Positions 1-64,000 are shown, counted from the stretch's first letter. The stretch is DNA of 64,000 nucleotides from Bacteroidia bacterium (GCA_044341025.1 JBIISM010000013.1:643-64642); one strand, 5' to 3'. The notes: generated from the letters alone by a model not told the origin. Numbers and translations: made by a program.

Positions 1-1
1 T

Positions 2-301
2 CCTTCAAAGTTTATTTCTTTCGATAATTTTTCTCTTCTTAACAACGATGTGCAAATTGACAGCACCACGTTTGACAACGGCAAATTGATTCACAAACAA
101 AGACAAGCAGATGCTGAGTTTGCCGAGTCTCACTATAAGTCGGTTAAGAAGCCGGTTTCTAAGTTTCATGTTGTTCGCTCAGGTGAGACGCTTAGCTCTA
201 TTGCCCGCAAGCACAAGACCACTGTATCCAAACTTTGTAAAATGAACAAGATTCGTCCTACAAGCATTCTGAGTTTGGGCCGTAAATTGAAGGTGAAATA
301 A
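2..301 (+). CDS. LysM-domain protein, C-terminal part (probably M23/LysM cell-wall protein); runs off the left edge
   Basis: C-terminal LysM motif HVVRSGETLSSIARKHKTTVSKLCKMN; the frame is open from position 2 with no upstream stop. Confidence 0.75.
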   Translation, partial: PSKFISFDNFSLLNNDVQIDSTTFDNGKLIHKQRQADAEFAESHYKSVKKPVSKFHVVRSGETLSSIARKHKTTVSKLCKMNKIRPTSILSLGRKLKVK

Positions 302-350
302 GTTCGGATTTTAATTCTGAATGTTCTATTAACTTTTTCCAGTTACATTC

Positions 351-977
351 TTATTTAATCCTTGATTTGTTTTCGGTGGCAAACTTTTCCCAACTGTTGG
401 CTTTCTTATTGCTGCTGCCTGTTTTGGCGCCAAAACCCCTCGGATTGGCCTGAAAGATATGACACATTGCTGCCGCCAAGCCATCAGTGGCATCCAAATG
501 TGTTGGCATGTCGTCAAATTTCAAGAGTCTTTGCAACATTTCTGCTACCGCTTCTTTGCTCGAATTTCCAGAACCTGTAATACTCAATTTTATTTTTCTT
601 GGTTGGTATTCGTAAATCGGCATTTCACGCATCAAAGCGGCTGCAATTGCAACACCTTGAGCCCTCCCGAGTTTTAACATCGATTGCACATTTTTGCCAT
701 AAAAAGGCGCTTCAATGGCCAATTCATCGGGTTTGTAACTGTCTATCAATCCTGTAACCCGCTCGAAAATGTGCTTGAGCTTGATTGCATGGTCTTCCAA
801 CTTATCCAAACGGATAATGCCTATGCTGATTAAAGAAAATTCTTTTCCTTTTAAGCCAACTACACCATAACCCATTATATTTGTACCTGGGTCAATGCCC
901 AAAACAATTCGGTCAAAATCCTCTAATTCCAATCGTTGCAACACAAGACAAAGATACATAAAAATGTCAATTGGCAA
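351..977 (-). CDS. ruvC: Holliday junction resolvase RuvC (true start probably near 932-959)
   Basis: ILGIDPG, AIEAPF, QSMLKLGRAQG and DATDGLAAA motifs. Confidence 0.97.
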   Translation of the reverse strand: MPIDIFMYLCLVLQRLELEDFDRIVLGIDPGTNIMGYGVVGLKGKEFSLISIGIIRLDKLEDHAIKLKHIFERVTGLIDSYKPDELAIEAPFYGKNVQSMLKLGRAQGVAIAAALMREMPIYEYQPRKIKLSITGSGNSSKEAVAEMLQRLLKFDDMPTHLDATDGLAAAMCHIFQANPRGFGAKTGSSNKKANSWEKFATENKSRIK

Positions 978-1892
978 TCTGTTTTCAAGCTTATTAAATG
1001 GTTGGTGCCATTTCTAATTGCCTTAATACTGTATAAGAAGTTCTATAAAAATGCAGGGGTTTCCTTCGAGTTTTTCTTTCTGCAATTCACTTCCCTGCCT
1101 TGGTATTGGTACCTTGTTTTAATCGGTTTTTCTTTGCTCAACTGGGGGCTTGAAATTCGAAAATGGCAATACTTAATTTGCAAAATAGAACTACAATCTT
1201 TTAAAGTGGCCAGTAAATCGGTGCTCTCTGGCATGGCGGTTTCTCAACTACTGCCTTTCAGAACAGGTGAGTTTTTAGGCCGCTTAGCGTTTGTAAACGA
1301 TGACAATAAAATCAATGCGGGTATCTTGTCTATTGCCGGTAGTTTTACCCAGCTCTTGGTGACCTTGTTTTTCGGCACTTTGGCTTTTTTTCATATCCAA
1401 CCATTAGAAATTCCTCTGTTTTTTGTTCTTTCGCTTATTGCCTTGATCGTGCTTTTGGGTATAGGATATCAATACATGCCTCAATTTGTTCCCATCAAAA
1501 AAAGTGCTTTTTTTACCGCCATACGCGAGGCTTTAGGGTTTTTAAAACGCAGCGACCGTCTTCGCTTAATTGGCTTTTCAAGTTTGCGCTACTTGCTTTT
1601 TGTTTTGCCCTATGCACTAATGGCACAATATTTTCAGGTTGGCGGATCGAGTGGTTTGTTGTTCTTAATGTGCTCGGTGTCTTGCATTTTTTTTCTACAA
1701 ACGGTTTCTCCAAGTTTTATATTAACCGATTTGGCCATACGCATCAGCGTTCCTGCTTTGGTATTTTCCGGCTCATTTGATGCCAGTAATAACTTTGATT
1801 TTATGCCGGGTATGGTGATCTATGTGTTTAATATTCTTATACCAATGCTCATTGGTGCAGGTATTCTTTTGTCTTTGAAAATGAAAAAATAA
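936..1892 (+). CDS. Lysylphosphatidylglycerol synthase TM / flippase-like membrane protein
   Basis: Multi-TM protein with NWGLEIRKWQYL and LPFRTGEFLGR motifs; abuts a GT2 gene. Confidence 0.7.
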   Translation: MQHKTKIHKNVNWQSVFKLIKWLVPFLIALILYKKFYKNAGVSFEFFFLQFTSLPWYWYLVLIGFSLLNWGLEIRKWQYLICKIELQSFKVASKSVLSGMAVSQLLPFRTGEFLGRLAFVNDDNKINAGILSIAGSFTQLLVTLFFGTLAFFHIQPLEIPLFFVLSLIALIVLLGIGYQYMPQFVPIKKSAFFTAIREALGFLKRSDRLRLIGFSSLRYLLFVLPYALMAQYFQVGGSSGLLFLMCSVSCIFFLQTVSPSFILTDLAIRISVPALVFSGSFDASNNFDFMPGMVIYVFNILIPMLIGAGILLSLKMKK

Positions 1893-3028
1893 TGGGCTTT
1901 ATTATCGGGGTATTTTTGATCGTATTTGTCTTACTTGCATTGATTGCTTGCATCTACACAGCTTTTATGTTTTGGTGTGCGGGTAGGTTTAGGATAGAAC
2001 CTAAAATGGAACCGCTTAACCCCATTGTAGAAGGGCTATCTGTTTTAATTCCTTTTAGAAACGAAGCAGTGAATTTAAAAAATTGCTTAAATAGTTTTAT
2101 CCAGCAAAAAAATATTTCGTTTCCATTTGAAATACTTTTAATAGACGATGGTTCTGAGGATGAAAGCGCTGCGGTTATTGCAGAATTCGCAGGCCGTTTA
2201 CCCTTTCAATTTATTAACTCTAATGGAGTAGGGAAGAAGGCTGCCTTACAAACTGGAGTTGCAGCCGCACAATACAATATTGTTTATACTGTTGATGCCG
2301 ATTGTGTTTTAGGTTCCAATACCCTAGCCTATATGGCAAGTACTTTTCAGGCTGAAAATTTAAATATGCTTTGCGGATTGGTCAATCTTGCGCCTGCTAA
2401 GGGTTTGTCTCAAAACTTGCAAGCCGCTGAATCTGCTGCTCTTGTAGGCATTAGTGCGGTGATGTTGAATTCAAGCAAACCGGCTACCTGTAACGGGGCT
2501 AATTTGATGTTTCGCAAGGACGTGTTTTTGCAATTGAAAGGCTATGAAAATTATAGGCATTTAAGCTCGGGCGATGACGATTTTTTGATGCATGCGTTTT
2601 TTAATCATAATGCAGAGGCCTGTCGATACGCCATGCATCCGGATGCGGTGGTAAGCACCAAACCTGAAGATTCAATAAGTACTTTCTTTGCTCAAAGAGC
2701 CCGTTGGGCCAGTAAGCGCAAGCACTACCTCTTTCCTTACAATAAGTATTTGTTTGCTTTAATGGGATTGAAATTCTTGACTTACTGGGCATTGCTTTTC
2801 TTTATGGTAATTAACTGTTTTTATTGGGGAAGCAGCACACCTTGGATTTTGTTCCTTTTGCTTTATGTGTCAGAACTTGCATTTGCAAAGCGCTTGGGCG
2901 AGGTCTTAAAGTTAAATTACCTTTCAATTTTTATCTTGCCTTTGTATCAGCTTTACTTACCCTTTGTATTGATTTATTCAAAAGTCTTCCGCATTCAATG
3001 GAAGGGTAGGATTATAGATGCGAAATAA
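1892..3028 (+). CDS. Glycosyltransferase family 2
   Basis: SVLIPFRNE, IDDGSED, DAD, GDD and QRARW motifs with flanking TM helices. Confidence 0.92.
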   Translation: MGFIIGVFLIVFVLLALIACIYTAFMFWCAGRFRIEPKMEPLNPIVEGLSVLIPFRNEAVNLKNCLNSFIQQKNISFPFEILLIDDGSEDESAAVIAEFAGRLPFQFINSNGVGKKAALQTGVAAAQYNIVYTVDADCVLGSNTLAYMASTFQAENLNMLCGLVNLAPAKGLSQNLQAAESAALVGISAVMLNSSKPATCNGANLMFRKDVFLQLKGYENYRHLSSGDDDFLMHAFFNHNAEACRYAMHPDAVVSTKPEDSISTFFAQRARWASKRKHYLFPYNKYLFALMGLKFLTYWALLFFMVINCFYWGSSTPWILFLLLYVSELAFAKRLGEVLKLNYLSIFILPLYQLYLPFVLIYSKVFRIQWKGRIIDAK

Positions 3029-3198
3029 CTACTCAATAGTCGAAAACCCAAGCGCACTATTTAAAGTACTTGGCCTCTTCATACCCGCTTGCCTATTTTC
3101 GCAATAGGTACAGAAAAAAGGAAATACTATTGTGTTACTTAGTGTAAGGCCAAAATTAAGCAGGCCAATTTTGGAAATGCAAATGGGTGCGGTAAGGT

Positions 3199-5169
3199 TT
3201 AATTTAAAAGGTGAAACGTCCCTTTTTTGATGCGTGTAATTTTTTGACAGTCTCTGTATTTGATATAGTACATCAATAAATTATCACTACAAATTTCTCC
3301 ATTGCTTAATTTCCCATCCCATGTTTCGCCGTTCTCAGATTGCCAAATCAATTCTCCCCAACGCGAATATATGCGTATTTCTGCATCAAATTTTAGGCTG
3401 TTATCGGGAAAACGGTCGTTCATTCCATCGTCATTTGGTGTAAAAGCATTGGGTATCCAAAAAATAAAATCACCATTTTTTTGCAACAACTCTATGGTGT
3501 CGCTTACCTCACAGGTATTGCTGTCTTTAATGCTTAAGGTGTATTTTCCAGGAGACTTAACAACGATGTTTTGCGTGGTTTCGCCAGTACTCCATAAATA
3601 GTTATTGGCAATTGGTCCTTGAATTAGATACCGCTCAAAATAACAAATGCTGTCGTCTTGCCCAATGTATATTGGTTTTGTGTTAAAATAATCAATTTCA
3701 ATGCTGTCTGTTTTTAATGAACAAATATTATTTCTAACAGTATAGTTGCCCTTTGAATTGAACCATTTTATATGGCTGCTGTCTCCATCATTCCATAAAA
3801 TGGATTGGTAGGTATAAGGAATGCGAACAGACTTTGTTGCATTTTTGCAGATGTTCATTTTGTCGGGCAAAACTTCAAAGGTTTCGTCGTAAAATTTAAT
3901 TTCAAAGGTGTCGGAAATACTCTTGCATGGGCCAGTGAATTTAAAGCTGTAAATGCCTTGCTTTGAAAAAAATCTAATCTTAAATTGTCCAGTATCTCCC
4001 CAAGCAAACTTAGCACTTGGGTTATACTTGCTCATATTGTAAGCAGCGCCGTTTTTGGCGCAAACAATGGTGTCATTTGCTTTTACTTGCTCTAAAACCG
4101 GGTGGGCGCTCAAGCGCATGGTATCTGAATATTCGATGCATTGGGCCTGAAAGTTTATCCAGTATAATCCAGTATCTTTAAGTGAGCGAGTAGTCAATTT
4201 GCTGCCATCCTCCCATTTAATGATTTGGTATTTTGGATTCAGCGTTAATTGATAATTTATTGGCAAACAAAGCTGCGTATCTCGATAAATATCTAAATCT
4301 TGCTTTTGCTTGCGCTTCACGTCGACCTGAACGGTATCAAAACAAATGTTGCTGTCGTTGTCGATGATTTTTAAATAAAATTGTCGTGCATCGTTTAGAG
4401 CCATACTAACTGGATTGCCCATTTTGTTACCCCCGTTTATAAAATTGGCTGGCTGCCATTCATAGACATACCCTGTATTGCAAATTACCCCTAAGTTTCC
4501 GGGTATGTTTCCACCAAGTAAAACCCTTTCGCCTTCGCATATTAAAGTGTCTCTTCCAGCATCTGACAATAGCTTGCCTTGTCCAAAATATATGTCATCA
4601 ATGGCAAAATCGTAACCCATAATGGTGGATGAAAAGGTTTCGAACTTGGCCGTTGCCGTTTTGCTTGTGCCTGAATTCCATGTTACCTTTATTTCTTTCC
4701 ACACAAATGGCGTGTTGCTAATGGTTAAAACCGTTAGGATGTCATTGTTTATTTTTAAGCGGATTTGTGCAGGAGCCAGAGTTGGTTTGTTCATCGAACA
4801 ATACCACATTGAAAAGGTGTAGGTGGTATTTTCTTCTACGGCTATATTTTGGTAAAAATCATAATCCCAGCCATTTTTATTGCGTGGGTCCACATACAAG
4901 TAATGGCCAAGCTGTGTGCCCAGTGTTTTGTCTGTTTTTACTTCATCGAGGTATAGGGGTTGAAAAGGCTTGTTGGCCCGCCATCTAAATACCGTATTGC
5001 CTGTAAATGGGGCAGGATTGCTTATGTTGTTAAGCGGATTGAGTTTTAAACAGGCATTGCTTGGTTTTTCAAAATTGCCATTCGACCATAAATTGACCAT
5101 GCAGCTATTCTGAGCCAAAACGCCATTCAGAAATAAAAACAGTGAAAATATTAAAATCGGTCTCTGCAT
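3199..5169 (-). CDS. Secreted protein with T9SS type B (gliding-motility-associated) C-terminal domain and an N-terminal carbohydrate-binding-like module
   Basis: Signal peptide; C-terminal IPNAFTPNDDGMND...IYSRWGELIW...KGTFHLL; Ig-like repeats (YLWSTGETTQNI). Confidence 0.85.
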   Translation of the reverse strand: MQRPILIFSLFLFLNGVLAQNSCMVNLWSNGNFEKPSNACLKLNPLNNISNPAPFTGNTVFRWRANKPFQPLYLDEVKTDKTLGTQLGHYLYVDPRNKNGWDYDFYQNIAVEENTTYTFSMWYCSMNKPTLAPAQIRLKINNDILTVLTISNTPFVWKEIKVTWNSGTSKTATAKFETFSSTIMGYDFAIDDIYFGQGKLLSDAGRDTLICEGERVLLGGNIPGNLGVICNTGYVYEWQPANFINGGNKMGNPVSMALNDARQFYLKIIDNDSNICFDTVQVDVKRKQKQDLDIYRDTQLCLPINYQLTLNPKYQIIKWEDGSKLTTRSLKDTGLYWINFQAQCIEYSDTMRLSAHPVLEQVKANDTIVCAKNGAAYNMSKYNPSAKFAWGDTGQFKIRFFSKQGIYSFKFTGPCKSISDTFEIKFYDETFEVLPDKMNICKNATKSVRIPYTYQSILWNDGDSSHIKWFNSKGNYTVRNNICSLKTDSIEIDYFNTKPIYIGQDDSICYFERYLIQGPIANNYLWSTGETTQNIVVKSPGKYTLSIKDSNTCEVSDTIELLQKNGDFIFWIPNAFTPNDDGMNDRFPDNSLKFDAEIRIYSRWGELIWQSENGETWDGKLSNGEICSDNLLMYYIKYRDCQKITRIKKGTFHLLN

Positions 5170-5270
5170 TTGCCAAGATAATTGCTATTTACAAAACAAA
5201 CATAAGTCGAAATTGTGTGGTTTAGTGAATGGATTAGAAAAACAGATAAAGAATGGGGCCTACAACTGAA

Positions 5271-5474
5271 TCATTTCTTCTCCTGGAAGCGTTGTTTTTT
5301 CTTGATAAAATACATGCTTACGGAGAACACGAATACAAGAAGCACCACGTACAATTTCCAATTGCTAAACCCACCGATTTTGTATTGAACCGTCGCTTCT
5401 ATGCACGAAATAGCTGCTGCCATTAAATACAACACAATACCAACCTGTTTGCTGACCAAAGATTTTTTCTCCAT
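5271..5474 (-). CDS. Small two-TM hypothetical protein downstream of lptC
   Basis: 67 aa with two hydrophobic helices; start abuts the lptC stop. Confidence 0.6.
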   Translation of the reverse strand: MEKKSLVSKQVGIVLYLMAAAISCIEATVQYKIGGFSNWKLYVVLLVFVFSVSMYFIKKKQRFQEKK

Positions 5475-6034
5475 TATTTCTCTTTTTTTGCCGAATCCTG
5501 AATGCTAATTACACCTCTTGGTTTTTTGATTACCCAATCGCTGAAATCTTGCTTGCTCTCCATGCCTTCTCCCGTTAATATTTCATTTTTGGTGGTAATG
5601 CGCACAAATTTATCGGTGTAAATAATTTGTTTTTTTTGGTCCCAAATTAATTTCTCGGTATTTAGTTTTTCGCCTTTGTTGTTCATTACCACAACATTTT
5701 GACTCACCTCAGTAATTTTTTGTGTTTGATATGAAATGCCTTTTTCAGCACTTAAATAACTTTCTGCTTTGCCTTCATCGTTGTAAAAATTGCCCGTTAT
5801 GCCTTTGGGCATGCGCACAATGTCGTTGCCGTCTTTTTTGTATCCAATTAGTTGCTTTGCAAATATCTTGGCTTTCAATCTGCCGGAGTCGTTGTAATTG
5901 ATGGTAACATTGCGCCCTTCTTGTGTAAACAACATCGTGTCTGCTTGCAGCATTTTGGCCACATTTTTAGAGGCATAATCACCACATGAACCGATTAAGA
6001 TTGCCGCAAATAATAGGTACAACAGCTTGTTCAT
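5474..6034 (-). CDS. lptC: LPS export periplasmic protein LptC (lipoprotein)
   Basis: Lipobox LIGSC; GEKLNTEKLIWDQKKQIIYTDKFVRITT...ILTGEGMES motif. Confidence 0.9.
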   Translation of the reverse strand: MNKLLYLLFAAILIGSCGDYASKNVAKMLQADTMLFTQEGRNVTINYNDSGRLKAKIFAKQLIGYKKDGNDIVRMPKGITGNFYNDEGKAESYLSAEKGISYQTQKITEVSQNVVVMNNKGEKLNTEKLIWDQKKQIIYTDKFVRITTKNEILTGEGMESKQDFSDWVIKKPRGVISIQDSAKKEK

Positions 6035-6071
6035 GTTTTTGATTTTTCTTTAGCAATTGATGCCAATAGCC

Positions 6072-7526
6072 TTAATAGAATTTTCTTTGTTTAAACCAAT
6101 TGTCAGCCAAGGTAAATCCTATTGTTAATCTAAAAACATTTTCAGCCAACATGCCATTTAACGTATTGCCACGGTGTATGTATTCTGCGGTGAAATTGAA
6201 CAGCGACTTCAATAAGATTTTATTTCTGCCATCAACATCTGTTCTGGTTTTTGGTATGCCAAATCCGAAACTAATGCCGTATTCTTTTAATGGAGTGATT
6301 TGACTTTTGTTGTCTTTGAAAAGGTAACCGGTGTTGAGCATTCTAAAACCAAAACGGTATTCTATTCTTGCTTTGCGTTTGCCTTTTGCCTTTACGCTTT
6401 CAGAAAAGTCGACATCTGGGTCGGGTCTGTAGGCGAAGCCCAAACTGATTTGTGAGCTATTGCCAAACGAGTCGTTGAACAAACTGCGGTCGATCTTCGA
6501 CCACATATCGGTGCGGTAATCTGCAGCCACCATCCATAATTTATTAAACGTTGCACTAAAACCTGCCGATATGCTCATCGGTATATTGGTTTTCCCTTTC
6601 AGATTGTTCTCGTTTAAGATTGTGTCCTTTGCTGCAGTTGTATAATAGTTGCTGATATTTAGTACTTGTCTGTATTCATTGTAACGGATATTGGCTTGGT
6701 TGCTAATGGTGGCCCCGTACACAAAACGAACAGGATAACGGTAAGCTTTGTAAATCATTTTTCCGCCTTCTAGCACTGAATCTCGGCGAACAATGGTATC
6801 GCGGTTGCGCTCACCTTGCAGGCCCAAATCGAATTTAAACCCATTCAGTTGCGTGTTCTTGTCGTAATAGGTTGCGCGCGATTTTCCAGTATCGAATAGG
6901 TAATAGGTCTCGGTCGATCTGCTTTGCCCAAATAGAAATGAACTGTTTAGTCCTATCGATAAATTTGGCGTCAAATTAACCGCATTGATCAAATATAAAC
7001 GGCTTAATCCTCCACGGTTTGAATAGTAATTTCCCAACTGACCATAGGTGGCATCTTTGGTTTTAAAGTAAGAAACATTAATGCTAGAATAAGGGGTAAT
7101 GCCAAATGCAACGGCCCATAAGGTTCTGTATTCTTTGTATAATTTGTTTTCACTTTTTTTGGAGGAGCTGTCTTTTAAAACTTGTTTTTTGTAAACCGGA
7201 AAAGCCAAACCAAAATAGTTGATATTGCCATTGTAATTGGTCCTTGCGCTGCTGTCGGTGTATACTTTGCTGTATTGTGCTCTAAAACCAAAATCCAAAG
7301 AAACTTGTTTCATCGCACCCACCGAGGCCGGATTGGATAGAGAAATGGTTCTGCTGGTTCTTATGCCATTGCTGCTGCCGCCCAAGGCACGGCTAAAAGC
7401 ATTTGAGTATTGCTCAATTTCGCCAAATCCACGGCTTGAGTATGGTGAACTGGTATTGTTTTGCGCATAAGTAATGCTGTAACAAATCAGGAAGAAACAG
7501 ATGACTGCGTTTTTTTTATTTTTCAT
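6072..7526 (-). CDS. Outer-membrane beta-barrel protein (FadL/TodX-like, conserved beside coaX)
   Basis: Signal peptide, SSPYSSRGFGEI N-terminus, NPAS motif, amphipathic beta-strands, aromatic C-terminus. Confidence 0.7.
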   Translation of the reverse strand: MKNKKNAVICFFLICYSITYAQNNTSSPYSSRGFGEIEQYSNAFSRALGGSSNGIRTSRTISLSNPASVGAMKQVSLDFGFRAQYSKVYTDSSARTNYNGNINYFGLAFPVYKKQVLKDSSSKKSENKLYKEYRTLWAVAFGITPYSSINVSYFKTKDATYGQLGNYYSNRGGLSRLYLINAVNLTPNLSIGLNSSFLFGQSRSTETYYLFDTGKSRATYYDKNTQLNGFKFDLGLQGERNRDTIVRRDSVLEGGKMIYKAYRYPVRFVYGATISNQANIRYNEYRQVLNISNYYTTAAKDTILNENNLKGKTNIPMSISAGFSATFNKLWMVAADYRTDMWSKIDRSLFNDSFGNSSQISLGFAYRPDPDVDFSESVKAKGKRKARIEYRFGFRMLNTGYLFKDNKSQITPLKEYGISFGFGIPKTRTDVDGRNKILLKSLFNFTAEYIHRGNTLNGMLAENVFRLTIGFTLADNWFKQRKFY

Positions 7527-8226
7527 TCAGTAATAACAGGGCGTGTAAACCTTTAAGGACAAAGTTTTCGTTCGCAAATATCTTGTATTTAGATGGGATA
7601 ACAAAATGGGAATGGTCGCCTCCACAGAGCACCGTTTGTAAATTCGGGTACTTTTCTGTGAAAGTTTGAATATAGCCTTCTATTTCATGCTGCATGCCCA
7701 ACAGGACTCCATTTGCCATTGCTTCTTTGGTGTTGCTTCCCATGGTAAAATTGGCATCTTTTACGTCTACCAGAGGCAATCGACCTGTCATTTGGTGCAT
7801 GGCTTTGAGGCGGAGGTCTATACCTGGAGAAATATTCCCTCCATAATAATTTAATTCTGGATCTAGAAAATCGATGGTCATGCAGGTGCCAATGTCAAAT
7901 ATCAAACATGCTTGATTTGGAAATTGAGTAGCCGCTGCTGCGAGCGCTGCAATGCGGTCGGCACCCAAGGTTTCCTTGCTTAAGTATTGGTTCTTAAATG
8001 GCAGTTTTGACAGATAACTTAAAGAATGTATTTCAAATCCTATAACTTCTTCGGTGCTGCCTTGGGCCACTGAAGAGACAATAACACTGTAGATGTTTTC
8101 TTGCTTAAGCCATTGGTAACATGAGCTTAAATCATTGAAATATTGTTTGTTCACCAATTCGCCTTCCGAACTGAATACTGCCGCTTTGATGCGGGTGTTT
8201 CCAATATCAATTACGCCTCTATGCAT
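7516..8226 (-). CDS. coaX: Type III pantothenate kinase
   Basis: IDIGNTRIK, LGADR, DIGTCMTID, GGNISPG and LCGGD motifs. Confidence 0.96.
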   Translation of the reverse strand: MHRGVIDIGNTRIKAAVFSSEGELVNKQYFNDLSSCYQWLKQENIYSVIVSSVAQGSTEEVIGFEIHSLSYLSKLPFKNQYLSKETLGADRIAALAAAATQFPNQACLIFDIGTCMTIDFLDPELNYYGGNISPGIDLRLKAMHQMTGRLPLVDVKDANFTMGSNTKEAMANGVLLGMQHEIEGYIQTFTEKYPNLQTVLCGGDHSHFVIPSKYKIFANENFVLKGLHALLLLNEK

Positions 8227-8998
8227 GAATTTTTTGTTTAATGCTTCCGTGAATATGGGCTTGAATGCTGCCGTCGTTGTGTTTTAGCAACAAACGGCCA
8301 TCCCCATCGCAACCCATCACGATGCCCTCAAATGTACCATTTTGGGTCTTAAATTCTGTTTTTTCTTGATACGAAAGCAGAGCTTTGTCAAATTGTATGT
8401 TTATTTCTTCTTTCTGACCTGCTTGCAATAAAAGGTAATTGTGTTCTAGTGTTTCTAAAATCAGTTTTAAAATATGCTCACGTTCTATTGTGTTTCCAGT
8501 TATTTCACTCAAAGAGCTTGCATTTATTTCTGTTAGATGTTCAAATTTCTGATTCACATTGAGCCCAATCCCGGCAATGCTCCAATTAAGTTTGTTGCCA
8601 ATAAAATTGTTCTCAATTAAAATGCCTGCTACTTTTCTGCGCTCAATTAAAATATCATTGGGCCATTTAATGTGCACTGTGTTTTGTGGTAAAAATGTTC
8701 TGAGTACAGAGTAAATGCTCACGGCAATGGTCTTATTGAGGCTAAACAGATCGACACTAAAATTAGTGCTAGGTTTTAGAACGATGCTAAACAATAAGTT
8801 TTCAAAAGCTTCACTGATCCATGTATTTTTGCTTTGTCCACGCCCTTTCCCTTGAAACTCAGCCACCACCACAGTGCCGTCTTTAGCCATATTTTGCTTC
8901 ATTAATTCAATGGCAAATGTGTTGGTCGAATCCACTTGGTTAAAATAAATAATATTTTGACCGATAAATTGGGTATTTGGTTTTACTTTTGCAAACAC
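8219..8998 (-). CDS. birA: Biotin--[acetyl-CoA-carboxylase] ligase
   Basis: DSTN, QGKGRGQ, IKWPNDI, KVAGILIEN and GIGLNVNQ motifs. Confidence 0.96.
   Translation of the reverse strand: MFAKVKPNTQFIGQNIIYFNQVDSTNTFAIELMKQNMAKDGTVVVAEFQGKGRGQSKNTWISEAFENLLFSIVLKPSTNFSVDLFSLNKTIAVSIYSVLRTFLPQNTVHIKWPNDILIERRKVAGILIENNFIGNKLNWSIAGIGLNVNQKFEHLTEINASSLSEITGNTIEREHILKLILETLEHNYLLLQAGQKEEINIQFDKALLSYQEKTEFKTQNGTFEGIVMGCDGDGRLLLKHNDGSIQAHIHGSIKQKIHA
8984..8991 (+). promoter_or_regulatory. Bacteroidota sigma-A -7 element for rsfS
   Basis: TACTTTTG matches TAnnTTTG, 40 nt upstream of the rsfS start. Confidence 0.4.
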
Positions 8999-9031
8999 AA
9001 CTAAAGCTATACAATTAAAGATACAAGGTTA

Positions 9032-9616
9032 ATGCCAAAAAAGAAATCCGCCAAAATTGATTTAAAAGATGCCATCATTATTGGCATGCTTGAAAAAAAA
9101 GCCAACGACATAACAGTTTTAGACCTTAGGAAGTTAAAAACTTCTATGGCCGATTACTTTATTGTTTGTCATGGTAACAGCGACAAACAAGTTAGTGCCA
9201 TCGCTGATAGTGTTGAAGAACAAACTAAAAAACTAGCAGGCGAACGCGCTTGGCATGTTGAAGGTTCTGAACTTAACGAATGGGTATTGCTCGATTATTT
9301 CGATATCGTTGTGCATGTATTCATAGATGAGAAACGTGCTTTCTATGGAATAGAAGATTTATGGAGCGATGCAGAGATTACCATCATTAAAGATGAAAAA
9401 GACCATAAAATAGGTTCTGCTTCAAACAAAGATGAGCCTGCTGCCAAACCAGTAAAGGCAAAAGCAAAATCTGCTAAAAAGGAAACTACAGCTGCTCCAA
9501 AAGTAAAAGTAAAAGCAGTTTCCAAGGAAACATCTTCTGCTCCAAAAGCGAAAGCAAAGGCAAAAAAGCCTGCTGCAAAAACAGCTAAAACGCCGGCAAA
9601 AACAGCTAAAAAGTAA
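9032..9616 (+). CDS. rsfS: Ribosome silencing factor RsfS with a long Lys/Ala-rich C-terminal tail
   Basis: ADYFIVCHGNSDKQVSAIAD, WVLLDYFDIVVHVF and FYGIEDLW motifs, plus a basic tail of about 65 aa. Confidence 0.95.
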   Translation: MPKKKSAKIDLKDAIIIGMLEKKANDITVLDLRKLKTSMADYFIVCHGNSDKQVSAIADSVEEQTKKLAGERAWHVEGSELNEWVLLDYFDIVVHVFIDEKRAFYGIEDLWSDAEITIIKDEKDHKIGSASNKDEPAAKPVKAKAKSAKKETTAAPKVKVKAVSKETSSAPKAKAKAKKPAAKTAKTPAKTAKK

Positions 9617-9641
9617 ATTTTATATTTTTTTTAAAATATAA

Positions 9642-9672
9642 TTTGCAAAAGTCCGATTTATATCTATTTTTG
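9642..9672 (+). promoter_or_regulatory. Sigma-A promoter of the tRNA-Val transcript
   Basis: TTTG at 9642-9645 and TATTTTTG at 9665-9672 with 19-nt spacing, matching the Bacteroidota -33/-7 consensus. Confidence 0.55.
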
Positions 9673-9724
9673 CAGTCCCTAAAAACGAAAAAGGTCTTGT
9701 ACTTCAAGTAGTTTAAAAGGAAAA

Positions 9725-9763
9725 GGGAGCTTAGCTCTCCCGATAGCTATCGGGAGGTTCAGA
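9725..9763 (+). pseudogene. Duplicated 5' fragment of tRNA-Val with an 18-bp perfect palindrome in the D-arm
   Basis: GGGAGCTTAGCTC + TCCCGATAGCTATCGGGA + GGTTCAGA, compared with the tRNA sequence GGGAGCTTAGCTC-AGCT-GGTTCAGA. Confidence 0.6.
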
Positions 9764-9790
9764 TCAAAACCTTTAACAGTTCATAAAAAA

Positions 9791-9865
9791 GGGAGCTTAG
9801 CTCAGCTGGTTCAGAGCATCTGCCTTACAAGCAGAGGGTCACTGGTTCGAACCCAGTAGCTCCCA
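9791..9865 (+). tRNA. tRNA-Val(TAC)
   Basis: Acceptor stem GGGAGCT/AGCTCCC-A, anticodon arm TCTGC-CTTACAA-GCAGA, T-loop GGTTCGAAC; CCA not encoded. Confidence 0.98.
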
Positions 9866-9867
9866 CT
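9816..9867 (+). repeat. attL: 52-bp direct repeat (3' part of tRNA-Val)
   Basis: Base-for-base identical to 24635-24686. Confidence 0.95.
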
Positions 9868-9875
9868 TAGAGAAC

Positions 9876-9913
9876 AAAGGGTTTCAGTCGTTTTAAGATT
9901 GAAACCCTTTTTT
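9876..9913 (+). terminator. Intrinsic terminator after tRNA-Val, supplied by the island
   Basis: AAAGGGTTTCAGTC...GATTGAAACCCTTT hairpin followed by a T-run. Confidence 0.6.
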
Positions 9914-9936
9914 CATTTGCACATAATTTGCACAAA
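9914..9936 (+). repeat. Putative integrase arm-type site, left end
   Basis: CATTTGCACATAATTTGCACAAA is identical to 24502-24524; it contains tandem TTTGCACA units. Confidence 0.7.
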
Positions 9937-10074
9937 TTCCTTCCGAAAACGGCTTTATTTAATTAGGTTTGAGTTATTCTCTTTAATGAATCAAATTTTA
10001 AAATAAAGACTTAAATCTATTTTTTAAAAATTACAATTAAAAATCAATTAGGTTTGTAAACAAAATACTTAATC

Positions 10075-10581
10075 ATGAAACTTAAAAATCACTTTAACTT
10101 ACTATTGGCTATTACTTTAATGTTTTCTATTTACTCTTGTAGTGGCAATAAAAACAATAACCAAACATCAACTAATGGGCAAGACTCTGTCATAGAGAAA
10201 GAGTGTGAGGCCTATTTAATCAATACACTTGATGACCCAAGCTCGTATCAAAGAATTTCAGTTAGTTTAGTTGATACGATTTATAAACTTCAAGACTTAG
10301 AAGATAACTTAGATATTTATTATCGGGAGGCTTACCAAATTGAAAAAGATTTGTCGCCGAAATCAGAAATCTTGGAAAAACAAAATAAAAGAGATTCAGT
10401 CTTAAAATTAATTGAATCAATAAAAGCAAACCCAGCCCGAAATGAAATATTGCACTATGTATACACATTAAGATACAGGGCAAAAAATAAAATGGGGGCA
10501 TTGGTAAAAGGGGCATCTGTGATTTATTATACTCCAACTGAAAAAGAAGGTTCTAAGTTTTTTATTTATTTAAACGAATAG
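10075..10581 (+). CDS. Hypothetical lipoprotein
   Basis: Lipobox IYSC followed by an Asn/Thr-rich linker; C-terminal YRAKNKMGA motif. Confidence 0.7.
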   Translation: MKLKNHFNLLLAITLMFSIYSCSGNKNNNQTSTNGQDSVIEKECEAYLINTLDDPSSYQRISVSLVDTIYKLQDLEDNLDIYYREAYQIEKDLSPKSEILEKQNKRDSVLKLIESIKANPARNEILHYVYTLRYRAKNKMGALVKGASVIYYTPTEKEGSKFFIYLNE

Positions 10582-10629
10582 TTATTAAGCCTTATGAATA
10601 TTCGTTGACAATTTCATTTTGACCGTAAT

Positions 10630-11451
10630 TTATTTGGAATAGATTTTATTTAACTTCTCAATAATTAAATGTTTTTGCTCTGTATCTCCAATTTTGGCAT
10701 CATTTCTAACCGCAGGGACAATTATTTTGTCGTTATCTAAAAACTTTAAACCAATCCCATAGTACTGACACATTTTCATTAATCTACCTGCTCTTGCATC
10801 TGTATTAGGTTTATAACAAAAGAAAAAAACATAGTCTGAAAATAATTTATAACCGCAGCATTGCGCAAATCCAATCAATTCTGACTCGTTATCAATTTTA
10901 TGTTTGACTTCAACAGAAACAACTAAGGCATGATTGCCTTGGATATTGATTCCGATTATATCAGGATTTGAGAACTTTCCTTGTCCATAAGCAATGGCAC
11001 CACCATTAACCATGTAACGAAAATTGACACCATCCAATGAGTAATTGTTTAACCATTCTTTTACTTCTGGATATAAATCCTTTTCAAGAATTTTTTCCTG
11101 ATGTATCTCAGCTAATAATTCCTTCTCTTGAGTTTTTAATATTTTTTTTGGTTTCAGATTTGGTGTTGAATTTGAGATTTCAAACCAATAATGCTTTATA
11201 CCCTTAATTGCTTTGCATTTGATTTTATCAGCCTCATACTTTCTCAAACTATTAACTGTCCGCAAAATACTATTTCGGTGAATGCCTTTTCCTCGTCTTC
11301 TCCCTATGTTTATTTCAGTAAAAATTTCGGTGACTGTTTTTGCATTATTCCGATTTAATTTGACCAAAAACTCTGCAATTGTTTCAGCGCCATCTGAGAG
11401 GAGTGCAATACTTCTAAACTCAATATTACCAATAAGTACTTTTTTTACCAT
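10630..11451 (-). CDS. N-terminal HTH-like domain plus PD-(D/E)xK endonuclease (HrgA/COG2958-like)
   Basis: EKDLYPEVKEWL...NPDIIG...SVEVK...GFAQ pattern of a restriction-endonuclease fold; basic helical N-terminus. Confidence 0.6.
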   Translation of the reverse strand: MVKKVLIGNIEFRSIALLSDGAETIAEFLVKLNRNNAKTVTEIFTEINIGRRRGKGIHRNSILRTVNSLRKYEADKIKCKAIKGIKHYWFEISNSTPNLKPKKILKTQEKELLAEIHQEKILEKDLYPEVKEWLNNYSLDGVNFRYMVNGGAIAYGQGKFSNPDIIGINIQGNHALVVSVEVKHKIDNESELIGFAQCCGYKLFSDYVFFFCYKPNTDARAGRLMKMCQYYGIGLKFLDNDKIIVPAVRNDAKIGDTEQKHLIIEKLNKIYSK

Positions 11452-11472
11452 ATTTGTTTATGAAATTTAGAA

Positions 11473-12492
11473 CTATATGATATAAAGTTGTGCTGAATCA
11501 ACTAATTGCCTCTTAATAGCAACAATACTATCAATACTTGTGACTTCGATTTTTTGCCCACCATTAATTTCTATAAAGTGCTTGTTTTTAGCACTGGTAA
11601 TTTTACATATTGTTTTCTTGTTATTGTCATCAACCAAAATGTTGAAACTGTTCTTTTGGTCTCGATAAGATATTCTTGAAGAATCGAACTTCTTCAAAGA
11701 ATTTATTAATAATGTCTTTACTGTGTGGTAAATTTTCAATTCTTCAGCTGTAGTAATAACAATACTTCCATTTTTAGATTCTTCTTCAATGACTTTAGGC
11801 AATGCATTTTGAATAGCATTAGAATTGATTAGATTTTTAATTTTGGTTTTAATTGTATCTGTCATTCTTTGCCCTTCCATCCTCGAGAAAATTGCTTTAA
11901 TAAATCCTTCTGAGGGGTCTGAAAGTTCTGAAGCCAATGCATCTGCAAATCCTTCTAAGAAATAAAAAACTTGGGCCTCTTCATAAAGCTCTTTTAAATC
12001 AATGTTATTCTTGTGTAATTTTGATAAGTTATCTAACAAATCATCATTAATTTCTTTAAAATCTAAAACTAAAAAAGGAACTTCATACAATTTCATCTCT
12101 TTCTTAGCTTCGTTAGGAAAATAAATTCTCCATTCTAAACCATTTGTTAAAATTCCAAATTTTGAATTTTGGGTATTAATAAAATAATTATTTAACTGAG
12201 AGGCTTCTTTATCGGTTAACTTCTTCCCATGTGTTTTGCATTCTACTATAACCTCAGGTATTTTACCTTTTACAATCAAACCTATGTCAGCTTTATCATT
12301 TTTCTTACCCCATCCAGCATTAATTTCAGTTGCCTGATCATCGATACGACTATATCCTAGTATTTCTAAAATTGGTTCAATCACAACATGACGAGTTTGT
12401 GCTTCATTAGTGCATCGTTCATCTAATCTAGATAAGTCAAACTTCGACATAGACTTCTTTATTGCATTTACGATTTGTTTGTTAACTGGCAT
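11473..12492 (-). CDS. HsdR N-terminal-domain (PD-(D/E)xK) endonuclease-like protein (COG4748-like)
   Basis: NEAQTRHVVIEPILEILGY...KADIGL...IVECK...QLNNYF...GILTNGLEWR; no helicase motifs follow. Confidence 0.8.
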   Translation of the reverse strand: MPVNKQIVNAIKKSMSKFDLSRLDERCTNEAQTRHVVIEPILEILGYSRIDDQATEINAGWGKKNDKADIGLIVKGKIPEVIVECKTHGKKLTDKEASQLNNYFINTQNSKFGILTNGLEWRIYFPNEAKKEMKLYEVPFLVLDFKEINDDLLDNLSKLHKNNIDLKELYEEAQVFYFLEGFADALASELSDPSEGFIKAIFSRMEGQRMTDTIKTKIKNLINSNAIQNALPKVIEEESKNGSIVITTAEELKIYHTVKTLLINSLKKFDSSRISYRDQKNSFNILVDDNNKKTICKITSAKNKHFIEINGGQKIEVTSIDSIVAIKRQLVDSAQLYII

Positions 12493-12627
12493 ATGATTCT
12501 ATTTTGGGGTAAAGGTATTTATTTTTATATCATTTTTTAAATTAAAATTTAGATGTTAACAGATGAAATATCCGCTAATTCATTAAATCACAACAAAGTG
12601 CTGTTTTTTGGATGATAAGAATTACTT

Positions 12628-13716
12628 TTGAAACTATTACTTACGTCTATTAGGTTTTTAAATTTATTATTAATGAATAAAATACTTCACACTTATTTTT
12701 TTGGCTATCTTTCATATCGGTACAGGAGACTTATAAGGTCATTATCAATTATTTTACTTGTTTTCACAATTATTATTGTCTTAATTAATATTTATCAACT
12801 TCATAACGATAAACAAATTAATTTTATTTACGAGAGATATGTCTCAACAGAATATGCTTCTCAAGACTTTTATACAACTTCTATTGGGAATGAGCGCACA
12901 AAATCATATTTAGTCAATAAATATGGTGATGAAGGATTTCAAAACCAAATAGATAATGGAATACTAACAAAGATGCAAAGTTGCATAAGACCAGACAAGG
13001 AATTTACTAAAAATGAATTTATAAATTCCTTGCCAACAAACAATGCACTTGGTTGCATTGCCTTTGCGATTGGGAAACAAGAAAATATGGAAGGAATTAA
13101 CAATTACAGAAATGCAGATGATTTTATATTAAAAGGTTTAAAAATTCGTTATTTTAATACGCCCTTTCCATTGGTACTATCAATCTTTATATATTGCATT
13201 TTAATTTGTGTGATTAGTTATTTGATAGAACCTTTTATACTTGAGAAAAGAAATAAAGTAGATGATTTAGGTTCAATCAAAAACAGTGAAAGTGCTTACA
13301 ATGAACCCAAAAATTTCTTTAAAAATATTATAATTAAAAATGATAACGTAAAGTTTGCTCAAGCTAGGTTTGACGAAAAAGGACCTAAAAAGAAATCAAG
13401 ATTTGATAATTATTTTACCTTCAATAATGAATACTTGAGCGGGACAAATTTCTGGATTAGGATGTTTGTAGGATGGTTAACGCTTGTAATATTCGGATTA
13501 GGGTTCTATATAATGCTAACAACAACCTACAAAAGGGCACAATCATTAGGCCTTAGTAAAGTCTTAGCAATAACATCTTGCATATATATTCCCATTATGA
13601 ATATTTTAACATTTTTGCTAATAAGAACTGATGATTCTGAAGTGAATTTATTAAAAGCAGTTATACTTGGTATTCCTTTTGCGTATTTTTATTTTAAAAA
13701 TGGCAAAAAAAAGTAA
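12628..13716 (+). CDS. Membrane protein with DUF805-like C-terminal TM domain (paralog 1; start may be 12673)
   Basis: TM - soluble loop - TM - linker, then YFTFNNEYLSGTNFWIR...YKRAQSLG with further TM helices. Confidence 0.65.
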   Translation: MKLLLTSIRFLNLLLMNKILHTYFFGYLSYRYRRLIRSLSIILLVFTIIIVLINIYQLHNDKQINFIYERYVSTEYASQDFYTTSIGNERTKSYLVNKYGDEGFQNQIDNGILTKMQSCIRPDKEFTKNEFINSLPTNNALGCIAFAIGKQENMEGINNYRNADDFILKGLKIRYFNTPFPLVLSIFIYCILICVISYLIEPFILEKRNKVDDLGSIKNSESAYNEPKNFFKNIIIKNDNVKFAQARFDEKGPKKKSRFDNYFTFNNEYLSGTNFWIRMFVGWLTLVIFGLGFYIMLTTTYKRAQSLGLSKVLAITSCIYIPIMNILTFLLIRTDDSEVNLLKAVILGIPFAYFYFKNGKKK

Positions 13717-13778
13717 GTCTTTTTTAAATATAAAACAGCTGATAAATTAATTAAATTCAATAGTAAATTAACTTAACT

Positions 13779-14894
13779 TTGATTATGAAATGGTTTAAAA
13801 TAGGAGAGTATTTTAATGGGATTAAATTCTTGAAAATAAACAACATTAGAAAGAAAATCGCATTTGAAATAATTATATTAATATTCACATCTCTAGTTTG
13901 CTCACTTATTTATTTGATTGGAGACTACTCAGAACATAAAAAAATAGCAAATCATGAAAGTAAGGTAGAAACAATAAAAATAGAAATTGATTCCTTAAAA
14001 AGTTATTATTATTTCAGGCGTGTATACTCTTGGTTAGATCAAAATGGCCATATAAGTGATTATACATATAATTCATTTAAGAAAAATATTCTCAAGGACA
14101 ATGATTCCTCATTTAGAAAAGATATTTATTATATAATATGCAGATCGGATCCAAGTTATAAAAATGAGTTTACATTTGAAGACTTTATCAATACATTGGA
14201 GGTCGATTCAATTGAACAAATAGATGAAGTCGATGAGCAGATTATAGCATTAGAAAAACAAAGTGAATTTCTTAATCAACATCCAACTGAATATAATGAC
14301 AGCTATGAATACCTAATTGGTATAATATTTTTCATTTGCTACCCTTTGCGATTTATTTATTATTTATTGAAATGGGCTTTCAAAACTCTAAAAGAGGAAG
14401 AAACAGCATCTAATACAAACCCAATAAAAAACAATACCCTTCTAATTGATGAATGCAAATCAATAGATGAAAAACCAAACAATTTAAGCAGCTATAAAAA
14501 AGAAATATCGCCATCAAAAAGTCGCCAGCACAAAATGGAGAAAAAAGGATATAAAATTAGACTAAAAAAATATTTTACTAATAGCGACGAATATATTAAC
14601 GGAAATCAGTTCTGGATGAGATCGTTCCTGGGCGCTATCACAATCCCTCTGTTTGGATTGGGCTTGTATTTAATATTTTTAGCAGCTTATAAAAGATGCA
14701 AGTCAGTTGGATTTGACAAAACCGTATCAAAAATATGCTCACATCTTTTAGTGCTAGTAAGCATAATTTCACCTTTTCTTCCATTGGTTTTACCTAAGAT
14801 ATATAATTACTCCTTTGAGGAAGTGTTATTCGTTGAGTTTTTACTTAGTTTACCTTTTGTCTATTTACACTTAACAAATGGTGCGAGAAAGTAA
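13779..14894 (+). CDS. Membrane protein with DUF805-like C-terminal TM domain (paralog 2)
   Basis: Same topology as paralog 1; YFTNSDEYINGNQFWMR...YKRCKSVG. Confidence 0.65.
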   Translation: MIMKWFKIGEYFNGIKFLKINNIRKKIAFEIIILIFTSLVCSLIYLIGDYSEHKKIANHESKVETIKIEIDSLKSYYYFRRVYSWLDQNGHISDYTYNSFKKNILKDNDSSFRKDIYYIICRSDPSYKNEFTFEDFINTLEVDSIEQIDEVDEQIIALEKQSEFLNQHPTEYNDSYEYLIGIIFFICYPLRFIYYLLKWAFKTLKEEETASNTNPIKNNTLLIDECKSIDEKPNNLSSYKKEISPSKSRQHKMEKKGYKIRLKKYFTNSDEYINGNQFWMRSFLGAITIPLFGLGLYLIFLAAYKRCKSVGFDKTVSKICSHLLVLVSIISPFLPLVLPKIYNYSFEEVLFVEFLLSLPFVYLHLTNGARK

Positions 14895-14979
14895 TTAAAT
14901 TGGATATCACCTAAAAGTTTTATGTTTGGAGAAATATTTTCAACTTGAATGCGATAGCTAAGACAATAAAAAATAGATA

Positions 14980-16311
14980 ATGCCAGGAAGATTAACCACA
15001 AGGGGCTTTTTAGAAAGAGCAAAATTAGTTCATGGAGATAAGTACGATTATAGTAAAATAACTTATTTGTTTGAATCGGATAAGATTACTATTTTCTGCA
15101 TAAAACATCAAATAGATTTTCAGCAATCCGTTCAAAAACATTTAGCTGGGCAAGGTTGTAGAAAATGCTTTTCTGAAGCAAACGGAGATAGATGTCGAAC
15201 CAGTGTGGTTGAATTTGTTAAGAAAGCAAAAGCTATTCATGGAGACAAATACAACTATGATGGAATAGATTATAAAAACAACAACACAAACATAAAGATT
15301 AATTGCCCATTACATGGCGATTTTTTCCAAACACCCGGTAATCATACGCACAAGACTAATCCGCAAGGTTGTTCTGAATGCAGCGGCAGAACAAATTGGA
15401 CTCAGGAAAAGTTTATTAGTAAGGCAAGAGAAGTTCATGAAGGTCAATACAATTATGACAAGGTTAAATTTATTAATACTACCCAAAAAGTTAATATTCA
15501 TTGCCCTAAACATGGTATTTTTCCACAAACACCCAGCAAGCATCTAAGTGGACAGAAATGCCCAAAATGTGCTAGTAATTTTAGAGGGACGACTGAAAGT
15601 TTTATTGCAAAAGCAATAGAAATTCATGGAGAAAAATATTCATATGATAATACAAAATATATCAGTAATCATGAAAATGTATTTATAACCTGCCCAATTC
15701 ATGGAGATTTCGAGCAATCACCAGCAAATCATACACATAAGTCAAATCCCCAAGGCTGCCGAAAGTGTGCTGGACGCTATCCATTAAACACTTCTGAATT
15801 TATATTAAGAGCCAATGAGAAACACGATTATTATTATGACTACAGTAAAGTTGTATATGAAAGTATGACCTCAAAAGTTATAATACTTTGTCCTTTTCAT
15901 GGCGAATTTAATCAACAATCAAGCGTTCATTTGCAAGGTAGTGGTTGTCAAAAATGCAGGTTGCCAAAGGGAGAACAGAAGATCCAAAAAGCCCTAAAAG
16001 AATTTGATGTACAATTTGAACAACAATATTCTTTTCCAGATTGTAGAAATAAAAATCCTTTGCCTTTTGACTTCTTAGTCAGAATTGGAGAAAACCGGTT
16101 TTTAATTGAATTTAATGGAGAACAACACTATCGGCCTGTTAAATTTGGTGGGGGAGATGATAAAGGTGCTGATGAAACATTTGAAGAAGTAAAAAGGAGA
16201 GATGCAATTAAGTTGGAATATGCTAAGAAAAATAGAATCCCCTTATTGATAATAAAACAAGATGAAGCTAACAAGATTTCAGAGATTATTAAAGGTTTTT
16301 TAAACTTATAA
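14980..16311 (+). CDS. Five Cys/His (Zn-binding, DUF723-like) repeats plus a C-terminal PD-(D/E)xK/Vsr-like nuclease
   Basis: Five repeats of about 60 aa: F..KA...HG.KY.Y...I.CP.HG.F.Q.P..H...GC..C; C-terminal PFDF...IEFNGEQHY...RDAIK. Confidence 0.8.
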   Translation: MPGRLTTRGFLERAKLVHGDKYDYSKITYLFESDKITIFCIKHQIDFQQSVQKHLAGQGCRKCFSEANGDRCRTSVVEFVKKAKAIHGDKYNYDGIDYKNNNTNIKINCPLHGDFFQTPGNHTHKTNPQGCSECSGRTNWTQEKFISKAREVHEGQYNYDKVKFINTTQKVNIHCPKHGIFPQTPSKHLSGQKCPKCASNFRGTTESFIAKAIEIHGEKYSYDNTKYISNHENVFITCPIHGDFEQSPANHTHKSNPQGCRKCAGRYPLNTSEFILRANEKHDYYYDYSKVVYESMTSKVIILCPFHGEFNQQSSVHLQGSGCQKCRLPKGEQKIQKALKEFDVQFEQQYSFPDCRNKNPLPFDFLVRIGENRFLIEFNGEQHYRPVKFGGGDDKGADETFEEVKRRDAIKLEYAKKNRIPLLIIKQDEANKISEIIKGFLNL

Positions 16312-16394
16312 TGGAGTAAAATAAATCAAAGCATAAAGCAGAACCTTTTTGATATAATTGGGTTCGTGCAAGTTACTTACCGTTATTTGTTAAA

Positions 16395-16634
16395 TTAAAT
16401 ATCTATAAAAAGTGGCTTTTCAGTATTGCCCCCCCATTTCAGCAAATGGGAATTAAGAACAGTTGCCATCTCTAAGGTGTTATCATAATCATTTAAAAAT
16501 ATACCTATGAAGGGGTTGCAGGATTGAACAACTATTAAATATTGGGCTGGGGTTAATATATTGCTTTCCCCCAATTTAATAAGTTCTTTAATGCTGTTTA
16601 CTTTTAGTTTAGTTTCTTTGTTTTCCATTATCAT
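16395..16634 (-). CDS. Small hypothetical protein, paralog of 20794-21045
   Basis: First 50 aa identical to those of the 20794-21045 product. Confidence 0.6.
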   Translation of the reverse strand: MIMENKETKLKVNSIKELIKLGESNILTPAQYLIVVQSCNPFIGIFLNDYDNTLEMATVLNSHLLKWGGNTEKPLFIDI

Positions 16635-16890
16635 AAAGGGTTTATATCGTCTGAATATTTAACAATTACTTCAATCGGCTTAAATTGTTCTTTATCTTCA
16701 ATTGTGTTCCTGTCTGTCATTCCTAATTTGTTTTTAGCATAGAATATACCTTTGCCCTCATTTGCGACAATATCAATCGAAAGTGCATCAAATATACCCT
16801 CAATGTTTTTTATAGTGTGCATCACGGTTTCGTCTTCACTTCTTAACCAGTTGTAATAAGTAGACCTGCACAATGTCGGCTTTTCTTTTA
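16631..16890 (-). pseudogene. 3' half of a small-terminase gene (sister copy of 21042-21524)
   Basis: Near-identical DNA to about 21042-21301; homology ends abruptly at 16890. Confidence 0.75.
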
Positions 16891-17580
16891 CAATGGGTGA
16901 ACGGCTGGGGGTGGCTCGGTGGCTTCAGGTACAGGCAGGGCAAACTCTTTGTAATCGAATTTTATTAAATAGTCGGCAAGGTCAAACCCTTGTTTCTTTT
17001 CGGCTTCGGTTGCTTTTCGTTCCAATAAATCGGAAACGGTAAAATTCGCAAGGTGTGAAAGTTCCTTTGCCTTGCTGCTCCATTTATCAAACCCGTTGAG
17101 GTCGGGAAATAGTATAACCGTTCGCCCTTTTAATACGCCACACTTTTCAGCGTTCAGGTTGGTAAGGCTGCCAACTGCAACCCAAATAAATTGGGGTAAA
17201 TAAACGCTGGCAATTATAGCCGTTTTTTCGCTTTCAACTATTGCAACGGGTTTTGTTTTATCATTTAACAAGTGTTCCCCAAACAAACATTGCCTTAACT
17301 CAAATTCAGGCTGTTTAAGGGCTTTATGCACCCAGTACACAGGTATTTCAAGGTTCTTAACTCTTTTGCCTGTGGTGGGGCTGTAAAGTATAATTTTACC
17401 CGTTCTTACTTTGCCCTGTTTATCTATTTGCCAAAATACCGTTGCCCCGTTCAAATGTTTTGAGGTGGCAATAAAATAACGGCTTAGCAGTTGGCTGGCA
17501 ACCTCAACCCCGAACAGGTTAATAAGGAACTGTATAAAATAGTTTGTTTCGTGTGCTTTTAGGCTGGCTTTAAATACCTC
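16888..17580 (-). pseudogene. C-terminal part of a DUF6371/PG0870-like toprim primase-type protein
   Basis: ATVFWQID...RTGKI, QCLFGEHLL, VAIVESEKTA, LFPD and DLADYL motifs. The first ~26 aa of the predicted ORF are antisense to another fragment. Confidence 0.7.
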
Positions 17581-17859
17581 AAACAAATTAAACAACGGAA
17601 TACCGAACAAATTTACGATGCTGAAAATGTTTGTGTTTGTCAAATTGATAAGCCTCATAATTTCTTACTATTTGAGTTTGTTAATTATGGCAAGGAATGG
17701 GAACACCTGAAACAGCATACCGAAAAGGATAAAGATAATCTGAACGAAAAGGTAAGCGAACTAAAGCAAAAAGGGCGAAGCCTTCGGGAAATAGGGGCTG
17801 AACTGGGTATTTCTCACACTAAAGCAGGTAGAATTTTAAAGGACTGTAACGCACTGTAA
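17575..17859 (+). pseudogene. 3' end of an AAA-ATPase/HTH gene of a Bacteroidota integrative element
   Basis: Frame YLKQIKQRNTEQIYD...GKEWEHLKQ...KGRSLREIGAELGISHTKAGRILK-stop, with a terminal HTH and no start. Confidence 0.6.
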
Positions 17860-17899
17860 CAACTGTAACACCCTGTTACAAGTGTTACACCTGTTACAC
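17843..17899. repeat. Three CTGTAAC repeats followed by three inverted TGTTACA repeats (iteron-like)
   Basis: ACTGTAAC at about 17843, 17853 and 17862; TGTTACA at about 17874, 17884 and 17892. Confidence 0.7.
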
Positions 17900-17914
17900 T
17901 AAAAAGGTAAATAA

Positions 17915-18178
17915 ATGAATGAACATAAATACATATTAGAACCATACAAAGGAATGAATACCCGTTACCGTTGCCCCAGTTGTCAGCAAAGGGATAAAAC
18001 CTTTTCGCTTTATATTGATAGGGAAACAGGCGAGCACATAAACTCCACCGTTGGCAGGTGCAACCGTGAGAGTAATTGCGGGCACCATTACACCCCGAAA
18101 CAATATTTTAAGGATAACGATATTTCATTTGATACACCCAAAGTATACAAGCCCCGAACTGCTCCAATCATACAAAAA
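17915..18178 (+). pseudogene. N-terminal Zn-binding part of a DUF6371/PG0870-like protein (ORF reads on to 18268 through unrelated DNA)
   Basis: YILEPYKG...CPSCQQ...FSLYID...VGRCNRESNCGHHYTPKQYF. Confidence 0.65.
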
Positions 18179-18203
18179 GTCGGGTGTTCTTTTTTGTTAT
18201 ACT

Positions 18204-18245
18204 GCAATACTCGCAAATTCGTTGTACCTCAATTTTTGAACTCAT
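18204..18245 (-). pseudogene. First 14 codons of a Zn-ribbon/HTH excisionase-type gene
   Basis: Reads MSSKIEVQRICEYC, which resembles the N-termini of Bacteroidota integrative-element HTH proteins (recalled, not searched). Confidence 0.4.
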
Positions 18246-18300
18246 TTTATATCTTTAAATATCTTTAAAGTGCAAAATAAAAAGGGATTAACCCTGTTTT

Positions 18301-18540
18301 TTGTACCTCGACTGCCTTAAGGTACAACGAAGGTACAAATATTCCATAAATAAACAACTATTACAGCAAAATAACCATATATTTGAAAGCATTAAAAAAG
18401 CCCTGAATTATAGGGCTTTATATAGGTTTTATATTGGTTTTGTGGGTGTTTCTTTTGGGGTAATTACTTTCCAATTCAGAAAGTAATAAATACTGATTTT
18501 TAGTTAGTTATAATTACGAGGTACAAATAGGGTACAAAAA
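18301..18540. other. Orphan att-like site: core inverted repeat with arm-type repeats on both sides
   Basis: ATTACTTTC-7 nt-GAAAGTAAT at 18463-18487; (G/A)GGTACAA repeats at 18301 (inverted), 18320, 18331, 18519 and 18530. Confidence 0.5.
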
Positions 18541-18654
18541 AACCCCTTTCTGAAATCATATCTCTGTTGTGAATTGGTTTTATTTTCTATCTTTGACATA
18601 GTTGAGCATTAATTTATTTGGAAAACAATATAAAACAGTAAATTCTTTTTATAT

Positions 18655-20103
18655 TTGTCACCAATAAAGATTAATATGAATTTAAAACATCTACTAACAA
18701 TTACAATTGCTGCATTGTTTTTAATGATTGCCGGCTCCTCTTCCGTAGTAAAGCTTCAAATGTTGCCTTCTCAGAAATTAGACGCAATAGTTAAAACAGT
18801 TCCAATAATAAAAACTACAACAAAGGATTTAGTCTTTTGTGTCTTACAAAATGAATTTTCAACTGAAGGTACTCAATCAGAAATTGAGAATATCCTTAGT
18901 AACAATGGTATAAGTGTAGTAGATATTAAAAATGCTCAACAAATTTATCAGGAACAAATTTTAAATAAAAATAGCCAAAAGACAACAATCGATTATTACA
19001 TATATATTGAAGAGGATAAAATAATTAACACTAATAACGAAGGGGATAATAAAAACTATTATTACCAGCTAATTGATGCAAAAAATTTTAAAGTAGTATT
19101 TGCTTCAAAGATAAACACTATTTCTTTTGAAAATTTCATGGAACCGTTCAATGGTGGTTCTAAAAAGATTGATTTGTCTTTTATTCAGTTTTACAAAACA
19201 AAAGCTTATTTAAAATATAATGAACTAATTGATTTAAAAAAAGATGATGAAATTTTAAAACAATCAGAAGTATTAATATCGGAAGGTAAATCGAAGTCAT
19301 TTCCTGAAAATACAAAATCGAAAGTTAAAGAAAGTTATTATTTAGATCAATATGCAATTTGTCTAAACCTTGCAACGCAATATTTACTAAACAAAGAATT
19401 TAGTAAATGTAATGAAGCTTCTAAGTTAGCCGTTACAATAGGTGAAAAAGTTACAAGATTATACAACAAAGAGACAGCTTATCTTGAAAAATTGAAAAAA
19501 AGTTCTTATATATATGAGACTGCTATTCAAGATTCTATTTATAGTTCAATTCAAAATTTAAGCGGAACTAAAAAATCTATCAATATTAGTAATGATTACA
19601 AAAATCCAGGTTACCAAATTGATAATAATGGTAGGATAAAAAAACTTTTATATTCAAATGCTGTTGTAACTTTATTTAAAACAAATCATAACATTTTAGA
19701 TATTTATGAACGGGAAATGGTTGATGATATACTAAATACAAACACAGAAGTTACACAAAAAGCAAAAGGTAATACTTCAGGTGCTGATTATTTATTATCT
19801 ATAACTCAAAATTCTTGGTCTATTCCAAGGGCAACTATAGAATATAAAAGTGAAAAAACTACAAATCGTGCAGGTGAACCAACTGTTGTTAGTTATAAAG
19901 TATTTAATTATGATATTAATTGTAAAATAACGGTTAAAATCACAAACAATAATAATGCAATCATTATTGGTTCAACTTCATTAGATTACTCCCAAAAGGG
20001 TTCATATAGAGAAGAGCAATTTTTTTCCAATTCGGCAATATTTAATGGGTTATTTGATGATGGTAAATTAAATAGTTTTTTCTCTAAAACCGTTAAATGG
20101 TAA
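18655..20103 (+). CDS. Exported hypothetical protein with helical middle and CsgG/HfaB-like segments
   Basis: N-terminal signal; DIYEREMVDDIL...GADYLLSIT resembles the CsgG fold. Confidence 0.5.
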   Translation: MSPIKINMNLKHLLTITIAALFLMIAGSSSVVKLQMLPSQKLDAIVKTVPIIKTTTKDLVFCVLQNEFSTEGTQSEIENILSNNGISVVDIKNAQQIYQEQILNKNSQKTTIDYYIYIEEDKIINTNNEGDNKNYYYQLIDAKNFKVVFASKINTISFENFMEPFNGGSKKIDLSFIQFYKTKAYLKYNELIDLKKDDEILKQSEVLISEGKSKSFPENTKSKVKESYYLDQYAICLNLATQYLLNKEFSKCNEASKLAVTIGEKVTRLYNKETAYLEKLKKSSYIYETAIQDSIYSSIQNLSGTKKSINISNDYKNPGYQIDNNGRIKKLLYSNAVVTLFKTNHNILDIYEREMVDDILNTNTEVTQKAKGNTSGADYLLSITQNSWSIPRATIEYKSEKTTNRAGEPTVVSYKVFNYDINCKITVKITNNNNAIIIGSTSLDYSQKGSYREEQFFSNSAIFNGLFDDGKLNSFFSKTVKW

Positions 20104-20465
20104 AAATAAATTTAACTATTTTTTTAAAAGTTATATTTGTTTTTTCTTTGTTAGGAGTTCCTTTAATTTTAGGGGTAATAATTTATCAAAATATTTATTG
20201 CATTAATTCTGGTATTGCTGATTATTTGCCAGACGCATTGTGGTCATGTTCATTATCGTTAGTCATATTAAAATTATGGAGCTGGAGATTAGACTTATAT
20301 AATATCAGTATAATTATATTTACACCAATTTTATTTGAGTTTTTACAGTACATAAATGTGTTTGAAGGCACAGCAGATATATTAGATATTGTTGTTTATT
20401 TGATTTCAATTTTTATTACAATTTTATTTGTGTCAGTTTTTAAGAAATTGAGAAAAGAAAAATGA
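20097..20465 (+). CDS. Small membrane protein (VanZ/DUF2809-like)
   Basis: Four TM helices with YLPDALWS, FEFLQ and GTADILDI motifs; overlaps the upstream stop. Confidence 0.6.
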   Translation: MVKINLTIFLKVIFVFSLLGVPLILGVIIYQNIYCINSGIADYLPDALWSCSLSLVILKLWSWRLDLYNISIIIFTPILFEFLQYINVFEGTADILDIVVYLISIFITILFVSVFKKLRKEK

Positions 20466-20521
20466 TTACATACGATAATTTTCTAGAAGACATATCGAAA
20501 TTTTATTTCACTTACTTCGTT

Positions 20522-20628
20522 GGTAAGGAATGGGAACACTTGAAACAGCATACCGAAAAGGACAAAGAAAACCAAAACGAAAAGGTAAGCGAATTAAGGC
20601 AGCAAGGGAAAAGTTATAGGGAAATAGC
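20522..20628 (+). pseudogene. Second remnant of the AAA/HTH 3' end
   Basis: GKEWEHLKQHTEKDKENQNEKVSELRQQGKSYREIA, homologous to 17689-17796. Confidence 0.6.
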
Positions 20629-20793
20629 GTTTGAAGATAGGATGCTTTGTGCAGCACCGATTTAGAATTAATAAATACTTCGCTTACATTATCTTTTGAA
20701 GATTCAATCCAATATCCATTTATTTCGTTTTGCATTGTAATAGTATAATGCACAAAGAACGAAAAGAATTTTATTAGTTGTTAGCTTTTTAAG

Positions 20794-21045
20794 TTATAAA
20801 TCAATTTCAGAATCTATGAAGATTGGTTTATCAAGGCTCGTTCCCCATTTTGACAGGTGCAATTTAAGTACATTTGCCATATAGAAGGTGTTAGCATAGT
20901 CGTTCAAAAAAATTCCTATGAAGGGGTTGCACGATTGAACAACTATTAAATATTGGGCTGGGGTTAATATATTGCTTTCCCCCAATTTAATAAGTTCTTT
21001 AATGCTATTTACTTTTAGTTTAGTTTCTTTGTTTTCCATTATCAT
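20794..21045 (-). CDS. Small hypothetical protein coupled to terS
   Basis: Overlaps the terS stop by 4 nt; a paralog lies at 16395-16634. Confidence 0.65.
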   Translation of the reverse strand: MIMENKETKLKVNSIKELIKLGESNILTPAQYLIVVQSCNPFIGIFLNDYANTFYMANVLKLHLSKWGTSLDKPIFIDSEIDL

Positions 21046-21524
21046 AAAGGGTTTATATCGTTTGAATATTTAACTATTACTTCAATCGGCTTAAATTGTT
21101 CTTTCTCTTCAATAGTTGCTTTGTCTGTCATTCCTAATTTGTTTTTAGCATAGAATATACCTTTGCCCTCATTTGCGACAATATCAATCGAAAGTGCATC
21201 AAATATACCCTCAATGTTTTTTATAGTGTGCATTACCGTTTCGTTTTCACTTCTTAACCAGTTGTAATAAGTTGACCTGCACAATGTCGGCTTTTCTTTT
21301 AAAGGCAGCCATATTTTAAGAAAGTATGCAATTGTTGGCAAATGCCTGTCAGATATTAGAACAACCTTACCGCTTGCTGTTGGGTGTTCTTTTTTATGGT
21401 TTAAACATTCTTTTATGTATTCCCATGCAAAAAGTTCTAATTGTTCTGGTGTTATTTCGTGTCTTAAAGTCATTTTTGTTTTAATTGATTTTACCTTTGA
21501 ATTATTAAAAGCACCATGCATCAA
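21042..21524 (-). CDS. Putative terminase small subunit (P22 gp3-like DNA-packaging protein)
   Basis: TPEQL..AWEYI, LPTIAYF, RSTYYNW and IFYAKNKLGMTDK align by eye with gp3-type TerS motifs. Confidence 0.65.
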   Translation of the reverse strand: MMHGAFNNSKVKSIKTKMTLRHEITPEQLELFAWEYIKECLNHKKEHPTASGKVVLISDRHLPTIAYFLKIWLPLKEKPTLCRSTYYNWLRSENETVMHTIKNIEGIFDALSIDIVANEGKGIFYAKNKLGMTDKATIEEKEQFKPIEVIVKYSNDINPL

Positions 21525-21540
21525 AAACTTTTGATGTACT

Positions 21541-21583
21541 ATCTTTAAATATCTTTATTAAATACCTTTATTATATATCTTTA
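21541..21583. repeat. Four A(T/C)CTTTA heptamers between rep and terS
   Basis: Copies at 21541, 21551, 21564 and 21577. Confidence 0.55.
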
Positions 21584-21597
21584 TAATGATACATTGT

Positions 21598-22548
21598 TTA
21601 AGATGTTGTTCTTTTGTTGTTCAATTGTTCTTTTATGGTTGCCTCAATTGTTGTAGTTATAATTTGTTGCTTCCACTTTTTATAGTTCTCAATGCTATTT
21701 TTAGCTTTAATATTTTCAGCATGTTCAACTAATTTTTGTAGTGGATATTTTTTGTTAATAGAAACCCAAATGCCTCGAGTACGATTAGAATAAATATTTA
21801 CATTCCAATTCAATTGCAGAATGTCTAAGAGTTTTTCCCAGTGGTGTCGCTTTTCATATTTGCTTTTTAATTCATCGTTTTTAATATCTGAAAACATACG
21901 ATTAAGAATTAATCCCTTATTTATTTTTGCAAATGATTTAATGCCAATAATTGAATTGATTGAAACAAATGCCAACAGTTGAATAATTTCAAATTCATGT
22001 CTATTAGAATCTCTATAATCAAATAACAAGTGTGTTCCTATCATTGGCATTATCTCTTTAGGCTTTATTTGCATTTTAATGCATTTTGCAGTGTTTTTTA
22101 TTGTAGGGATGTCGCCGCTCAGATTCAGGAGCTTTAGAGCTTGTTTAATGCGGTAAAATTCAATACACAATGATTCAAACAATGAATCAACTTCAAACAA
22201 GTTTAACAACTCATTTATTTCATCTTCTGGGTTGAAATTTTCGTCACTGAATCCATTATAATCGTCGTCTTTTCCAAAATATTCAAATTCTTGTTTTTTT
22301 AATTTTTTAATAATATCTGAATCCAAATTTCCTCTGTAATTATTATAACATATTTGCCTTGCAACATTGTTTAAATCATATTCAATAGCCATTGCATAAC
22401 GGTAAATCCCATAATTTAAAATATTATTTATTGATTCAACTTTGTTTTCTAAGATATCATGCAATAAAAACAGTGGGAATTGAACATATTTTCTAGGCAA
22501 AGATTTTTCAATAGTTAAATTATTAGCCACAATTACAACTCCCCCCAT
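21598..22548 (-). CDS. Hypothetical protein, possibly a replication initiator
   Basis: Position after int-xis; Thr/Asn/Gln-rich C-terminus encoded by short DNA repeats. No diagnostic motif recognised. Confidence 0.5.
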   Translation of the reverse strand: MGGVVIVANNLTIEKSLPRKYVQFPLFLLHDILENKVESINNILNYGIYRYAMAIEYDLNNVARQICYNNYRGNLDSDIIKKLKKQEFEYFGKDDDYNGFSDENFNPEDEINELLNLFEVDSLFESLCIEFYRIKQALKLLNLSGDIPTIKNTAKCIKMQIKPKEIMPMIGTHLLFDYRDSNRHEFEIIQLLAFVSINSIIGIKSFAKINKGLILNRMFSDIKNDELKSKYEKRHHWEKLLDILQLNWNVNIYSNRTRGIWVSINKKYPLQKLVEHAENIKAKNSIENYKKWKQQIITTTIEATIKEQLNNKRTTS

Positions 22549-22684
22549 ATAAGCAAATTAAAATAGCAAGTGTTTCAGGCTCTATAGAGAGCTTTGATGA
22601 TAGTTTCTTTAGTGTTGCGATTGAGATGTTAGACAAGTGTTTCACAGTGTCTAATAATGCAAATAAATCCGTTTTGTTTCCCAT
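22523..22684 (-). CDS. Possible 53-aa protein between xis and rep
   Basis: Open frame MGNKTDLFALLD...CNCG-stop fills the intergenic gap; it is below the ORF-track cutoff. Confidence 0.3.
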   Translation of the reverse strand: MGNKTDLFALLDTVKHLSNISIATLKKLSSKLSIEPETLAILICLYGGSCNCG

Positions 22685-22701
22685 ACTATAATATCTTTGT
22701 A

Positions 22702-23058
22702 TTAGTATAATTTGGAAGTACTTTCTACTTTTTTCAATCCATCGAGTGTTGCCTTTGCAATTTCTGAATTTGTTTCTCTTCTCCCAGACTTTAAATAGTC
22801 CATCAATTCAGATTCGACAAAATAAAGTCGGTTGTTTTGTTTTAAACATGGTAATTCCCTTTTACTGACTTTAGAATAAATAGTTGGGACACTTAGATTT
22901 AAGAAACTTCCTGCTTGTTTAATCGTCAATAAATTATCTTTATTGTTAGTCAGGTTTTTTTCACTTGATAATAGGTTTTCTATAGTTTCAAGTTTTTGGA
23001 ATAGAATGCTTACCATCTCGGGAAGCATATCAAAGGAAATTTTATTGTTTGGTGTCAT
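22702..23058 (-). CDS. HTH_17-type excisionase / DNA-binding protein
   Basis: LLTIKQAGSFLNLSVPTIYSKVSKRELP...LYF..SEL..YL.SGR. Confidence 0.88.
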   Translation of the reverse strand: MTPNNKISFDMLPEMVSILFQKLETIENLLSSEKNLTNNKDNLLTIKQAGSFLNLSVPTIYSKVSKRELPCLKQNNRLYFVESELMDYLKSGRRETNSEIAKATLDGLKKVESTSKLY

Positions 23059-23207
23059 TACTAAGATTATATTGTTTTAGTATGCGAATACAATGTTCTC
23101 TTAATAATTGTTGATAATTGACTTGTTTTTATTCCGTATAGTTTTGTTTAAGTGTGTTTTTTATGGGGTTTAAGCAATTTTTATTGATATTAAAATTGTG
23201 AATAATT

Positions 23208-24470
23208 TTAAAAGCTAATTAATTTTTTAGCATTATCTTTTTTAAGTTCATCTGGGAATTTCGCAATATAGTTTTCAGTGGTTTTAAGGTTGCTATGGTT
23301 CAAAGCTTCTTTAACATATTCAGAACCAAAGCCCATTCTAATCGCTCTGGTTGCAAATGAATGTCGAGCCCAATATGATGAAATCTTCTCTTCAACGCCA
23401 AGACTTAAAGCATATTTTTTAAAATGTTGATTTACAAAACGGGTAAAGTTTTGTGTTTTGGTTCTTTGTATCTCATTTGATTGGCTAATATCTAAAATTG
23501 GAAATATGTAGTTTTTGTCGCTTCTGTCTCTATTCCCATATTGTTCAATGACTTGTTTTGCAAAGTCAGTTAAATAAACTTTTACGGGCTTCAACTTGTC
23601 TTTTTTTGTCCTAATTGTTTTAGCTCTGTAAAATGTAAACATGTCACTCTGCATGTCTTTATATTTCAAGTTTAAAATGTCTTTCATGTTTATTCCATTG
23701 CATATGTATGAGAAAAACCAAAATGCCTTAGCTTTTTCTTGTTCTGTAGTTAATGGGTTGCCTTCAAAAAGTATTTTAAGCTGATTATCTGTCAAAGCCC
23801 TGTTTGAATTTTCAGCCGATGGCGGCGTGTAAAGATTTCTATCTTCACTCCCAAAGGGATAAATTGATTTATCGATTGTATTATCATTAATAGCTTTGTT
23901 GAAAATAGTTCTTAATGCCCTAACATACATTGAAACTGTTGTCCTACTTCTCTTTAAATCATTCAACATGAATCTTTCATAATCCTCTAAGAAGTCTTTG
24001 TTTATATCATGGAATGATATTTTCAGGATTTCTTTGTTACTTGTTGACCTAATGAAATTAATAATTGACTTTAAACTCAAACTGTAATTTGAAGCAGTTG
24101 AAATTTGACCGTTTTTTTGTAGCTTTTTGATTGCAAGTTCATAATGCTCAATAACATTTTCCTTATCAAACTTAATCCCAAACATGGTTTTTTCAAAAAC
24201 TTCAATATTAAAGGGTTTAATTTCCTTTGCTATTGTTATTGCTTCGTGTTCAATCGTCTTAAGTTTAAATTGCAATTCTTTAAATTCATTTTTGGGCTTT
24301 TGTGTTTCCCAAACTCTTGAAAATTCATCTTCAGTCATGTTAAAGCCAATATTGAAATATTTTCGCTCAGTGGTCTGTAATAAATACACTTTAAGTTTTA
24401 CTGGATATTTACCTTCCTTCAAAGCTCTTCTTGTATCTAAGTAGATTGAAATTGCAAATTCTTCTTTCAT
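23208..24470 (-). CDS. int: Tyrosine integrase (arm-binding, SAM-like and catalytic domains)
   Basis: IYLDTRR...YPVKL N-terminus; NGINMKD, RAKT, ARHSFAT and HSNLKTTENY motifs; adjacent to attR. Confidence 0.95.
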   Translation of the reverse strand: MKEEFAISIYLDTRRALKEGKYPVKLKVYLLQTTERKYFNIGFNMTEDEFSRVWETQKPKNEFKELQFKLKTIEHEAITIAKEIKPFNIEVFEKTMFGIKFDKENVIEHYELAIKKLQKNGQISTASNYSLSLKSIINFIRSTSNKEILKISFHDINKDFLEDYERFMLNDLKRSRTTVSMYVRALRTIFNKAINDNTIDKSIYPFGSEDRNLYTPPSAENSNRALTDNQLKILFEGNPLTTEQEKAKAFWFFSYICNGINMKDILNLKYKDMQSDMFTFYRAKTIRTKKDKLKPVKVYLTDFAKQVIEQYGNRDRSDKNYIFPILDISQSNEIQRTKTQNFTRFVNQHFKKYALSLGVEEKISSYWARHSFATRAIRMGFGSEYVKEALNHSNLKTTENYIAKFPDELKKDNAKKLISF

Positions 24471-24491
24471 TTTTAATCTTTTAAGTTATTA

Positions 24492-24524
24492 CAAAGATAA
24501 GCATTTGCACATAATTTGCACAAA
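24492..24524 (-). promoter_or_regulatory. Integrase promoter overlapping arm-type sites
   Basis: Minus-strand TATCTTTG at 24492-24499 and TTTG at 24521-24524 with 21-nt spacing. Confidence 0.5.
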
Positions 24525-24544
24525 AAATAACAAATTTGCACAAA
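24502..24544 (+). repeat. Putative integrase arm-type sites, right end
   Basis: 23-bp copy of 9914-9936 plus a third TTTGCACAAA at 24535. Confidence 0.7.
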
Positions 24545-24634
24545 AATAAACATAATAAAACATAGTAGGCATATTTTAAAACTCTATATTTGTAAAGGGT
24601 TTGCGCACTAATGCAAAGTTAAGATATATCGTTT

Positions 24635-24686
24635 GCATCTGCCTTACAAGCAGAGGGTCACTGGTTCGAACCCAGTAGCTCCCACT
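24635..24686 (+). repeat. attR: 52-bp duplicate of the tRNA-Val 3' part
   Basis: Identical to 9816-9867; lacks the tRNA 5' part. Confidence 0.95.
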
Positions 24687-24689
24687 GAT

Positions 24690-24736
24690 AAGAGAGTGAA
24701 TGTGAAAGCGAATGCGGAAACTTCACTCTCTTTTTT
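24690..24736 (+). terminator. Probable original tRNA-Val terminator
   Basis: AAGAGAGTGAA...TTCACTCTCTT stem followed by a T-run, directly after attR. Confidence 0.6.
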
Positions 24737-24894
24737 CATTCACACTCATTCTCACATTCGCTCTAAAAACTCTCTAATTTCAATTTGTACATTTTTGAAT
24801 TATTGCTTAATTTTACTATTATGTGTTATTTTTATATACTTTATTCAAACATGCTTGACAAATACTACATAGGTCATACTTGTGATGTGTTAAA

Positions 24895-24927
24895 TACCAC
24901 CTTCGCCAAGCGCCAAACCGTTACTTG
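24895..24927 (+). other. attC-like 3' remnant (core-site side)
   Basis: ACCACCTTCGCCAAGCGCCAAACCGTTACTTG, ending in a GTT core. Confidence 0.45.
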
Positions 24928-24966
24928 TCCGAAACCATTATAAGTGAAATAAATTTGTAAGAATCA

Positions 24967-24999
24967 TTTTAATGTAGTTACTTTGTAATTACATTAAAA
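24967..24999. promoter_or_regulatory. TA operator palindrome
   Basis: TTTTAATGTAGTTA-CTTTG-TAATTACATTAAAA: a 14-bp inverted repeat with one mismatch, 8 nt before mazE. Confidence 0.65.
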
Positions 25000-25007
25000 T
25001 TTAGACA

Positions 25008-25253
25008 ATGGATATTCCTTTAATCTCAATTGGAAACTCAAAAGGTATTAGACTTTCCAAAACAATACTTGAAAAATATAATATTCAAGATACTGTCGAA
25101 TTAATATTTGAAAAAGGTTTTATTATTTTAAAACCGAAGACTTCAGCTAGAAATGGTTGGGAGAAGTCTTTTAAGAAAATGCACGAAAATGGAGATGACA
25201 ACCAATTAATGGCAGACGTATTTAATGACGAAAGTTTTGAAGAATGGAAATAA
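25008..25253 (+). CDS. mazE: AbrB/MazE-family antitoxin
   Basis: LISIGNSKGIRLSK N-terminus; overlaps the toxin start. Confidence 0.92.
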   Translation: MDIPLISIGNSKGIRLSKTILEKYNIQDTVELIFEKGFIILKPKTSARNGWEKSFKKMHENGDDNQLMADVFNDESFEEWK

Positions 25254-25567
25254 AACAGTATGAAATTGTTTTGGTTAATCTTGACCCTACAATCGGCAGT
25301 GAAATGAAAAAGACTCGCCCATGCGTTGTAATTTCTCCCAACGAAATGAATAAATATTTGCAGACAATTGTTATTGCCCCTATGACAAGCAATTCTAAAA
25401 GTTATCCGACAAGAGTTGCAGTTAAACATAATAAAACAAAAGGCTGGGTTGTTCTTGATCAAATAAGAACTATTGACAGACAACGTATTGTGAAAATTCT
25501 TGATAAACTTTCCGAAAAAGATATTGATGAAGTCAAGACAATTATTCACGAGACATATGTAGCATAA
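25244..25567 (+). CDS. mazF: PemK/MazF-family mRNA interferase toxin
   Basis: VNLDPTIGSEMKKTRPCVVIS...VIAPMTS...LDQIRTID. Confidence 0.95.
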   Translation: MEIKQYEIVLVNLDPTIGSEMKKTRPCVVISPNEMNKYLQTIVIAPMTSNSKSYPTRVAVKHNKTKGWVVLDQIRTIDRQRIVKILDKLSEKDIDEVKTIIHETYVA

Positions 25568-25577
25568 AAACAAACGT

Positions 25578-25605
25578 CAGGTAACTACACGTACCAAAAA
25601 TGCGG
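25578..25605 (+). other. attC-like 5' remnant (inverse core site)
   Basis: CAGGTAAC 10 nt after the mazF stop; it is the reverse complement of GTTACTTG (24920) at 7 of 8 positions. Confidence 0.45.
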
Positions 25606-25925
25606 TTATTCGGCTTCGGCATTTGCAAAAGCGGTCGCTCCCGAGTCGCTAGATATTTAAGATATTTCATCTTTAAACTTATGCACAAAGCGAAAATCAC
25701 TTCAGAATCAAAGTTGAAACGTCACCATTCTAAATAGCTCATAATGTTGCAGCTGGTCTTCAGGGTTTTCTAAATAAATTTAATGGTTATTTGGGTCCTC
25801 TAACAGATGAAATCAATCAATACAGCGCTAGGATAGATCTTTAATTTTCAAAAAACTGCTTTAATCTCTAGGATATTTTAATTCAAGTATTTTGAGATAT
25901 TTCCCCCTAAATTTGAACTGCCTTT

Positions 25926-26573
25926 ATGAACCCTAAAGTTGCTGCCTTTTTAAACGATGCCAATGCTTGGAAAGCCGAGTTGGAATGTCTTAGAAACATT
26001 GCAAACGACTGCGCCTTGGCCGAAGATTTTAAATGGGGTGTTCCTTGTTATACCTTCAATAACAGCAATGTGGTTTTAATCCATGGGTTTAAAAAGTATT
26101 GCGCCATCTTGTTTGTGAAAGGTGCGCTTTTAAGTGATTCGAAAAACATTTTGGTACAACAAACAGAGAATACCCAAGCCAGCCGTCAAATTCGCCTTAC
26201 AAGTGTTCAAGAAATTGAAAGTCTTGAATCAGATATCAAAGCCTATATTTATGAAGCCATAGAGATTGAAAAAGCCGGCTTGAAAGTTGAATTTAAACAA
26301 AGCAAAGAGCTTGATTTTGTACAAGAGCTGCAAAATAAATTGGAAGCCGATGCCACCTTTAACACTGCTTTTATGTCACTAACACCAGGGCGTCAAAGGG
26401 CATACAATATATTTTTCTCAGACAGCAAACAATCGGCTACCCGCATTTCTAGAATTGAAAAGTCGACCACTAGAATCCTAAAAGGGAAGGGGCTTAACGA
26501 TTGCGTATGTGGCTTGTCTAAGAAAATGCCGTCTTGCGATGGCTCACACAAAATTCTCAAACCAATAGATTGA
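25926..26573 (+). CDS. DUF1801/YdeI-OmdA family protein with a C-terminal CDGSH motif
   Basis: KWGVPCY, LTPGRQRAY and terminal CVCGLSKKMPSCDGSH. Confidence 0.85.
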   Translation: MNPKVAAFLNDANAWKAELECLRNIANDCALAEDFKWGVPCYTFNNSNVVLIHGFKKYCAILFVKGALLSDSKNILVQQTENTQASRQIRLTSVQEIESLESDIKAYIYEAIEIEKAGLKVEFKQSKELDFVQELQNKLEADATFNTAFMSLTPGRQRAYNIFFSDSKQSATRISRIEKSTTRILKGKGLNDCVCGLSKKMPSCDGSHKILKPID

Positions 26574-26604
26574 TTTCAAAGACTTCAATCTTAATAAAAT
26601 AAAA

Positions 26605-26979
26605 ATGAACAGATCAGAACAAATAAGCGCTCTGCGTACCGAAATTCCTACCGATGCCGAACGCAGCTCGCTGCCACTTGAACAATTTCAAAATTCAAGT
26701 TTGCGCCCCATACTCAAATTTCAAAACGATTTGTTTTTGGTCTATTTCAAATCCCAATTAAATGGCGCTGAAATACCCGACTTTAAAATGGAAATTGAAC
26801 AGTTTGTGAAATTGCGTTTGCAAAAGGATATGACCATCAGAAACACTTTAATTGGTATGGTCTTAGCCCTTTTAACAGAAGATGAATTGCAATATTTCAT
26901 TGAACATAAAAACGAGATGAATAAGCGCATAGTTGATATGCTAAGCCAGCGCATTGCCGAGCAATTGGGCAAGAAGTAA
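26605..26979 (+). CDS. Conserved Bacteroidota hypothetical protein
   Basis: EQFQNSSLRPILKFQNDL...RNTLIGMV...EMNKRI motif family. Confidence 0.7.
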   Translation: MNRSEQISALRTEIPTDAERSSLPLEQFQNSSLRPILKFQNDLFLVYFKSQLNGAEIPDFKMEIEQFVKLRLQKDMTIRNTLIGMVLALLTEDELQYFIEHKNEMNKRIVDMLSQRIAEQLGKK

Positions 26980-27011
26980 AACATTAAAATTACATAGACT
27001 GTTTATTTCGT

Positions 27012-27482
27012 ATGAAATCAGTACTTAGATTACTTGCTTGTATTGTAATTTGTTTGGCCATTGGAGGTGTCTCTGGACTTGCTACCATAGGTGGTTTAAA
27101 GACTTGGTATCCCAATTTAATGAAACCGAGTTTTAATCCGCCCAATTATTTATTTGGACCTGTATGGTCTGCGCTATATGCTTTGATGGGGCTTAGTTTG
27201 TATTTGATTCTAAAATCAGAAAAAAATGCAAATAGAAATCTCGCACTAAAAGTTTTCTTTTTACAATTGACTTTGAATTTTTCTTGGAGCTTCTTATTCT
27301 TTACGTTCAATTGGCTTGGCATTTCTTTTATTGAAATATTAGCCATTTGGGTTTGTATACTTTGGATGATCGTTTCTTTTTGGCGCTGCAACAAAACAGC
27401 TGCCCTTATCCAAATTCCATATTTATGTTGGGTAAGTTTTGCTTCGGTTTTAAACGGAAGCATATGGTTTCTCAATCTATAA
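27012..27482 (+). CDS. tspO: TspO/MBR tryptophan-rich sensory protein
   Basis: WYPNLMKPSFNPPNYLFGPVW...LNFSWSFLFF...PYLCWVSFA. Confidence 0.95.
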   Translation: MKSVLRLLACIVICLAIGGVSGLATIGGLKTWYPNLMKPSFNPPNYLFGPVWSALYALMGLSLYLILKSEKNANRNLALKVFFLQLTLNFSWSFLFFTFNWLGISFIEILAIWVCILWMIVSFWRCNKTAALIQIPYLCWVSFASVLNGSIWFLNL

Positions 27483-27516
27483 AAAAACCCGTCTTGTTGG
27501 TACAAGACGGGTTTTT
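27483..27516. terminator. Bidirectional intrinsic terminator
   Basis: AAAAACCCGTCTTGT-TGGT-ACAAGACGGGTTTTT between convergent genes. Confidence 0.85.
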
Positions 27517-27538
27517 AAATATCAAATAAAAATCAATC

Positions 27539-29515
27539 TTAGTTGATTGTCATTTTCTTAGTTACAGAGTGGGTAGCAGTTTTTACTGTGTAGAAGTAAA
27601 TACCAGCAGCCAAACCGTCAGCGTTCATGTTTATTGAATGGTTACCAGCACCTTTAGAACCGAAGTCTTGCGTGCTAACAACTTGACCAGATACATTGGT
27701 GATTTCGATTGTAACATTAGACTCAGTGTTCAACCAAATGATAACATCTGAATTGCTGCTGAATGGATTTGGGAAGTTTTGAGAAACCACGAATACTTCT
27801 TGGTTTGCATCAAATTGCTCAACACCTAAGCTCCAAAGCGTTTGGATAGAACCGTCTAAAATTTTAGCAACTGGAATAGCCGCATACATGATGTCGTTGA
27901 TACCAGAAGGGTGGTTGTTGTCTGCAGTGCTGTTGTTTTGTAGGTTTGTACCTGCAATAGCATCTACTTGGAAAATAACGTGAACAAAATTGTTAACTTT
28001 CTTAGCAACGCAAGCGAATTCTTCTTCCAAGCCTTGTATTTGAGTGATGTCTTGAGAAGCAGCCCAATTGGCTCCACCATCAGAAGAGTGAACCATCATG
28101 ATGTCTCTTAAGTTTACATTGTTAGCATCTACGTCTTGCTCCAATGGGAAAGAGAAAGTTACGAAAATATTGCCACTCGCATCAATACCGGCAGAAGGAG
28201 AGTGCAACAATGACGTGTTACCCAATCTAGCTACAGAAGAAATACCGTTGTTTTTTAATGTTTGAGGAACCAAACCACCAGACAACGCTGCAGTATTACC
28301 AGCAGAAACATCTAATGTTCCGTTTTTGTCGCGGTCAAATTGAGAGCCGCCAGCAATGAATTGAACTTGGCCAGTGCTTTCGCTCCAGTGTGCCAATAAA
28401 GAAGTACCAGGAAAGAAGCTGTATGAAGCATCAGATGTATCGTCATCAAATACTTTACTTACACCCCAAAATGCGTGAACTTTGTTGTTGTTGTCAATTA
28501 ATACTTCAACAGAACCGTCACATACACTCGGCGTATCCAACATTAATTTTTTGTCGTTGTAAGGTGCATAGGCAAATGAATCAGCAATAATTCTTGTGAA
28601 AGTTGAACCATTGTCAGTAGACTTCCAAACCATAACGTCTTTTAATTGGTCACCAGTTACAATAGCAACTACTGAACCACGCACATCAATTGCATATTCA
28701 TCGCCACCACCAGAAGTTATACGGGTGCTGTCATAACCTGGTAATATTGAATGTTGAATGTCCCAAGTTGCACCACCATCGGTAGAACGGCTGTAGGTCA
28801 AAGGCGCAAATACACCTTTTCTTTTTGGTGCTCTAGGCTCACCGGGTTGAGAGGAGTCAGCGTATGTTCCAATGCAGTGGAAATAGTTGCCGCTGTTGGC
28901 TACTCTGCCCCATAATGGTCTTAAACTGTTTTCAGTTAGAACTGAACTGCCCGAGGACCATGAAGTGCTTCCAATAGCTGCATTATTAGACAATACATAT
29001 CCGCCATTGGCCGCATCGTGTCCCATAACCCATTCTTTGCCGTTGTTCACACCAATTGAAGGCCACCCCAAACGAACACTTTCAACTCTGTTAGTTGGAT
29101 TGCCTACGCTTAACCAACTGCTTAAGTTGAAGTGGTTGTAACCAGTTCCACGGTTTGCATAGGTTGCATCATTTGAAGTTGTCCAAGCAACCGATACTTT
29201 TCCGTCGTCTTGTAATACAACTCTTCTACCAATACTTGCGTTGGTTTGTAAATCGTAGTAAGTGCTTCCAACTTTTACGAAATTATATGAAATAATCCCA
29301 CGTTTTGCACTGCTTTTTGGTGCAGCTTTGCTTGCACCTGCATTTGCCATTGAATCAAATGTGCTGTTGTCAACAGTGCCAGCAGTTTGGCTGCTAAGCA
29401 ACTGAGGACCTCCAACCGTCATTTGACTAAATTTAGAGGCATCTTTGCTTTGAGAAAATGCCATGAATGGCAAAACCAAAGCGGTAATAAGTAATTTTTT
29501 GTTCATGATTAACAA
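27539..29515 (-). CDS. Secreted BNR/Asp-box propeller protein with T9SS type A C-terminal domain
   Basis: Signal peptide; SxDGGxxW boxes (STDGGATW, STDNGSTF, SSDGGANW); QNFPNPF...GIYFY..K..IN. Confidence 0.85.
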   Translation of the reverse strand: MLIMNKKLLITALVLPFMAFSQSKDASKFSQMTVGGPQLLSSQTAGTVDNSTFDSMANAGASKAAPKSSAKRGIISYNFVKVGSTYYDLQTNASIGRRVVLQDDGKVSVAWTTSNDATYANRGTGYNHFNLSSWLSVGNPTNRVESVRLGWPSIGVNNGKEWVMGHDAANGGYVLSNNAAIGSTSWSSGSSVLTENSLRPLWGRVANSGNYFHCIGTYADSSQPGEPRAPKRKGVFAPLTYSRSTDGGATWDIQHSILPGYDSTRITSGGGDEYAIDVRGSVVAIVTGDQLKDVMVWKSTDNGSTFTRIIADSFAYAPYNDKKLMLDTPSVCDGSVEVLIDNNNKVHAFWGVSKVFDDDTSDASYSFFPGTSLLAHWSESTGQVQFIAGGSQFDRDKNGTLDVSAGNTAALSGGLVPQTLKNNGISSVARLGNTSLLHSPSAGIDASGNIFVTFSFPLEQDVDANNVNLRDIMMVHSSDGGANWAASQDITQIQGLEEEFACVAKKVNNFVHVIFQVDAIAGTNLQNNSTADNNHPSGINDIMYAAIPVAKILDGSIQTLWSLGVEQFDANQEVFVVSQNFPNPFSSNSDVIIWLNTESNVTIEITNVSGQVVSTQDFGSKGAGNHSINMNADGLAAGIYFYTVKTATHSVTKKMTIN

Positions 29516-29679
29516 TCGTATATTTTTGTTTTAATGGCGCAAAATACCTTGAAAATTGGAAATTATAAAATAAAAATTAAAATAATTATGAATTGAATAA
29601 TACCCTTTTGTTATTTAATTCCTTGATCGGCTTTGGTGTAAAAACTTAAGCCTTAAAAATGAGAGTATTGCAGATTTTG

Positions 29680-30729
29680 TTAAACCAATTTTAATTGATG
29701 TGGAATCTCGGCAATGCGCAAAATTTTAACCACCAATTCAATCATCAATTGTCCGTCGTCTGTGCCAGCATCATCAACGCCCTTAGATCTTAAGTCGTAA
29801 TACTTCAAAAAAGCAAAGATTTGTTCAATCATTAAAGGCAAGTAATTTTCGCTTGCTTGCTTATAATCGTCCAAAAAGAATTCATTAACGCCCAATGTGC
29901 TGGCAATGTCTTTTCTTGGCTTGCTCTTGATGCCATGGTAGGTGTATACTTTTGAGAAATAGGAGTATAAGTTTGCAATCAAAGGAATAATAGAATGCTG
30001 CTTGGTGTTCGATGCAAAATAATGGGTAATTTGAATCGACTTGTTGAAATTCTTTTGGCCTATGGCTTTTTGTAATTCAAAAATATTGTAGTCTTTGCTT
30101 ACACCAATATTTTGTTCAATGTGTGTTACGCCAATAACGGCTACGTCTTCTTTTACATTGATTAAAAGCTTGTCAACCTCATTGGCAATCTTACTTAAGT
30201 CGTTGCCCAAATAGTCTGCAATTAATTGAACCGCTTTAATGTCTATGGCCCTTTTCATTGATCTGAAATAGGTTTCTATCCAAGGTGTGATTTCATAATC
30301 GCGCAGTCTTTCGGCCGTAAAATGGGTGTATTTGCCAAAAAGCTTTCCAACCTTTTTACGCTTGTCTACTTTTTTGCCTTTGTAACACAAAACCAATATT
30401 GTGGTGGCACTTGGGTTTTCAACATAGTCTTCCAATAGCTCAATATCGCTTATGTTCTGAGCTTCTTTGATGATGATTAATTGGTATTCACTCATCATTG
30501 GGTAGCGCTTGGCGGCCATTTTAATCTCCAAAGGAGAAATGTCTTTGCCATAGGCAATGGTTTGGTTAAAACTCTTTTCTTCTGGTTTTAGAACTTCCTG
30601 TTCTAGAGTTCTGGTAATTTCATCAATGTAAAAAGTTTCATCCCCTTCGAGCAAATATATGGGCATGAATTTTCTGCGCTTGATGTCGCCAACAATTTGA
30701 TCGAATTTTATTGTGGTCTGATTCGCCAT
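29680..30729 (-). CDS. holA: DNA polymerase III delta subunit
   Basis: PIYLLEGDETFYID, FNQTIAYGKD, YPMMSEYQLIIIKEAQ and GVSKDYNIFELQKA motifs. Confidence 0.95.
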   Translation of the reverse strand: MANQTTIKFDQIVGDIKRRKFMPIYLLEGDETFYIDEITRTLEQEVLKPEEKSFNQTIAYGKDISPLEIKMAAKRYPMMSEYQLIIIKEAQNISDIELLEDYVENPSATTILVLCYKGKKVDKRKKVGKLFGKYTHFTAERLRDYEITPWIETYFRSMKRAIDIKAVQLIADYLGNDLSKIANEVDKLLINVKEDVAVIGVTHIEQNIGVSKDYNIFELQKAIGQKNFNKSIQITHYFASNTKQHSIIPLIANLYSYFSKVYTYHGIKSKPRKDIASTLGVNEFFLDDYKQASENYLPLMIEQIFAFLKYYDLRSKGVDDAGTDDGQLMIELVVKILRIAEIPHQLKLV

Positions 30730-31199
30730 TATGTTTTAAGTTCGCAGAAGTGAAACTGAATTTTAAGTCCTACAATTTTACAACAAAAGAAGAACAAGGT
30801 AATACACTAATTTTCGACATTGTGAGGAAAAAGTATGTCGTCCTAACACCCGAAGAGTGGGTAAGGCAGCATATTATTCATTTTTTGATCGATGATTTGT
30901 CGGTTCCTGTTGGACTAATTTCTGTAGAAAGGGCACTCACTTTCAATGGTTTGAAAAAAAGATTTGACATTTGTGCGGCTACAAATACTGGAAGGATGTT
31001 CCTTCTTGTGGAATGCAAAGCACCAGGCGTGGCCTTGTCTAAAGCAACGCTGCACCAAGCAGGGATTTACCATCAAACATTAGGGGTACAATGCATACTT
31101 CTGAGCAATGGTCTCAACCACGTTGGCATGCTATGGGATGTTGAAAGTGAAAAATTTGTGCAAGTGTCTGAAATACCGAACTATTCGCTTTGGTCTTGA
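30711..31199 (+). CDS. HsdR_N-domain protein (conserved holA neighbour)
   Basis: IFDIVRKKYVVLTPEEWVRQH...LLVECKAP...LSNGL. Confidence 0.85.
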   Translation: MWSDSPLCFKFAEVKLNFKSYNFTTKEEQGNTLIFDIVRKKYVVLTPEEWVRQHIIHFLIDDLSVPVGLISVERALTFNGLKKRFDICAATNTGRMFLLVECKAPGVALSKATLHQAGIYHQTLGVQCILLSNGLNHVGMLWDVESEKFVQVSEIPNYSLWS

Positions 31200-32365
31200 G
31201 CATTAAACTGCTTAAATGGATTTCTTTTTTTCCATTCATCACCAATATTGCCTTCAAACCAAGAGCCAATAAAATTGAAAGCCAGGCGAATGATGCCTGG
31301 TTTTACCCAAATGTAATTATAGTTCTCTACTGCATGCGCCCCAGCATTTGCTTTTGCTTCTCTGGCTGTTCGGCCCATTTCAATGGTTTTAAACCTATTG
31401 ACGATTGCACATTTTATGCCGTCAAATAGTAAATTGAAATACAAGTTGTATTGCTTGTTGTACTCATAATCCAAGCCAATATAATGAATCTCCATTTTTG
31501 CTTTGTTAGGATAATAGATGTTGCTGCTAAAAGCTATCATCGTTTCTCCCAGATAGTAAGCATAAACTCTAAAATTCTCGCCTAAATTCTTTTTCATTTC
31601 AACAAAGTACTCTGCATTTAAAATGCCCAAAGCAATGCTCTGCTTTTGAACAATGTTTTGGTACAATTCTGTTATACGGCCTTTTTCTTCAACTAATTCT
31701 TCTACCCCCAGGTCTTTTATTGCCAAGGTTTGCATCGATTTCTGAATCTTTACTGCTCTTTGTCTATACTTTCTTGACAACACGTTTAAGTAGTCGTCGA
31801 AGCTATTCCATTCTTCTCGAATGTCCAACTCCATGGTTAAGTCTTGCTTAAACGATCTAAATTGGTGGCATGTAAATTGTTTTGGGGTGAATTCTCTTGA
31901 ACAATCTTTCAATAAAATGCCACACAAGCCATTCTCTTTTTTTGTTTCCAAACGGTACAATTGAAGACAATCAAAAATTTGCTCTCTGTGGCTCTTCTCA
32001 ATGAAATAAAACCCTTGGAAGTTAACCCGAAACAAATTGCCGCAAATCAACAACTGTACACTTTGTGTAATGATGCACTGCTTTAATTGCTTTAAGACCG
32101 GCCGGTCAAAAATATTGTGGTGGTAGTGTTTGCTGTTGAAATTAAAACATTGCAAATACATAAGGCCTATGATTGCATTGTTTTGGTAAATGTTTACATA
32201 CCTAAAATCAATGTCTTCAGGCTTTGCGTTTTCTAAAGCCTCGATGTCTGAATTGCGAAGGTGGTGTTGCTCTGGCAAAATTTTAGCCCATGTTTCCTTT
32301 ACCTGTTGATAGGTGTAGGCAGTTTGAAAACTAAAGGTGTTTTGAACAGAACCTCGGTAAAACAT
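31181..32365 (-). CDS. GNAT-domain protein (BioF2-like acetyltransferase family)
   Basis: FDDYLNVLSRKYRQR and EMGRTAREAKANAGA motifs. Confidence 0.7.
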   Translation of the reverse strand: MFYRGSVQNTFSFQTAYTYQQVKETWAKILPEQHHLRNSDIEALENAKPEDIDFRYVNIYQNNAIIGLMYLQCFNFNSKHYHHNIFDRPVLKQLKQCIITQSVQLLICGNLFRVNFQGFYFIEKSHREQIFDCLQLYRLETKKENGLCGILLKDCSREFTPKQFTCHQFRSFKQDLTMELDIREEWNSFDDYLNVLSRKYRQRAVKIQKSMQTLAIKDLGVEELVEEKGRITELYQNIVQKQSIALGILNAEYFVEMKKNLGENFRVYAYYLGETMIAFSSNIYYPNKAKMEIHYIGLDYEYNKQYNLYFNLLFDGIKCAIVNRFKTIEMGRTAREAKANAGAHAVENYNYIWVKPGIIRLAFNFIGSWFEGNIGDEWKKRNPFKQFNAQDQSE

Positions 32366-32366
32366 T

Positions 32367-33098
32367 CTATTTGGGCTCGCTTGTTTTTTTTCTTAAGCGA
32401 ATATTCAGCATCTCTACAAACAAACTAAATGCCATTGAGAAATAAATATATCCTTTAGGCACGTGAATTTCGAATGCTTCAACAATCAGCATAAACCCAA
32501 TCATCAATAAAAAGGATAAAGCCAACATTTTAACGGTTGGGTGCTTGTCTACAAAATTCGAGATGCTTCCGCTAACTAACAGCATAATGATCATAGATAG
32601 TATAATGGAGAAAAACATCACTGGTATACTTTGGGTTAATCCAATTGCTGTAACAATTGAATCGACAGAGAATACCAAGTTTAACAACAATATTTGACCG
32701 ACAACTTTAGCCAAACTTTGCCTAGGCTTCTTTTCAGATTCTAAATGTTCGTCGACACTAAATTTATGGTGTATTTCGGTGGTCGATTTGTAGATTAAAA
32801 ACAAACCGCCTGCAATTAAAATCATGTCTTTAATGCTGATATTCTTTCCTTCAAAATCGATCGGCAATGTGAACAATGTCGATTGTGATTCAATAACCAA
32901 CTGAATAAGCACCAACAATATCAACCTCAACAACATGGCTAAAAGTAAACCAATGTTACGGGCTTTCTTTTGCTCGTGTTTTGCAACTCTGCCAGCAACA
33001 ATATTTACAAAAATAATATTGTCAATACCTAGAACAACCTCCATAAAGGTTAATGTAAAAAGGCTAATCAGGCCTGCTGAACTCAATATTTCTTCCAT
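32367..33098 (-). CDS. TerC family membrane protein
   Basis: MEVVLGIDNIIFV, FSVDSIVTAIG, HPTVKMLALSFL and PKGYIYFSMAFS motifs. Confidence 0.93.
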   Translation of the reverse strand: MEEILSSAGLISLFTLTFMEVVLGIDNIIFVNIVAGRVAKHEQKKARNIGLLLAMLLRLILLVLIQLVIESQSTLFTLPIDFEGKNISIKDMILIAGGLFLIYKSTTEIHHKFSVDEHLESEKKPRQSLAKVVGQILLLNLVFSVDSIVTAIGLTQSIPVMFFSIILSMIIMLLVSGSISNFVDKHPTVKMLALSFLLMIGFMLIVEAFEIHVPKGYIYFSMAFSLFVEMLNIRLRKKTSEPK

Positions 33099-33131
33099 TT
33101 GTTTTGCAAAAATAAATGTTTAATCAGATTG

Positions 33132-33863
33132 CTACTTGATTCTTTTAAACATTTCGGTGTTTTCAAGATAAAACCCACGCATTAATAGACGAAATGCTTC
33201 AGTCTTTTGGCCATCTGCATGCGTTAAATTAAAATGTTCCACTTCAGCTGGCTTATTGTTTGCTAAACTGAAGCACAGGATGCTGCGGTAATGTTTTTGT
33301 GGTTTGTTGTAGATATGAATCTCCTTAACCGCAAAAAGATGATGGGTCTCGGCCATTTTTTTAAATTCTATTGCTTCTTGAGGTGGGTAAATAAGCCAAA
33401 ACAATCCATTGGGATTAAGTATTTCTTTAATCCTTTTGATGAGTTGCACAGGATCCAAAGTTTTGTTGTGTATGGCTCTGTTTTTCTCACTGTCTGCCTT
33501 TTCTAAATGGTTTTTAAAATAGGGTGGGTTGCAAACAATCAAATCAAATGTATGGTTGAAGGGATATTGCAATGCATCGGCATTTATAGCAACAATTTGC
33601 TTGTTAAAAACACTTTTTTGAATGTTGTTTATGGCTTGCTCGTAAACCGATTTCTCAATTTCAATTGCTGTAAGCTGGGTATTGGGGTATCGCTGCGCCA
33701 GAAACAAGGCTATAACACCCGTACCCGTGCCAATGTCCAAACAATGTATTGGGTTGTCAAATTCTGAAATTGCCCCTAAAATACAGGCATCACTGTTTAC
33801 TTTTAACCCTTTGTCTTGACTGAAGATGCTGAATTGTTGGAAATGAAAAAAGCTATTTCCCAC
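33132..33863 (-). CDS. trmN6: tRNA1(Val) (adenine37-N6)-methyltransferase
   Basis: FHFQQF...KVNSDACILGA, LDIGTGTGVIAL and CNPPYF motifs. Confidence 0.9.
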   Translation of the reverse strand: MGNSFFHFQQFSIFSQDKGLKVNSDACILGAISEFDNPIHCLDIGTGTGVIALFLAQRYPNTQLTAIEIEKSVYEQAINNIQKSVFNKQIVAINADALQYPFNHTFDLIVCNPPYFKNHLEKADSEKNRAIHNKTLDPVQLIKRIKEILNPNGLFWLIYPPQEAIEFKKMAETHHLFAVKEIHIYNKPQKHYRSILCFSLANNKPAEVEHFNLTHADGQKTEAFRLLMRGFYLENTEMFKRIK

Positions 33864-33869
33864 TTGAAA

Positions 33870-34916
33870 TTACAAAATCAACATTGCATCACCGTAGCAT
33901 TGGAAGTTGTATTTCTTCTTAATTGCTTCTTTGTATGCGTCAATTACGAAATCATATCCGCCAAATGCTGTGGCAAGCATCATCAGGGTGCTTTCTGGCG
34001 CATGCAAATTGGTGATAAAGGCATTGGCAATTGAGAAATCATAGACCGGTGAAATAAACTTATCCGTCCAACCTGTACTTGCATTCAAGGTTCCAGTTGA
34101 CGAAACAGATGATTCGAGAGCCCTCATGGCGCCTGAACCAACCGCAACTATTCTTTTTTTGGTGAGTTGGGTAGCATTAACCAACGAAGCAGTTTGCTCA
34201 CTAATTGAATAACTCTCAGAATCCATTTTATGTTTACTCAAGTCTTCTACTTCTACATTTCTAAAAGTACCTAGTCCTTGGTGCAAGGTCAATTCTGTGA
34301 ATCTTACCCCTTTGATGTCCATGCGCATCATCAATTCTCTGCTGAAGTGCAAGCCTGCTGTTGGCGGAGCTACTGCACCTTCTACAGATGCGAATATCGT
34401 TTGGTAGCGTTCTTCGTCTTCTTTCTTAACCGCACGGTCAATATATTTTGGTATTGGCGTTTCTCCAAGTTTTCTAACGATGCTGTTAAACTCCTCCTTG
34501 CTGCCATCAAATAAGAAACGGATGGTTCTTCCTCTGCTGGTGGTATTGTCAACTACCTCAGCAACCAAATCGTCGTCGCCGAAATACAATTTATTGCCCA
34601 CACGGATTTTGCGCGCTGGATCAACCAGCACATCCCATAATTTATGCTCCTCATTTAATTCTCTCAACAAGAAAACTTCAATCTTAGCACCCGTCTTTTC
34701 TTTGTTGCCATACATTCTTGCTGGAAATACGCGTGTGTTGTTCATGATGAACAAATCGTCTTCTTCAAAAAGGTCTAAAATGTCCTTGAATTTTTTATGC
34801 TCAATTTTTTGAGTGGCTCTGTTTAATACCATAAGTTTGCTCTCATCGCGGTTTTTGTTCGGATCTTGTGCAATCAAGTTTGCTGGTAAATCAAAGCTGA
34901 ATTTAGATAATTTCAT
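33870..34916 (-). CDS. queA: S-adenosylmethionine:tRNA ribosyltransferase-isomerase
   Basis: [16 protein letters not shown]...[21 protein letters not shown] and YGDAMLIL motifs. Confidence 0.97.
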
Positions 34917-35013
34917 TGGACTATAATTAGGGTAAAAAAGGGTGCAAAATTAATAAAATTTTAGGTAAAAGGCAAGTTTATTATTTTATTAATACGATTG
35001 AGCCCTGAATTGT

Positions 35014-35568
35014 TTATTCGTCTTTTAGGCTTTCGCAAATACCTTCTACCTTTTTTTGGGCCCTTTCATAGGCCAAATCAGTCTCTTTTAATGGTTTTAG
35101 AATTTTATCGGCCAAGGCATAAAGTAGAGTTACATCCTCTTTTTCTTTTCTGAAATACGTTAGAAAGGTTTCTTTTTCATAGTCTTTGCTGTGCGCCGAT
35201 TCTTTTAATGTTTTTAATTGAATCAAAAGTTCTTCGATTTCCATCACAATTGGTTTGAAACTGTCAATGGCTTTGCCATACAATTTGCCATAACTCTTAT
35301 ATTCGTCCATTAACTGTGCAGTTTCTAAATCCACAATTAAGTTTTTTTCTCTGTACCTAGAGTCGCAAAATTCATAATTGTGCTTGATAATGTCTTTGCG
35401 CTCTTGGATTTCCTCTAAGGGCATATAATCCAACCAAGTGCGTATGGTTTGCACACGTCTTTGTAAAGTGTCTATCAACTCTAACTCGGCTTTTACCTCA
35501 TAATCGGCTTTGTAACCATCTTTACAAGACATCAACAAGAACAAGCAGGGAATAAAATATTTAAACAT
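35014..35568 (-). CDS. Hypothetical helical lipoprotein
   Basis: Lipobox LMSC; coiled-coil-like composition. Confidence 0.65.
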   Translation of the reverse strand: MFKYFIPCLFLLMSCKDGYKADYEVKAELELIDTLQRRVQTIRTWLDYMPLEEIQERKDIIKHNYEFCDSRYREKNLIVDLETAQLMDEYKSYGKLYGKAIDSFKPIVMEIEELLIQLKTLKESAHSKDYEKETFLTYFRKEKEDVTLLYALADKILKPLKETDLAYERAQKKVEGICESLKDE

Positions 35569-35617
35569 ACTGCAAAATTATATTATTTTTATATAGTTTT
35601 GAACTCAAGTTTAATTT

Positions 35618-36907
35618 TTGTTAGTCAGGACCGATTATAAACGCGTAAGAGAAATCGTTTTTCTAAAAGACGTAGGAGTCCTTGCTGTGTCTGCATTTGG
35701 CGGCCCAGAAATGCATATTAGTCTTTTTTTAAAGCATTTGGTTCAGGAAAAGAAATACCTGAGTGAAACAGATTTGTTGGAACTCAATAGCCTTTGTCAG
35801 ATATTGCCAGGGCCTTCATCAACGCAAACATTAACTGCGATTGCCTATAAAATTGGGGGACCAAGATTGGCTTTTTTAGCGTTGATGATTTGGATAATGC
35901 CAGCCACTCTGTTAATGTCTTTCTTTGTTCTATCAACCAGTTTTGTTAAACCACAAGTCTTTACATTTATCGGGCCTATGGCACTTGGGTTTATCGTCGT
36001 AGCGGCTTTTCAAATGTTTAAATTGCTAAAAAAGGACCGTCTTAATATTGGTCTCGCAATTTTGGCGGCTTTTTTGTCTTTTTGGTTTCATACGCCCGTT
36101 GCGTTCCCGGTCCTGCTTTTGGCTGGCGCTTTGGTAACCGTCAATTTTGGAAAAAAAGATTTCATTCCGAACAACAAACCTTTAATCAATATCCGTTGGG
36201 CCAATTTAAGTCTTATGTTTATGATCCTTATCACGGTTGCAGTTGTCGGATTGTACACCAAAACCAAATTTCCAATCTTCTCTCAACCCATCCGCCTGTT
36301 TGAAAATACCTACAGAATGGGTACAATGGTCTTTGGAGGTGGCAACGTATTGTACTCTATGATACTTACCGAGTTTGTTGAATTTAAACCAAAACAATAC
36401 CTGAGTTTAAGTGAATTTAATACGGGTTTGGGTCTCTTGCAGGCTGTTCCTGGACCAACATTTTCTTTAGCTACCTTCGCCAATGGCATGGCGATGAAAA
36501 ACCTTGGATATGGCTTCAATGGGCAACTTATTGGTTGTGCCATCGGTACTCTAGCGATTTTTTTACCGGGCACTTTGTTGATATTTTTCGTTTACCCAAT
36601 TTGGAGCCAAGTAAAAGAGTATCCAATTATTTATAGGTCCTTGGATGGGATTATTTCTGTGTCAATAGGGTTCATTTGGTCGGCTGCCCTTTTTATGCTT
36701 GTGCCGTATTTGAAATCTATAGCTATAGAATGTGCCTTATTTTTAGAATGCCAGAAAAAAGGCATCGATATGCACGGTATGACTGATCAATATCTTTCTC
36801 TTTTCGTTTTCATTATAACTTTGGTATATTTGCGTTACAAGAAACTACCAACTTTTCTGTTGGTAGTTGTAACTTTGTTGGCAGGTTATTTGTTGTATGC
36901 TGTTTAG
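35618..36907 (+). CDS. chrA: Chromate efflux transporter (long-chain CHR family)
   Basis: Two CHR halves: AFGGP...QILPGPSSTQ and VFGGG...QAVPGP. Confidence 0.92.
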   Translation: MLVRTDYKRVREIVFLKDVGVLAVSAFGGPEMHISLFLKHLVQEKKYLSETDLLELNSLCQILPGPSSTQTLTAIAYKIGGPRLAFLALMIWIMPATLLMSFFVLSTSFVKPQVFTFIGPMALGFIVVAAFQMFKLLKKDRLNIGLAILAAFLSFWFHTPVAFPVLLLAGALVTVNFGKKDFIPNNKPLINIRWANLSLMFMILITVAVVGLYTKTKFPIFSQPIRLFENTYRMGTMVFGGGNVLYSMILTEFVEFKPKQYLSLSEFNTGLGLLQAVPGPTFSLATFANGMAMKNLGYGFNGQLIGCAIGTLAIFLPGTLLIFFVYPIWSQVKEYPIIYRSLDGIISVSIGFIWSAALFMLVPYLKSIAIECALFLECQKKGIDMHGMTDQYLSLFVFIITLVYLRYKKLPTFLLVVVTLLAGYLLYAV

Positions 36908-36909
36908 AA

Positions 36910-37557
36910 ATGAATAAAAAAATTGGATTATATCTGTTCTTGCTTCTGCCGTTTTTTTCGGTTGCTCAAACGCAATTGCAAAGAGACAGTGGCCTAATAC
37001 AGTTTTCAGGTATTTTGCTTTCTTCGGATAGTATTTATCCAATCCCATTTGCCAATATTTTTGTTCAAAGAAAACCTTATGGAACCTATTCGAATTTAGA
37101 AGGTTATTTTTCTTTTGTAGCCCGCAAAGGCGATACCGTTATTTTCTCGCATGTCGAATTTAAACGTTCTATCTTCGTTATTCCAGATACACTAAAAGAC
37201 TATAAGTACAGTATTGTTAAGTTGATGACCCAAGATACGGTTTATTTCCCAGGCGTTATTATCATGCCAATGCCCAACCGAGCAACCTTCGACCATTTGT
37301 TTGTAACCAAAGAAATTCCAAATGATGATGTCCAAAGGGCTAAAAACAATATGGAGCGTGAAGAACTAAAGGAACAAGCTTTCTCCTTAGAAGGATCTGA
37401 TGCCTCTGAGGCATACAGGCAAATTACACGCATGTATGCCCAAAAGTCTTATTATGCTGGCGGACAAATTCCTCCAATGAATATTTTAAATCCTTTCGCT
37501 TGGGCACAGTTTTTTGAAGCATGGAAGCGTGGCGATTTTAAACGCAAAAGCCGTTAA
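36910..37557 (+). CDS. Carboxypeptidase-like regulatory-domain protein
   Basis: QFSGILL...PIPFANI...SNLEGYFS...GDTVIFS; C-terminal NILNPFAWAQF. Confidence 0.75.
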   Translation: MNKKIGLYLFLLLPFFSVAQTQLQRDSGLIQFSGILLSSDSIYPIPFANIFVQRKPYGTYSNLEGYFSFVARKGDTVIFSHVEFKRSIFVIPDTLKDYKYSIVKLMTQDTVYFPGVIIMPMPNRATFDHLFVTKEIPNDDVQRAKNNMEREELKEQAFSLEGSDASEAYRQITRMYAQKSYYAGGQIPPMNILNPFAWAQFFEAWKRGDFKRKSR

Positions 37558-37639
37558 TTTAAAAACAAGTTGTATCAACTCCAATAGGGAGGAGGCCAAT
37601 AGAGCTATTCCGCAGAAGAAAATTTACGAATTTTGAGCT

Positions 37640-38761
37640 TTAGTAATTGTTAAGCATCATTGGCATCACCAACATCACCACTTCTTCGTCTGCTTCGTTT
37701 TCTGCAGGAACCAAAAGACCGGCGCGGTTGGGTGTAGACAATTTCAATTTAACAGAATCGTGGTCAACATTTGACAACAACTCCAATAAGAAACGAGAGT
37801 TGAATCCAATTTCAATGTCTTCTCCATCGTATTCGCAAGCGCGTTTTTCGTTTGCTTCGTTTGCTAATTCTATATCTTCTGCACTAGCAGCCAATTCATT
37901 GCCGGTAATTTTGATTCTGATTTGGTGCGTGGTTTTGTTTGAGAAGTTTGCAACACGTTTAACCGTTTCCAAAAAGTCAATTCGGTTGATCCCAACAATA
38001 TTGTTGTTGTCTTGAGGAATTACGGCTTTGTAGTCAGGGTACTTTTCGTCGATTAAACGGCAAGACAATTTCAAATTATTGCTGGTAAAGAATACATTTG
38101 ATTTGTTGAAATCAATTTGTATTGGCGTTACATCATTGCTCAATGAAGATTTCAATAAGTTAAGCGCTTTTTTAGGCAAGATAAACGTATGCTCCATGCC
38201 AGGTTTAATGTCGTGGCGGGTTAGCTTAACCAAGCGGTTTGCATCTGTTGCCACAAAATTTATACTGTCATTGTAGAGTTCTACAAATACGCCTGTGAGG
38301 TTTAATCTTAAATCGTCGTTGCCAGTTGCAAATAAAGTTTTACTAATGCACCTTAACAATACATTTGAAGGCATAGAAAATGCACTTTCAGACTCAATTT
38401 CTGGAACTTTAGGGAAATCAGTGCCACTTTGGCCAGCCAATTTGTATCGGCCATTGGCAGTACCTAATTCAATGCCGAAGGTTTCTTCATTAACTGTAAA
38501 GGTAATTGGTTGATCGTTCAACATTTTTACCGTGTCAATTAACAACCTAGATGGTATTGCTACTAAGATGTCGTCTTTTGATTCAACTTTCAATGAAGTA
38601 GACATAGAGGTCTCTAAATCGGTAGTTGAAATGGTAAGCGTACCACTTTTTATGTCAAATAAGAAGTTATCAAGTATAGGTAATACAGGCTTCGATACGA
38701 TTGCCCCGCTAACTTTACTTAAGTGCTCTAATAATTCTGGTGCTGCTACAATAAATTTCAT
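37640..38761 (-). CDS. dnaN: DNA polymerase III beta clamp
   Basis: LPILDNFLF, TDLET, ATDANRL, IGFNSRFL and MLVMPMM motifs. Confidence 0.98.
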   Translation of the reverse strand: MKFIVAAPELLEHLSKVSGAIVSKPVLPILDNFLFDIKSGTLTISTTDLETSMSTSLKVESKDDILVAIPSRLLIDTVKMLNDQPITFTVNEETFGIELGTANGRYKLAGQSGTDFPKVPEIESESAFSMPSNVLLRCISKTLFATGNDDLRLNLTGVFVELYNDSINFVATDANRLVKLTRHDIKPGMEHTFILPKKALNLLKSSLSNDVTPIQIDFNKSNVFFTSNNLKLSCRLIDEKYPDYKAVIPQDNNNIVGINRIDFLETVKRVANFSNKTTHQIRIKITGNELAASAEDIELANEANEKRACEYDGEDIEIGFNSRFLLELLSNVDHDSVKLKLSTPNRAGLLVPAENEADEEVVMLVMPMMLNNY

Positions 38762-38853
38762 ACTAATTTAAGACTTTTTTATCTGATTGCGAAAGTAACA
38801 ACACGCTTGCAGGGTATATTCACATAATGATCTTTTTTATTCACAAAATAGCC

Positions 38854-40254
38854 TTACATATCAAAGATTTTGCCAGGATTTAAAATTAAATTGGGGTCAA
38901 AGCTTCGTTTGATTCCGCGCATGATCTCAAATTGGGCCTCACTAAAAACAATATCTAAATATGGTTTTTGAACCAATCCAATTCCATGCTCTCCGCTAAT
39001 GGTGCCGCCATACTTTTTACACAAGTCAAAAATTTGTCTAATGGCAATTGGTAGAACTTTTTCCCATAATTCATCGGCCAAATCGTTTTTTAAAATATTG
39101 ACATGTAAATTTCCGTCCCCAGCATGCCCATAACAAACGGTCTCAAAACCATATTCTTCACTAATTTTACTTACACCATCGTATAAGTCGGGTAAATACG
39201 ATCTTGTTACAACGGTATCTTCTTCTTTGTAAATGGAGTGTTGTTTTACTACTTCTCCAATCGATCTTCTGATTTTCCAAAATTTCTCCTTGGTCTCGCT
39301 GTCGTCCGCCATCAATACATTTAAAACCGCATGCGCTTCCAAGGCTTCATAGATCTTTTCACATTGTGGCATCAATTCCCCTTCGTTGAAAGCATCAACT
39401 TCTATCAATAAGTAGGCCTTTTCTTCACCCATTTCAAATGCAATATTGTTCTTTTGAGTCGACAACTGAACGCCTTTTCTGTCCATAAATTCAATGGCCG
39501 AAGCCTGAACACCCGCCGCAAATATGGCCGGTACCGTTGCACAAGCTTCTCGAGCATTGTTAAAACTGGCAAGCATTAAAGACCTATATGGAGGATATGG
39601 AATTAGTTTCAATGTTATTTTACAAACGATACCCAAAGTGCCTTCACTCCCTACCATTAATTGGGTTAAATGGTAACCGGTCGAGTTCTTTAAAACATTA
39701 GCTCCACTTTGTATAATCTCACCATTGGCCAACACCACTTCTAAATTTAAAACATAGTCTTTGGTGGTGCCGTATTTAACGCAGCGAGGACCACCACTGC
39801 TGTGGGCAACGTTTCCGCCTAAGGTGCAACTGCCTTTGCTCGCAGGATCTGGAGGGTAAAACAAGCCCAGTGCTTGGACTGCATTTTGCAAATCTTCATT
39901 AATTACCCCTGCTTCAACAACTGCTTGGTGATTTGCTGTGTCAATTTCTAGTATACGGTTCATTTTTTCAAAACCCAATACCACCCCGCCTTCAATTGGC
40001 AAACAACCGCCACTTAATCCTGTGCCTGCGCCCCTACAGGTTAAAGCGATGAGGTGCTCATTGCAATACCTGGCAATTTTTGAAACCATTTGAGTATTGC
40101 TTGGCAATAAGACCAATTCGGGGGTAAAACATAAATCTTCAGTATAGTCGCGGCCATAAAGTTCTAGAGATTCTAGGTCGGTTTTGTAATTACCTTCCCC
40201 TACAATTTGACAGAGTGCATCTGCCATGGTTTTATCAATGCGGGTATAGCCCAT
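38854..40254 (-). CDS. FAD-linked oxidase (GlcD-like)
   Basis: RGAGTGLSGG, PDPAS, GSEGTLG, GHAGDGNLH and SGEHGIG motifs. Confidence 0.92.
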   Translation of the reverse strand: MGYTRIDKTMADALCQIVGEGNYKTDLESLELYGRDYTEDLCFTPELVLLPSNTQMVSKIARYCNEHLIALTCRGAGTGLSGGCLPIEGGVVLGFEKMNRILEIDTANHQAVVEAGVINEDLQNAVQALGLFYPPDPASKGSCTLGGNVAHSSGGPRCVKYGTTKDYVLNLEVVLANGEIIQSGANVLKNSTGYHLTQLMVGSEGTLGIVCKITLKLIPYPPYRSLMLASFNNAREACATVPAIFAAGVQASAIEFMDRKGVQLSTQKNNIAFEMGEEKAYLLIEVDAFNEGELMPQCEKIYEALEAHAVLNVLMADDSETKEKFWKIRRSIGEVVKQHSIYKEEDTVVTRSYLPDLYDGVSKISEEYGFETVCYGHAGDGNLHVNILKNDLADELWEKVLPIAIRQIFDLCKKYGGTISGEHGIGLVQKPYLDIVFSEAQFEIMRGIKRSFDPNLILNPGKIFDM

Positions 40255-40317
40255 GCTGCGAAAATAGTGTTTAGATTTTGAAGTTTTTTCTGAGAGTGGT
40301 CTGGGTTTACAAAAAAG

Positions 40318-40920
40318 TTACGCGATTTCTTTTTGGTAATCTTCTGAAGCTATTTGCAATACTTGCTTGCATTCAGCTGCGCCATATACATCGGTAATTA
40401 AAACTTTGTTTTCTTGACTCTGTGGGTCTAGTTTATAGGTTTTGAAATAATGCAACAAGCGTTGTAAAATAGCCTCTGGTAATTCAGATATGTCAAGCAT
40501 ATGCCCGTACATGAGGTCGTCTTTTAAGACAGCAATGATTTTATCATCTGCCTCGTGTTTATCAATCATCCTCAAGCCACCAATTGGAATGCATTGCAAT
40601 AAGATGTTGTGGTTTTGAATCGGTCGCTCACTCAATACGCAAATGTCTAATGGGTCTCCATCGCCTTTAACTTCAGTGAGTCCTGATTTTTCCATGCAAA
40701 AATTTGCGATTTCTTTGCCACAATAAGTCTGAGGAACAAAGCCATAAAGAGCAGGGCAGAGGTTGCTGAATTTTTGAGGGCGGTCTATTTTCAACAAACC
40801 ACTCTCTTTATCCAATTCGTATTTGACGGTGTCAAACGGCGTTATTTCTACGTAGACATTGATAATGTCAGGAAAAGATGCACCTTTTGAAACACCGTGC
40901 CAAGGATGTGCAGTTTTCAA
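40318..40920 (-). CDS. ppa: Inorganic pyrophosphatase (family I)
   Basis: HPWHG, KYELDK and DGDPLD...DDKII motifs. Confidence 0.95.
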   Translation of the reverse strand: MKTAHPWHGVSKGASFPDIINVYVEITPFDTVKYELDKESGLLKIDRPQKFSNLCPALYGFVPQTYCGKEIANFCMEKSGLTEVKGDGDPLDICVLSERPIQNHNILLQCIPIGGLRMIDKHEADDKIIAVLKDDLMYGHMLDISELPEAILQRLLHYFKTYKLDPQSQENKVLITDVYGAAECKQVLQIASEDYQKEIA

Positions 40921-40925
40921 GGCGC

Positions 40926-41417
40926 TTATTTTTTAAAGAATATAACTGCTGGACTGCCATTGTAATCAACAGAAAGCTTTAGCAAAGCATCCTCTAAAGT
41001 TACAACAGTTGCTGTGTCAGTGAGTCCAAGCACAGTTCCTATTAATTTTTTCTTTCCATCGTAAAACGCCCAATAGGTAGCCGTTGAATCAGGGTTGCCA
41101 GAACAGATGTTCCCGTTCTCATATTGCATTAAGGTGCTGTCTTTGTAAAATCTATAAGTGTCGTCTTGTTGGCAAGCTGGAACTGCTAAGTTGTATAAAT
41201 CCAAACCACTTACCTCAACACGGTATATTTTCCATGGCGCTGAAGTAATTCTTTTCATTTCAAGATCTTCTTGAACAACTGGTGGAATTGTAGGTGGAGC
41301 AGTTTCTTTTTTGCATGAAGCCGCCCAAAAACCAACAAGTGTAATGACAATAAATGCCTTTTTCATATTATGGGTGGATAAAGCTAATGGTAGCTGGAAC
41401 ACTGCTGTATTCGGCAT
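40926..41417 (-). CDS. Lipocalin-like lipoprotein (true start probably MKKAF at about 41366)
   Basis: Lipobox AASC; W..VS...CQQDD.Y.F motif shared with the upstream paralog. Confidence 0.65.
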   Translation of the reverse strand: MPNTAVFQLPLALSTHNMKKAFIVITLVGFWAASCKKETAPPTIPPVVQEDLEMKRITSAPWKIYRVEVSGLDLYNLAVPACQQDDTYRFYKDSTLMQYENGNICSGNPDSTATYWAFYDGKKKLIGTVLGLTDTATVVTLEDALLKLSVDYNGSPAVIFFKK

Positions 41418-41841
41418 TGATTTTTAAAAGCGTTTCGCTCAATTCAACAATGTCTGCGGTATCATTTAAAATATTGGTGCTGGTAAGCTTCACATTTAAA
41501 ATCAATTGGGTATTGTTGTTGTAAAACTTGTAAATGCTTACACTTGAATCCGGGTCAGTAGGACTGCATTTACTCTTCATGTCATACAATGACAATGAAT
41601 CGTCGGTTCTGAAGCGGTATTGGTTGTCTTTGTTGCACGCTTCAACTAAGAAGGTTCCCCAGATGTCAGTGCCACTGCTTACCAAACTAGAAACTTTCCA
41701 GTTTTTTTGAGTTAATAATTCTAATTTGGTCTTACTGCTTCCTCCATTGTTGTTGTTGTTATTGTCTACTTCGGTTTTTTTACAAGAAAAAATGAAGACT
41801 GTTGCAGCGCTGAATAAGATAATTGGCTTTAATAATTTCAT
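41368..41841 (-). CDS. Lipocalin-like lipoprotein
   Basis: Lipobox IFSC; KLELLT.KNWK...CNKDNQYRF. Confidence 0.7.
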   Translation of the reverse strand: MKLLKPIILFSAATVFIFSCKKTEVDNNNNNNGGSSKTKLELLTQKNWKVSSLVSSGTDIWGTFLVEACNKDNQYRFRTDDSLSLYDMKSKCSPTDPDSSVSIYKFYNNNTQLILNVKLTSTNILNDTADIVELSETLLKINAEYSSVPATISFIHP

Positions 41842-41876
41842 AATAGAAAAGCAAATGTAAATTATTTTGGCTTATT

Positions 41877-42617
41877 TTGCAAGTTCATAAAATGGCTTGG
41901 TTTAAAGATTGGTTCAACACCTCATACTATCATACCCTGTATGGTCAAAGAGACGATAATGAGGCGAAATTATTTATCAATAATTTACTCAATTTTCTAA
42001 ATCCTCACGAAGGTGCAAGGTTTTTAGATTTGGCCTGCGGTAAGGGACGGCACTCTTTTGATCTGTGCAGCCATGGTTACTCTGTATGTGGCGTCGACCT
42101 CAGCACAGAGAGTATTGCAGAGGCTAAAAAACTAGAAAATGCGCATCTTGAATTTGATGTTCACGACATGCGCAAGCCTTATAAACAGGCCTACTTCGAT
42201 TACGTCTGCAATTTGTTTACCAGCTTCGGGTACTTCGATAAGCAAGAAGATAATCTCTTGACTTTATCTGCCGTATGCCAAGACCTAAAACCCAAAGGTA
42301 TTTTTGTGCAAGACTTCTTTAATGCCCATAAGGTTCGGAAGAATTTAATGCCCTATGAACTTAAAAGTGTAGATGGAATTGATTTTGAAATTACCAAAGA
42401 AATTATAGACAAACGGGTCATTAAAACCATTCGATTTAAAGACCAAAATGAAGATTTTGAATTTCAGGAGAAAGTAAGTCTTTTTGATTTGGAAGATTTT
42501 ATAGCCATGTACAAAGAATCTGGCCTAGATTTGTTGCATTGTTTTGGCGATTATCAACTAAATCCATTTGACTCTGAAACTTCCGACCGTCTTATATTAA
42601 TTGTACACAAACCATGA
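41877..42617 (+). CDS. Class I SAM-dependent methyltransferase
   Basis: WFKDWFN..YYH, LDLACGKGRH and NLFTSFGYF motifs. Confidence 0.92.
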   Translation: MQVHKMAWFKDWFNTSYYHTLYGQRDDNEAKLFINNLLNFLNPHEGARFLDLACGKGRHSFDLCSHGYSVCGVDLSTESIAEAKKLENAHLEFDVHDMRKPYKQAYFDYVCNLFTSFGYFDKQEDNLLTLSAVCQDLKPKGIFVQDFFNAHKVRKNLMPYELKSVDGIDFEITKEIIDKRVIKTIRFKDQNEDFEFQEKVSLFDLEDFIAMYKESGLDLLHCFGDYQLNPFDSETSDRLILIVHKP

Positions 42618-43177
42618 GCAACGCGTTCGATACCTATTTCTACCAGCTAATCAACCAAACGCTCAGCGCTGAATGGCTTGATGTTATAATGGTCCGTTTC
42701 TCTGATAAGTTGTTTTGGACCCCTTTGTACGCCTTGTGCATCTATTTTATGGTCAAAGAGTTTGGTAAGAAAACTTGGCTGATTTTACTTTTTCTATTGA
42801 TTGCTGTGGCGGCATCCGACCGCTTTACGAGTGGTTTTATGAAGCCTTATTTTGGCCGTGTAAGGCCTTGCCATGAACTTACTTTAACGCCTCGTATACC
42901 GGAAGGTGTGTCATGCAGCGAAACCGGAAGCATGGCGTCTTCTCATGCAGCCAATCACTTTGCTTTTGCTGTTTTTATGGTCTTCTTATATGGGATTAAA
43001 AAACGTTCAAGTGCCATTTTTTGGTTGTTATGGGCAAGCGTTATAGCCTATAGCCGCGTATACAATGGAGTGCACTATCCAAGCGATGTGCTTGTTGGTG
43101 GATTCATTGGCGCTTTGTTTGGCTTTTTGTGTTTTAAATTTTATAAGTTCTCCCTTCTTAAACTAAAATGGAATTGA
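42614..43177 (+). CDS. PAP2 family phosphatase
   Basis: K..FGRVRPC, SSHAAN and SRVYNGVHYPSD motifs. Confidence 0.92.
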   Translation: MSNAFDTYFYQLINQTLSAEWLDVIMVRFSDKLFWTPLYALCIYFMVKEFGKKTWLILLFLLIAVAASDRFTSGFMKPYFGRVRPCHELTLTPRIPEGVSCSETGSMASSHAANHFAFAVFMVFLYGIKKRSSAIFWLLWASVIAYSRVYNGVHYPSDVLVGGFIGALFGFLCFKFYKFSLLKLKWN

Positions 43178-43890
43178 TTTTACCTCTACTTGTTCTCTTG
43201 TCTGGTCCTCTTTTGGGTATCGTCTTGCAAAGGGTGCTAAAAGTGCATTCGCACAAGTTTATTTCCCATACGGTTGTCTTTAGCGGCTCGTTTTTGATGG
43301 GTATTGCTATTTTTGGATTAATGCCAGAATTGTTCGATAATTTTAAGACGGCAGGACTTTGGATTGTTTTTGGTTTCCTCTTTCAAATCTTTTTAGAACG
43401 TTTTACAGGTGGCTTAGGTCATGGCCACATCCATAGCCATGATGTGCCCAAAAGTGAACTTGTGCTCTTTACAGGGTTAATGGTGCACGCACTATTAGAA
43501 GGTTATTCTGCAGGTTTGAGCAACTATCTAAATCCCGGAGTTATCAGCGGTATGATTGGTGGAATAGCCATTCACGAAATTCCTGCAGCATTCTCTTTGT
43601 CGGTTTTGATGCATTCTAAATGGCAAAAATCAGGTCATGTTTACTTGTTTTTAATCCTTTATATATTTGCCACTCCACTTGGTTATACTGCAGGCGTATA
43701 TGTGCACAATGCCAATATCATTTCCGAGAATCTTTCTCAAATAATAACAGCAATTATTGCCGGAACTTTCTTACACATTAGCACCACCATCGTATTTGAA
43801 AATTCATTGCGAAAAAAAGAGGGCCTCAGTAAATGGGCCCTCATATTGTCTGGTTTGGGAATTTCTTATTTGGCTTGCTGGATCGGTTGA
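43168..43890 (+). CDS. ZIP family metal transporter
   Basis: HGHIHSH loop, HALLEG and HEIPAAF motifs. Confidence 0.9.
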   Translation: MELILPLLVLLSGPLLGIVLQRVLKVHSHKFISHTVVFSGSFLMGIAIFGLMPELFDNFKTAGLWIVFGFLFQIFLERFTGGLGHGHIHSHDVPKSELVLFTGLMVHALLEGYSAGLSNYLNPGVISGMIGGIAIHEIPAAFSLSVLMHSKWQKSGHVYLFLILYIFATPLGYTAGVYVHNANIISENLSQIITAIIAGTFLHISTTIVFENSLRKKEGLSKWALILSGLGISYLACWIG

Positions 43891-44732
43891 GCAGGATGTG
43901 CCAAATGGTATGCGTATAAAGACTGTATAGGCTGCTTGATAATTGTACCTATATTGACTTTAAACTCTTTTGCAACCATACGCAATTGTTTCTCATAGAT
44001 AAAGGCAATTGATCCCACAAAATTAACTGGAACCGTTTTGTGCTTGCTGTATTTTACAATGTGGGTGCTGAAAAATTCTCTAAATGAAGCTAAGACAATT
44101 GATTCGATGTATTTGAAATTGATGTTGTCGCCTATGAATTTTGCGTATGAAGCCATATAGGTATTGCCCGCTTTCCCATATACTTTATCGACGATTTGGT
44201 CTTTACTTTCATGGCAAGATTCAAAAAACAATCGGATGTTAATGGGCATATCATTATAGAAATATGCTTTTAATAGCAGTTTACCCATATGCATTCCACT
44301 GCCTTCATCCCCAAGTATAAAACCTAAACCAAAAGTTGGAATTTGAGGTACTAGAGATTTGCCTCCCCAGTAACATGCATTGCTTCCTGTACCAAGTATG
44401 CAGGCGATACCTTCTTTGTTCCCACAAGTGGCAATCGCTGCGCCATCTAGGTCGTGCGTTACATGTATAACTGCATCTGTGAATACTTCGCTTAAGGCTT
44501 GTCTTACAGTGTCTTTATGTGCTTCGCTTGCACAACCTGCGCCATAATAATAAACATGTGTGAATTTGCTTAATGTATGGTCCTTGAACGTTTTTTTAAT
44601 TTCTTTGGCAATAAATTCTTTTTTGTGAAAAAAAGGATTGAAACCCATGCTTTCAATGATTCTGGGCGTTTTGGTAATGCCCATATACATCCAATCGCAT
44701 TTTGTACTGCCGCTGTCTGCTACAAGTATCAT
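43866..44732 (-). CDS. BadF/BadG-family kinase (N-acetylglucosamine-kinase-like)
   Basis: LVADSGSTKCDW, GIACILGTGSN and LGDEGSG motifs. Confidence 0.9.
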   Translation of the reverse strand: MILVADSGSTKCDWMYMGITKTPRIIESMGFNPFFHKKEFIAKEIKKTFKDHTLSKFTHVYYYGAGCASEAHKDTVRQALSEVFTDAVIHVTHDLDGAAIATCGNKEGIACILGTGSNACYWGGKSLVPQIPTFGLGFILGDEGSGMHMGKLLLKAYFYNDMPINIRLFFESCHESKDQIVDKVYGKAGNTYMASYAKFIGDNINFKYIESIVLASFREFFSTHIVKYSKHKTVPVNFVGSIAFIYEKQLRMVAKEFKVNIGTIIKQPIQSLYAYHLAHPAQPIQQAK

Positions 44733-44749
44733 AATCTATTGCAATAAAA

Positions 44750-45637
44750 TTAGTTAAACACACCGTCCATAATAACACCAGTTTCGTTGCTGTTGATACA
44801 CATTACAGGAACTTTGCCGCTATGGTTAACAATTTGTTGCGCGTAACTGCCCAATAAAAACTCATTAAAACCTTTTTCTTGTTGGGTCATTATCATAATC
44901 AAATCTGCATTGACTTCTGCAGCGTATGCTAAAGTGTCCTCAGCAAAGCTGTCAGGATATTTTTCTTCATCCAGGCCGCGCAAGATGTAATTTGCATTGT
45001 TTTCGGATAAAATATCTTGCGTTTGATTTACGGCTGCAAAAATTCTGCCTTTTACCTCCGGGTTGCTAGAGTTTTCATAAATCACATGAATAAGGCTGTT
45101 GAAGCGTTTTGCTAAATGGATCGCCCAAGTTACTTTTTGTCTACTTTCTCTTGATAAGTCAATGGGTAAAATGATCTTCTCATAGCCGTTTTTACTAATA
45201 GATTGATCTTTCACAACAACAACTGGAACTTTAGCGTAGTTAATTACTCGGCTCGCATTGCTGCCTGTAATTTGCTGTAATCCGCTTGCGCCATTTGTGC
45301 CCATAACAATGCTGTCAAAGTTTTCTTTCGCTGCAATTTCAGTAATTACTTTGTATATTTTACCTGTTTCAAAACGTTTGTTAATCTTAACATTAGGAAA
45401 TGAACTAGCTGATTCTACAATCAATTTATCCATTTTCATATCAACGGCTTCATGGATTAAACCCATTTTTTCATCTGAGACAAATAATCCATATAGTCCG
45501 CCTTCGTCTTGTATGTTTAAGAGGGTAATTTCATTTTTATAAACATCCGCAATTTTTAATGCATGTCCTAAAGCATTGTGCGCAATTTCCGAAAAATCTG
45601 TAGGAACTAAAATGTTGTTGTTGTTGTTTCGATTCAT
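44750..45637 (-). CDS. Tandem-domain universal stress protein
   Basis: ILVPTDFS and IVMGTNG...GSNA..V motifs. Confidence 0.9.
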   Translation of the reverse strand: MNRNNNNNILVPTDFSEIAHNALGHALKIADVYKNEITLLNIQDEGGLYGLFVSDEKMGLIHEAVDMKMDKLIVESASSFPNVKINKRFETGKIYKVITEIAAKENFDSIVMGTNGASGLQQITGSNASRVINYAKVPVVVVKDQSISKNGYEKIILPIDLSRESRQKVTWAIHLAKRFNSLIHVIYENSSNPEVKGRIFAAVNQTQDILSENNANYILRGLDEEKYPDSFAEDTLAYAAEVNADLIMIMTQQEKGFNEFLLGSYAQQIVNHSGKVPVMCINSNETGVIMDGVFN

Positions 45638-45671
45638 AATGAGGGAATATGTTTGTTTTTAAATGTTTTGT

Positions 45672-46379
45672 TTAAGCTATATTCGAATAAACGCTTTGCA
45701 CGTCTTCGTCATCTTCTAATTTGTCTATTAAATTCTCAACTTGCTCTTTTTCTTCATCACTCAAATTGATTAAGCTTGTCGGCATTCTTTGCAATTCAGC
45801 ACTTACCAATACCAATCCTCTGCTTTCAAGTGCTTTTTGCATTGACCCAAAGTTTTCAAATGAAGTGGTAATAACCATTTCACCGTCTTCAACTTCAATC
45901 TCTTCAAGACCTGAATCAATTAATTCAAATTCTAATTCTTCAGGATTTATACCTTCGGTTTTAATTACAAACACACTCTTGCGTTCAAAAGCAAAATCTA
46001 AACTACCGGATTTGCCCAATTCTCCACCACCTCTATTCAGATGCATACGGATATTAGCAACTGTGCGCGTAGGATTGTCAGTTGCCGTTTCAATGATTAA
46101 GCCAACGCCTTTCATGCACATTGCTTCGTAGGCAATCTCTTCATAGCTGCTGGTGTCTTTGCCTAAAGACCTTTTGATGGCAGCATCAATTCGGTCTTTG
46201 GGCATATTTTGACTTTTTGCATTGGCAATTACAACCCTTAATTTGGCATTTGATTCCGGATCTGGTCCACCCGATTTGATGGCAATGGCTATTTCCTTGC
46301 CATATTTCGTGAATGTTTTCGACATCTTGTCGAAACGCGCGAACATTTTATGTTTTCTTTTTTCGAATACTCTTCCCAT
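45672..46379 (-). CDS. yebC: YebC/PmpR family protein
   Basis: MGRVFEKRK, GGPDPESN..L, NMPKDRID.AI and TDNPTRT motifs. Confidence 0.95.
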   Translation of the reverse strand: MGRVFEKRKHKMFARFDKMSKTFTKYGKEIAIAIKSGGPDPESNAKLRVVIANAKSQNMPKDRIDAAIKRSLGKDTSSYEEIAYEAMCMKGVGLIIETATDNPTRTVANIRMHLNRGGGELGKSGSLDFAFERKSVFVIKTEGINPEELEFELIDSGLEEIEVEDGEMVITTSFENFGSMQKALESRGLVLVSAELQRMPTSLINLSDEEKEQVENLIDKLEDDEDVQSVYSNIA

Positions 46380-46534
46380 ACAGAGGTAAATAAATAGCTC
46401 CGCAAAGTTAAATATTTATATCAAAATCTAAACAAATAAAATAGGATTATTATCAGTTTGATATTAAATAGAAAAAGCGTAAGAAATTAATAATTAATTA
46501 TTTGGCTAATTAACCTTGCGTTTTTGCTTTGCAA

Positions 46535-47296
46535 TTACCATTCTGATCCTGGGTATGCACGTTGCAAATACTGCATTTCGGCCAATATAAACCCTAAATG
46601 CTCACTGTGTAGGCCTTTTTTGCCACCTTTTTGTTGAAAATCAGAACTGGGTATGCTTAATGTTGCTTCGGTTAAAATATCCTCAACTTTTGATTTCCAT
46701 TTTTGAGACAATAAGGCTAAATCTGGTGCAATGCCTATTCCAGTCATTTCAACCTCAGTCGCAGAAGGGATAAAAAATTCACCTGTATATTCCCAAAGGG
46801 CGCTCACTGCATTTTGCATTTTTAAATGACTGATTTCAGTTCCATCGCCCAATCGAATCATCCATTCACTGCTCCATTTTAAATGGTAGGCAGATTCTTT
46901 TATGGTCTTTTTCGCAATTTCTTTTATGCGCTCATCCGCGCTGTTTACAAGAGCTTCTTGCAAATAGTAATGAAATACATCGTAGAAAAATTGTCTTGTA
47001 ATTGTATAAGCCCAATCGGTATTGTGCTGTTCTAGTAGCAAGGTGTTGCGGTATTGCATCACATCCCTTAAAAAGGCAACAGTATCTTCGGTGCTATTAC
47101 CCCCTGTTAACTCTGCGGCGTATTGGTATAAGCTGCGCGCTTCTCCAATTAAATCTAAGGTGATATTGGTTAATGCAATGTCTTGCTCTAGCACTGGGCC
47201 GTGACCGCACCATTCCGCGTTACGCTGACCCAATATCATGCTGTTATCTGCTAGATGCAGAATGTAGTCAATGAGTATTTCGTTGTTTGCAGCCAT
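46535..47296 (-). CDS. paaC: Phenylacetyl-CoA epoxidase subunit C
   Basis: LADNSMILGQR..EWCGHGPVLEQDIA and HSEHLG..LAEMQYLQR.YP..EW motifs. Confidence 0.95.
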   Translation of the reverse strand: MAANNEILIDYILHLADNSMILGQRNAEWCGHGPVLEQDIALTNITLDLIGEARSLYQYAAELTGGNSTEDTVAFLRDVMQYRNTLLLEQHNTDWAYTITRQFFYDVFHYYLQEALVNSADERIKEIAKKTIKESAYHLKWSSEWMIRLGDGTEISHLKMQNAVSALWEYTGEFFIPSATEVEMTGIGIAPDLALLSQKWKSKVEDILTEATLSIPSSDFQQKGGKKGLHSEHLGFILAEMQYLQRAYPGSEW

Positions 47297-47583
47297 TACA
47301 TGTGGTTCAATTCTTCTGGTAAATCATAGAAGGTAGGATGTCTGTATATTTTGTCATTTGCTGGTTCAAACAATGCCTCTTGTTCAGACGGTTCACTGGC
47401 GTGAACATGTTTGCTTTCTACAACCCAAATGCTAATTCCTTCCATTCTTCTGGTGTATACATCACGGGCATTCTCAATTGCCATTTGCAAATCTGCAGCG
47501 TGCAAACTGCCAACATGCTTATGGTTCAAGCCCTGTTTTGCGCGTATAAACACCTCCCATAGAGGCCATTCTTTTGTGCTCAT
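47296..47583 (-). CDS. paaB: Phenylacetyl-CoA epoxidase subunit B
   Basis: WPLWEVFIR...HVGSLHAAD...ARDVYTRR.EG.SIWVV...YRHPTFY. Confidence 0.96.
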   Translation of the reverse strand: MSTKEWPLWEVFIRAKQGLNHKHVGSLHAADLQMAIENARDVYTRRMEGISIWVVESKHVHASEPSEQEALFEPANDKIYRHPTFYDLPEELNHM

Positions 47584-48533
47584 TATGCTGCTTCTGTTTG
47601 ATTCTTGGTTCTTAATTCTCTTTTTTCGGCGTAGGCTGTGGCAGCTTCTCTAACCCAAGCGCCATTTTCCCAAGCATCCACTCTAGCCTTCAATCTTTGC
47701 TTGTTGCATGGTCCATTTCCTGCAACCACTTGGAAAAATTCTTCCCAATCAATTACACCAAAATCATAATGCCCGCGTTCCTCATTCCATTTTAAGTCTT
47801 TGTCTGGAATGCTTAACCCTAGTATCTCAGTTTGTGCAACCGTTACGTCCACAAATTTTTGTCTTAATTCGTCGTTGCTGAAGCGCTTTATTTTCCATTT
47901 CATGCTTTGTGCACTGTTTGGAGAATTGTCGTCATTTGGTCCAAACATCATGATGCTTGGCCACCACCATCTGTTTAAAGCATCTTGAGCCAGGGCTTTT
48001 TGAGCTTCTGTTCCTTTGCTTAGGGTTAACATAATTTCGTATCCTTGTCTTTGGTGGAATGATTCTTCTTTACATACCCTAACCATGGCTCTTGCATATG
48101 GCCCATAACTTGTTCTGCAAAGCGGAACTTGGTTCATAATAGCGGCACCATCAACCAACCATCCAATAGCACCCATATCTGCCCAAGTTAAAGTTGGGTA
48201 ATTGAAAATACTGCTGTATTTCGCTTTTCCACTGTGAAGTTCTTCAAACATTTCATCGCGGCTCATGCCCAATGTTTCTGCAGCAGAATAGAGGTATAAT
48301 CCATGGCCTGCTTCATCTTGAACCTTTGCCAATAAGGCAACTTTACGGCGTAGATTCGGAGCACGGGTAATCCAATTGCCTTCAGGTAACATACCAACTA
48401 TTTCACTGTGAGCGTGTTGCGATATTTGGCGCAGCAAGGTTTTACGGTATTTTTCCGGCATCCAATCTCTTGGTTCGATTTTAATCTCTTGGTCGATTTT
48501 ATCTTGGAATAATGCTTCTAATTTGATTTCCAT
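47583..48533 (-). CDS. paaA: Phenylacetyl-CoA epoxidase subunit A
   Basis: [30 protein letters not shown] and [10 protein letters not shown] motifs. Confidence 0.97.
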
Positions 48534-48644
48534 GGGTGTTTATTTTAAAGTAAAATAAGATGACAAATTTATAAATAAACAATCCACTTTGCAAGTGGTT
48601 TTGATTTTTAATATTTTTCCATAAAGTTCTTAACCCAATAAAAA

Positions 48645-48710
48645 TGATATAGATCAGTTCTTTTGACTGCTCTATGTCATGATGATCTTTTTCAAATAGC
48701 TATATTTTTG
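48645..48710 (+). promoter_or_regulatory. Crp/Fnr-type double box plus -7 element upstream of the usp-ccoI genes
   Basis: TGAT-ATAG-ATCA (48645), TGCT-CTAT-GTCA (48668), TATTTTTG (48703). Confidence 0.6.
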
Positions 48711-48738
48711 TGCTTTAGTATATTTAATCTTCAGAAAT

Positions 48739-49563
48739 ATGAAACACAATAAAATAGTTTTTGCGGCTCACGATTTCAGTCCAGCCTCTAAAAATGCTCT
48801 AGAATTAGCCGCCGACCTAGCATTTAAAACAGGATCCCGTTTGTTTATTTACCATGTTGTTTCAACTTCTGTTCTAACAGATAGCGAGAATTTGTATACC
48901 TACAATCCTGAATTAGACATCAAAAAAGCTTCTGCCTTGCTTCGTCGACGCATTTCCTATTTGAAAAAAACGCGTTCAGGAATGCAAATTGCTTTCGAAG
49001 TTGATTATGGTTTTTTAATTCCTACTATTGCAGAAAAGGTGGAGTCTCTGTCTCCATGGATTTCAGTGCTCGGCGTTAAAAAAAGAACAGGCTTAGACAA
49101 AGTTATTTTCGGCGATGTGTGTACAACGCTAATCGGGAAAATTCAAAGCCCTTTATTTGTTGTTCCTTTCAATTCTAAGTCTCTTAGTTTAGACCATATT
49201 GCCTATGCTTGGGACGGTAAATCTGCAGAAGTTCGTCAATTGTCAGTTTTAAAAGAAATGCTTGGAAGTCACAATGCGACGATTACTGCTCTAAATGTTT
49301 CTCATTACGACGCAGCCGTTGAGCGCAATACAGGGAATTTTAAACAAGGCCTTAAAAAAATGTTTTCTTCTCAGTCTATCGATCTCAAACAAATTCAAGG
49401 ACTTGATAAAGAAGTTGAATTTGAGAAAGCAATTAAACATTTGAAACCAGATATCTTGGTTGTTTATGCCCACCATTATAATGTTTGGCAAAATCTGTTT
49501 CACAAGCGGTTTTCTAAGTATGCACTTAAATTTACCCAATCTCCAGTTTTAATCGTTTGTTAA
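48739..49563 (+). CDS. Universal stress protein
   Basis: AHDFSPAS.NAL and FGDV..LI..I.SPLFVVP motifs; two USP domains. Confidence 0.85.
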   Translation: MKHNKIVFAAHDFSPASKNALELAADLAFKTGSRLFIYHVVSTSVLTDSENLYTYNPELDIKKASALLRRRISYLKKTRSGMQIAFEVDYGFLIPTIAEKVESLSPWISVLGVKKRTGLDKVIFGDVCTTLIGKIQSPLFVVPFNSKSLSLDHIAYAWDGKSAEVRQLSVLKEMLGSHNATITALNVSHYDAAVERNTGNFKQGLKKMFSSQSIDLKQIQGLDKEVEFEKAIKHLKPDILVVYAHHYNVWQNLFHKRFSKYALKFTQSPVLIVC

Positions 49564-49575
49564 GTTTCTTGAGTT

Positions 49576-52011
49576 ATGGATATTGATCTGAAGGCAGGCG
49601 TTTTAACTGAGAAGTTAAATAAAACCAAAGTTTCAAACATCAAACCATGTGTCCACTGTGGCCTTCCATGTGAAAACCATGCACTTATAGAATCTGATTT
49701 AAACTTTTGTTGCACTGGTTGTGCCGCCGTCTTTACCCTTCTTAGCGACAGCAACATGTGCCGCTATTATGAAGAAGGTAAAGGTTTAACGCCCGAATCA
49801 ACAGAGCAGGGAGGTTTGGATTTTTTAGATGAAATTGAGCCCGCCGATAAATTCAAAATCTTTAGCCAGGGCGATATTGTTCAATATAAATTTAGAATAC
49901 CAGGAATGCATTGTAATTCTTGTATTTATTTGTTGGAGCGCTTAGACAGGTTAAATAACTCAGTATTATCGTCTCGTGTCGATTTCTTTAATAAGGAACT
50001 CTTAGTCACCGTTAAGAATGGCCCACAAGTTTTGTCCAGTTTGGTTGCCCTTTTATTTGGCTTGGGTTACAAACCCGACCTAACACTTTCTAACAATTCT
50101 GGAGCCAAGAAAAATAAATTTTCGACTCGGACCATTAAAATTGGTGTGGCAGGTTTTTGTTTTGGAAACATTATGATGCTAAGTTTTCCTGAGTACTTGG
50201 GCCTGTCTTTAGATGCCTCTAGCATCACTCTAAAACATTGGTTCGATTACATCAGCTTGGCTTTGTCTTTACCTGTCTTGTTTTATTGTTCATCTGAATT
50301 TTTTGAGCGTTCGTACAAAGCAATTAGAACCCGCACGCTCAATATCGACCTGCCTATTACTTTAGCTATTGTTGCGGCATTTGGCCGCAGTTTATACGAA
50401 TTGTTTGTTATGAACCATTCGGGCTATTTTGACAGCATGACGGGCATCGTATTTCTTTTGCTAACTGGCCGGTATTTTCAAGATTTAAGTTACCATTCTT
50501 TAAGCTTCGACCGCGATTACCGCTCATATTTTCCATTGTCTGCAAGATTGATTGTTAATGGAGGAGCTCAAGTTGTAAATATTTCTAAACTTCTAGAGAG
50601 CGATACCATTGAATTGCGTAATTCTGAACTATTGCCTGCTGATGCAGTTCTTTCTTCAGGGGTCGTGAGCGTTGACTACAGTTTTATTACTGGCGAATCA
50701 AAACCAGTGGCTGTGCAAGCAGGTGATAAGGTATATGCAGGGGCTGTTATCAATGGCCGTTCAGCACAATTTAAGCTATTGGGTTCTACAGACAACAGCC
50801 GCTTGGTTAAATTATGGGCCATCGAAAAAGACAAATCAAATAAAGACAATTCATTAACTGAAAAATTAAATTATTATTTCACATTGGGTTTGCTCATCGT
50901 TGGTGCTTTTGCTTTTATTTACCAATACAATATGAATGGCTTAGAAGAGTCTTTTAAGTCGCTTACCAGTGTTCTCATTGTAGCTTGTCCTTGCATACTA
51001 TTACTTGCTACAAGCTTCGCTAATGGGCATTTGCTCAGAACGCTCAAAAACAATGGGATGTTTGTAAAGAACAAAGATACTTTAAGTCAAATGGCCAAGT
51101 GTGACACATTTATTTTTGATAAAACGGGAACCTTAACCGATAACAAAGCCTTTGAAGTTAGCAATCAAACATGTTTAAGCGCTGAAGAACTTAGCATGCT
51201 TGGCTTTTTATGCTATCAATCTGTTCACCCATATAGTGTTGCCATCGCCCATGAGTTTTATAAAGTAAATTTCAAATTGGATGCATACACTGACTTTGCA
51301 GGCAAGGGCCTGCAAGGTTTAATTAATTCCACTCGAATTAGATTAGGGTCTGCACTTTTTCTCAAACAAGAACATGGCAATATAGGGCAAGGTCAAAGTG
51401 CGGTTCATGTTGAAATTAACGGCCAGTACAAAGGCTGTTTTCTTCTTACCCACCGCATACGCCCTGAAACCAACAGGGTCTTGTTAGATCTAAAAAGGCA
51501 AGGATATTCCCTATATCTTTCTAGCGGAGACAATGGGTTGAATCCGGAAATAAACCATGCTGTTTTTGAACAAGCTTTGATAAAACAACAACCTGAGGAC
51601 AAAGTTATATTGGTTAAAAAATTAAAGCATGAAGGCAAAATTGTGTGCATGGCAGGGGATGGTTTAAACGACGCGCCAGCCCTTAAAGAAGCTGATGTTG
51701 CCGTTTCAGTTGCCGACCACGAGAATTCATTCTTCCCTGCATGTGATGTGCTATTGACCGCCAATGCCTTGGGTAGTTTGCCGTCTTTAATGCAAATGGT
51801 TAAAGCAGCAAAATGGGTTGTGATCGTGAGTTTTGCATTCTCCTTGGTCTATAATGTCATTGGACTTTATTACGCAATTACCGCACAGTTATCACCTCTC
51901 ACTGCGGCCATATTAATGCCGAGTAGCTCCATTTCCATGTTGATTATTACTTGGGTAATGACCAATTTAATGGCTAAATTAATCATTAAACGAAAACAAG
52001 TCTTGGTCTAA
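49576..52011 (+). CDS. ccoI: P1B-type heavy-metal ATPase (CcoI/FixI-like)
   Basis: CVHCG...FCCTGC metal domain, GMHCNSC, TGES, CPC, DKTGT, HP and GDGLND motifs. Confidence 0.9.
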   Translation: MDIDLKAGVLTEKLNKTKVSNIKPCVHCGLPCENHALIESDLNFCCTGCAAVFTLLSDSNMCRYYEEGKGLTPESTEQGGLDFLDEIEPADKFKIFSQGDIVQYKFRIPGMHCNSCIYLLERLDRLNNSVLSSRVDFFNKELLVTVKNGPQVLSSLVALLFGLGYKPDLTLSNNSGAKKNKFSTRTIKIGVAGFCFGNIMMLSFPEYLGLSLDASSITLKHWFDYISLALSLPVLFYCSSEFFERSYKAIRTRTLNIDLPITLAIVAAFGRSLYELFVMNHSGYFDSMTGIVFLLLTGRYFQDLSYHSLSFDRDYRSYFPLSARLIVNGGAQVVNISKLLESDTIELRNSELLPADAVLSSGVVSVDYSFITGESKPVAVQAGDKVYAGAVINGRSAQFKLLGSTDNSRLVKLWAIEKDKSNKDNSLTEKLNYYFTLGLLIVGAFAFIYQYNMNGLEESFKSLTSVLIVACPCILLLATSFANGHLLRTLKNNGMFVKNKDTLSQMAKCDTFIFDKTGTLTDNKAFEVSNQTCLSAEELSMLGFLCYQSVHPYSVAIAHEFYKVNFKLDAYTDFAGKGLQGLINSTRIRLGSALFLKQEHGNIGQGQSAVHVEINGQYKGCFLLTHRIRPETNRVLLDLKRQGYSLYLSSGDNGLNPEINHAVFEQALIKQQPEDKVILVKKLKHEGKIVCMAGDGLNDAPALKEADVAVSVADHENSFFPACDVLLTANALGSLPSLMQMVKAAKWVVIVSFAFSLVYNVIGLYYAITAQLSPLTAAILMPSSSISMLIITWVMTNLMAKLIIKRKQVLV

Positions 52012-52354
52012 ATTTGAACCGGGAGGGGTTAATTCAGTCGTTTAATTGATTCCAAATCACAATTAAAGGTATGCGCTGTCATATGTTTAAAGGTGTTGGC
52101 ATCGTATTTTCAACTTGTGCCTGTTTAGAAGATTTCTTTGTTGTCAATAAATATGACAGCGCTTAGGTCTTTTTTAAAATCCATCGAAATATGTAAATTC
52201 TAATAATGCTTTAATTTTTAGCTAAATTGTATAGATTTTAATGCAGACTTTCCTTTTGTTTTTAAATGACAGTAAAATAAGTTCTTGTGTGTTTAAACAA
52301 GATTTTATTTGCATATCCACATCTATAAGTTTCCAATATTCCACAGCCTAATGC

Positions 52355-52419
52355 TGACGAGCATCAGTTATTATACTGATTCAGGTCATCGATTCAAAAA
52401 ACGCAAATAAATATTTTTG
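52355..52419 (+). promoter_or_regulatory. Crp/Fnr-type double box plus -7 element upstream of ccoS
   Basis: TGAC-GAGC-ATCA (52355), TGAT-TCAG-GTCA (52377), TATTTTTG (52412). Confidence 0.65.
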
Positions 52420-52423
52420 AACC

Positions 52424-52597
52424 ATGGAAATCATGATACTTTTAATAGGCGCAAGTATGCTATTGGCATTGTTCTTTTTAATCATGTTTATCCGCGCCGG
52501 AATGCGAGGGCAATTCCGCGATACCTATACACCATCCGTTCGGATTTTATTCGAAGATGAAGAAACAGAAAATCCCAAAATAAACAGATATGAATAA
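52424..52597 (+). CDS. ccoS: cbb3 oxidase maturation protein CcoS (57 aa, missing from the ORF track)
   Basis: MEIMILLIGASMLLALFFLIMF...GQFRDTYTPSVRILFED; overlaps the ccoN start. Confidence 0.9.
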   Translation: MEIMILLIGASMLLALFFLIMFIRAGMRGQFRDTYTPSVRILFEDEETENPKINRYE

Positions 52598-54725
52598 AGA
52601 AACCTTCTATTATGACAACAAAATCGTGAAATGGTTTGCCTATGCGACTATGCTCTGGTCGCTTGTAGGTATGCTCGTTGGATTACTTGCGGCATTTCAG
52701 CTCGTATTTCCGGTCTTAAACTTCGACCTTGCTCAAACGAGTTTTGGCCGGATTAGACCGGTTCACACCAACGCCATCATCTTTGCCTTTATAGGCAATG
52801 GTATTTTTATGGGTGTCTACTACTCTTTGCAACGTTTATGCAAGGCTAGAATTTTTAATGATACTCTGAGTAAAATACATTTTTGGGGATGGCAATTAAT
52901 TATTGTTCTTGCTGCAGTTACCTTGCTTGCTGGTTATACAACCGGTAAAGAGTATGCAGAACTAGAATGGCCGATCGATATCTTAATTGCTCTTATTTGG
53001 GTCGTATTTGGTTGGAACATGTTTGGCACCATTTTAAAACGCAGAGAACGCCATTTATATGTCGCCATTTGGTTTTATATCGCAACTTTTGTAACTGTTG
53101 CCGTATTGCATATTGTGAATTCATTTGAATTGCCATTTAGCTGGATGAAGAGTTATAGTTTTTATGCAGGTATGCAAGATGCTTTGGTTCAATGGTGGTA
53201 TGGCCACAATGCCGTTGCATTCTTTTTAACTACGCCTTACCTGGGTTTGATGTATTACTTCTTGCCGAAAGCAGCAGATAGACCTGTGTATTCTTACAGA
53301 TTGTCAATTATCCACTTCTGGGCTTTGATATTCTTATACATTTGGGCTGGTCCTCACCACTTGTTGTATACGTCATTGCCAGATTGGGCACAATCCTTAG
53401 GTGTTGTGTTTTCAGTGATGTTAATTGCTCCAAGTTGGGGTGGTATGATTAATGGATTATTAACCCTTAGGGGTGTTTGGGATAAAGTTAGAGAAGATGT
53501 GGTATTGAAATTTATGGTTGTTGCAGTTACAGCCTACGGTATGGCAACTTTCGAAGGTCCAATGCTTTCTTTCAAAAACGTAAATGCAATTGCCCACTTT
53601 ACCGATTGGATTGTTGCCCACGTGCACGTTGGCGCTTTGGGTTGGAACGGTTTTTTAACCTTTGGAATCTTATATTGGTTAATTCCTCGAATTTTTAAAA
53701 CCGACCTTTACAGTAAAAGCATTGCCAATACACACTTCTGGTTAGGAACACTTGGCATTCTTTTGTATGCAATACCAATGTACTGGGCTGGTTGGACACA
53801 AAGTTTAATGTGGAAAGAATTTACGCCAGACGGAACTTTGAAATACCAATTCCTTGAAACGGTTGTGCAATTAAAGCCTTTTTATCTATTGCGTTCTATT
53901 GGTGGTACTTTGTATTTTCTCGGTGCAATTTTAATGGTCTATAATTTAATCAAAACCATTCGCGCTGGTAAAGCAGTTGACGATGAAGTAGCCGAAGCGG
54001 CTCCATTAACCGACGACTATGTGCCACATCATACTGAGCACTGGCACCGCTGGGTTGAAAGAAGACCTGTTCAATTATTGGTGTTCTCACTGGTTGTGAT
54101 TTTAATAGGTGGAGCAGTCGAATTTATTCCTTCTTTTTTAATCAAAAGCAATGTGCCTACCATTAGCAGTGTAAAACCATATACTCCACTCGAATTGCAA
54201 GGCAGGGACATATACATCCGCGAAGGTTGTTACACCTGCCACTCTCAAATGGTTCGTCCGTTCAGAAGCGAAACAGCAAGATATGGAGAATACTCAAAAG
54301 CAGGCGAGTTTGTGTACGATCATCCATTCCAATGGGGCAGTAAACGCACGGGTCCAGACTTGGCAAGAGAAGGTACACAAAAAATTAGAAAACCGAACTC
54401 TTGGCATTTCAACCATATGTATGAGCCACAAACAATTTCTCCAGGCTCTATAATGCCGCGTTACACTTGGTTGTTCGAAAATGATATCGATATGGACATT
54501 ACAGAGGCAAAAATTAAAGCCATGCAAACATTAGGTGTTCCATATGAGCAAGGTTACGAAAAGGAGGCCAACAAAGATCTAATGAAACAAGCCAATGAAA
54601 TTGTGGCTGATCTTCAAAAGGAAAACATCAAAGCAATGCCTCAAAAAGAAATTATTGCCTTGATCGCTTACCTTCAAAGATTGGGTACCGATATCAGTGC
54701 TGAACCAACCAATACTCAAAAATAA
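52590..54725 (+). CDS. ccoNO: cbb3-type cytochrome c oxidase fused subunits I/II
   Basis: WWYGHN, WAGPHH and AHVH heme-copper motifs plus the CYTCH c-type heme site. Confidence 0.97.
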   Translation: MNKETFYYDNKIVKWFAYATMLWSLVGMLVGLLAAFQLVFPVLNFDLAQTSFGRIRPVHTNAIIFAFIGNGIFMGVYYSLQRLCKARIFNDTLSKIHFWGWQLIIVLAAVTLLAGYTTGKEYAELEWPIDILIALIWVVFGWNMFGTILKRRERHLYVAIWFYIATFVTVAVLHIVNSFELPFSWMKSYSFYAGMQDALVQWWYGHNAVAFFLTTPYLGLMYYFLPKAADRPVYSYRLSIIHFWALIFLYIWAGPHHLLYTSLPDWAQSLGVVFSVMLIAPSWGGMINGLLTLRGVWDKVREDVVLKFMVVAVTAYGMATFEGPMLSFKNVNAIAHFTDWIVAHVHVGALGWNGFLTFGILYWLIPRIFKTDLYSKSIANTHFWLGTLGILLYAIPMYWAGWTQSLMWKEFTPDGTLKYQFLETVVQLKPFYLLRSIGGTLYFLGAILMVYNLIKTIRAGKAVDDEVAEAAPLTDDYVPHHTEHWHRWVERRPVQLLVFSLVVILIGGAVEFIPSFLIKSNVPTISSVKPYTPLELQGRDIYIREGCYTCHSQMVRPFRSETARYGEYSKAGEFVYDHPFQWGSKRTGPDLAREGTQKIRKPNSWHFNHMYEPQTISPGSIMPRYTWLFENDIDMDITEAKIKAMQTLGVPYEQGYEKEANKDLMKQANEIVADLQKENIKAMPQKEIIALIAYLQRLGTDISAEPTNTQK

Positions 54726-54729
54726 ACTT

Positions 54730-54900
54730 ATGAAATTCATTCATTATTTGGAAAATATATCTGGAGTAAGCATTTACCCATTGACTTCACTGCTCATATT
54801 TTTTATCTTTTTTGTGGTACTACTTTGGTTCGTGCTAAAAACAGATAAGCAGTATTTAAAAGAAATAGAACAAATTCCATTCGATAACAACAAGAAATAA
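54730..54900 (+). CDS. ccoQ: cbb3 oxidase subunit CcoQ
   Basis: MKFIHYLENISGVSIYPLTSLLIFFIFF..LL; single TM helix between ccoNO and ccoP. Confidence 0.85.
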   Translation: MKFIHYLENISGVSIYPLTSLLIFFIFFVVLLWFVLKTDKQYLKEIEQIPFDNNKK

Positions 54901-54902
54901 TT

Positions 54903-56060
54903 ATGATGAGAACAATCAAAACAATAAGCTTCGTCATCGCGACCTTGATATCTTTCAATTGCTATTCACTTAGCCCTGATCCTAAAGCGGAATCAATTGG
55001 AAGCAATCCACTTTTCCTAGCAATGGGCATACTTGCCGCTGTTTTACTCTTCGTCATAATGATTTTATCGGGTGTCTTAAGGACAGCCGTAAAAACCAAA
55101 ATCCGTGAAATTGTTGCAAATAAAGGAACCCAAGCAATCTTTCTTTTAATGGTGTTTTTTAACTCAAGCAATGCTTTCGCTCAAAGTATAGCTCCTGCAG
55201 TCCCAAAAAGCATATACGAATCGGATGCAATTGCTGGCATGCATCCACTGGGATTTTATTCGCTGTTTACCGTATTGTTGCTCGAATTATTTGTCATACT
55301 TTGGCTGTGCTTGATCATTTTAAGGATTATTGTAAAACGAGAGGCTGTGGCTTCTCAAACCGCTGGTGAAAAAGTTAAAAAGGAATCTTTCCTAAGCAAT
55401 TTCATCTCAAGAAAATTGTTAGGTGTGAAGCCCGTTGAAACAGACAAAGATGTTATGCTTGACCACGACTATGATGGAATTAAAGAATTGGACAACGATT
55501 TGCCACCTTGGTGGAAATACGGTTTCTATCTAACCATAATTGCAGGTATCATTTATTTTATTAGTTACCATGTAACGCACAACTCCAAATCGAGTTTGGA
55601 AGAGTATGAATACGAAATGGCAGATGCTGAAAAAAGTGTGAATGCATATAAAGCAACTCTGGCTTCCAATGTCGATGAAACCAATGCAATGTATGCTGCT
55701 GATGCAGACAAAATAGTTGCCGGTAAAGCAATTTTTGTAAAGAACTGTGTTGTGTGTCATGGCAATGAAGGCCAAGGTTTGGTCGGACCTAATTTTGCCG
55801 ATAAATATTGGGTTTACGGCAATAAAGCAGTGGATTTGTTTAAAATCGTTAAAAACGGCACCAACAAGGGGATGAAGGCTTGGAAAGATGAGCTTAGTCC
55901 TGTGGATATTCAAAATGTGATTAGTTACATTCATACACTAGAAGGCACCAATCCTGCAAATCCAAAAGCGCCTGACGGTGTTTTGATAGAAGATGCGCTT
56001 ATATCAAACAGCGACACCATGGGGTTAAATGATTCAATTAAAGTTATTGAAGTTCAATAA
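54903..56060 (+). CDS. ccoP: cbb3 oxidase subunit III
   Basis: DHDYDGIKELDNDLPPWW, CVVCH and GPN motifs. Confidence 0.95.
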   Translation: MMRTIKTISFVIATLISFNCYSLSPDPKAESIGSNPLFLAMGILAAVLLFVIMILSGVLRTAVKTKIREIVANKGTQAIFLLMVFFNSSNAFAQSIAPAVPKSIYESDAIAGMHPLGFYSLFTVLLLELFVILWLCLIILRIIVKREAVASQTAGEKVKKESFLSNFISRKLLGVKPVETDKDVMLDHDYDGIKELDNDLPPWWKYGFYLTIIAGIIYFISYHVTHNSKSSLEEYEYEMADAEKSVNAYKATLASNVDETNAMYAADADKIVAGKAIFVKNCVVCHGNEGQGLVGPNFADKYWVYGNKAVDLFKIVKNGTNKGMKAWKDELSPVDIQNVISYIHTLEGTNPANPKAPDGVLIEDALISNSDTMGLNDSIKVIEVQ

Positions 56061-57481
56061 TGAGTTCGGACCCCTTTGAACTTGAGCATGTCGATCAGTC
56101 TTACAGAGATTCAATTGGGACTATAGGCGCCAATGGGAAACGCAACTGGGTTTTCCCTTGGCAACCCAAAGGTAAGTTATACAACTACAGAACGGCTCTA
56201 TCAATCGTTTATTTGCTGGTTCTGTTTGGTTTGCCCTTCTTGAAATACAATGGGCATCCAATGTTTCTTTTTAATGTGTTAGAAAGAAAGTTTATTCTGT
56301 TTGGAGCTATCTTTTGGCCGCAAGACTTGGTGATCTTTGGCGTCGCCATGATCAATTTTGTTCTCTTCGTTGTTCTATTTACTGTCGCATTTGGCAGGGT
56401 GTTTTGCGGTTGGGTTTGCCCACAAACTGTTTTTCTTGAAATGGTTTTTCGCAAAATTGAGTATTGGATTGATGGTTCTGCCGCCAATCAAATTAAACTT
56501 AAAAACAGTCGATGGACCAAAGAGAAGTTTTTTAAAAGAACCCTAAAACATTCTATTTTCTTTTTATTTGCTTTTCTAATATCCAATACTTTTTTGGCCT
56601 ATATGATTGGTGTTGATGGTTTATATGCGATTATAAATGAGCCTATTGCTGAACACGCAGTTGGCCTGTTGCTTATTTTGATTTTTAGCGGTGTTTATTA
56701 CTTTGTATTTGCTTGGTTTAGAGAGCAAGTGTGTCTTATTGCATGCCCTTATGGCAGATTGCAAGGGGTTATGTTGGACAAAAACTCTATAGTTGTTGCA
56801 TATGATTATAAAAGGGGTGAGCCTAGGTGCCATATTCATAAAGGGGATGACCCAAATTCAAAAGGCGATTGTATTGATTGTGGCATGTGCGTGAAGGTTT
56901 GTCCAACTGCCATAGATATTCGAAATGGCACCCAATTGGAATGCGTTAATTGCACCGCTTGTATTGATGCTTGCGATGAGGTAATGGAAAAAGTGCATAA
57001 ACCTAAGCGCTTAATTAAATTTACCAGCGAGAGTTCCATCTCAACAGGGGTTTCACACCTGTTTAATTGGAGAACCCGAGCATACTCTGTGGTGCTGATT
57101 TTGCTGCTTGGTATCCTTATCTTATTAATTGCAAGCCGTAAAAATATAGACACCACGATATTAAGATCCCCAGGGCTGTTGTTCCAACAACCAGATAGTA
57201 TGCATTATTCAAATTTGTTTTTAATTAAAACCATCAACAAAACGTATGACGACGCAAATCTAAAAATTGTAGTGGCAGAGCCAACTGAAGCCGTGGTAAA
57301 AAGTATTGGTCGCGACATCAAAATTAAAGCGGAATCTAAGTACGATGGCCAATTTTTCTTAGTCATACCAAACAATCAAATGACAGGGCATCAAACGAAA
57401 GTGGTTTTGGATATATACAGAGATGGCGAAAAAATAGAACGGGTTAAAACGAATTTTCTAGGACCAATTTATAATCAATGA
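56060..57481 (+). CDS. ccoG: cbb3 oxidase accessory ferredoxin CcoG
   Basis: CGWVCPQT, CPYGRLQ and two 4Fe-4S motifs (CIDCGMCVKVCP, CVNCTACIDAC). Confidence 0.96.
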   Translation: MSSDPFELEHVDQSYRDSIGTIGANGKRNWVFPWQPKGKLYNYRTALSIVYLLVLFGLPFLKYNGHPMFLFNVLERKFILFGAIFWPQDLVIFGVAMINFVLFVVLFTVAFGRVFCGWVCPQTVFLEMVFRKIEYWIDGSAANQIKLKNSRWTKEKFFKRTLKHSIFFLFAFLISNTFLAYMIGVDGLYAIINEPIAEHAVGLLLILIFSGVYYFVFAWFREQVCLIACPYGRLQGVMLDKNSIVVAYDYKRGEPRCHIHKGDDPNSKGDCIDCGMCVKVCPTAIDIRNGTQLECVNCTACIDACDEVMEKVHKPKRLIKFTSESSISTGVSHLFNWRTRAYSVVLILLLGILILLIASRKNIDTTILRSPGLLFQQPDSMHYSNLFLIKTINKTYDDANLKIVVAEPTEAVVKSIGRDIKIKAESKYDGQFFLVIPNNQMTGHQTKVVLDIYRDGEKIERVKTNFLGPIYNQ

Positions 57482-57897
57482 ATTTCAAATACTTTATAAT
57501 TGCAATATACCTCATGTTCGTTGGGCTTATTGTTACAATGGTTTTTAAAAGTTGTGGTCAAAATATTGATCTTGAATCAAAAGACTATTATGCAGAGGAA
57601 CTCGAATACCAAACAAAAATTGATGCATTAACCCTAGGGAATCTATATGCCGATTCTTTTCTTGTTTATGAGGAAGCTGGCATGGTTAAACTAAAACAAC
57701 CTGTTTCATTGGTTTGTGATTCGATCAAATTGGTTTTTAAGAAACCAGATAACGCAAAAGCCGACAGAAGTTTTGTTTTTAAAGGACCTATTATTGAACC
57801 AATTTTGAAATCCCAATTTATTTCGGGGGTTTATGGGTTAAATATATATCTGTATTCTAAAGGGCTTTATCAAATAGAGAAAAAAATTAAACTATAA
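57478..57897 (+). CDS. ccoH: FixH/CcoH family protein
   Basis: N-terminal TM helix, DYYAEELEYQ..ID motif, position after ccoG. Confidence 0.85.
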   Translation: MNFKYFIIAIYLMFVGLIVTMVFKSCGQNIDLESKDYYAEELEYQTKIDALTLGNLYADSFLVYEEAGMVKLKQPVSLVCDSIKLVFKKPDNAKADRSFVFKGPIIEPILKSQFISGVYGLNIYLYSKGLYQIEKKIKL

Positions 57898-57898
57898 A

Positions 57899-58594
57899 GT
57901 GCTGATAAATGGGCTAATATTTGGATTGATTTCAACCCTGCATTGCGCTGGGATGTGTGGTCCTTTGGCCTTTTATATTCCTTCTCAGGTGAAGGGTGAT
58001 AAACGGGTTTTTGCCGTTTTGTATCAAATTGGTCGAATATCAACTTATATTCTTATTGGACTGATGGTTTACCTATTAGGAATGTCCTTTTCTTTTTTTA
58101 AATTACAACAGGTACTTTCAATTGTAATGGGAAGTTTGATGGTGGTGTATGTTTTATGGCCTTTGCTAAAACTTCCTCAGATAAAATTGTTCACCAATCT
58201 TCAAGGCAATATTTTGAAAAAAATATCGAATGCAATTGTGGCTAACAATAAAAAGTCTGCCTTGGGTTTAGGCATTATGAATGGTTTATTGCCATGCGGT
58301 GCCATATACATAGCAGCACTTTATTGTGCAAGTTTCAGCCATGTTTCAGACGCACTCATCTACATGTCATTATTCGGACTAGGCACTATGCCCGTATTTA
58401 TAGCCGCATGGATGTTGCTTTCTAAGCAATTTTCTTTTAAAGTAAAACGTTTTACCTACCTTTACAAGGCTTTACCATTCATCGTTGGTGTATTGATGAT
58501 ACTCAGAGGTGCAAATCTTGGAATTCCTTATTTAAGCCCCGGGGTAGACCAAACCAATCAAACTGTAGAAGTAAAAAACTGTTGTAAACATTAA
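57899..58594 (+). CDS. Sulfite exporter TauE / DsbD_2-like membrane protein
   Basis: STLHCAGMCGP, NGLLPCG and FGLGTMP motifs. Confidence 0.9.
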   Translation: MLINGLIFGLISTLHCAGMCGPLAFYIPSQVKGDKRVFAVLYQIGRISTYILIGLMVYLLGMSFSFFKLQQVLSIVMGSLMVVYVLWPLLKLPQIKLFTNLQGNILKKISNAIVANNKKSALGLGIMNGLLPCGAIYIAALYCASFSHVSDALIYMSLFGLGTMPVFIAAWMLLSKQFSFKVKRFTYLYKALPFIVGVLMILRGANLGIPYLSPGVDQTNQTVEVKNCCKH

Positions 58595-58598
58595 TTTA

Positions 58599-59834
58599 AT
58601 GGAGAATTTTAACCATAACGAAATACTAGAGGGCATGTTCACAGATGCCACTGAAGGCATCATTGTAAGCGATTCTAAAGGGAACATTGTTTTGTCCAAT
58701 CCTAAGGCTTTACAAATGTTCGGATACGATAAGGAAACCATGTGTACTTTGATTATAGAAGATTTAGTTCCTTCTCGTTTTCTGCACATGCATAAAGAAC
58801 ACCGAGCCAATTACCACCACAATCCTTCTCCGCGATCTATGGGGGTGGGTCGCGATTTATGGGCGAAGAGTCGAGATGGTAATGAGTTTCCAATTGAAAT
58901 TAGTTTGAGTTATGTGAAATCTTTTGATGGTATGTTGGTGGTTTCTTTTATTATTGATATTACTGAGCGGAAGAAAAAAGACAATGAACTTCGTGAGGCC
59001 AACGAACTGCTTAAAAAAACCACTTTTCAATTGTCTAAATTAAACCAAGATTTAGAGCAAAAAGTTCAGGAGCGCACACTCGAATTGGCCGAAATGATCC
59101 GCAAATTAACAGAGTCGAAAAAAGAAGTGGATATGGCCTTAGAAAAAGAAAGGGAATTGAATAATCTTAAATCACGTTTTATTAGCACCGCTTCACACGA
59201 ATTTAGAACCCCATTGGCAACCATAATGTCTTCTGTTTCTTTGACAGGGAAATATGCCGAAAGCATGGATAAAAATAGCATGTTTAAACACATCGACCGT
59301 GTGAAGAGTTCTGTAAACCATTTAACTGATATTTTAAATGATTTCTTGTCTTTGGATAAACTCGAAGAAGGGGCTGTAATGGCCAATCCAGAATACCTTG
59401 TCTTAAATGACCTTCTTGTCGCCATAACGGATGAAATCAAGCCGATTGCAAAGGCTGGTCAACGCATTAATTTTACAGGGCTCTTGGACAATGAGCAAAT
59501 TTTTATAGATAAAAGGATTCTCAAAAACATAATGTTTAATTTAATTAGCAATGCGATTAAATATTCAAATGAAAACACCAATATAGACATAAAATTAAGT
59601 AGAGATGCAAACACGCTAATGATTGAAATAAAAGACCAAGGCATTGGGATTCCACTTGAAGACCAAGCCCATATTTTTGAGCGTTTTTACCGTGCAAATA
59701 ACAGTGGTAATATGCAAGGCACTGGTTTGGGTTTGAACATTGTAAAAAAGTATGTGGAGATATTAAAAGGCGATATTCAATTTAAAAGCATTCCAGAAAA
59801 GGGGACCAAATTCACACTTAAATTACCGATATAA
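58599..59834 (+). CDS. PAS sensor histidine kinase (FixL-like)
   Basis: PAS with a His at the FixL heme-ligand position and GRDL; SHEFRTPL; NAIKYS; GTGLGL. Confidence 0.92.
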   Translation: MENFNHNEILEGMFTDATEGIIVSDSKGNIVLSNPKALQMFGYDKETMCTLIIEDLVPSRFLHMHKEHRANYHHNPSPRSMGVGRDLWAKSRDGNEFPIEISLSYVKSFDGMLVVSFIIDITERKKKDNELREANELLKKTTFQLSKLNQDLEQKVQERTLELAEMIRKLTESKKEVDMALEKERELNNLKSRFISTASHEFRTPLATIMSSVSLTGKYAESMDKNSMFKHIDRVKSSVNHLTDILNDFLSLDKLEEGAVMANPEYLVLNDLLVAITDEIKPIAKAGQRINFTGLLDNEQIFIDKRILKNIMFNLISNAIKYSNENTNIDIKLSRDANTLMIEIKDQGIGIPLEDQAHIFERFYRANNSGNMQGTGLGLNIVKKYVEILKGDIQFKSIPEKGTKFTLKLPI

Positions 59835-59847
59835 AAATTATTAAAAA

Positions 59848-60909
59848 ATGGCACACATATTATTAATTGAGGACAATGACAACATGAGGGAAAACACCTC
59901 TGAAATTTTAACTTTAGCCGGCCACCAAGTTGAAACTGCCAACAATGGCAAAGAAGGGGTGATAAAAGTTCAGTTAAACAAACCTGAGTTAATTATTTGT
60001 GATATCATGATGCCAGAGTTAGATGGCTATGGTGTATTACATATGTTAAACAGAGACCCAAACACCAATCAAATTCCATTTATATTTTTAACGGCTAAGG
60101 CCGACCGTTCCGACGTTAGAAAAGGGATGGAATTAGGCGCCGACGACTATGTCACCAAACCGTTTGATGATGTCGAATTGCTTTCTGCTGTTGATACCCG
60201 CCTTAAAAAGTCAAGTTTGTTAACAGGACAAAACTTCGCTCACAACTCTGAAGGATTTGATCATTTTATTCGCCAAGTAAAATCGATTGAAGAATTTGCC
60301 CGTGTGGATGTCAATGCACGCAATAAACAATACAAGAAGAAAGATATTATTTATTCAGAAAGCAATACACCTCTTTATTTGTATTTGATTGAAAAAGGGA
60401 AGGTGAAAACGGTTAAAAACAACCGACAAGATAAGGAACTCATTACTGGGCTATACAATGAAGGCGATTTCTTTGGCTATATTGCATTAATGGAAGACGA
60501 TGTTTATGAAGATGAGGCTATAGCAATGGAGGAAACCCAACTTAAATTGATTCTAAAGGAAGATTTTTATAAACTGATTTATCAGAATAGGGAAGTGGCT
60601 AACACATTTATGAAATTATTAAGTAAAGAGGTTAAAGAGAAGGAAGAACGCCTTTTAAAAATTGCTTACGACAGTGTTAGGAAGAAAGTCTCCGAAAGTT
60701 TGATGATGCTAAAAGACCGCTATGGCAATAAAGTTGACGATGTGTTTAGTTTTCCAATTAGCCGTGAGGATTTAGCCCATATTGCAGGTACTGCTACTGA
60801 AACGCTCATTAGAACCCTAACAGACTTCAAAGAAGAAGGTTTAATCGAAATTAAAGGAAGCACCATTACCATTGTCGATGCAAACAAATTGCGTTCGATG
60901 AAAAACTAA
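59848..60909 (+). CDS. Response regulator fused to a Crp/Fnr cNMP-binding and HTH domain
   Basis: REC domain (IEDN, CDIMMP, KP) plus SREDLAHIAGTATETLIRTLTDF HTH. Confidence 0.92.
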   Translation: MAHILLIEDNDNMRENTSEILTLAGHQVETANNGKEGVIKVQLNKPELIICDIMMPELDGYGVLHMLNRDPNTNQIPFIFLTAKADRSDVRKGMELGADDYVTKPFDDVELLSAVDTRLKKSSLLTGQNFAHNSEGFDHFIRQVKSIEEFARVDVNARNKQYKKKDIIYSESNTPLYLYLIEKGKVKTVKNNRQDKELITGLYNEGDFFGYIALMEDDVYEDEAIAMEETQLKLILKEDFYKLIYQNREVANTFMKLLSKEVKEKEERLLKIAYDSVRKKVSESLMMLKDRYGNKVDDVFSFPISREDLAHIAGTATETLIRTLTDFKEEGLIEIKGSTITIVDANKLRSMKN

Positions 60910-60991
60910 AACTATTTGGTTTTTTTGCGTCTAAGACATTTTAGTAATTAGAGCTTTACATCTTTTAATAGGGAAGCGTTGGGCACAAAAA

Positions 60992-61021
60992 AATGGGAAC
61001 CATTATAAAACAGTTCCCATT
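60992..61021 (-). terminator. Intrinsic terminator between the convergent regulator genes
   Basis: AATGGGAAC...GTTCCCATT stem with a T-run on the minus strand. Confidence 0.7.
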
Positions 61022-61155
61022 CTCTTTACAATATAAATTTTATTTCCTGAGACAAAGATATGTGTACGCACTATACCATATATTACTTTTCGATAATGAA
61101 CGAGGAATTTTCGAAATAGGTCTAAAATCTGTAGATAAACGGTTTTTAGATCAAA

Positions 61156-61845
61156 TTATAATAGGTTAAGTCTTTTGTATACGGCCTCTCTATATGTTTT
61201 CCCAATGGGTATAAACTTATCGTAATATGAAATACAATTATCCTCAATGTTGTTAATGCGGTCAATCCTTATGATAAATGAACGGTGCACACGAATGAAT
61301 TCGTTCGAAGCAAATTTTTGCTCAATAGCATGCATGGTTGAGTGAACAATGAATTTTTCCTTTTCTGTATTTAAGGTAACATAGTCACCCAAGCCCTCTA
61401 TCCACAGTACATCCGACTTGTTGACTTTTACAATGATATTCCCTTTTTTAATAAAGATAATGTCATTTTCTATTTTGTCAATATTGTGTTTTTCAAACAT
61501 CGCTTGGGCTTTTGCCACTGCATTTAAAAATCTTGGCAATGCAATTGGTTTTACCAAATAGTCCAATACATTGTGCTCATATGCCTCAAGCGCAAATTCA
61601 GGGTGTGATGTGGTCAGAACAATTAAAGGATGGGGATGCTTCATTGCTTTGATGAATTCGATGCCATTTAATTCGGGCATTTCGATGTCTAAAAAAATTA
61701 AATCTACTTGATTGCTGGCAATATAGGAAAGTGCTTGAAGAGCGTTGTTAAAGGTTTTTAACAGTTTTATTTGTTCGGCCTTTAAAACGCATTGTTGAGT
61801 TGCCAATAAGGCTATTTCGTTGTCGTCTATTATGATTGATTTCAT
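61156..61845 (-). CDS. LytTR family response regulator
   Basis: REC domain (FLDIEMP) plus the FIRVHRSFII LytTR motif. Confidence 0.95.
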   Translation of the reverse strand: MKSIIIDDNEIALLATQQCVLKAEQIKLLKTFNNALQALSYIASNQVDLIFLDIEMPELNGIEFIKAMKHPHPLIVLTTSHPEFALEAYEHNVLDYLVKPIALPRFLNAVAKAQAMFEKHNIDKIENDIIFIKKGNIIVKVNKSDVLWIEGLGDYVTLNTEKEKFIVHSTMHAIEQKFASNEFIRVHRSFIIRIDRINNIEDNCISYYDKFIPIGKTYREAVYKRLNLL

Positions 61846-61864
61846 AAATATTTAGGTTTCTTTT

Positions 61865-64000
61865 TTAAGGTTGTAGTTTGCTTGCTTTATTTTCTAATTC
61901 TGGATAAAATGCTTCTAACAAGATCTGCATGGAAGCAACTTGCTGCAATAATTCGGTTTTGTTTTTTCCATTGTCTGAGTCAGTAGAAAGTTGGACCAAT
62001 AATTCACTGATTTTTTGAAGTCCAAAAATATCAAAAGATGATTTTATTTTATGGCATAAATCTTTAATCTTTTGGAGGTCATTAAATTCAATTGCTTGGG
62101 TAATATTTTGCATTTCAAGGGGTATTTGGTTTAAAAATAACCGGATCATTTCAAGTTCGAAGTTGGTATTCCCTGCCGACAATTCTTCTAAGTAATTCAT
62201 GTTGATTTGTAAACCAGGTTCTTCTTTGATGTCATTTTGAGATGCCTCAAAAGTATTGTCAATTAAAGTTTTAGAAAACTTTTTTATTATTTTGTGGTAA
62301 AGCGTATCAGGGTTAAACGGTTTTGAAATAAAATCATTCATGCCTACCGCAATACATTTTTCTTTTTCACCAACAATCGAATGGGCTGTCATTGCAATAA
62401 TTGGGGTGCTTAATTTCAATGTGTTTCTGATTATCTTGGTGGTTTGATAACCATCCAATTCGGGCATTTGGATGTCCATTAAAATTAAGTCATAACTTTT
62501 GAGTTTTAACATTTCCAAACCAATTTGTCCATTACTGGCCAATTCAACATCAAAATCAAAATTATTCAAAACATTTTTCGCGAGTTTTTGGTTGAGATAA
62601 TTGTCTTCAATGACCAATATTACTGGTTTTCTAATGTGCGAACTTCGCTGGCTGTAGTATGTTTCTTTTAGTGTCTCGTTCTTGGTCCCAATCTTAAGTT
62701 TTAAAACAAAGTGAAACTCAGAGCCAATGCCTTCTTTAGATTTTAATTCCAATTCACCGCCCATCAATTGAATTAAGTTCTTTGAAATACTCAATCCCAA
62801 TCCGGTTCCCTCATATTTGCGGTTTATCGCATTGTTAACCTGACTAAACCGTTCAAATATTTTGTCTTGCTTCTCGTCGTGTATGCCAATGCCGGTGTCT
62901 TTTACTTTAAATAAAATTTGCTGATAGGAACTGCCGCTATTGATTAAAATTGCAGAAAATTCAACTGAGCCGTTTTCGGTAAACTTAATGGCGTTGCCAA
63001 CCAAATTAATTAAAATTTGATTTAATCTCAAGGCATCACACATTAAATATTGTGGAATATTTGGGTCAAAGTCAAAAGAAAATTTTAGGTTTTTTTGATT
63101 GGCGCTGATTTTCAAAAGATCATATACATTCTTCATGATCAAATGCGCGTCTGCTGAGCTGGTCTCTATCTTTACAACGCCAGATTCTATTTTCGAAAAG
63201 TCTAAAATATCATTAATAATAGACAACAAGTTTTCACCCGCAACCTTCACCGAATCTGCGTAGTCTTTTTGCAAATGGTCTAAACCAGTTTGTGAAAGTA
63301 ACTCGGTGAAACCAATTATTGCATTCATTGGTGTTCTGATTTCGTGGCTCATATTGGCCAAAAATTGGTCTTTGGATATTACGGATTCTTCAGCTTGTTT
63401 CTTTGCTTTTAACAGCTCTTCTTCGGCCCGTTTTCTTTCAATAAATGCGCCAATTTGCAAGCCTGTATTTTCAAACATTTGTAGGATGTTAACGTCTGTC
63501 TTTTTTGATTTAGAACTTAAGAATTGCATTACCCCAATCACTTCATTGTTAAACAGAACAGGAAATAGCAATGACGATTTTATTTTATAAATCTCGGAAA
63601 TACTAGTCTCTAATTGACCATTTTCAAAGCTGATGTCAAAAATCCACATTGGTTGTTTCTTTTGCCAAACTTTGCCTGAAAGAGATTCCCCGATGCTTGT
63701 TTTTTGCTTAAGAATAAATTTTTTTAACTCATCGTTGTGCGGATAGGTAAATTGATAATAGGTATGTGGACTAAGCAAATTGCTCTCATCTTGTGCACGC
63801 CAAAATATCCCAATATCCCATTCCAATCGGTAGCATATCTGCTCTGCAATATGCTGTATGGAGGCATTAATGCTTTCGTTTTCACTCAAAATGGATATCA
63901 AGCGCGCTTCAAGCGCCATGCGTTCCTGAGCGGATTTCTTTTCAGTTATGTCTTGCTGAATAGCCATGTACTGATAGGTTTTCCCTTTTTTATCTAAAAA
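61865..64000 (-). CDS. Hybrid sensor kinase (PAS-GAF-HisKA-HATPase-REC-Hpt); 5' end beyond the window
   Basis: FLANMSHEIRTPMN, GTGLGL, MDIQMP and Hpt HKIKSS motifs; the frame stays open to the right edge through a PAC motif. Confidence 0.92.
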   Translation of the reverse strand, partial: FLDKKGKTYQYMAIQQDITEKKSAQERMALEARLISILSENESINASIQHIAEQICYRLEWDIGIFWRAQDESNLLSPHTYYQFTYPHNDELKKFILKQKTSIGESLSGKVWQKKQPMWIFDISFENGQLETSISEIYKIKSSLLFPVLFNNEVIGVMQFLSSKSKKTDVNILQMFENTGLQIGAFIERKRAEEELLKAKKQAEESVISKDQFLANMSHEIRTPMNAIIGFTELLSQTGLDHLQKDYADSVKVAGENLLSIINDILDFSKIESGVVKIETSSADAHLIMKNVYDLLKISANQKNLKFSFDFDPNIPQYLMCDALRLNQILINLVGNAIKFTENGSVEFSAILINSGSSYQQILFKVKDTGIGIHDEKQDKIFERFSQVNNAINRKYEGTGLGLSISKNLIQLMGGELELKSKEGIGSEFHFVLKLKIGTKNETLKETYYSQRSSHIRKPVILVIEDNYLNQKLAKNVLNNFDFDVELASNGQIGLEMLKLKSYDLILMDIQMPELDGYQTTKIIRNTLKLSTPIIAMTAHSIVGEKEKCIAVGMNDFISKPFNPDTLYHKIIKKFSKTLIDNTFEASQNDIKEEPGLQINMNYLEELSAGNTNFELEMIRLFLNQIPLEMQNITQAIEFNDLQKIKDLCHKIKSSFDIFGLQKISELLVQLSTDSDNGKNKTELLQQVASMQILLEAFYPELENKASKLQP

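Follow-up and report, generated by a model that had tools for sequence, protein, structure and literature searches.

The window analyzed here, a stretch of 64 kb from a lake Bacteroidota bacterium, contains a 14.8-kb island inside a tRNA-Val gene. This island is a composite of an intact backbone (20794-24686), a decayed and inverted second satellite, and cargo. Based on the evidence presented below we propose, with a probability of roughly 0.7, that the backbone is a phage satellite of the small terminase (TerS) type, with a cycle of excision, replication and packaging.

Integration site and boundaries

9791..9866, plus strand: tRNA-Val (anticodon TAC), the integration target (ARAGORN; Rfam 71.8 bits), its 3' part within attL
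9816..9867, plus strand: attL, left copy of an exact 52-bp direct repeat
24635..24686, plus strand: attR, right-hand copy of the same repeat
9914..9936, plus strand: putative arm-type integrase sites, ATTTGCACA twice, some 50 nt inward of attL
24502..24552, plus strand: putative arm-type sites, ATTTGCACA three times in the interval from the int start to attR

The exact repeats that an earlier note had placed around 14.8 kb were recovered as identical copies (9816-9867 and 24635-24686), which are spaced 14,819 bp apart and duplicate the 3' part of the tRNA-Val gene. On the attR side a weaker tRNA-like sequence runs 22 nt further into the element (24613-24676; Rfam), and five of the six matches to ATTTGCACA in the window lie no more than about 130 nt from an att core. 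The GC content of the island is 25-34%, except for a region of about 39% at 17-18 kb, and that of the flanks 33-43%. In a related, near-identical strain both flanks are present at 9-10x and the island is almost absent. In the source run the island is not amplified, its depth being 0.7-0.8x that of the flanks, and neither a circular junction nor an empty-site contig for it was found there.

The integration and proposed replication module

23208..24470, minus strand: tyrosine integrase, 420 aa (Pfam Arm-DNA-bind_5, Phage_int_SAM_5 and Phage_integrase; phrog_1)
22702..23058, minus strand: HTH_17 (MerR/AlpA/excisionase-type) protein, 118 aa, putative excisionase or regulator (Pfam, 1.2e-9)
22523..22684, minus strand: ORF of 53 aa that runs into the start of the p316 gene
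21598..22548, minus strand: p316, 316 aa, putative replication initiator (no Pfam match; 44 homologues)
21519..21600, minus strand: putative origin, 4-5 direct repeats with a period of about 13 nt, then the hairpin CATCAAA(N4)TTTGATG
21042..21473, minus strand: TerS, P22 gp3-like, 143 aa (fold, gene context, homologues)
20794..21045, minus strand: p83, 83 aa, ATG overlapping the TerS stop (ATGA), satellite-specific and putative partner of TerS

The co-directional series of integrase, HTH-type excisionase, 316-aa protein, repeats, TerS-like gene and small ORF described earlier is indeed present, on the minus strand. HSFATR and H..Y boxes can be read off the integrase sequence. The HTH_17 protein, which additionally gives a match below cut-off to TIGR01764 (excise), occupies a slot that is filled in all relatives of the element and would act as Xis. 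In relatives of the p316 type an ORF of 53-63 aa sits in the slot of the 53-aa ORF, the likeness being one of position and size.

The AF2 model of p316 (pLDDT 90) shows weak winged-helix matches to Cdt1, ORC and RepE (E >= 0.065, TM about 0.2); Pfam and fold searches revealed no primase or replicase domain in it, and the invariant histidine motif is absent. The same slot in relatives is taken by Phage_CRI (rolling-circle) Reps, by a BT4734_N/PriCT_1/DUF3987 primase-helicase, or by an AAA_25 ATPase together with a Zn_ribbon_16/DUF6371 primase. From its position and the adjacent repeats we infer that p316 is a replication initiator. Of these repeats, the heptamers reported before (TAAAG(A/G)T) are present in four copies at 21540-21583, with 17 in the window against 7.5 expected, and prove to be only a part of the array of about 13-nt period with its hairpin. 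The same layout follows the p316 stop codon in three relatives (L001, L090 and L089), with compensatory changes in the stem, and is missing where another Rep precedes TerS (L094 and L096). Array and hairpin are conserved, are bound to the presence of p316 and probably constitute an origin.

A P22 gp3-like small terminase and its putative partner

The TerS ORF can be extended upstream to a TTG at 21524 (21524-21042), giving the 160 aa of the earlier note; since the homologues are mostly 138-151 aa long, the start is more probably the ATG at 21473. The proposal that this protein is TerS-like fared better than its length: the AF2 model (pLDDT 78) has P22 gp3 (3p9a) as its top and only clear PDB match (E 2e-3, prob 1.0), and the models matched in BFVD are named gp3 or small terminase. 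At the sequence level there is a weak match to phrog_606, and 14 of 37 members of the TerS family give weak matches to Pfam GP3_package, the best with E 0.0036 and none at the gathering score of 29.4 bits. As the assignment rests on fold and gene context, we regard this TerS as a remote relative of P22 gp3 and not as a member of the Pfam family. In about 63 of 80 IMG/VR loci its homologues lie directly upstream of the large terminase gene TerL (phrog_2, 1e-48), which they overlap, on Bacteroidota phage contigs of about 33 kb; these are 47-54% identical to the TerS of the island in a trimmed alignment, across the whole length. Model and context together thus identify the predicted product as a real small terminase.

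In a neighbor-joining tree all TerL-linked sequences fall in one clade, and the other clade takes in the window TerS, the TerS of all satellites verified by context and, without exception, the 120 best database matches. The C-terminal tail of the window protein, IVKYSNDINPL, occurs in no phage TerS of the sampled loci. Wherever a verified satellite has TerS, a p83-like protein (a class of about 75 aa) comes next, and no phage locus has one; this pattern suggests that p83 acts with TerS. These two are the sole genes kept through all the replication-module swaps among the relatives, a pattern that fits packaging as the selected function.

A family of tiny mobile elements in Bacteroidota

Relatives without TerL share a common order of Int, Xis, replication module, TerS and overlapping p83, and have otherwise nothing phage-like. 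They are mostly about 4-7 kb in size (range 3.8-7 kb), and more than 20 hold one minimal gene set. Eight assemble as circles, namely L006 (7050 bp), L104 (4364 bp), L109 (4753 bp), L113 (4135 bp), L115 (3892 bp), L119 (5996 bp, p316 type), L120 (5718 bp) and L122 (2517 bp, with no integrase); L104 closed into a circle, free of any chromosomal branch, in each of two independent runs. The family is mostly found in freshwater. The backbone belongs to a large and apparently unnamed family of tiny integrative mobile elements in Bacteroidota, for which a phage satellite of the TerS type is the best reading.

Searches with Pfam, PHROGs and NCBIfam gave no match to capsid, portal, TerL, tail, lysis or relaxase families among the island ORFs, as had been noted earlier for the phage genes; TerL was not found in any part of the 64-kb window, and no structural or lysis remnants were detected in the island with Pfam and PHROGs. 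An integrase gene at a tRNA, together with an excisionase-like gene, a terminase subunit and PHROG matches for some cargo proteins, could also be what is left of a prophage stripped of its morphogenesis genes. We consider such an origin exceedingly improbable: besides the lack of remnants, more than 20 relatives share the minimal set, several as circles of 4-6 kb, and the satellite TerS forms its own clade with p83 always replacing TerL, a pattern that independent decay would not yield. The interpretation of the earlier note, supported in part, had been made to depend on the protein modelling as a TerS, which it does, and on homologous elements being free of phage morphogenesis genes and relaxases; neither kind of gene is found in any context-checked relative having Int and TerS, and most relatives, at 3.9-7 kb, are too small for morphogenesis genes. 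Membership among prophages was rejected on the same absence from the island and its close relatives.

A different transfer route, such as ICE-driven mobilization, vesicles or transformation, is conceivable for a plasmid-like or mobilizable integrative element in which TerS was co-opted as a DNA-binding regulator or as a partition or replication accessory. The relatives are after all small circles whose Reps are of the plasmid or rolling-circle type, one circle (L122, 2.5 kb) is without an integrase, a Mucilaginibacter contig has a distant p316 homologue within a PRTRC/ICE-like region, and the runs with these elements are labelled as bulk lake, freshwater and other environmental metagenomes, none of them a virome. 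Relaxase, oriT-type nickase and coupling protein are, however, absent from every relative checked, the TerS is about 50% identical over its full length to genes that overlap TerL, and the survival of TerS and p83 through all module swaps is what selection for packaging would predict. NBU-type mobilizable elements of Bacteroides are likewise small Bacteroidota elements that integrate at tRNAs and encode a tyrosine integrase along with HTH_17-type proteins; they additionally carry a relaxase/mobilization gene and oriT and are not known to have TerS, whereas the island has TerS and neither relaxase nor oriT. We rejected an integrative mobilizable or NBU-type identity, as no island ORF or relative contains a relaxase domain and p316 lacks the invariant histidine motif. 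A comparable interpretation has been given to SaPIs, to PICI-like tycheposons and to some VEIMEs (PMC10085698, 10.1101/2020.12.28.424599, PMC9618062), and we consider the co-option of TerS for another route quite unlikely.

Proposed life cycle

Returning to the satellite interpretation, the element carries its own copy of a phage packaging protein, and hence the family most likely spreads by hijacking phage capsids. The integrase and the Xis/AlpA-like HTH_17 protein would recombine the 52-bp att cores, with the ATTTGCACA arm sites flanking both sides. The excised circle would then replicate at the repeat-plus-hairpin origin beside the p316 gene, with p316 as initiator. The element TerS, apparently a diverged copy of the TerS of the phage group with genomes of about 33 kb, would bind element DNA and recruit the TerL and procapsids of a helper, on which the island would depend, followed by headful packaging of satellite DNA, probably as concatemers. 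In this scheme p83 might work with TerS either by helping the engagement of helper TerL or by blocking helper TerS. More tentatively, and with somewhat less than even confidence, we suggest that Bacteroidota host phylum-specific and very abundant packaging parasites of 2.5-7 kb, whose only fixed parts are the captured TerS and p83, with freely swapped integration and replication modules and with p83 re-targeting or blocking the helper terminase. If this is so, no smaller TerS-based satellites would be known, and in lakes the elements would represent a major route of gene transfer and phage interference that has gone unrecognised.

Relationship to known satellites

More than 99.9% of the PICIs detected with SatelliteFinder are in Proteobacteria or Firmicutes, and PICIs are defined by an integrase, alpA/merR/stl-type regulation, a primase-replicase, capsid remodelling (absent in Type B) and TerS, in the absence of tail, holin, portal and connector genes (PMC10085698). 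The island has an integrase with Phage_integrase, SAM_5 and Arm-DNA-bind_5 domains, a candidate regulator in its HTH_17 protein (a domain spanning AlpA/excisionase/MerR types), and a small terminase supported by the P22 gp3 fold and TerL-adjacent homologues, and it has no tail, holin, portal or connector gene. A primase-replicase is lacking, p316 having no such domain and the island's primase being broken, and Pfam, PHROGs and NCBIfam gave no match for capsid remodelling. Resemblance to SaPI-type PICIs further extends to the putative origin repeats adjacent to the replication module, the accessory genes after terS, the site-specific integration and the lack of structural and lysis genes. Unlike them, the island, known from sequence alone, has a host in a new phylum, a replication protein unrelated to Pri-Rep, no recognised Stl- or cI-type master repressor, a P22 gp3-like TerS followed by a family-specific small protein, and a family norm of 4-7 kb as against about 9.5-15 kb. 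Formal PICI membership finds no support, given p316 and the lack of a capsid-remodelling gene; the supposed SaPI-like size does not hold, being owed to cargo and a second satellite.

Other groups offer partial parallels. VEIMEs (Eppley et al. 2022, PMC9618062) are marine elements whose definition requires recovery from virus particles, in the form of concatemeric repeats, and they too are small, integrase-bearing and free of capsid genes; some carry a TerS closest to that of co-occurring phages, some are integrated in Flavobacteria, and rolling-circle or plasmid-like replication with concatemer packaging has been proposed for them. The present elements are instead from freshwater and known from bulk metagenomes, and the comparison with VEIMEs is one of published description; the circular assemblies of the relatives are compatible with VEIME-type concatemers without proving them. 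PICMIs of Vibrionaceae have an int-alpA-prim core next to fis, lack terS and capsid remodelling, have a minimal size of about 5-6 kb and are packaged as concatemers in full-size capsids (PMC10803314). They differ from the island in its terS, tRNA-Val site, Bacteroidota host and unrelated proteins, and are the best model for how relatives of 4-7 kb could fill a capsid of about 33 kb. The PICI-like tycheposons of Prochlorococcus share a tRNA-targeting tyrosine recombinase, a replication module, exchange of modules and terS (or a capsid gene) as the sole packaging gene, and are found in marine viral fractions (10.1101/2020.12.28.424599); phylum and protein families differ, and these forms have never been observed with extra cargo, unlike the island with about 9 kb of cargo and debris. 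Identification as a TerS-type satellite is credible. TerS-carrying satellites are known, and relative to PICIs the phylum, the 4-7-kb norm, p83 and the non-Pri-Rep putative replication protein set this one apart.

Cargo and a decayed second satellite

20462..20665, plus strand: remnant of an L006-like AAA_25-type replication ATPase, C-terminal part
18655..20465, plus strand: two proteins without a family match, one of 482 aa (secreted or lipoprotein-like) and one of 122 aa (membrane)
16395..18493: decayed second satellite, L006 type (repeats, Pfam, comparison with L006)
16395-16634, minus strand: its p83 paralogue, 79 aa
16631-16873, minus strand: its TerS, without the N-terminal ~65 aa
16888-17658, minus strand: its DUF6371 primase part
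17575-18161, plus strand: its inverted segment, with the remains of an ATPase C-terminus and, in ORF 17915-18268, the N-terminus of the Zn_ribbon_16 primase
18200-18493: its L006-like non-coding DNA
14980..16311, plus strand: 443-aa protein, treble-clef zinc fingers in several repeats, homing/HNH-type endonuclease region at the C-terminus (Pfam DUF723, DUF4379; phrog_559, 7e-75)
12628..14894, plus strand: two membrane proteins, 362 and 371 aa (no family match)
10630..12492, minus strand: HSDR_N / PD-(D/E)xK-type nuclease (339 aa), then a 273-aa protein of unknown identity (Pfam; phrog_4225, 5e-51)
10075..10581, plus strand: 168-aa predicted lipoprotein (phrog_21933, of unknown function)

The single clean element implied by the earlier note gives way to a composite, in which cargo and a decayed second satellite on a small backbone account for the 14.8 kb. 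The truncated TerS and small-ORF copy (16395-16873) is 90% identical over 300 nt to 20843-21142, and the island's only primase (DUF6371/Zn_ribbon_16) is broken by an inversion, whose un-inverted joint is present in a related element (run X4). The wrecked second satellite, with its inversion and deletions, the ATPase fragments, a size 2-3 times that usual in the family and the lack of an excision product in the source run would be in keeping with a real satellite family of which this copy is an immobile remnant, a genomic island in decay. This we hold to be unlikely, as none of the six backbone ORFs is disrupted, the two att copies match at all 52 bp, either end retains arm sites, the near-identical strain is almost without the island, and an identical p316 protein is found on another contig and run. 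On the reading as a functional satellite, the large size, the 300-nt internal repeat and the decayed second module may nevertheless lower its mobility below that of the small relatives.

Both kinds of cargo described earlier, nucleases and membrane proteins, are present; the accompanying idea of a defence hotspot found no support, since PADLOC matched no defence model to the island cargo convincingly. The 362- and 371-aa membrane proteins are alike in size and C-terminal sequence and, judged by eye, are paralogues. For the nuclease entry at 10630..12492, a full-length homologue (30% identity, E 2e-37) is carried as cargo by the circular satellite L120.

Organization of the tRNA-Val island

The island is delimited by exact 52-bp direct repeats (9816-9867 and 24635-24686, 14,819 bp apart), which duplicate the 3' part of a tRNA-Val(TAC) gene located at 9791-9866 by ARAGORN and Rfam. 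Its GC content is 25-34%, except for a stretch of about 39% at 17-18 kb, and that of the flanks is 33-43%. The flanks are ordinary Bacteroidota chromosome, coding for coaX, birA and rsfS on the left and for a MazEF-like pair, proteins with type IX secretion C-terminal domains (CHU_C, Por_Secre_tail) and holA on the right. The runs containing the window sequence are lake-water metagenomes. Of the six copies of ATTTGCACA in the 64-kb window, five are no more than about 130 nt away from the att cores, two of them on the inner side of attL and three on that of attR, and these clusters at both ends look like putative arm-type integrase sites. At attR Rfam additionally recovers a partial tRNA (24613-24676, model positions 10-63, 30.8 bits) beginning 22 nt before the exact repeat, implying that the diverged tRNA-like stretch of the element is longer than the repeat. 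On the chromosomal side, just beyond attR (25008-25567), an 81-aa MazE/AbrB-like antitoxin ORF, which has no Pfam match and was named by eye from its N-terminal sequence, overlaps a 107-aa PemK/MazF toxin ORF (Pfam 4e-32). In the left flank the rsfS ORF (9032-9616) carries a C-terminal extension of 45-nt direct repeats (9454-9609) with Lys/Ala-rich coding.

Backbone of the island, minus strand, in order from attR
int, 420 aa, with Arm-DNA-bind_5, SAM_5 and catalytic domains
Xis, 118 aa, HTH_17 protein
ORF of 53 aa
p316, 316 aa, without a family
short repeat-rich spacer
TerS-like ORF, 160 aa
p83, 83 aa, its ATG overlapping the TerS stop

None of the island ORFs matches a capsid, portal, large terminase (TerL), tail, lysis or relaxase family, and a TerL homologue is absent from the entire 64-kb window. 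The att, ORF and family searches agree in this with the earlier note, which had described the att repeats, the gene order and the missing phage genes.

The TerS-like protein

The 160-aa protein, which the earlier note had called TerS-like, is identified as a small terminase by four independent lines of evidence, among which gene context is decisive. First, its homologues fall into about 1,000 protein clusters, mostly of 138-151 aa, so that translation probably begins at the ATG at 21473. Second, the 160-aa ORF weakly matches phrog_606 ("terminase small subunit"), and 14 of 37 family members give weak matches to Pfam GP3_package (best E 0.0036, below cut-off). Third, the top PDB match of its AlphaFold2 model (pLDDT 78) is 3p9a, the P22 gp3 small terminase (E 2e-3, probability 1.0, 126 aligned columns; next PDB match E 0.5); against viral models it recovers one close homologue and then matches named gp3 or small terminase. 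Sequence-only PDB searches with the TerS and p316 profiles gave nothing useful. Finally, TerS relatives are encoded by more than 450 IMG/VR loci, and in about 63 of the best 80 a TerL gene follows directly, often overlapping. These TerLs match Terminase_6N/6C and phrog_2 (E 1e-48), and the TerS homologues linked to them share 47-54% identity with the window TerS (trimmed alignment). Several such contigs are 32-34 kb long with the terminase genes near one end and are candidates for the helper lineage.

A probable satellite family defined by TerS and p83

In a neighbour-joining tree of 206 TerS sequences every TerL-linked protein falls in one clade, and the other holds the window TerS, every relative whose context was checked and all 120 best database matches. 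Members of the latter clade share a layout of Int, (unknown), HTH_17 protein, replication protein (Rep), TerS and a protein of 67-83 aa whose gene overlaps the TerS stop; we found this layout at the loci L001 (5.3 kb), L090/L091, L094 (about 3.8 kb, adjoining mnmE), L096 (about 4.3 kb), L103, L110, L112-L114 and L120. The last gene encodes the counterpart of p83, for which we found no annotation anywhere; its motif YWxKW....E(K/R)P(I/L)FID is kept in all satellite-layout relatives, whichever replication module they carry, and its profile matches every verified satellite with TerS and no phage locus. A satellite-clade TerS followed by p83 is a clear diagnostic signature of the family. None of these relatives encodes structural, lysis or relaxase genes, for which most are too small.

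The earlier note had staked its proposal of a PICI-like satellite on the protein modeling as TerS and on relatives free of phage morphogenesis genes and relaxases; as the protein does model as TerS and the checked relatives lack structural and lysis genes and relaxases, the proposal survives on both counts. We regard a TerS-type phage satellite as the best-supported reading of the island, with a probability of about two in three. A decayed prophage, which would leave an integrase and a terminase gene behind, is very improbable.

Two variations are seen near TerS. The element at L088/L089, a close p316-type relative (66% identity; Int-239aa-Xis-63aa-p302) without p83, has at the TerS position a 136-212-aa protein (L088:11078-11716, L089:11305-11715) that the TerS profile does not match and that may represent another type of packaging or interference gene. 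At L001 (2815-2905) and L090 (11065-11151) a conserved mini-ORF, absent from the window, lies between the origin hairpin and TerS with its stop overlapping the TerS start; it encodes a hydrophobic peptide of 26-27 aa, MLKGILIG...LILN(K/R)KK.

Putative replication module and origin

The 44 homologues of p316 include none with an annotation. Its model (pLDDT 90) is mostly helical, with weak structural matches (E at least 0.065), all to winged-helix parts of Cdt1, ORC and RepE, which may hint at a kinship with replication initiators. The position of p316 weighs more for a replication role, as the slot between Xis and TerS is occupied in relatives by diverse replication proteins. These are Phage_CRI (G2P-type rolling-circle) Reps in L094 (precomputed Pfam), in L113 and L115 (narrowly missing the Pfam cut-off at E about 8e-4) and, by phmmer similarity to the L094 protein, in L104 and L109; a BT4734_N primase-helicase with PriCT_1 and DUF3987 in L110 and with BT4734_N only in L132; and an AAA_25 ATPase with a Zn_ribbon_16/DUF6371 primase in L006 and L103. 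We rejected p316 as an HUH relaxase or Rep, since the invariant His is absent and the model is all-helical and winged-helix-like.

Directly 3' of the p316 stop in the window, L001, L090 and L089 lie 4-6 direct repeats with a 13-14-nt period, followed by a hairpin beginning TACAT whose stems show paired changes (CATCAAA/TTTGATG, ACATCGA/TCGATGT, CATCGA/TCGATG and CATTGAAT/ATTCAATG). The heptamer repeats of the earlier note are indeed present in the window, not as standalone elements but as the TAAAGAT cores of this longer array with its hairpin. In L094 and L096, where another Rep precedes TerS, the genes abut without any array, so the array belongs to p316 rather than to TerS; a TerS pac site upstream of terS was rejected on the same pattern, the repeats following p316 in every p316-type relative and being missing at other Reps. 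We infer that the array is an iteron-type origin with p316 as its initiator. A scan of reference genome contigs with an alignment of close p316 homologues matched one locus only, in an uncultured Chitinophaga MAG, indicating that this replication type is rare in reference genomes. A distant homologue (35% identity) in Mucilaginibacter (L092:10001-10945) has no adjoining TerS and is flanked by a Fic protein and a DUF6088/AbiEii pair, with a PRTRC-type (ThiF/E2/ubiquitin-like) cluster alongside; p316-like proteins thus occur in other mobile elements too.

Circular relatives and polymorphism

Eight relatives were assembled with exact terminal repeats, as expected of circles or head-to-tail arrays.

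Relatives recovered as circular assemblies
L006 (IMG/VR), 7050 bp
L104, 4364 bp
L109, 4753 bp
L113, 4135 bp
L115, 3892 bp
L119, 5996 bp, p316 type
L120, 5718 bp
L122, 2517 bp, without integrase

L104 (Int-Xis-Phage_CRI Rep-TerS-p83) forms a single closed contig at 11-14x in two unrelated runs, with no branches into a chromosome. Near-intact copies, sharing at least 90% of the indexed words, are present in 20 or more public runs of 2019-2025 that come from many studies; three of these runs are labelled 'fungus metagenome', and a 3% sample of the raw reads of run X92 contained none of its reads. L006 closes as a circle in both other runs that have a contig across its ends. L122 (1-2640), which lacks integrase and p83, codes solely for a 334-aa unknown protein, a 53-aa ribbon-helix-helix-like protein, a satellite-clade TerS (136 aa) and a 105-aa protein, and could be a minimal TerS-bearing, plasmid-like satellite. 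Rfam detects no tRNA-like attP on the circular relatives, which argues that they integrate elsewhere, for example next to mnmE. Closed circles of this kind would suit an alternative in which the island itself is plasmid-like or mobilizable and TerS serves some other function, and the lack of relaxases would not; we consider this alternative quite unlikely.

In the source run the flanks have a depth of 15.4x and the island 11-12.6x. In a related strain from another lake run both flanks are covered at 9-10x with the island nearly absent, one contig starting inside attR; the island is hence polymorphic. No circle junction of the window's own island was seen in the runs examined, and its present copy might be a fixed remnant of a satellite, an unlikely alternative that is compatible with the satellite reading. 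A contig of 15,235 bp in another sample (JGI 3300059473) has its start 366 nt ahead of int. Judged from its length, it should cover just the island and some 200 nt beyond either end (window 9602-24836), and it is probably an integrated copy cut at assembly breaks and not a circle.

Proposed mechanism and comparison with known satellites

Under the satellite reading, Int and Xis would excise the element and p316 would start replication at the neighbouring origin. The element's own TerS, a copy diverged from that of the helper lineage, would then steer helper TerL and capsids to satellite DNA, with p83 possibly working together with TerS. Given the size difference between the 4-7-kb relatives and sister phages of about 33 kb, concatemers of satellite DNA would likely be packaged into full-size heads, which the rolling-circle Reps of many relatives would fit; such packaging has been shown for PICMIs (PMC10803314) and VEIMEs (PMC9618062). 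The candidate helpers are phages with genomes of about 33 kb and a sister TerS adjoining TerL. The C-terminal tail of TerS is variable in satellites and phages alike, and in some satellites it matches the tail found in particular phages (L095 ...MNIDPLSD, phages ...LNIDPLDD), as helper matching would predict. No phage with the tail of the window TerS was found among the sampled phage loci, and an IMG/VR scan for IVKYS[DN]DI gave four chance matches, all of them outside TerS genes.

Firmicutes and Gammaproteobacteria are the groups whose phage satellites are well studied, and elsewhere satellites are mostly inferred from marine viromes; the present family is a concrete, sequence-defined one in Bacteroidota. 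We found no published description of TerS-p83 satellites in a non-exhaustive literature search. Set against the PICI definition (PMC10085698), the island has the integrase and TerS, possibly an AlpA/MerR-type regulator and no forbidden genes, but neither a homologous primase-replicase nor a gene for capsid remodelling. It would work like a PICI, though formal membership among PICIs is not supported. Some VEIMEs, compared here through their published description, are integrated in the genomes of marine Flavobacteria, and part of these have a TerS (PMC9618062); PICI-like tycheposons sit at tRNA sites and have a terS (10.1101/2020.12.28.424599); PICMIs (PMC10803314) are equally small but lack terS. 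As core profiles placed more than 99.9% of PICIs in Proteobacteria or Firmicutes in the SatelliteFinder survey (PMC10085698), current tools would likely miss satellites that the family profiles could find. The family accounts for a class of tiny integrase islands in Bacteroidota genome annotation, offers a natural experiment on the minimum gene set for terminase hijacking, and adds in p83 a new small protein that is a candidate terminase modulator.

A probable second satellite and cargo within the island

The intact backbone occupies only 20794-24686. The island is thus not the one clean element first supposed: beside cargo genes it includes, at 16395-18493, what by its sequence are the remains of another satellite, L006-like in type.

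Remnants within 16395-18493
p83 paralogue, 79 aa
truncated TerS, first ~65 residues missing, matching the intact copy at 90% identity over 300 nt
DUF6371 primase, split between strands, the body on minus and the Zn-ribbon N-terminus on plus

By BLAST, L006 5193-5785 matches window 17575-18161 (90%) in one orientation and L006 5822-6570 matches 17582-16877 (81%) in the opposite one, pointing to an inversion with one break inside the primase; a contig from another run joins the inversion points un-inverted. Another fragment of an ATPase C-terminus occupies 20521-20635. The island has no third att copy, and simple tandem integration at tRNA-Val was on this ground rejected as the source of the second module.

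Cargo genes
lipoprotein
HSDR_N / PD-(D/E)xK nuclease with a 273-aa partner
pair of similar membrane proteins, paralogy judged by eye
zinc-finger-rich homing-type endonuclease
482-aa secreted protein with a small membrane protein

A full-length homologue of the HSDR_N nuclease is cargo of the circular satellite L120, which makes it a recurrent accessory gene. The suggestion of a defence hotspot finds no backing in PADLOC, which called no defence system among the cargo, p316 and p83 (two marginal matches, PDC-S32 0.002 and Cas4 0.0045); an anti-phage role of the cargo is possible but unsupported. The TerS 3' half and p83 5' part of the two modules form direct repeats of 300 nt (16432-16731 and 20843-21142, 90% identical, 4.4 kb apart), and homologous recombination between them would be predicted to delete the 482-aa and 122-aa cargo genes together with the primase remnants.

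Follow-up and report, generated by a model that had tools for sequence, protein, structure and literature searches.

The minus-strand gene at 21042..21473 of the window, i.e. the whole 64,000-nucleotide stretch of DNA from a Bacteroidia bacterium that was analysed here, very probably encodes a genuine small terminase subunit (TerS), and the island harboring it is probably a satellite of the PICI/PICMI kind whose TerS supports helper-dependent packaging. An earlier reading of the sequence alone had already proposed a gp3-type TerS, the lack of a large terminase (TerL) gene and a satellite context, and all three are borne out by the present analysis. A Foldseek search with the AlphaFold model places P22 gp3 (PDB code 3p9a) first and the phage homologues adjoin TerL; TerL HMMs reveal no TerL over the 64-kb window, nor do Pfam and PHROG among the island ORFs; and an integrase gene, a xis-like gene, a replication gene candidate and terS are found between att repeats at a tRNA gene, a layout which is also present in about 45 other loci. 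The assignment as a TerS is based on two independent lines of evidence, namely the fold match and the synteny with TerL in the phage relatives.

The terS gene

An open reading frame on the minus strand fills 21042-21524 exactly, and the plus-strand reading of the same coordinates is riddled with stop codons. The 160-residue translation of this frame from the TTG at 21524 contains all of the motifs quoted in the sequence-only reading, namely TPEQLELFAWEYI, LPTIAYF, RSTYYNW and IFYAKNKLGMTDK. Coordinates and motifs given there hence stand; what had been missed is the minus-strand location and a second, decayed copy of terS in the same island. The true start is probably the ATG at 21473, yielding 143 residues, since the homologues comprise 138-151 residues and align from this internal methionine (MTLRHE...).

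21042..21473, minus strand: terS, predicted small terminase subunit, 143 aa (from the ORF, homologues, fold and synteny; frame open back to the TTG at 21524)
21519..21536, minus strand: perfect palindrome CATCAAAA-GT-TTTTGATG, 46-63 nt upstream of the terS ATG (read from the sequence)

A database protein search returned at least 983 homologues at E≤1e-3, all of them unnamed proteins, with most of the named sources being Bacteroidota metagenome bins. The family is compact: when clustered at 50% identity, it accounts for no more than 66 clusters in a set of 1.8 billion representatives. Comparison with the 90%-identical orthologue at locus L082 gives a dN/dS ratio of 0.11 (dS 0.61), and ratios of 0.15-0.16 are obtained with more distant islands; the island TerS proteins evolve under purifying selection. 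Because of the number of homologues and the strength of this selection, the reading frame has to be regarded as far more than a chance ORF. The palindrome upstream of terS is kept at the orthologous locus L082 as well and represents a possible operator.

Fold and family assignment

Within Pfam, GP3_package (PF16677) matches the window TerS with 14.7-15.1 bits, i.e. below its gathering cut-off of 29.4, and it is the commonest Pfam match in the family (16 of 34 members, best E-value 0.0047). PHROG 606, annotated as 'terminase small subunit', matches 21 of the 34 members (best E-value 9e-6), and three further TerS PHROGs match family members more weakly. Searches of PDB sequences with family profiles returned nothing relevant or significant, and the alignment of two family alignments to the P22 gp3 sequence by hhalign was not significant either (E-values 0.39-0.41). 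A tblastn search against 50,697 GenBank phage records gave no match, so that no relative from a cultured phage is at hand.

The AlphaFold (AF2) monomer model (pLDDT 81) consists of a helix (residues 9-25), a β-hairpin (27-41), four further helices (48-58, 66-73, 78-102 and 106-112) and a disordered tail. Superimposed on the PDB by Foldseek, its top match is the P22 gp3 nonamer 3p9a (E-value 1.8e-3, probability 1.00, TM-score 0.53-0.56, 126 columns); with a runner-up at an E-value of 0.39, P22 gp3 is the only convincing match. In the viral model library BFVD, rank 1 is taken by a 55%-identical protein from an uncultured phage, and ranks 2-13 are largely occupied by entries named 'DNA packaging protein gp3' or TerS. 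The designation 'gp3-like' is thus true at the level of the predicted fold, not by Pfam membership, and the link to gp3 rests on the fold because the hhalign comparison with the P22 sequence is not significant. The core peptide DIVANEGKGIFYAKNKLGM is at least 80% conserved per column in phage and island copies alike, and the part expected to oligomerise and to engage TerL is the most conserved region of the protein.

Phage homologues and their large terminases

TerS relatives are encoded on more than 550 IMG/VR contigs. In 75 of the 80 viral loci retrieved first, the +1 gene is a co-oriented TerL, terS being located directly upstream of the gene for a protein of about 400 residues. These proteins fall into two families, found in 52 and 23 loci, respectively, and both families are large terminases, one of the Terminase_6N type and one of the Terminase_3 plus Terminase_3C type, which are also matched by PHROG TerL families. 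Downstream of TerL the phages harbor a conserved module that encodes, among other products, a head protease and a tape-measure-like protein. In the first 111 related loci, 82 copies are followed by TerL at a distance of at most two genes; removal of redundancy over all loci leaves 74 phage copies. A second scan of the viral contigs, with a single protein, gave essentially the same loci.

The phage homologues directly upstream of TerL are 51-65% identical to the window TerS. The phages carrying them originate from lake and other aquatic metagenomes and are presumably Bacteroidota phages. Three contigs of related phages measure 34.17-34.28 kb, and one 47-kb phage contig repeats itself with a period of 32.7 kb at 99.2% identity; the helper-type genome therefore has a size of about 33-34 kb. 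Given a genome of this size, islands of 4-15 kb would need to be packaged as concatemers.

Anatomy of the island

The island comprises 14.8 kb and is inserted in a tRNA-Val gene between perfect 52-nt direct repeats. Its GC content is 27-32%, with a single bin of 36% over the remnant module described below, compared with 35-40% outside. A search for a third, internal att copy by which the island would be divided in two found none within 3 mismatches.

9816..9867, plus strand: attL, within tRNA-Val (9791-9866), left island end (52-nt repeat search, tRNA)
9914..9936, no strand assigned: pair of ATTTGCACA repeats next to attL on its island side (23-nt identity with 24502-24524)
20794..21045, minus strand: 83-aa ORF with a 4-nt overlap with the terS stop (small-protein family HMM, E-value 3.5e-7)
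21598..22548, minus strand: 316-aa protein, putative replication initiator (position of the sibling-island replication proteins)
22702..23058, minus strand: HTH_17 excisionase/AlpA-like DNA-binding protein (Pfam PF12728, E-value 1.2e-9; PHROG excisionase families)
23208..24470, minus strand: tyrosine integrase with Arm-DNA-bind_5, SAM_5 and catalytic domains (Pfam, PHROG)
24503..24552, no strand assigned: ATTTGCACA in three copies, located between int and attR (putative arm-type sites of the integrase)
24635..24686, plus strand: attR, perfect 52-nt copy of the tRNA-Val 3' end (repeat search)

Followed along the minus strand from attR, the order is ATTTGCACA repeats, integrase, HTH_17 protein, a 53-aa ORF, the 316-aa protein, terS and the 83-aa ORF, with the int, xis-like, rep, terS and small-ORF genes being intact and co-directional. 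The HTH_17 protein may act as an excisionase alone, and no divergently transcribed (master) repressor is recognised in the island. Forty-four homologues, all unnamed, are found for the 316-aa protein, whose AF2 model (pLDDT 88) shows weak fold matches to the winged-helix initiators ORC, Cdt1 and RepE54 (best E-value 0.087). The 83-aa ORF is a distant member of a family of about 75 residues which trails terS in many island loci and of which no member was found beside phage terS; Pfam, PHROG and PADLOC give no match for it. Between terS and attL, about 11 kb of cargo encode HSDR_N-domain, DUF723/DUF4379 zinc-finger and secreted 482-aa proteins as well as several products without a family. PADLOC returned nothing above noise and no defence family for the island cargo, rep and the small ORFs.

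HMMs of both TerL clades that accompany the related TerS in phages gave no match at E≤10 in the six-frame translation of the whole 64-kb window, and neither did HMMs of five conserved virion-module families; no TerL or virion gene came up among the island ORFs with Pfam or PHROG. On the same translation, the TerS HMM detects terS with an E-value of 6.6e-62 and a fragment at 16634-16924 with an E-value of 1.1e-32.

Sibling islands and their distribution

A layout of int, HTH_17, rep, terS and small ORF without TerL is observed in about 45 other Bacteroidota loci; it is seen in about 20 loci from genomes, in 27 from metagenomes and in the two closest relatives on long contigs. Thirty-one loci stem from genomes that represent species, most of them Bacteroidota bins (Chitinophagales, Crocinitomicaceae and Flavobacteriales among others); this island layout is displayed by about 20 of the loci, and about six are of the phage type. 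In the metagenome scan, all 27 of the 27 closest relatives (55-78% identity) are of the island type, and phage-type copies occur solely at identities of 64% or less. The two long-contig relatives (69-74% identity) are islands of about 4 kb built on the same plan.

The sibling islands share the integrase family with the window island and are located at tRNA or tmRNA genes, with at most one gene separating terS from the att site. Siblings with mapped att sites span 4.4-7.6 kb, measuring 6.5 kb (tRNA-Asn), 7.6 kb (tRNA-Arg), 6.2 kb (tRNA-Leu) and about 4.5-4.7 kb elsewhere, and possess arm-type repeats at both ends. The replication gene varies, being represented by a zinc ribbon with DUF6371, an AAA_25 helicase with a C-terminal HTH, a BT4734-like_N protein, a Phage_CRI rolling-circle initiator or the 316-aa family. 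The island TerS sequences have a clade nearly to themselves, with 16 island members, 8 unclassified ones and a single phage sequence.

A degraded prophage as the origin of the locus is rejected in view of the recurrent compact layout, the separate clade of island TerS and the purifying selection. A related genome, L082, has terS and the small ORF directly next to a chromosomal gene, with no int or rep between, an arrangement that may reflect either a genuine remnant or a joint made during assembly. The island-type relative L001 is contained in IMG/VR and its source is a bulk lake metagenome.

In the assembled contigs that constitute the lake population data, the island contig of the source lake metagenome has a depth of 11-12.6 compared with 15.4-15.5 for the flanks, and in another lake sample the flanks of a related strain are present at a depth of 9-10 with the island almost absent. 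The island is probably polymorphic in the lake populations. No reliable attP or attB junction is seen in these contigs, and the joints listed there (21-22-nt sides) are probably due to chance.

An invariant motif within terS

Codon usage was compared in 81 terS genes, no two of them identical (25 from islands, 55 from phages). Apart from the stretch AC ACT AT(A) AAA A, which is essentially invariant, their synonymous sites are near saturation.

21218..21229, minus strand: ACACTATAAAAA, nucleotide-invariant motif in terS codons 82-86, candidate pac core (codon conservation)

Codon usage at the motif compared with the whole gene
Codon 82: C-ending in 77 of 81, the residue varying (mostly N/D/H); 25-34% gene-wide
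Thr83: ACT in 78 of 78; 37% of Thr codons gene-wide
Lys85: AAA in 81 of 81; 58% of Lys codons gene-wide

Elsewhere in the protein, invariant residues are free in their codons, as exemplified by T47 (ACA 43, ACT 18, ACC 16, ACG 4). Within terS, a nucleotide conservation of 95% or more over 5 nt or longer is confined to ACACTAT (7 nt), which belongs to the motif. In 1.1 Mb of loci, 82 copies of the 11-mer fall inside terS and two outside it, against an expectation of 2.8, and the motif is therefore a single-copy cis element, present once per element, and no repeated promoter. Two other functions were considered and rejected, that of a repeated late promoter on account of the single occurrence per element and the background frequency elsewhere, and that of a -1 frameshift heptamer (A_AAA_AAC) in view of the variation in the codon that comes next. 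The annotation of the P22 record places the pac site within gene 3, at a comparable fraction of its length, the candidate cis-site in the present family being located at about 58% of the terS length. The preferred reading of the ACACTATAAAA motif is that of a candidate pac core.

C-terminal tails and TerL type

The segment following LGMTDK, here termed the tail, was sorted into classes which were drawn up after inspection of the data.

Terminase_6N-linked phage TerS (n = 41): FDFE 35, xFG 4, other 2
Terminase_3-linked phage TerS (n = 33): DISLD 18, IDPL 8, PLF 4, KPI 1, other 2
Island TerS (n = 44): KPI 23 (window included), PLF 8, PEWL 3, IDPL 1, other 9

The tail class of the phage proteins splits perfectly according to TerL type, without a single exception in 70 classified tails, and the split persists where the core phylogeny disagrees (L027, L072). 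All 32 of the 32 island tails that belong to a phage class belong to Terminase_3-linked classes, and none to a Terminase_6N-linked one. The tail VEKPIIISLGSGINPDE of the phage protein L149 closely resembles the tail EIKPIIINLGSGINPKE of the island protein L083. In P22, the C-terminal tail of gp3 binds TerL. Together with this property of gp3, the distribution of the tails suggests that the tail is a TerL-docking determinant and that the islands exploit phages with a Terminase_3-type TerL; the pattern is to be taken as suggestive only, because the classes are post hoc and KPI is represented by one phage example.

Proposed mechanism

The pairing of a satellite TerS with the TerL of a helper is an established concept. 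For the island described here, excision on helper infection, pac function, TerL recruitment and packaging are the steps that we infer. Upon infection by or induction of a helper phage, Int and the HTH_17 protein would excise the island, which would then be amplified by its replication protein. An oligomer of the island TerS would bind to a pac site on the island DNA, for which the ACACTATAAAA motif within terS is the best candidate, and would recruit the large terminase of the helper via its C-terminal tail, so that island concatemers would be packaged into helper capsids by a headful mechanism. Judged from the tail classes, the helper is predicted to possess a Terminase_3-type TerL.

Several observations count against the satellite reading. 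For the 316-aa protein the results of Pfam, the PDB profile search and Foldseek are all non-significant, and no genes for capsid size or helper interference are recognised in the island. The nearest phage TerS is about 54% identical overall and up to 63% identical in the best local segment. If phages and islands have the 11-mer in common, packaging specificity lacks an explanation, and the KPI tail class of the window TerS has L149 as its single phage counterpart. Furthermore, the window island is, with 14.8 kb, 2-3 times the size of its siblings.

A more far-reaching reading is put forward tentatively, its odds being rated somewhat below even: the elements may represent minimal 4-8-kb satellites found throughout the Bacteroidota, whose sole hijack gear would be a terS cassette with its own ACACTATAAAA pac site and a swappable TerL-docking tail. 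If this were true, pairs of satellite and helper would be predictable from sequence, in the present case pointing to helpers of about 33 kb with a Terminase_3-type TerL. As it stands, the locus provides a compact system, with a 4-8-kb element, one recognisable hijack gene, an 11-nt pac candidate and a tail-to-TerL code naming the likely helper type. Its roughly 45 siblings and the more than 70 phage loci related to it bring the specificity of packaging and the range of helpers in abundant freshwater bacteria within reach of direct tests.

Alternative explanations

The island TerS could act as a decoy or in defence, sequestering or misdirecting the TerL of an incoming phage or forming mixed rings with the phage TerS, transfer of the island then being of secondary importance or not taking place. 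The core peptide shared at 80% or more per column by island and phage copies makes it plausible that mixed oligomers form or that the two compete for TerL, the island tails resemble those linked to one TerL class, and in L082, where terS and the small ORF adjoin chromosomal genes with int and rep missing in between, terS is nevertheless intact. Satellites also often double as defence islands (PMC9618062; PMC10803314). This explanation is nevertheless unlikely: the linkage of terS to int, xis and rep in att-bounded 4-8-kb elements at about 45 loci, with terS near the att site, fits mobility, the embedded single-copy motif kept by the islands would be needless for a pure decoy, and PADLOC detects no defence family in the island.

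The window copy, within a family that is otherwise functional, could also be the relic of a satellite mosaic in decay which has lost packaging and appears conserved because the decay is recent. In agreement with this, the island contains a decayed, rearranged second satellite module, identified from the homology of its fragments.

16395..18268, no strand assigned: decayed, rearranged second satellite module, comprising
16395-16634, minus strand: c25-like ORF
16631-16873, minus strand: truncated terS, 3' two-thirds (TerS HMM)
16888-17658, minus strand: DUF6371 primase part
17688-17860, plus strand: helicase-HTH C-terminal fragment
17915-18268, plus strand: primase zinc ribbon
18179-18268, minus strand: terS 5' fragment

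The order and strands of these fragments require at least one inversion and one deletion, and being a mosaic that holds such a module, the window island may no longer be mobile. The truncated terS, the split and inverted primase gene and the two helicase-HTH fragments in the island thus speak for a relic, as do its length of 14.8 kb compared with 4-8 kb in the siblings and the unrelated cargo of about 11 kb between terS and attL. On the other hand, none of the int, xis, rep, terS and small-ORF genes is disrupted and all point the same way, the two att copies carry no mismatch, arm-type repeats lie at both ends, the dN/dS ratio of terS relative to L082 amounts to 0.11, and related lake strains probably differ in whether they carry the island. 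Loss of packaging in the window copy is therefore considered distinctly unlikely.

Repurposing of the protein is improbable. The island TerS would then be a TerS-derived DNA-binding protein that has exchanged packaging for a task in excision, replication or regulation, such as that of a directionality factor or of an accessory that binds the origin, and both the helix-turn-helix-like nature of TerS N-terminal domains and the position of terS directly after the replication gene in an operon-like array would be compatible with such a role. It is the presumed oligomerisation and TerL-engaging region, though, that is most conserved (80% or more per column in phage and island copies), the tails follow the phage TerL-linked classes, and the islands already possess a separate HTH_17 protein.

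That the protein is no terminase at all, its fold and weak family matches being coincidences to be met with in a small helical protein, is most improbable, since the sub-threshold sequence-profile matches, the non-significant hhalign and PDB profile searches and a Foldseek E-value of merely 1.8e-3 are opposed by the canonical TerS position upstream of two TerL clades in 74 non-redundant phage loci and by two independent structure libraries returning gp3/TerS entries.

Comparison with known systems

The reading preferred here, a helper-dependent satellite with its own TerS, places the island beside several described systems. To our knowledge, phage satellites have been characterised almost wholly in Proteobacteria, Firmicutes and a few Actinobacteria. 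The literature was searched, and no description of this TerS-bearing satellite family was found, nor of any terS-bearing one in Bacteroidota.

Compared with TerS of the P22 gp3/Sf6 gp1 type (3p9a, PF16677), the predicted fold is similar, with a helical N-terminal part, a β-hairpin, a long central helix and a disordered C-terminal tail. In the phage relatives of the window TerS the gene is likewise located directly upstream of TerL, and the pac site inside gene 3 of P22 has its counterpart in the candidate cis-site at about 58% of terS. Differences are found in the sequence, which lacks significant similarity to P22 gp3 and belongs to a separate compact family, for which a ring of 8-11 subunits and DNA binding are predicted.

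VEIMEs are marine elements with tyrosine integrases, primase/helicases, AlpA-type regulators and excisionases (PMC9618062). Some of them carry a TerS that is closest to the TerS of co-occurring phages, and some are integrated in Flavobacteria (PMC9618062). VEIMEs are defined by their recovery from virus particles, whereas the elements described here are known from sequence and are likened to them by gene content.

The PICMIs of Vibrionaceae are about 6 kb in size, reside next to fis and have a core of int, alpA, iolg and prim without terS (PMC10803314). They are packaged as concatemers into full-size helper capsids and contain no capsid-remodelling gene (PMC10803314). The elements described here differ from them by carrying terS and by their location in tRNA or tmRNA genes and therefore fall outside the PICMI definition; the small size (of the siblings), a core with int, a possibly AlpA-like protein and, in some siblings, a primase, and the missing capsid-remodelling gene are common to both.

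The core of PICIs is formed by int, an AlpA/MerR-type HTH, a primase/replicase and terS, whose product redirects packaging; virion genes are lacking, and integration takes place at a specific att site (PMC10085698). Their median size is 9.5 kb, and the survey makes no mention of Bacteroidota (PMC10085698). In contrast to PICIs and SaPIs, the islands described here have a Bacteroidota host and a different TerS family, the siblings are far smaller (4-8 kb), and no cpm, ppi or rpp genes or divergent master repressor are recognised. What the window island shares with PICIs and SaPIs is the core gene order, with a possible AlpA-type regulator and a putative replication protein in the respective positions, the specific att site, terS and the absence of virion genes.

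C-terminal tail of TerS and neighboring TerL type

21042-21120, minus strand: C-terminal tail of the small terminase TerS, about 25 residues

Among loci L001-L198, the phage loci fall into TerS tail motif classes that are sorted perfectly by the type of TerL encoded next door, and the tails of the island TerS proteins belong to Terminase_3-linked classes only. The tail of island L083 is almost identical to that of phage L149. At locus L106 (488-940) a TerS nested within the island TerS clade is found in a phage context and is followed by a TerL of the Terminase_6N type; its N-terminus resembles the island type, and it may stand near the lineage that supplied terS to the islands.

Invariant motif and repeat elements

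21218-21229, minus strand: ACACTATAAAAA motif inside terS, with synonymous-site invariance
16807-16818, minus strand: further copy of the ACACTATAAAAA motif
21519-21536, minus strand: perfect 8+8 palindrome CATCAAAA-GT-TTTTGATG, upstream of the terS ATG
9914-9936 and 24503-24552: ATTTGCACA repeats, just inside both island ends

Within terS the synonymous sites of ACACTATAAAAA are unvarying in 81 genes of both phages and islands, and each element carries one copy. The motif is a candidate for the pac core. The palindrome overlaps the TTG of the long terS ORF, is adjoined by a TAAAGATATTTAAAGATA repeat and is kept in the related locus L082; an identical copy is located at 18250-18267. The ATTTGCACA repeats are probably arm-type integrase sites, and both ends of sibling islands carry repeat pairs of their own, such as TTGTATGCAAA in L100 and L105.

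Remnants of earlier elements and island cargo

16395-18268: second, decayed satellite module
17688-17860, plus strand: C-terminal HTH fragment, AAA_25 helicase-like
20462-20665, plus strand: C-terminal HTH fragment, AAA_25 helicase-like
10075-16311 and 18655-20465: island cargo
11473-12492: 339-aa protein with HSDR_N/HSDR_N_2 domain
14980-16311: 443-aa protein with DUF723/DUF4379 treble-clef zinc fingers

The decayed module harbors a c25-like ORF, a truncated terS that has lost about 55 codons from its N-terminal part, and a DUF6371/zinc-ribbon primase gene in two parts; these parts are situated on opposite strands, which points to an inversion. Furthermore, the zinc-ribbon ORF is overlapped at its end by a 5′ fragment of terS in antisense orientation. 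The two HTH fragments share 83% identity with each other and are more debris of earlier elements; the AAA_25 helicase-like protein is whole in the sibling islands L105, L095 and L001. The cargo also includes a 122-aa membrane protein and a protein of 482 aa whose N-terminus is signal-like, and its comparison with PADLOC gave no significant match.

Occurrence of the island in related genomes and lake populations

In L082, from a related genome whose flanks are 86% identical, the chromosomal 215-aa gene is immediately next to terS and the small ORF (7591-7617, compared with window positions 25844 and 21559); att, int, xis and rep are all missing from between them. Either this junction is a genuine remnant or the contig is chimeric. 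Across window positions 8500-26000, as covered by the lake metagenome runs X1 and X3, the depth of the island contig in the source sample is 11-12.6 against 15.4 for its flanks, and in another lake sample the flanks of a related strain are detected with the island almost missing. The insertion is probably polymorphic.

Phage genome size and island replication

The 47-kb contig Ga0209596_1000283 (L185/L196) repeats itself with a period of 32.7 kb at 99.2% identity, and three further phage contigs measure 34.17-34.28 kb; these lengths therefore suggest a helper-type phage genome of about 33-34 kb. Some sibling islands, about 4 kb in size, bear a gene for the rolling-circle initiator Phage_CRI immediately upstream of terS (L115, 9068-9976; L116, 1046-1975). 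Rolling-circle replication would naturally yield concatemers fit for headful packaging.
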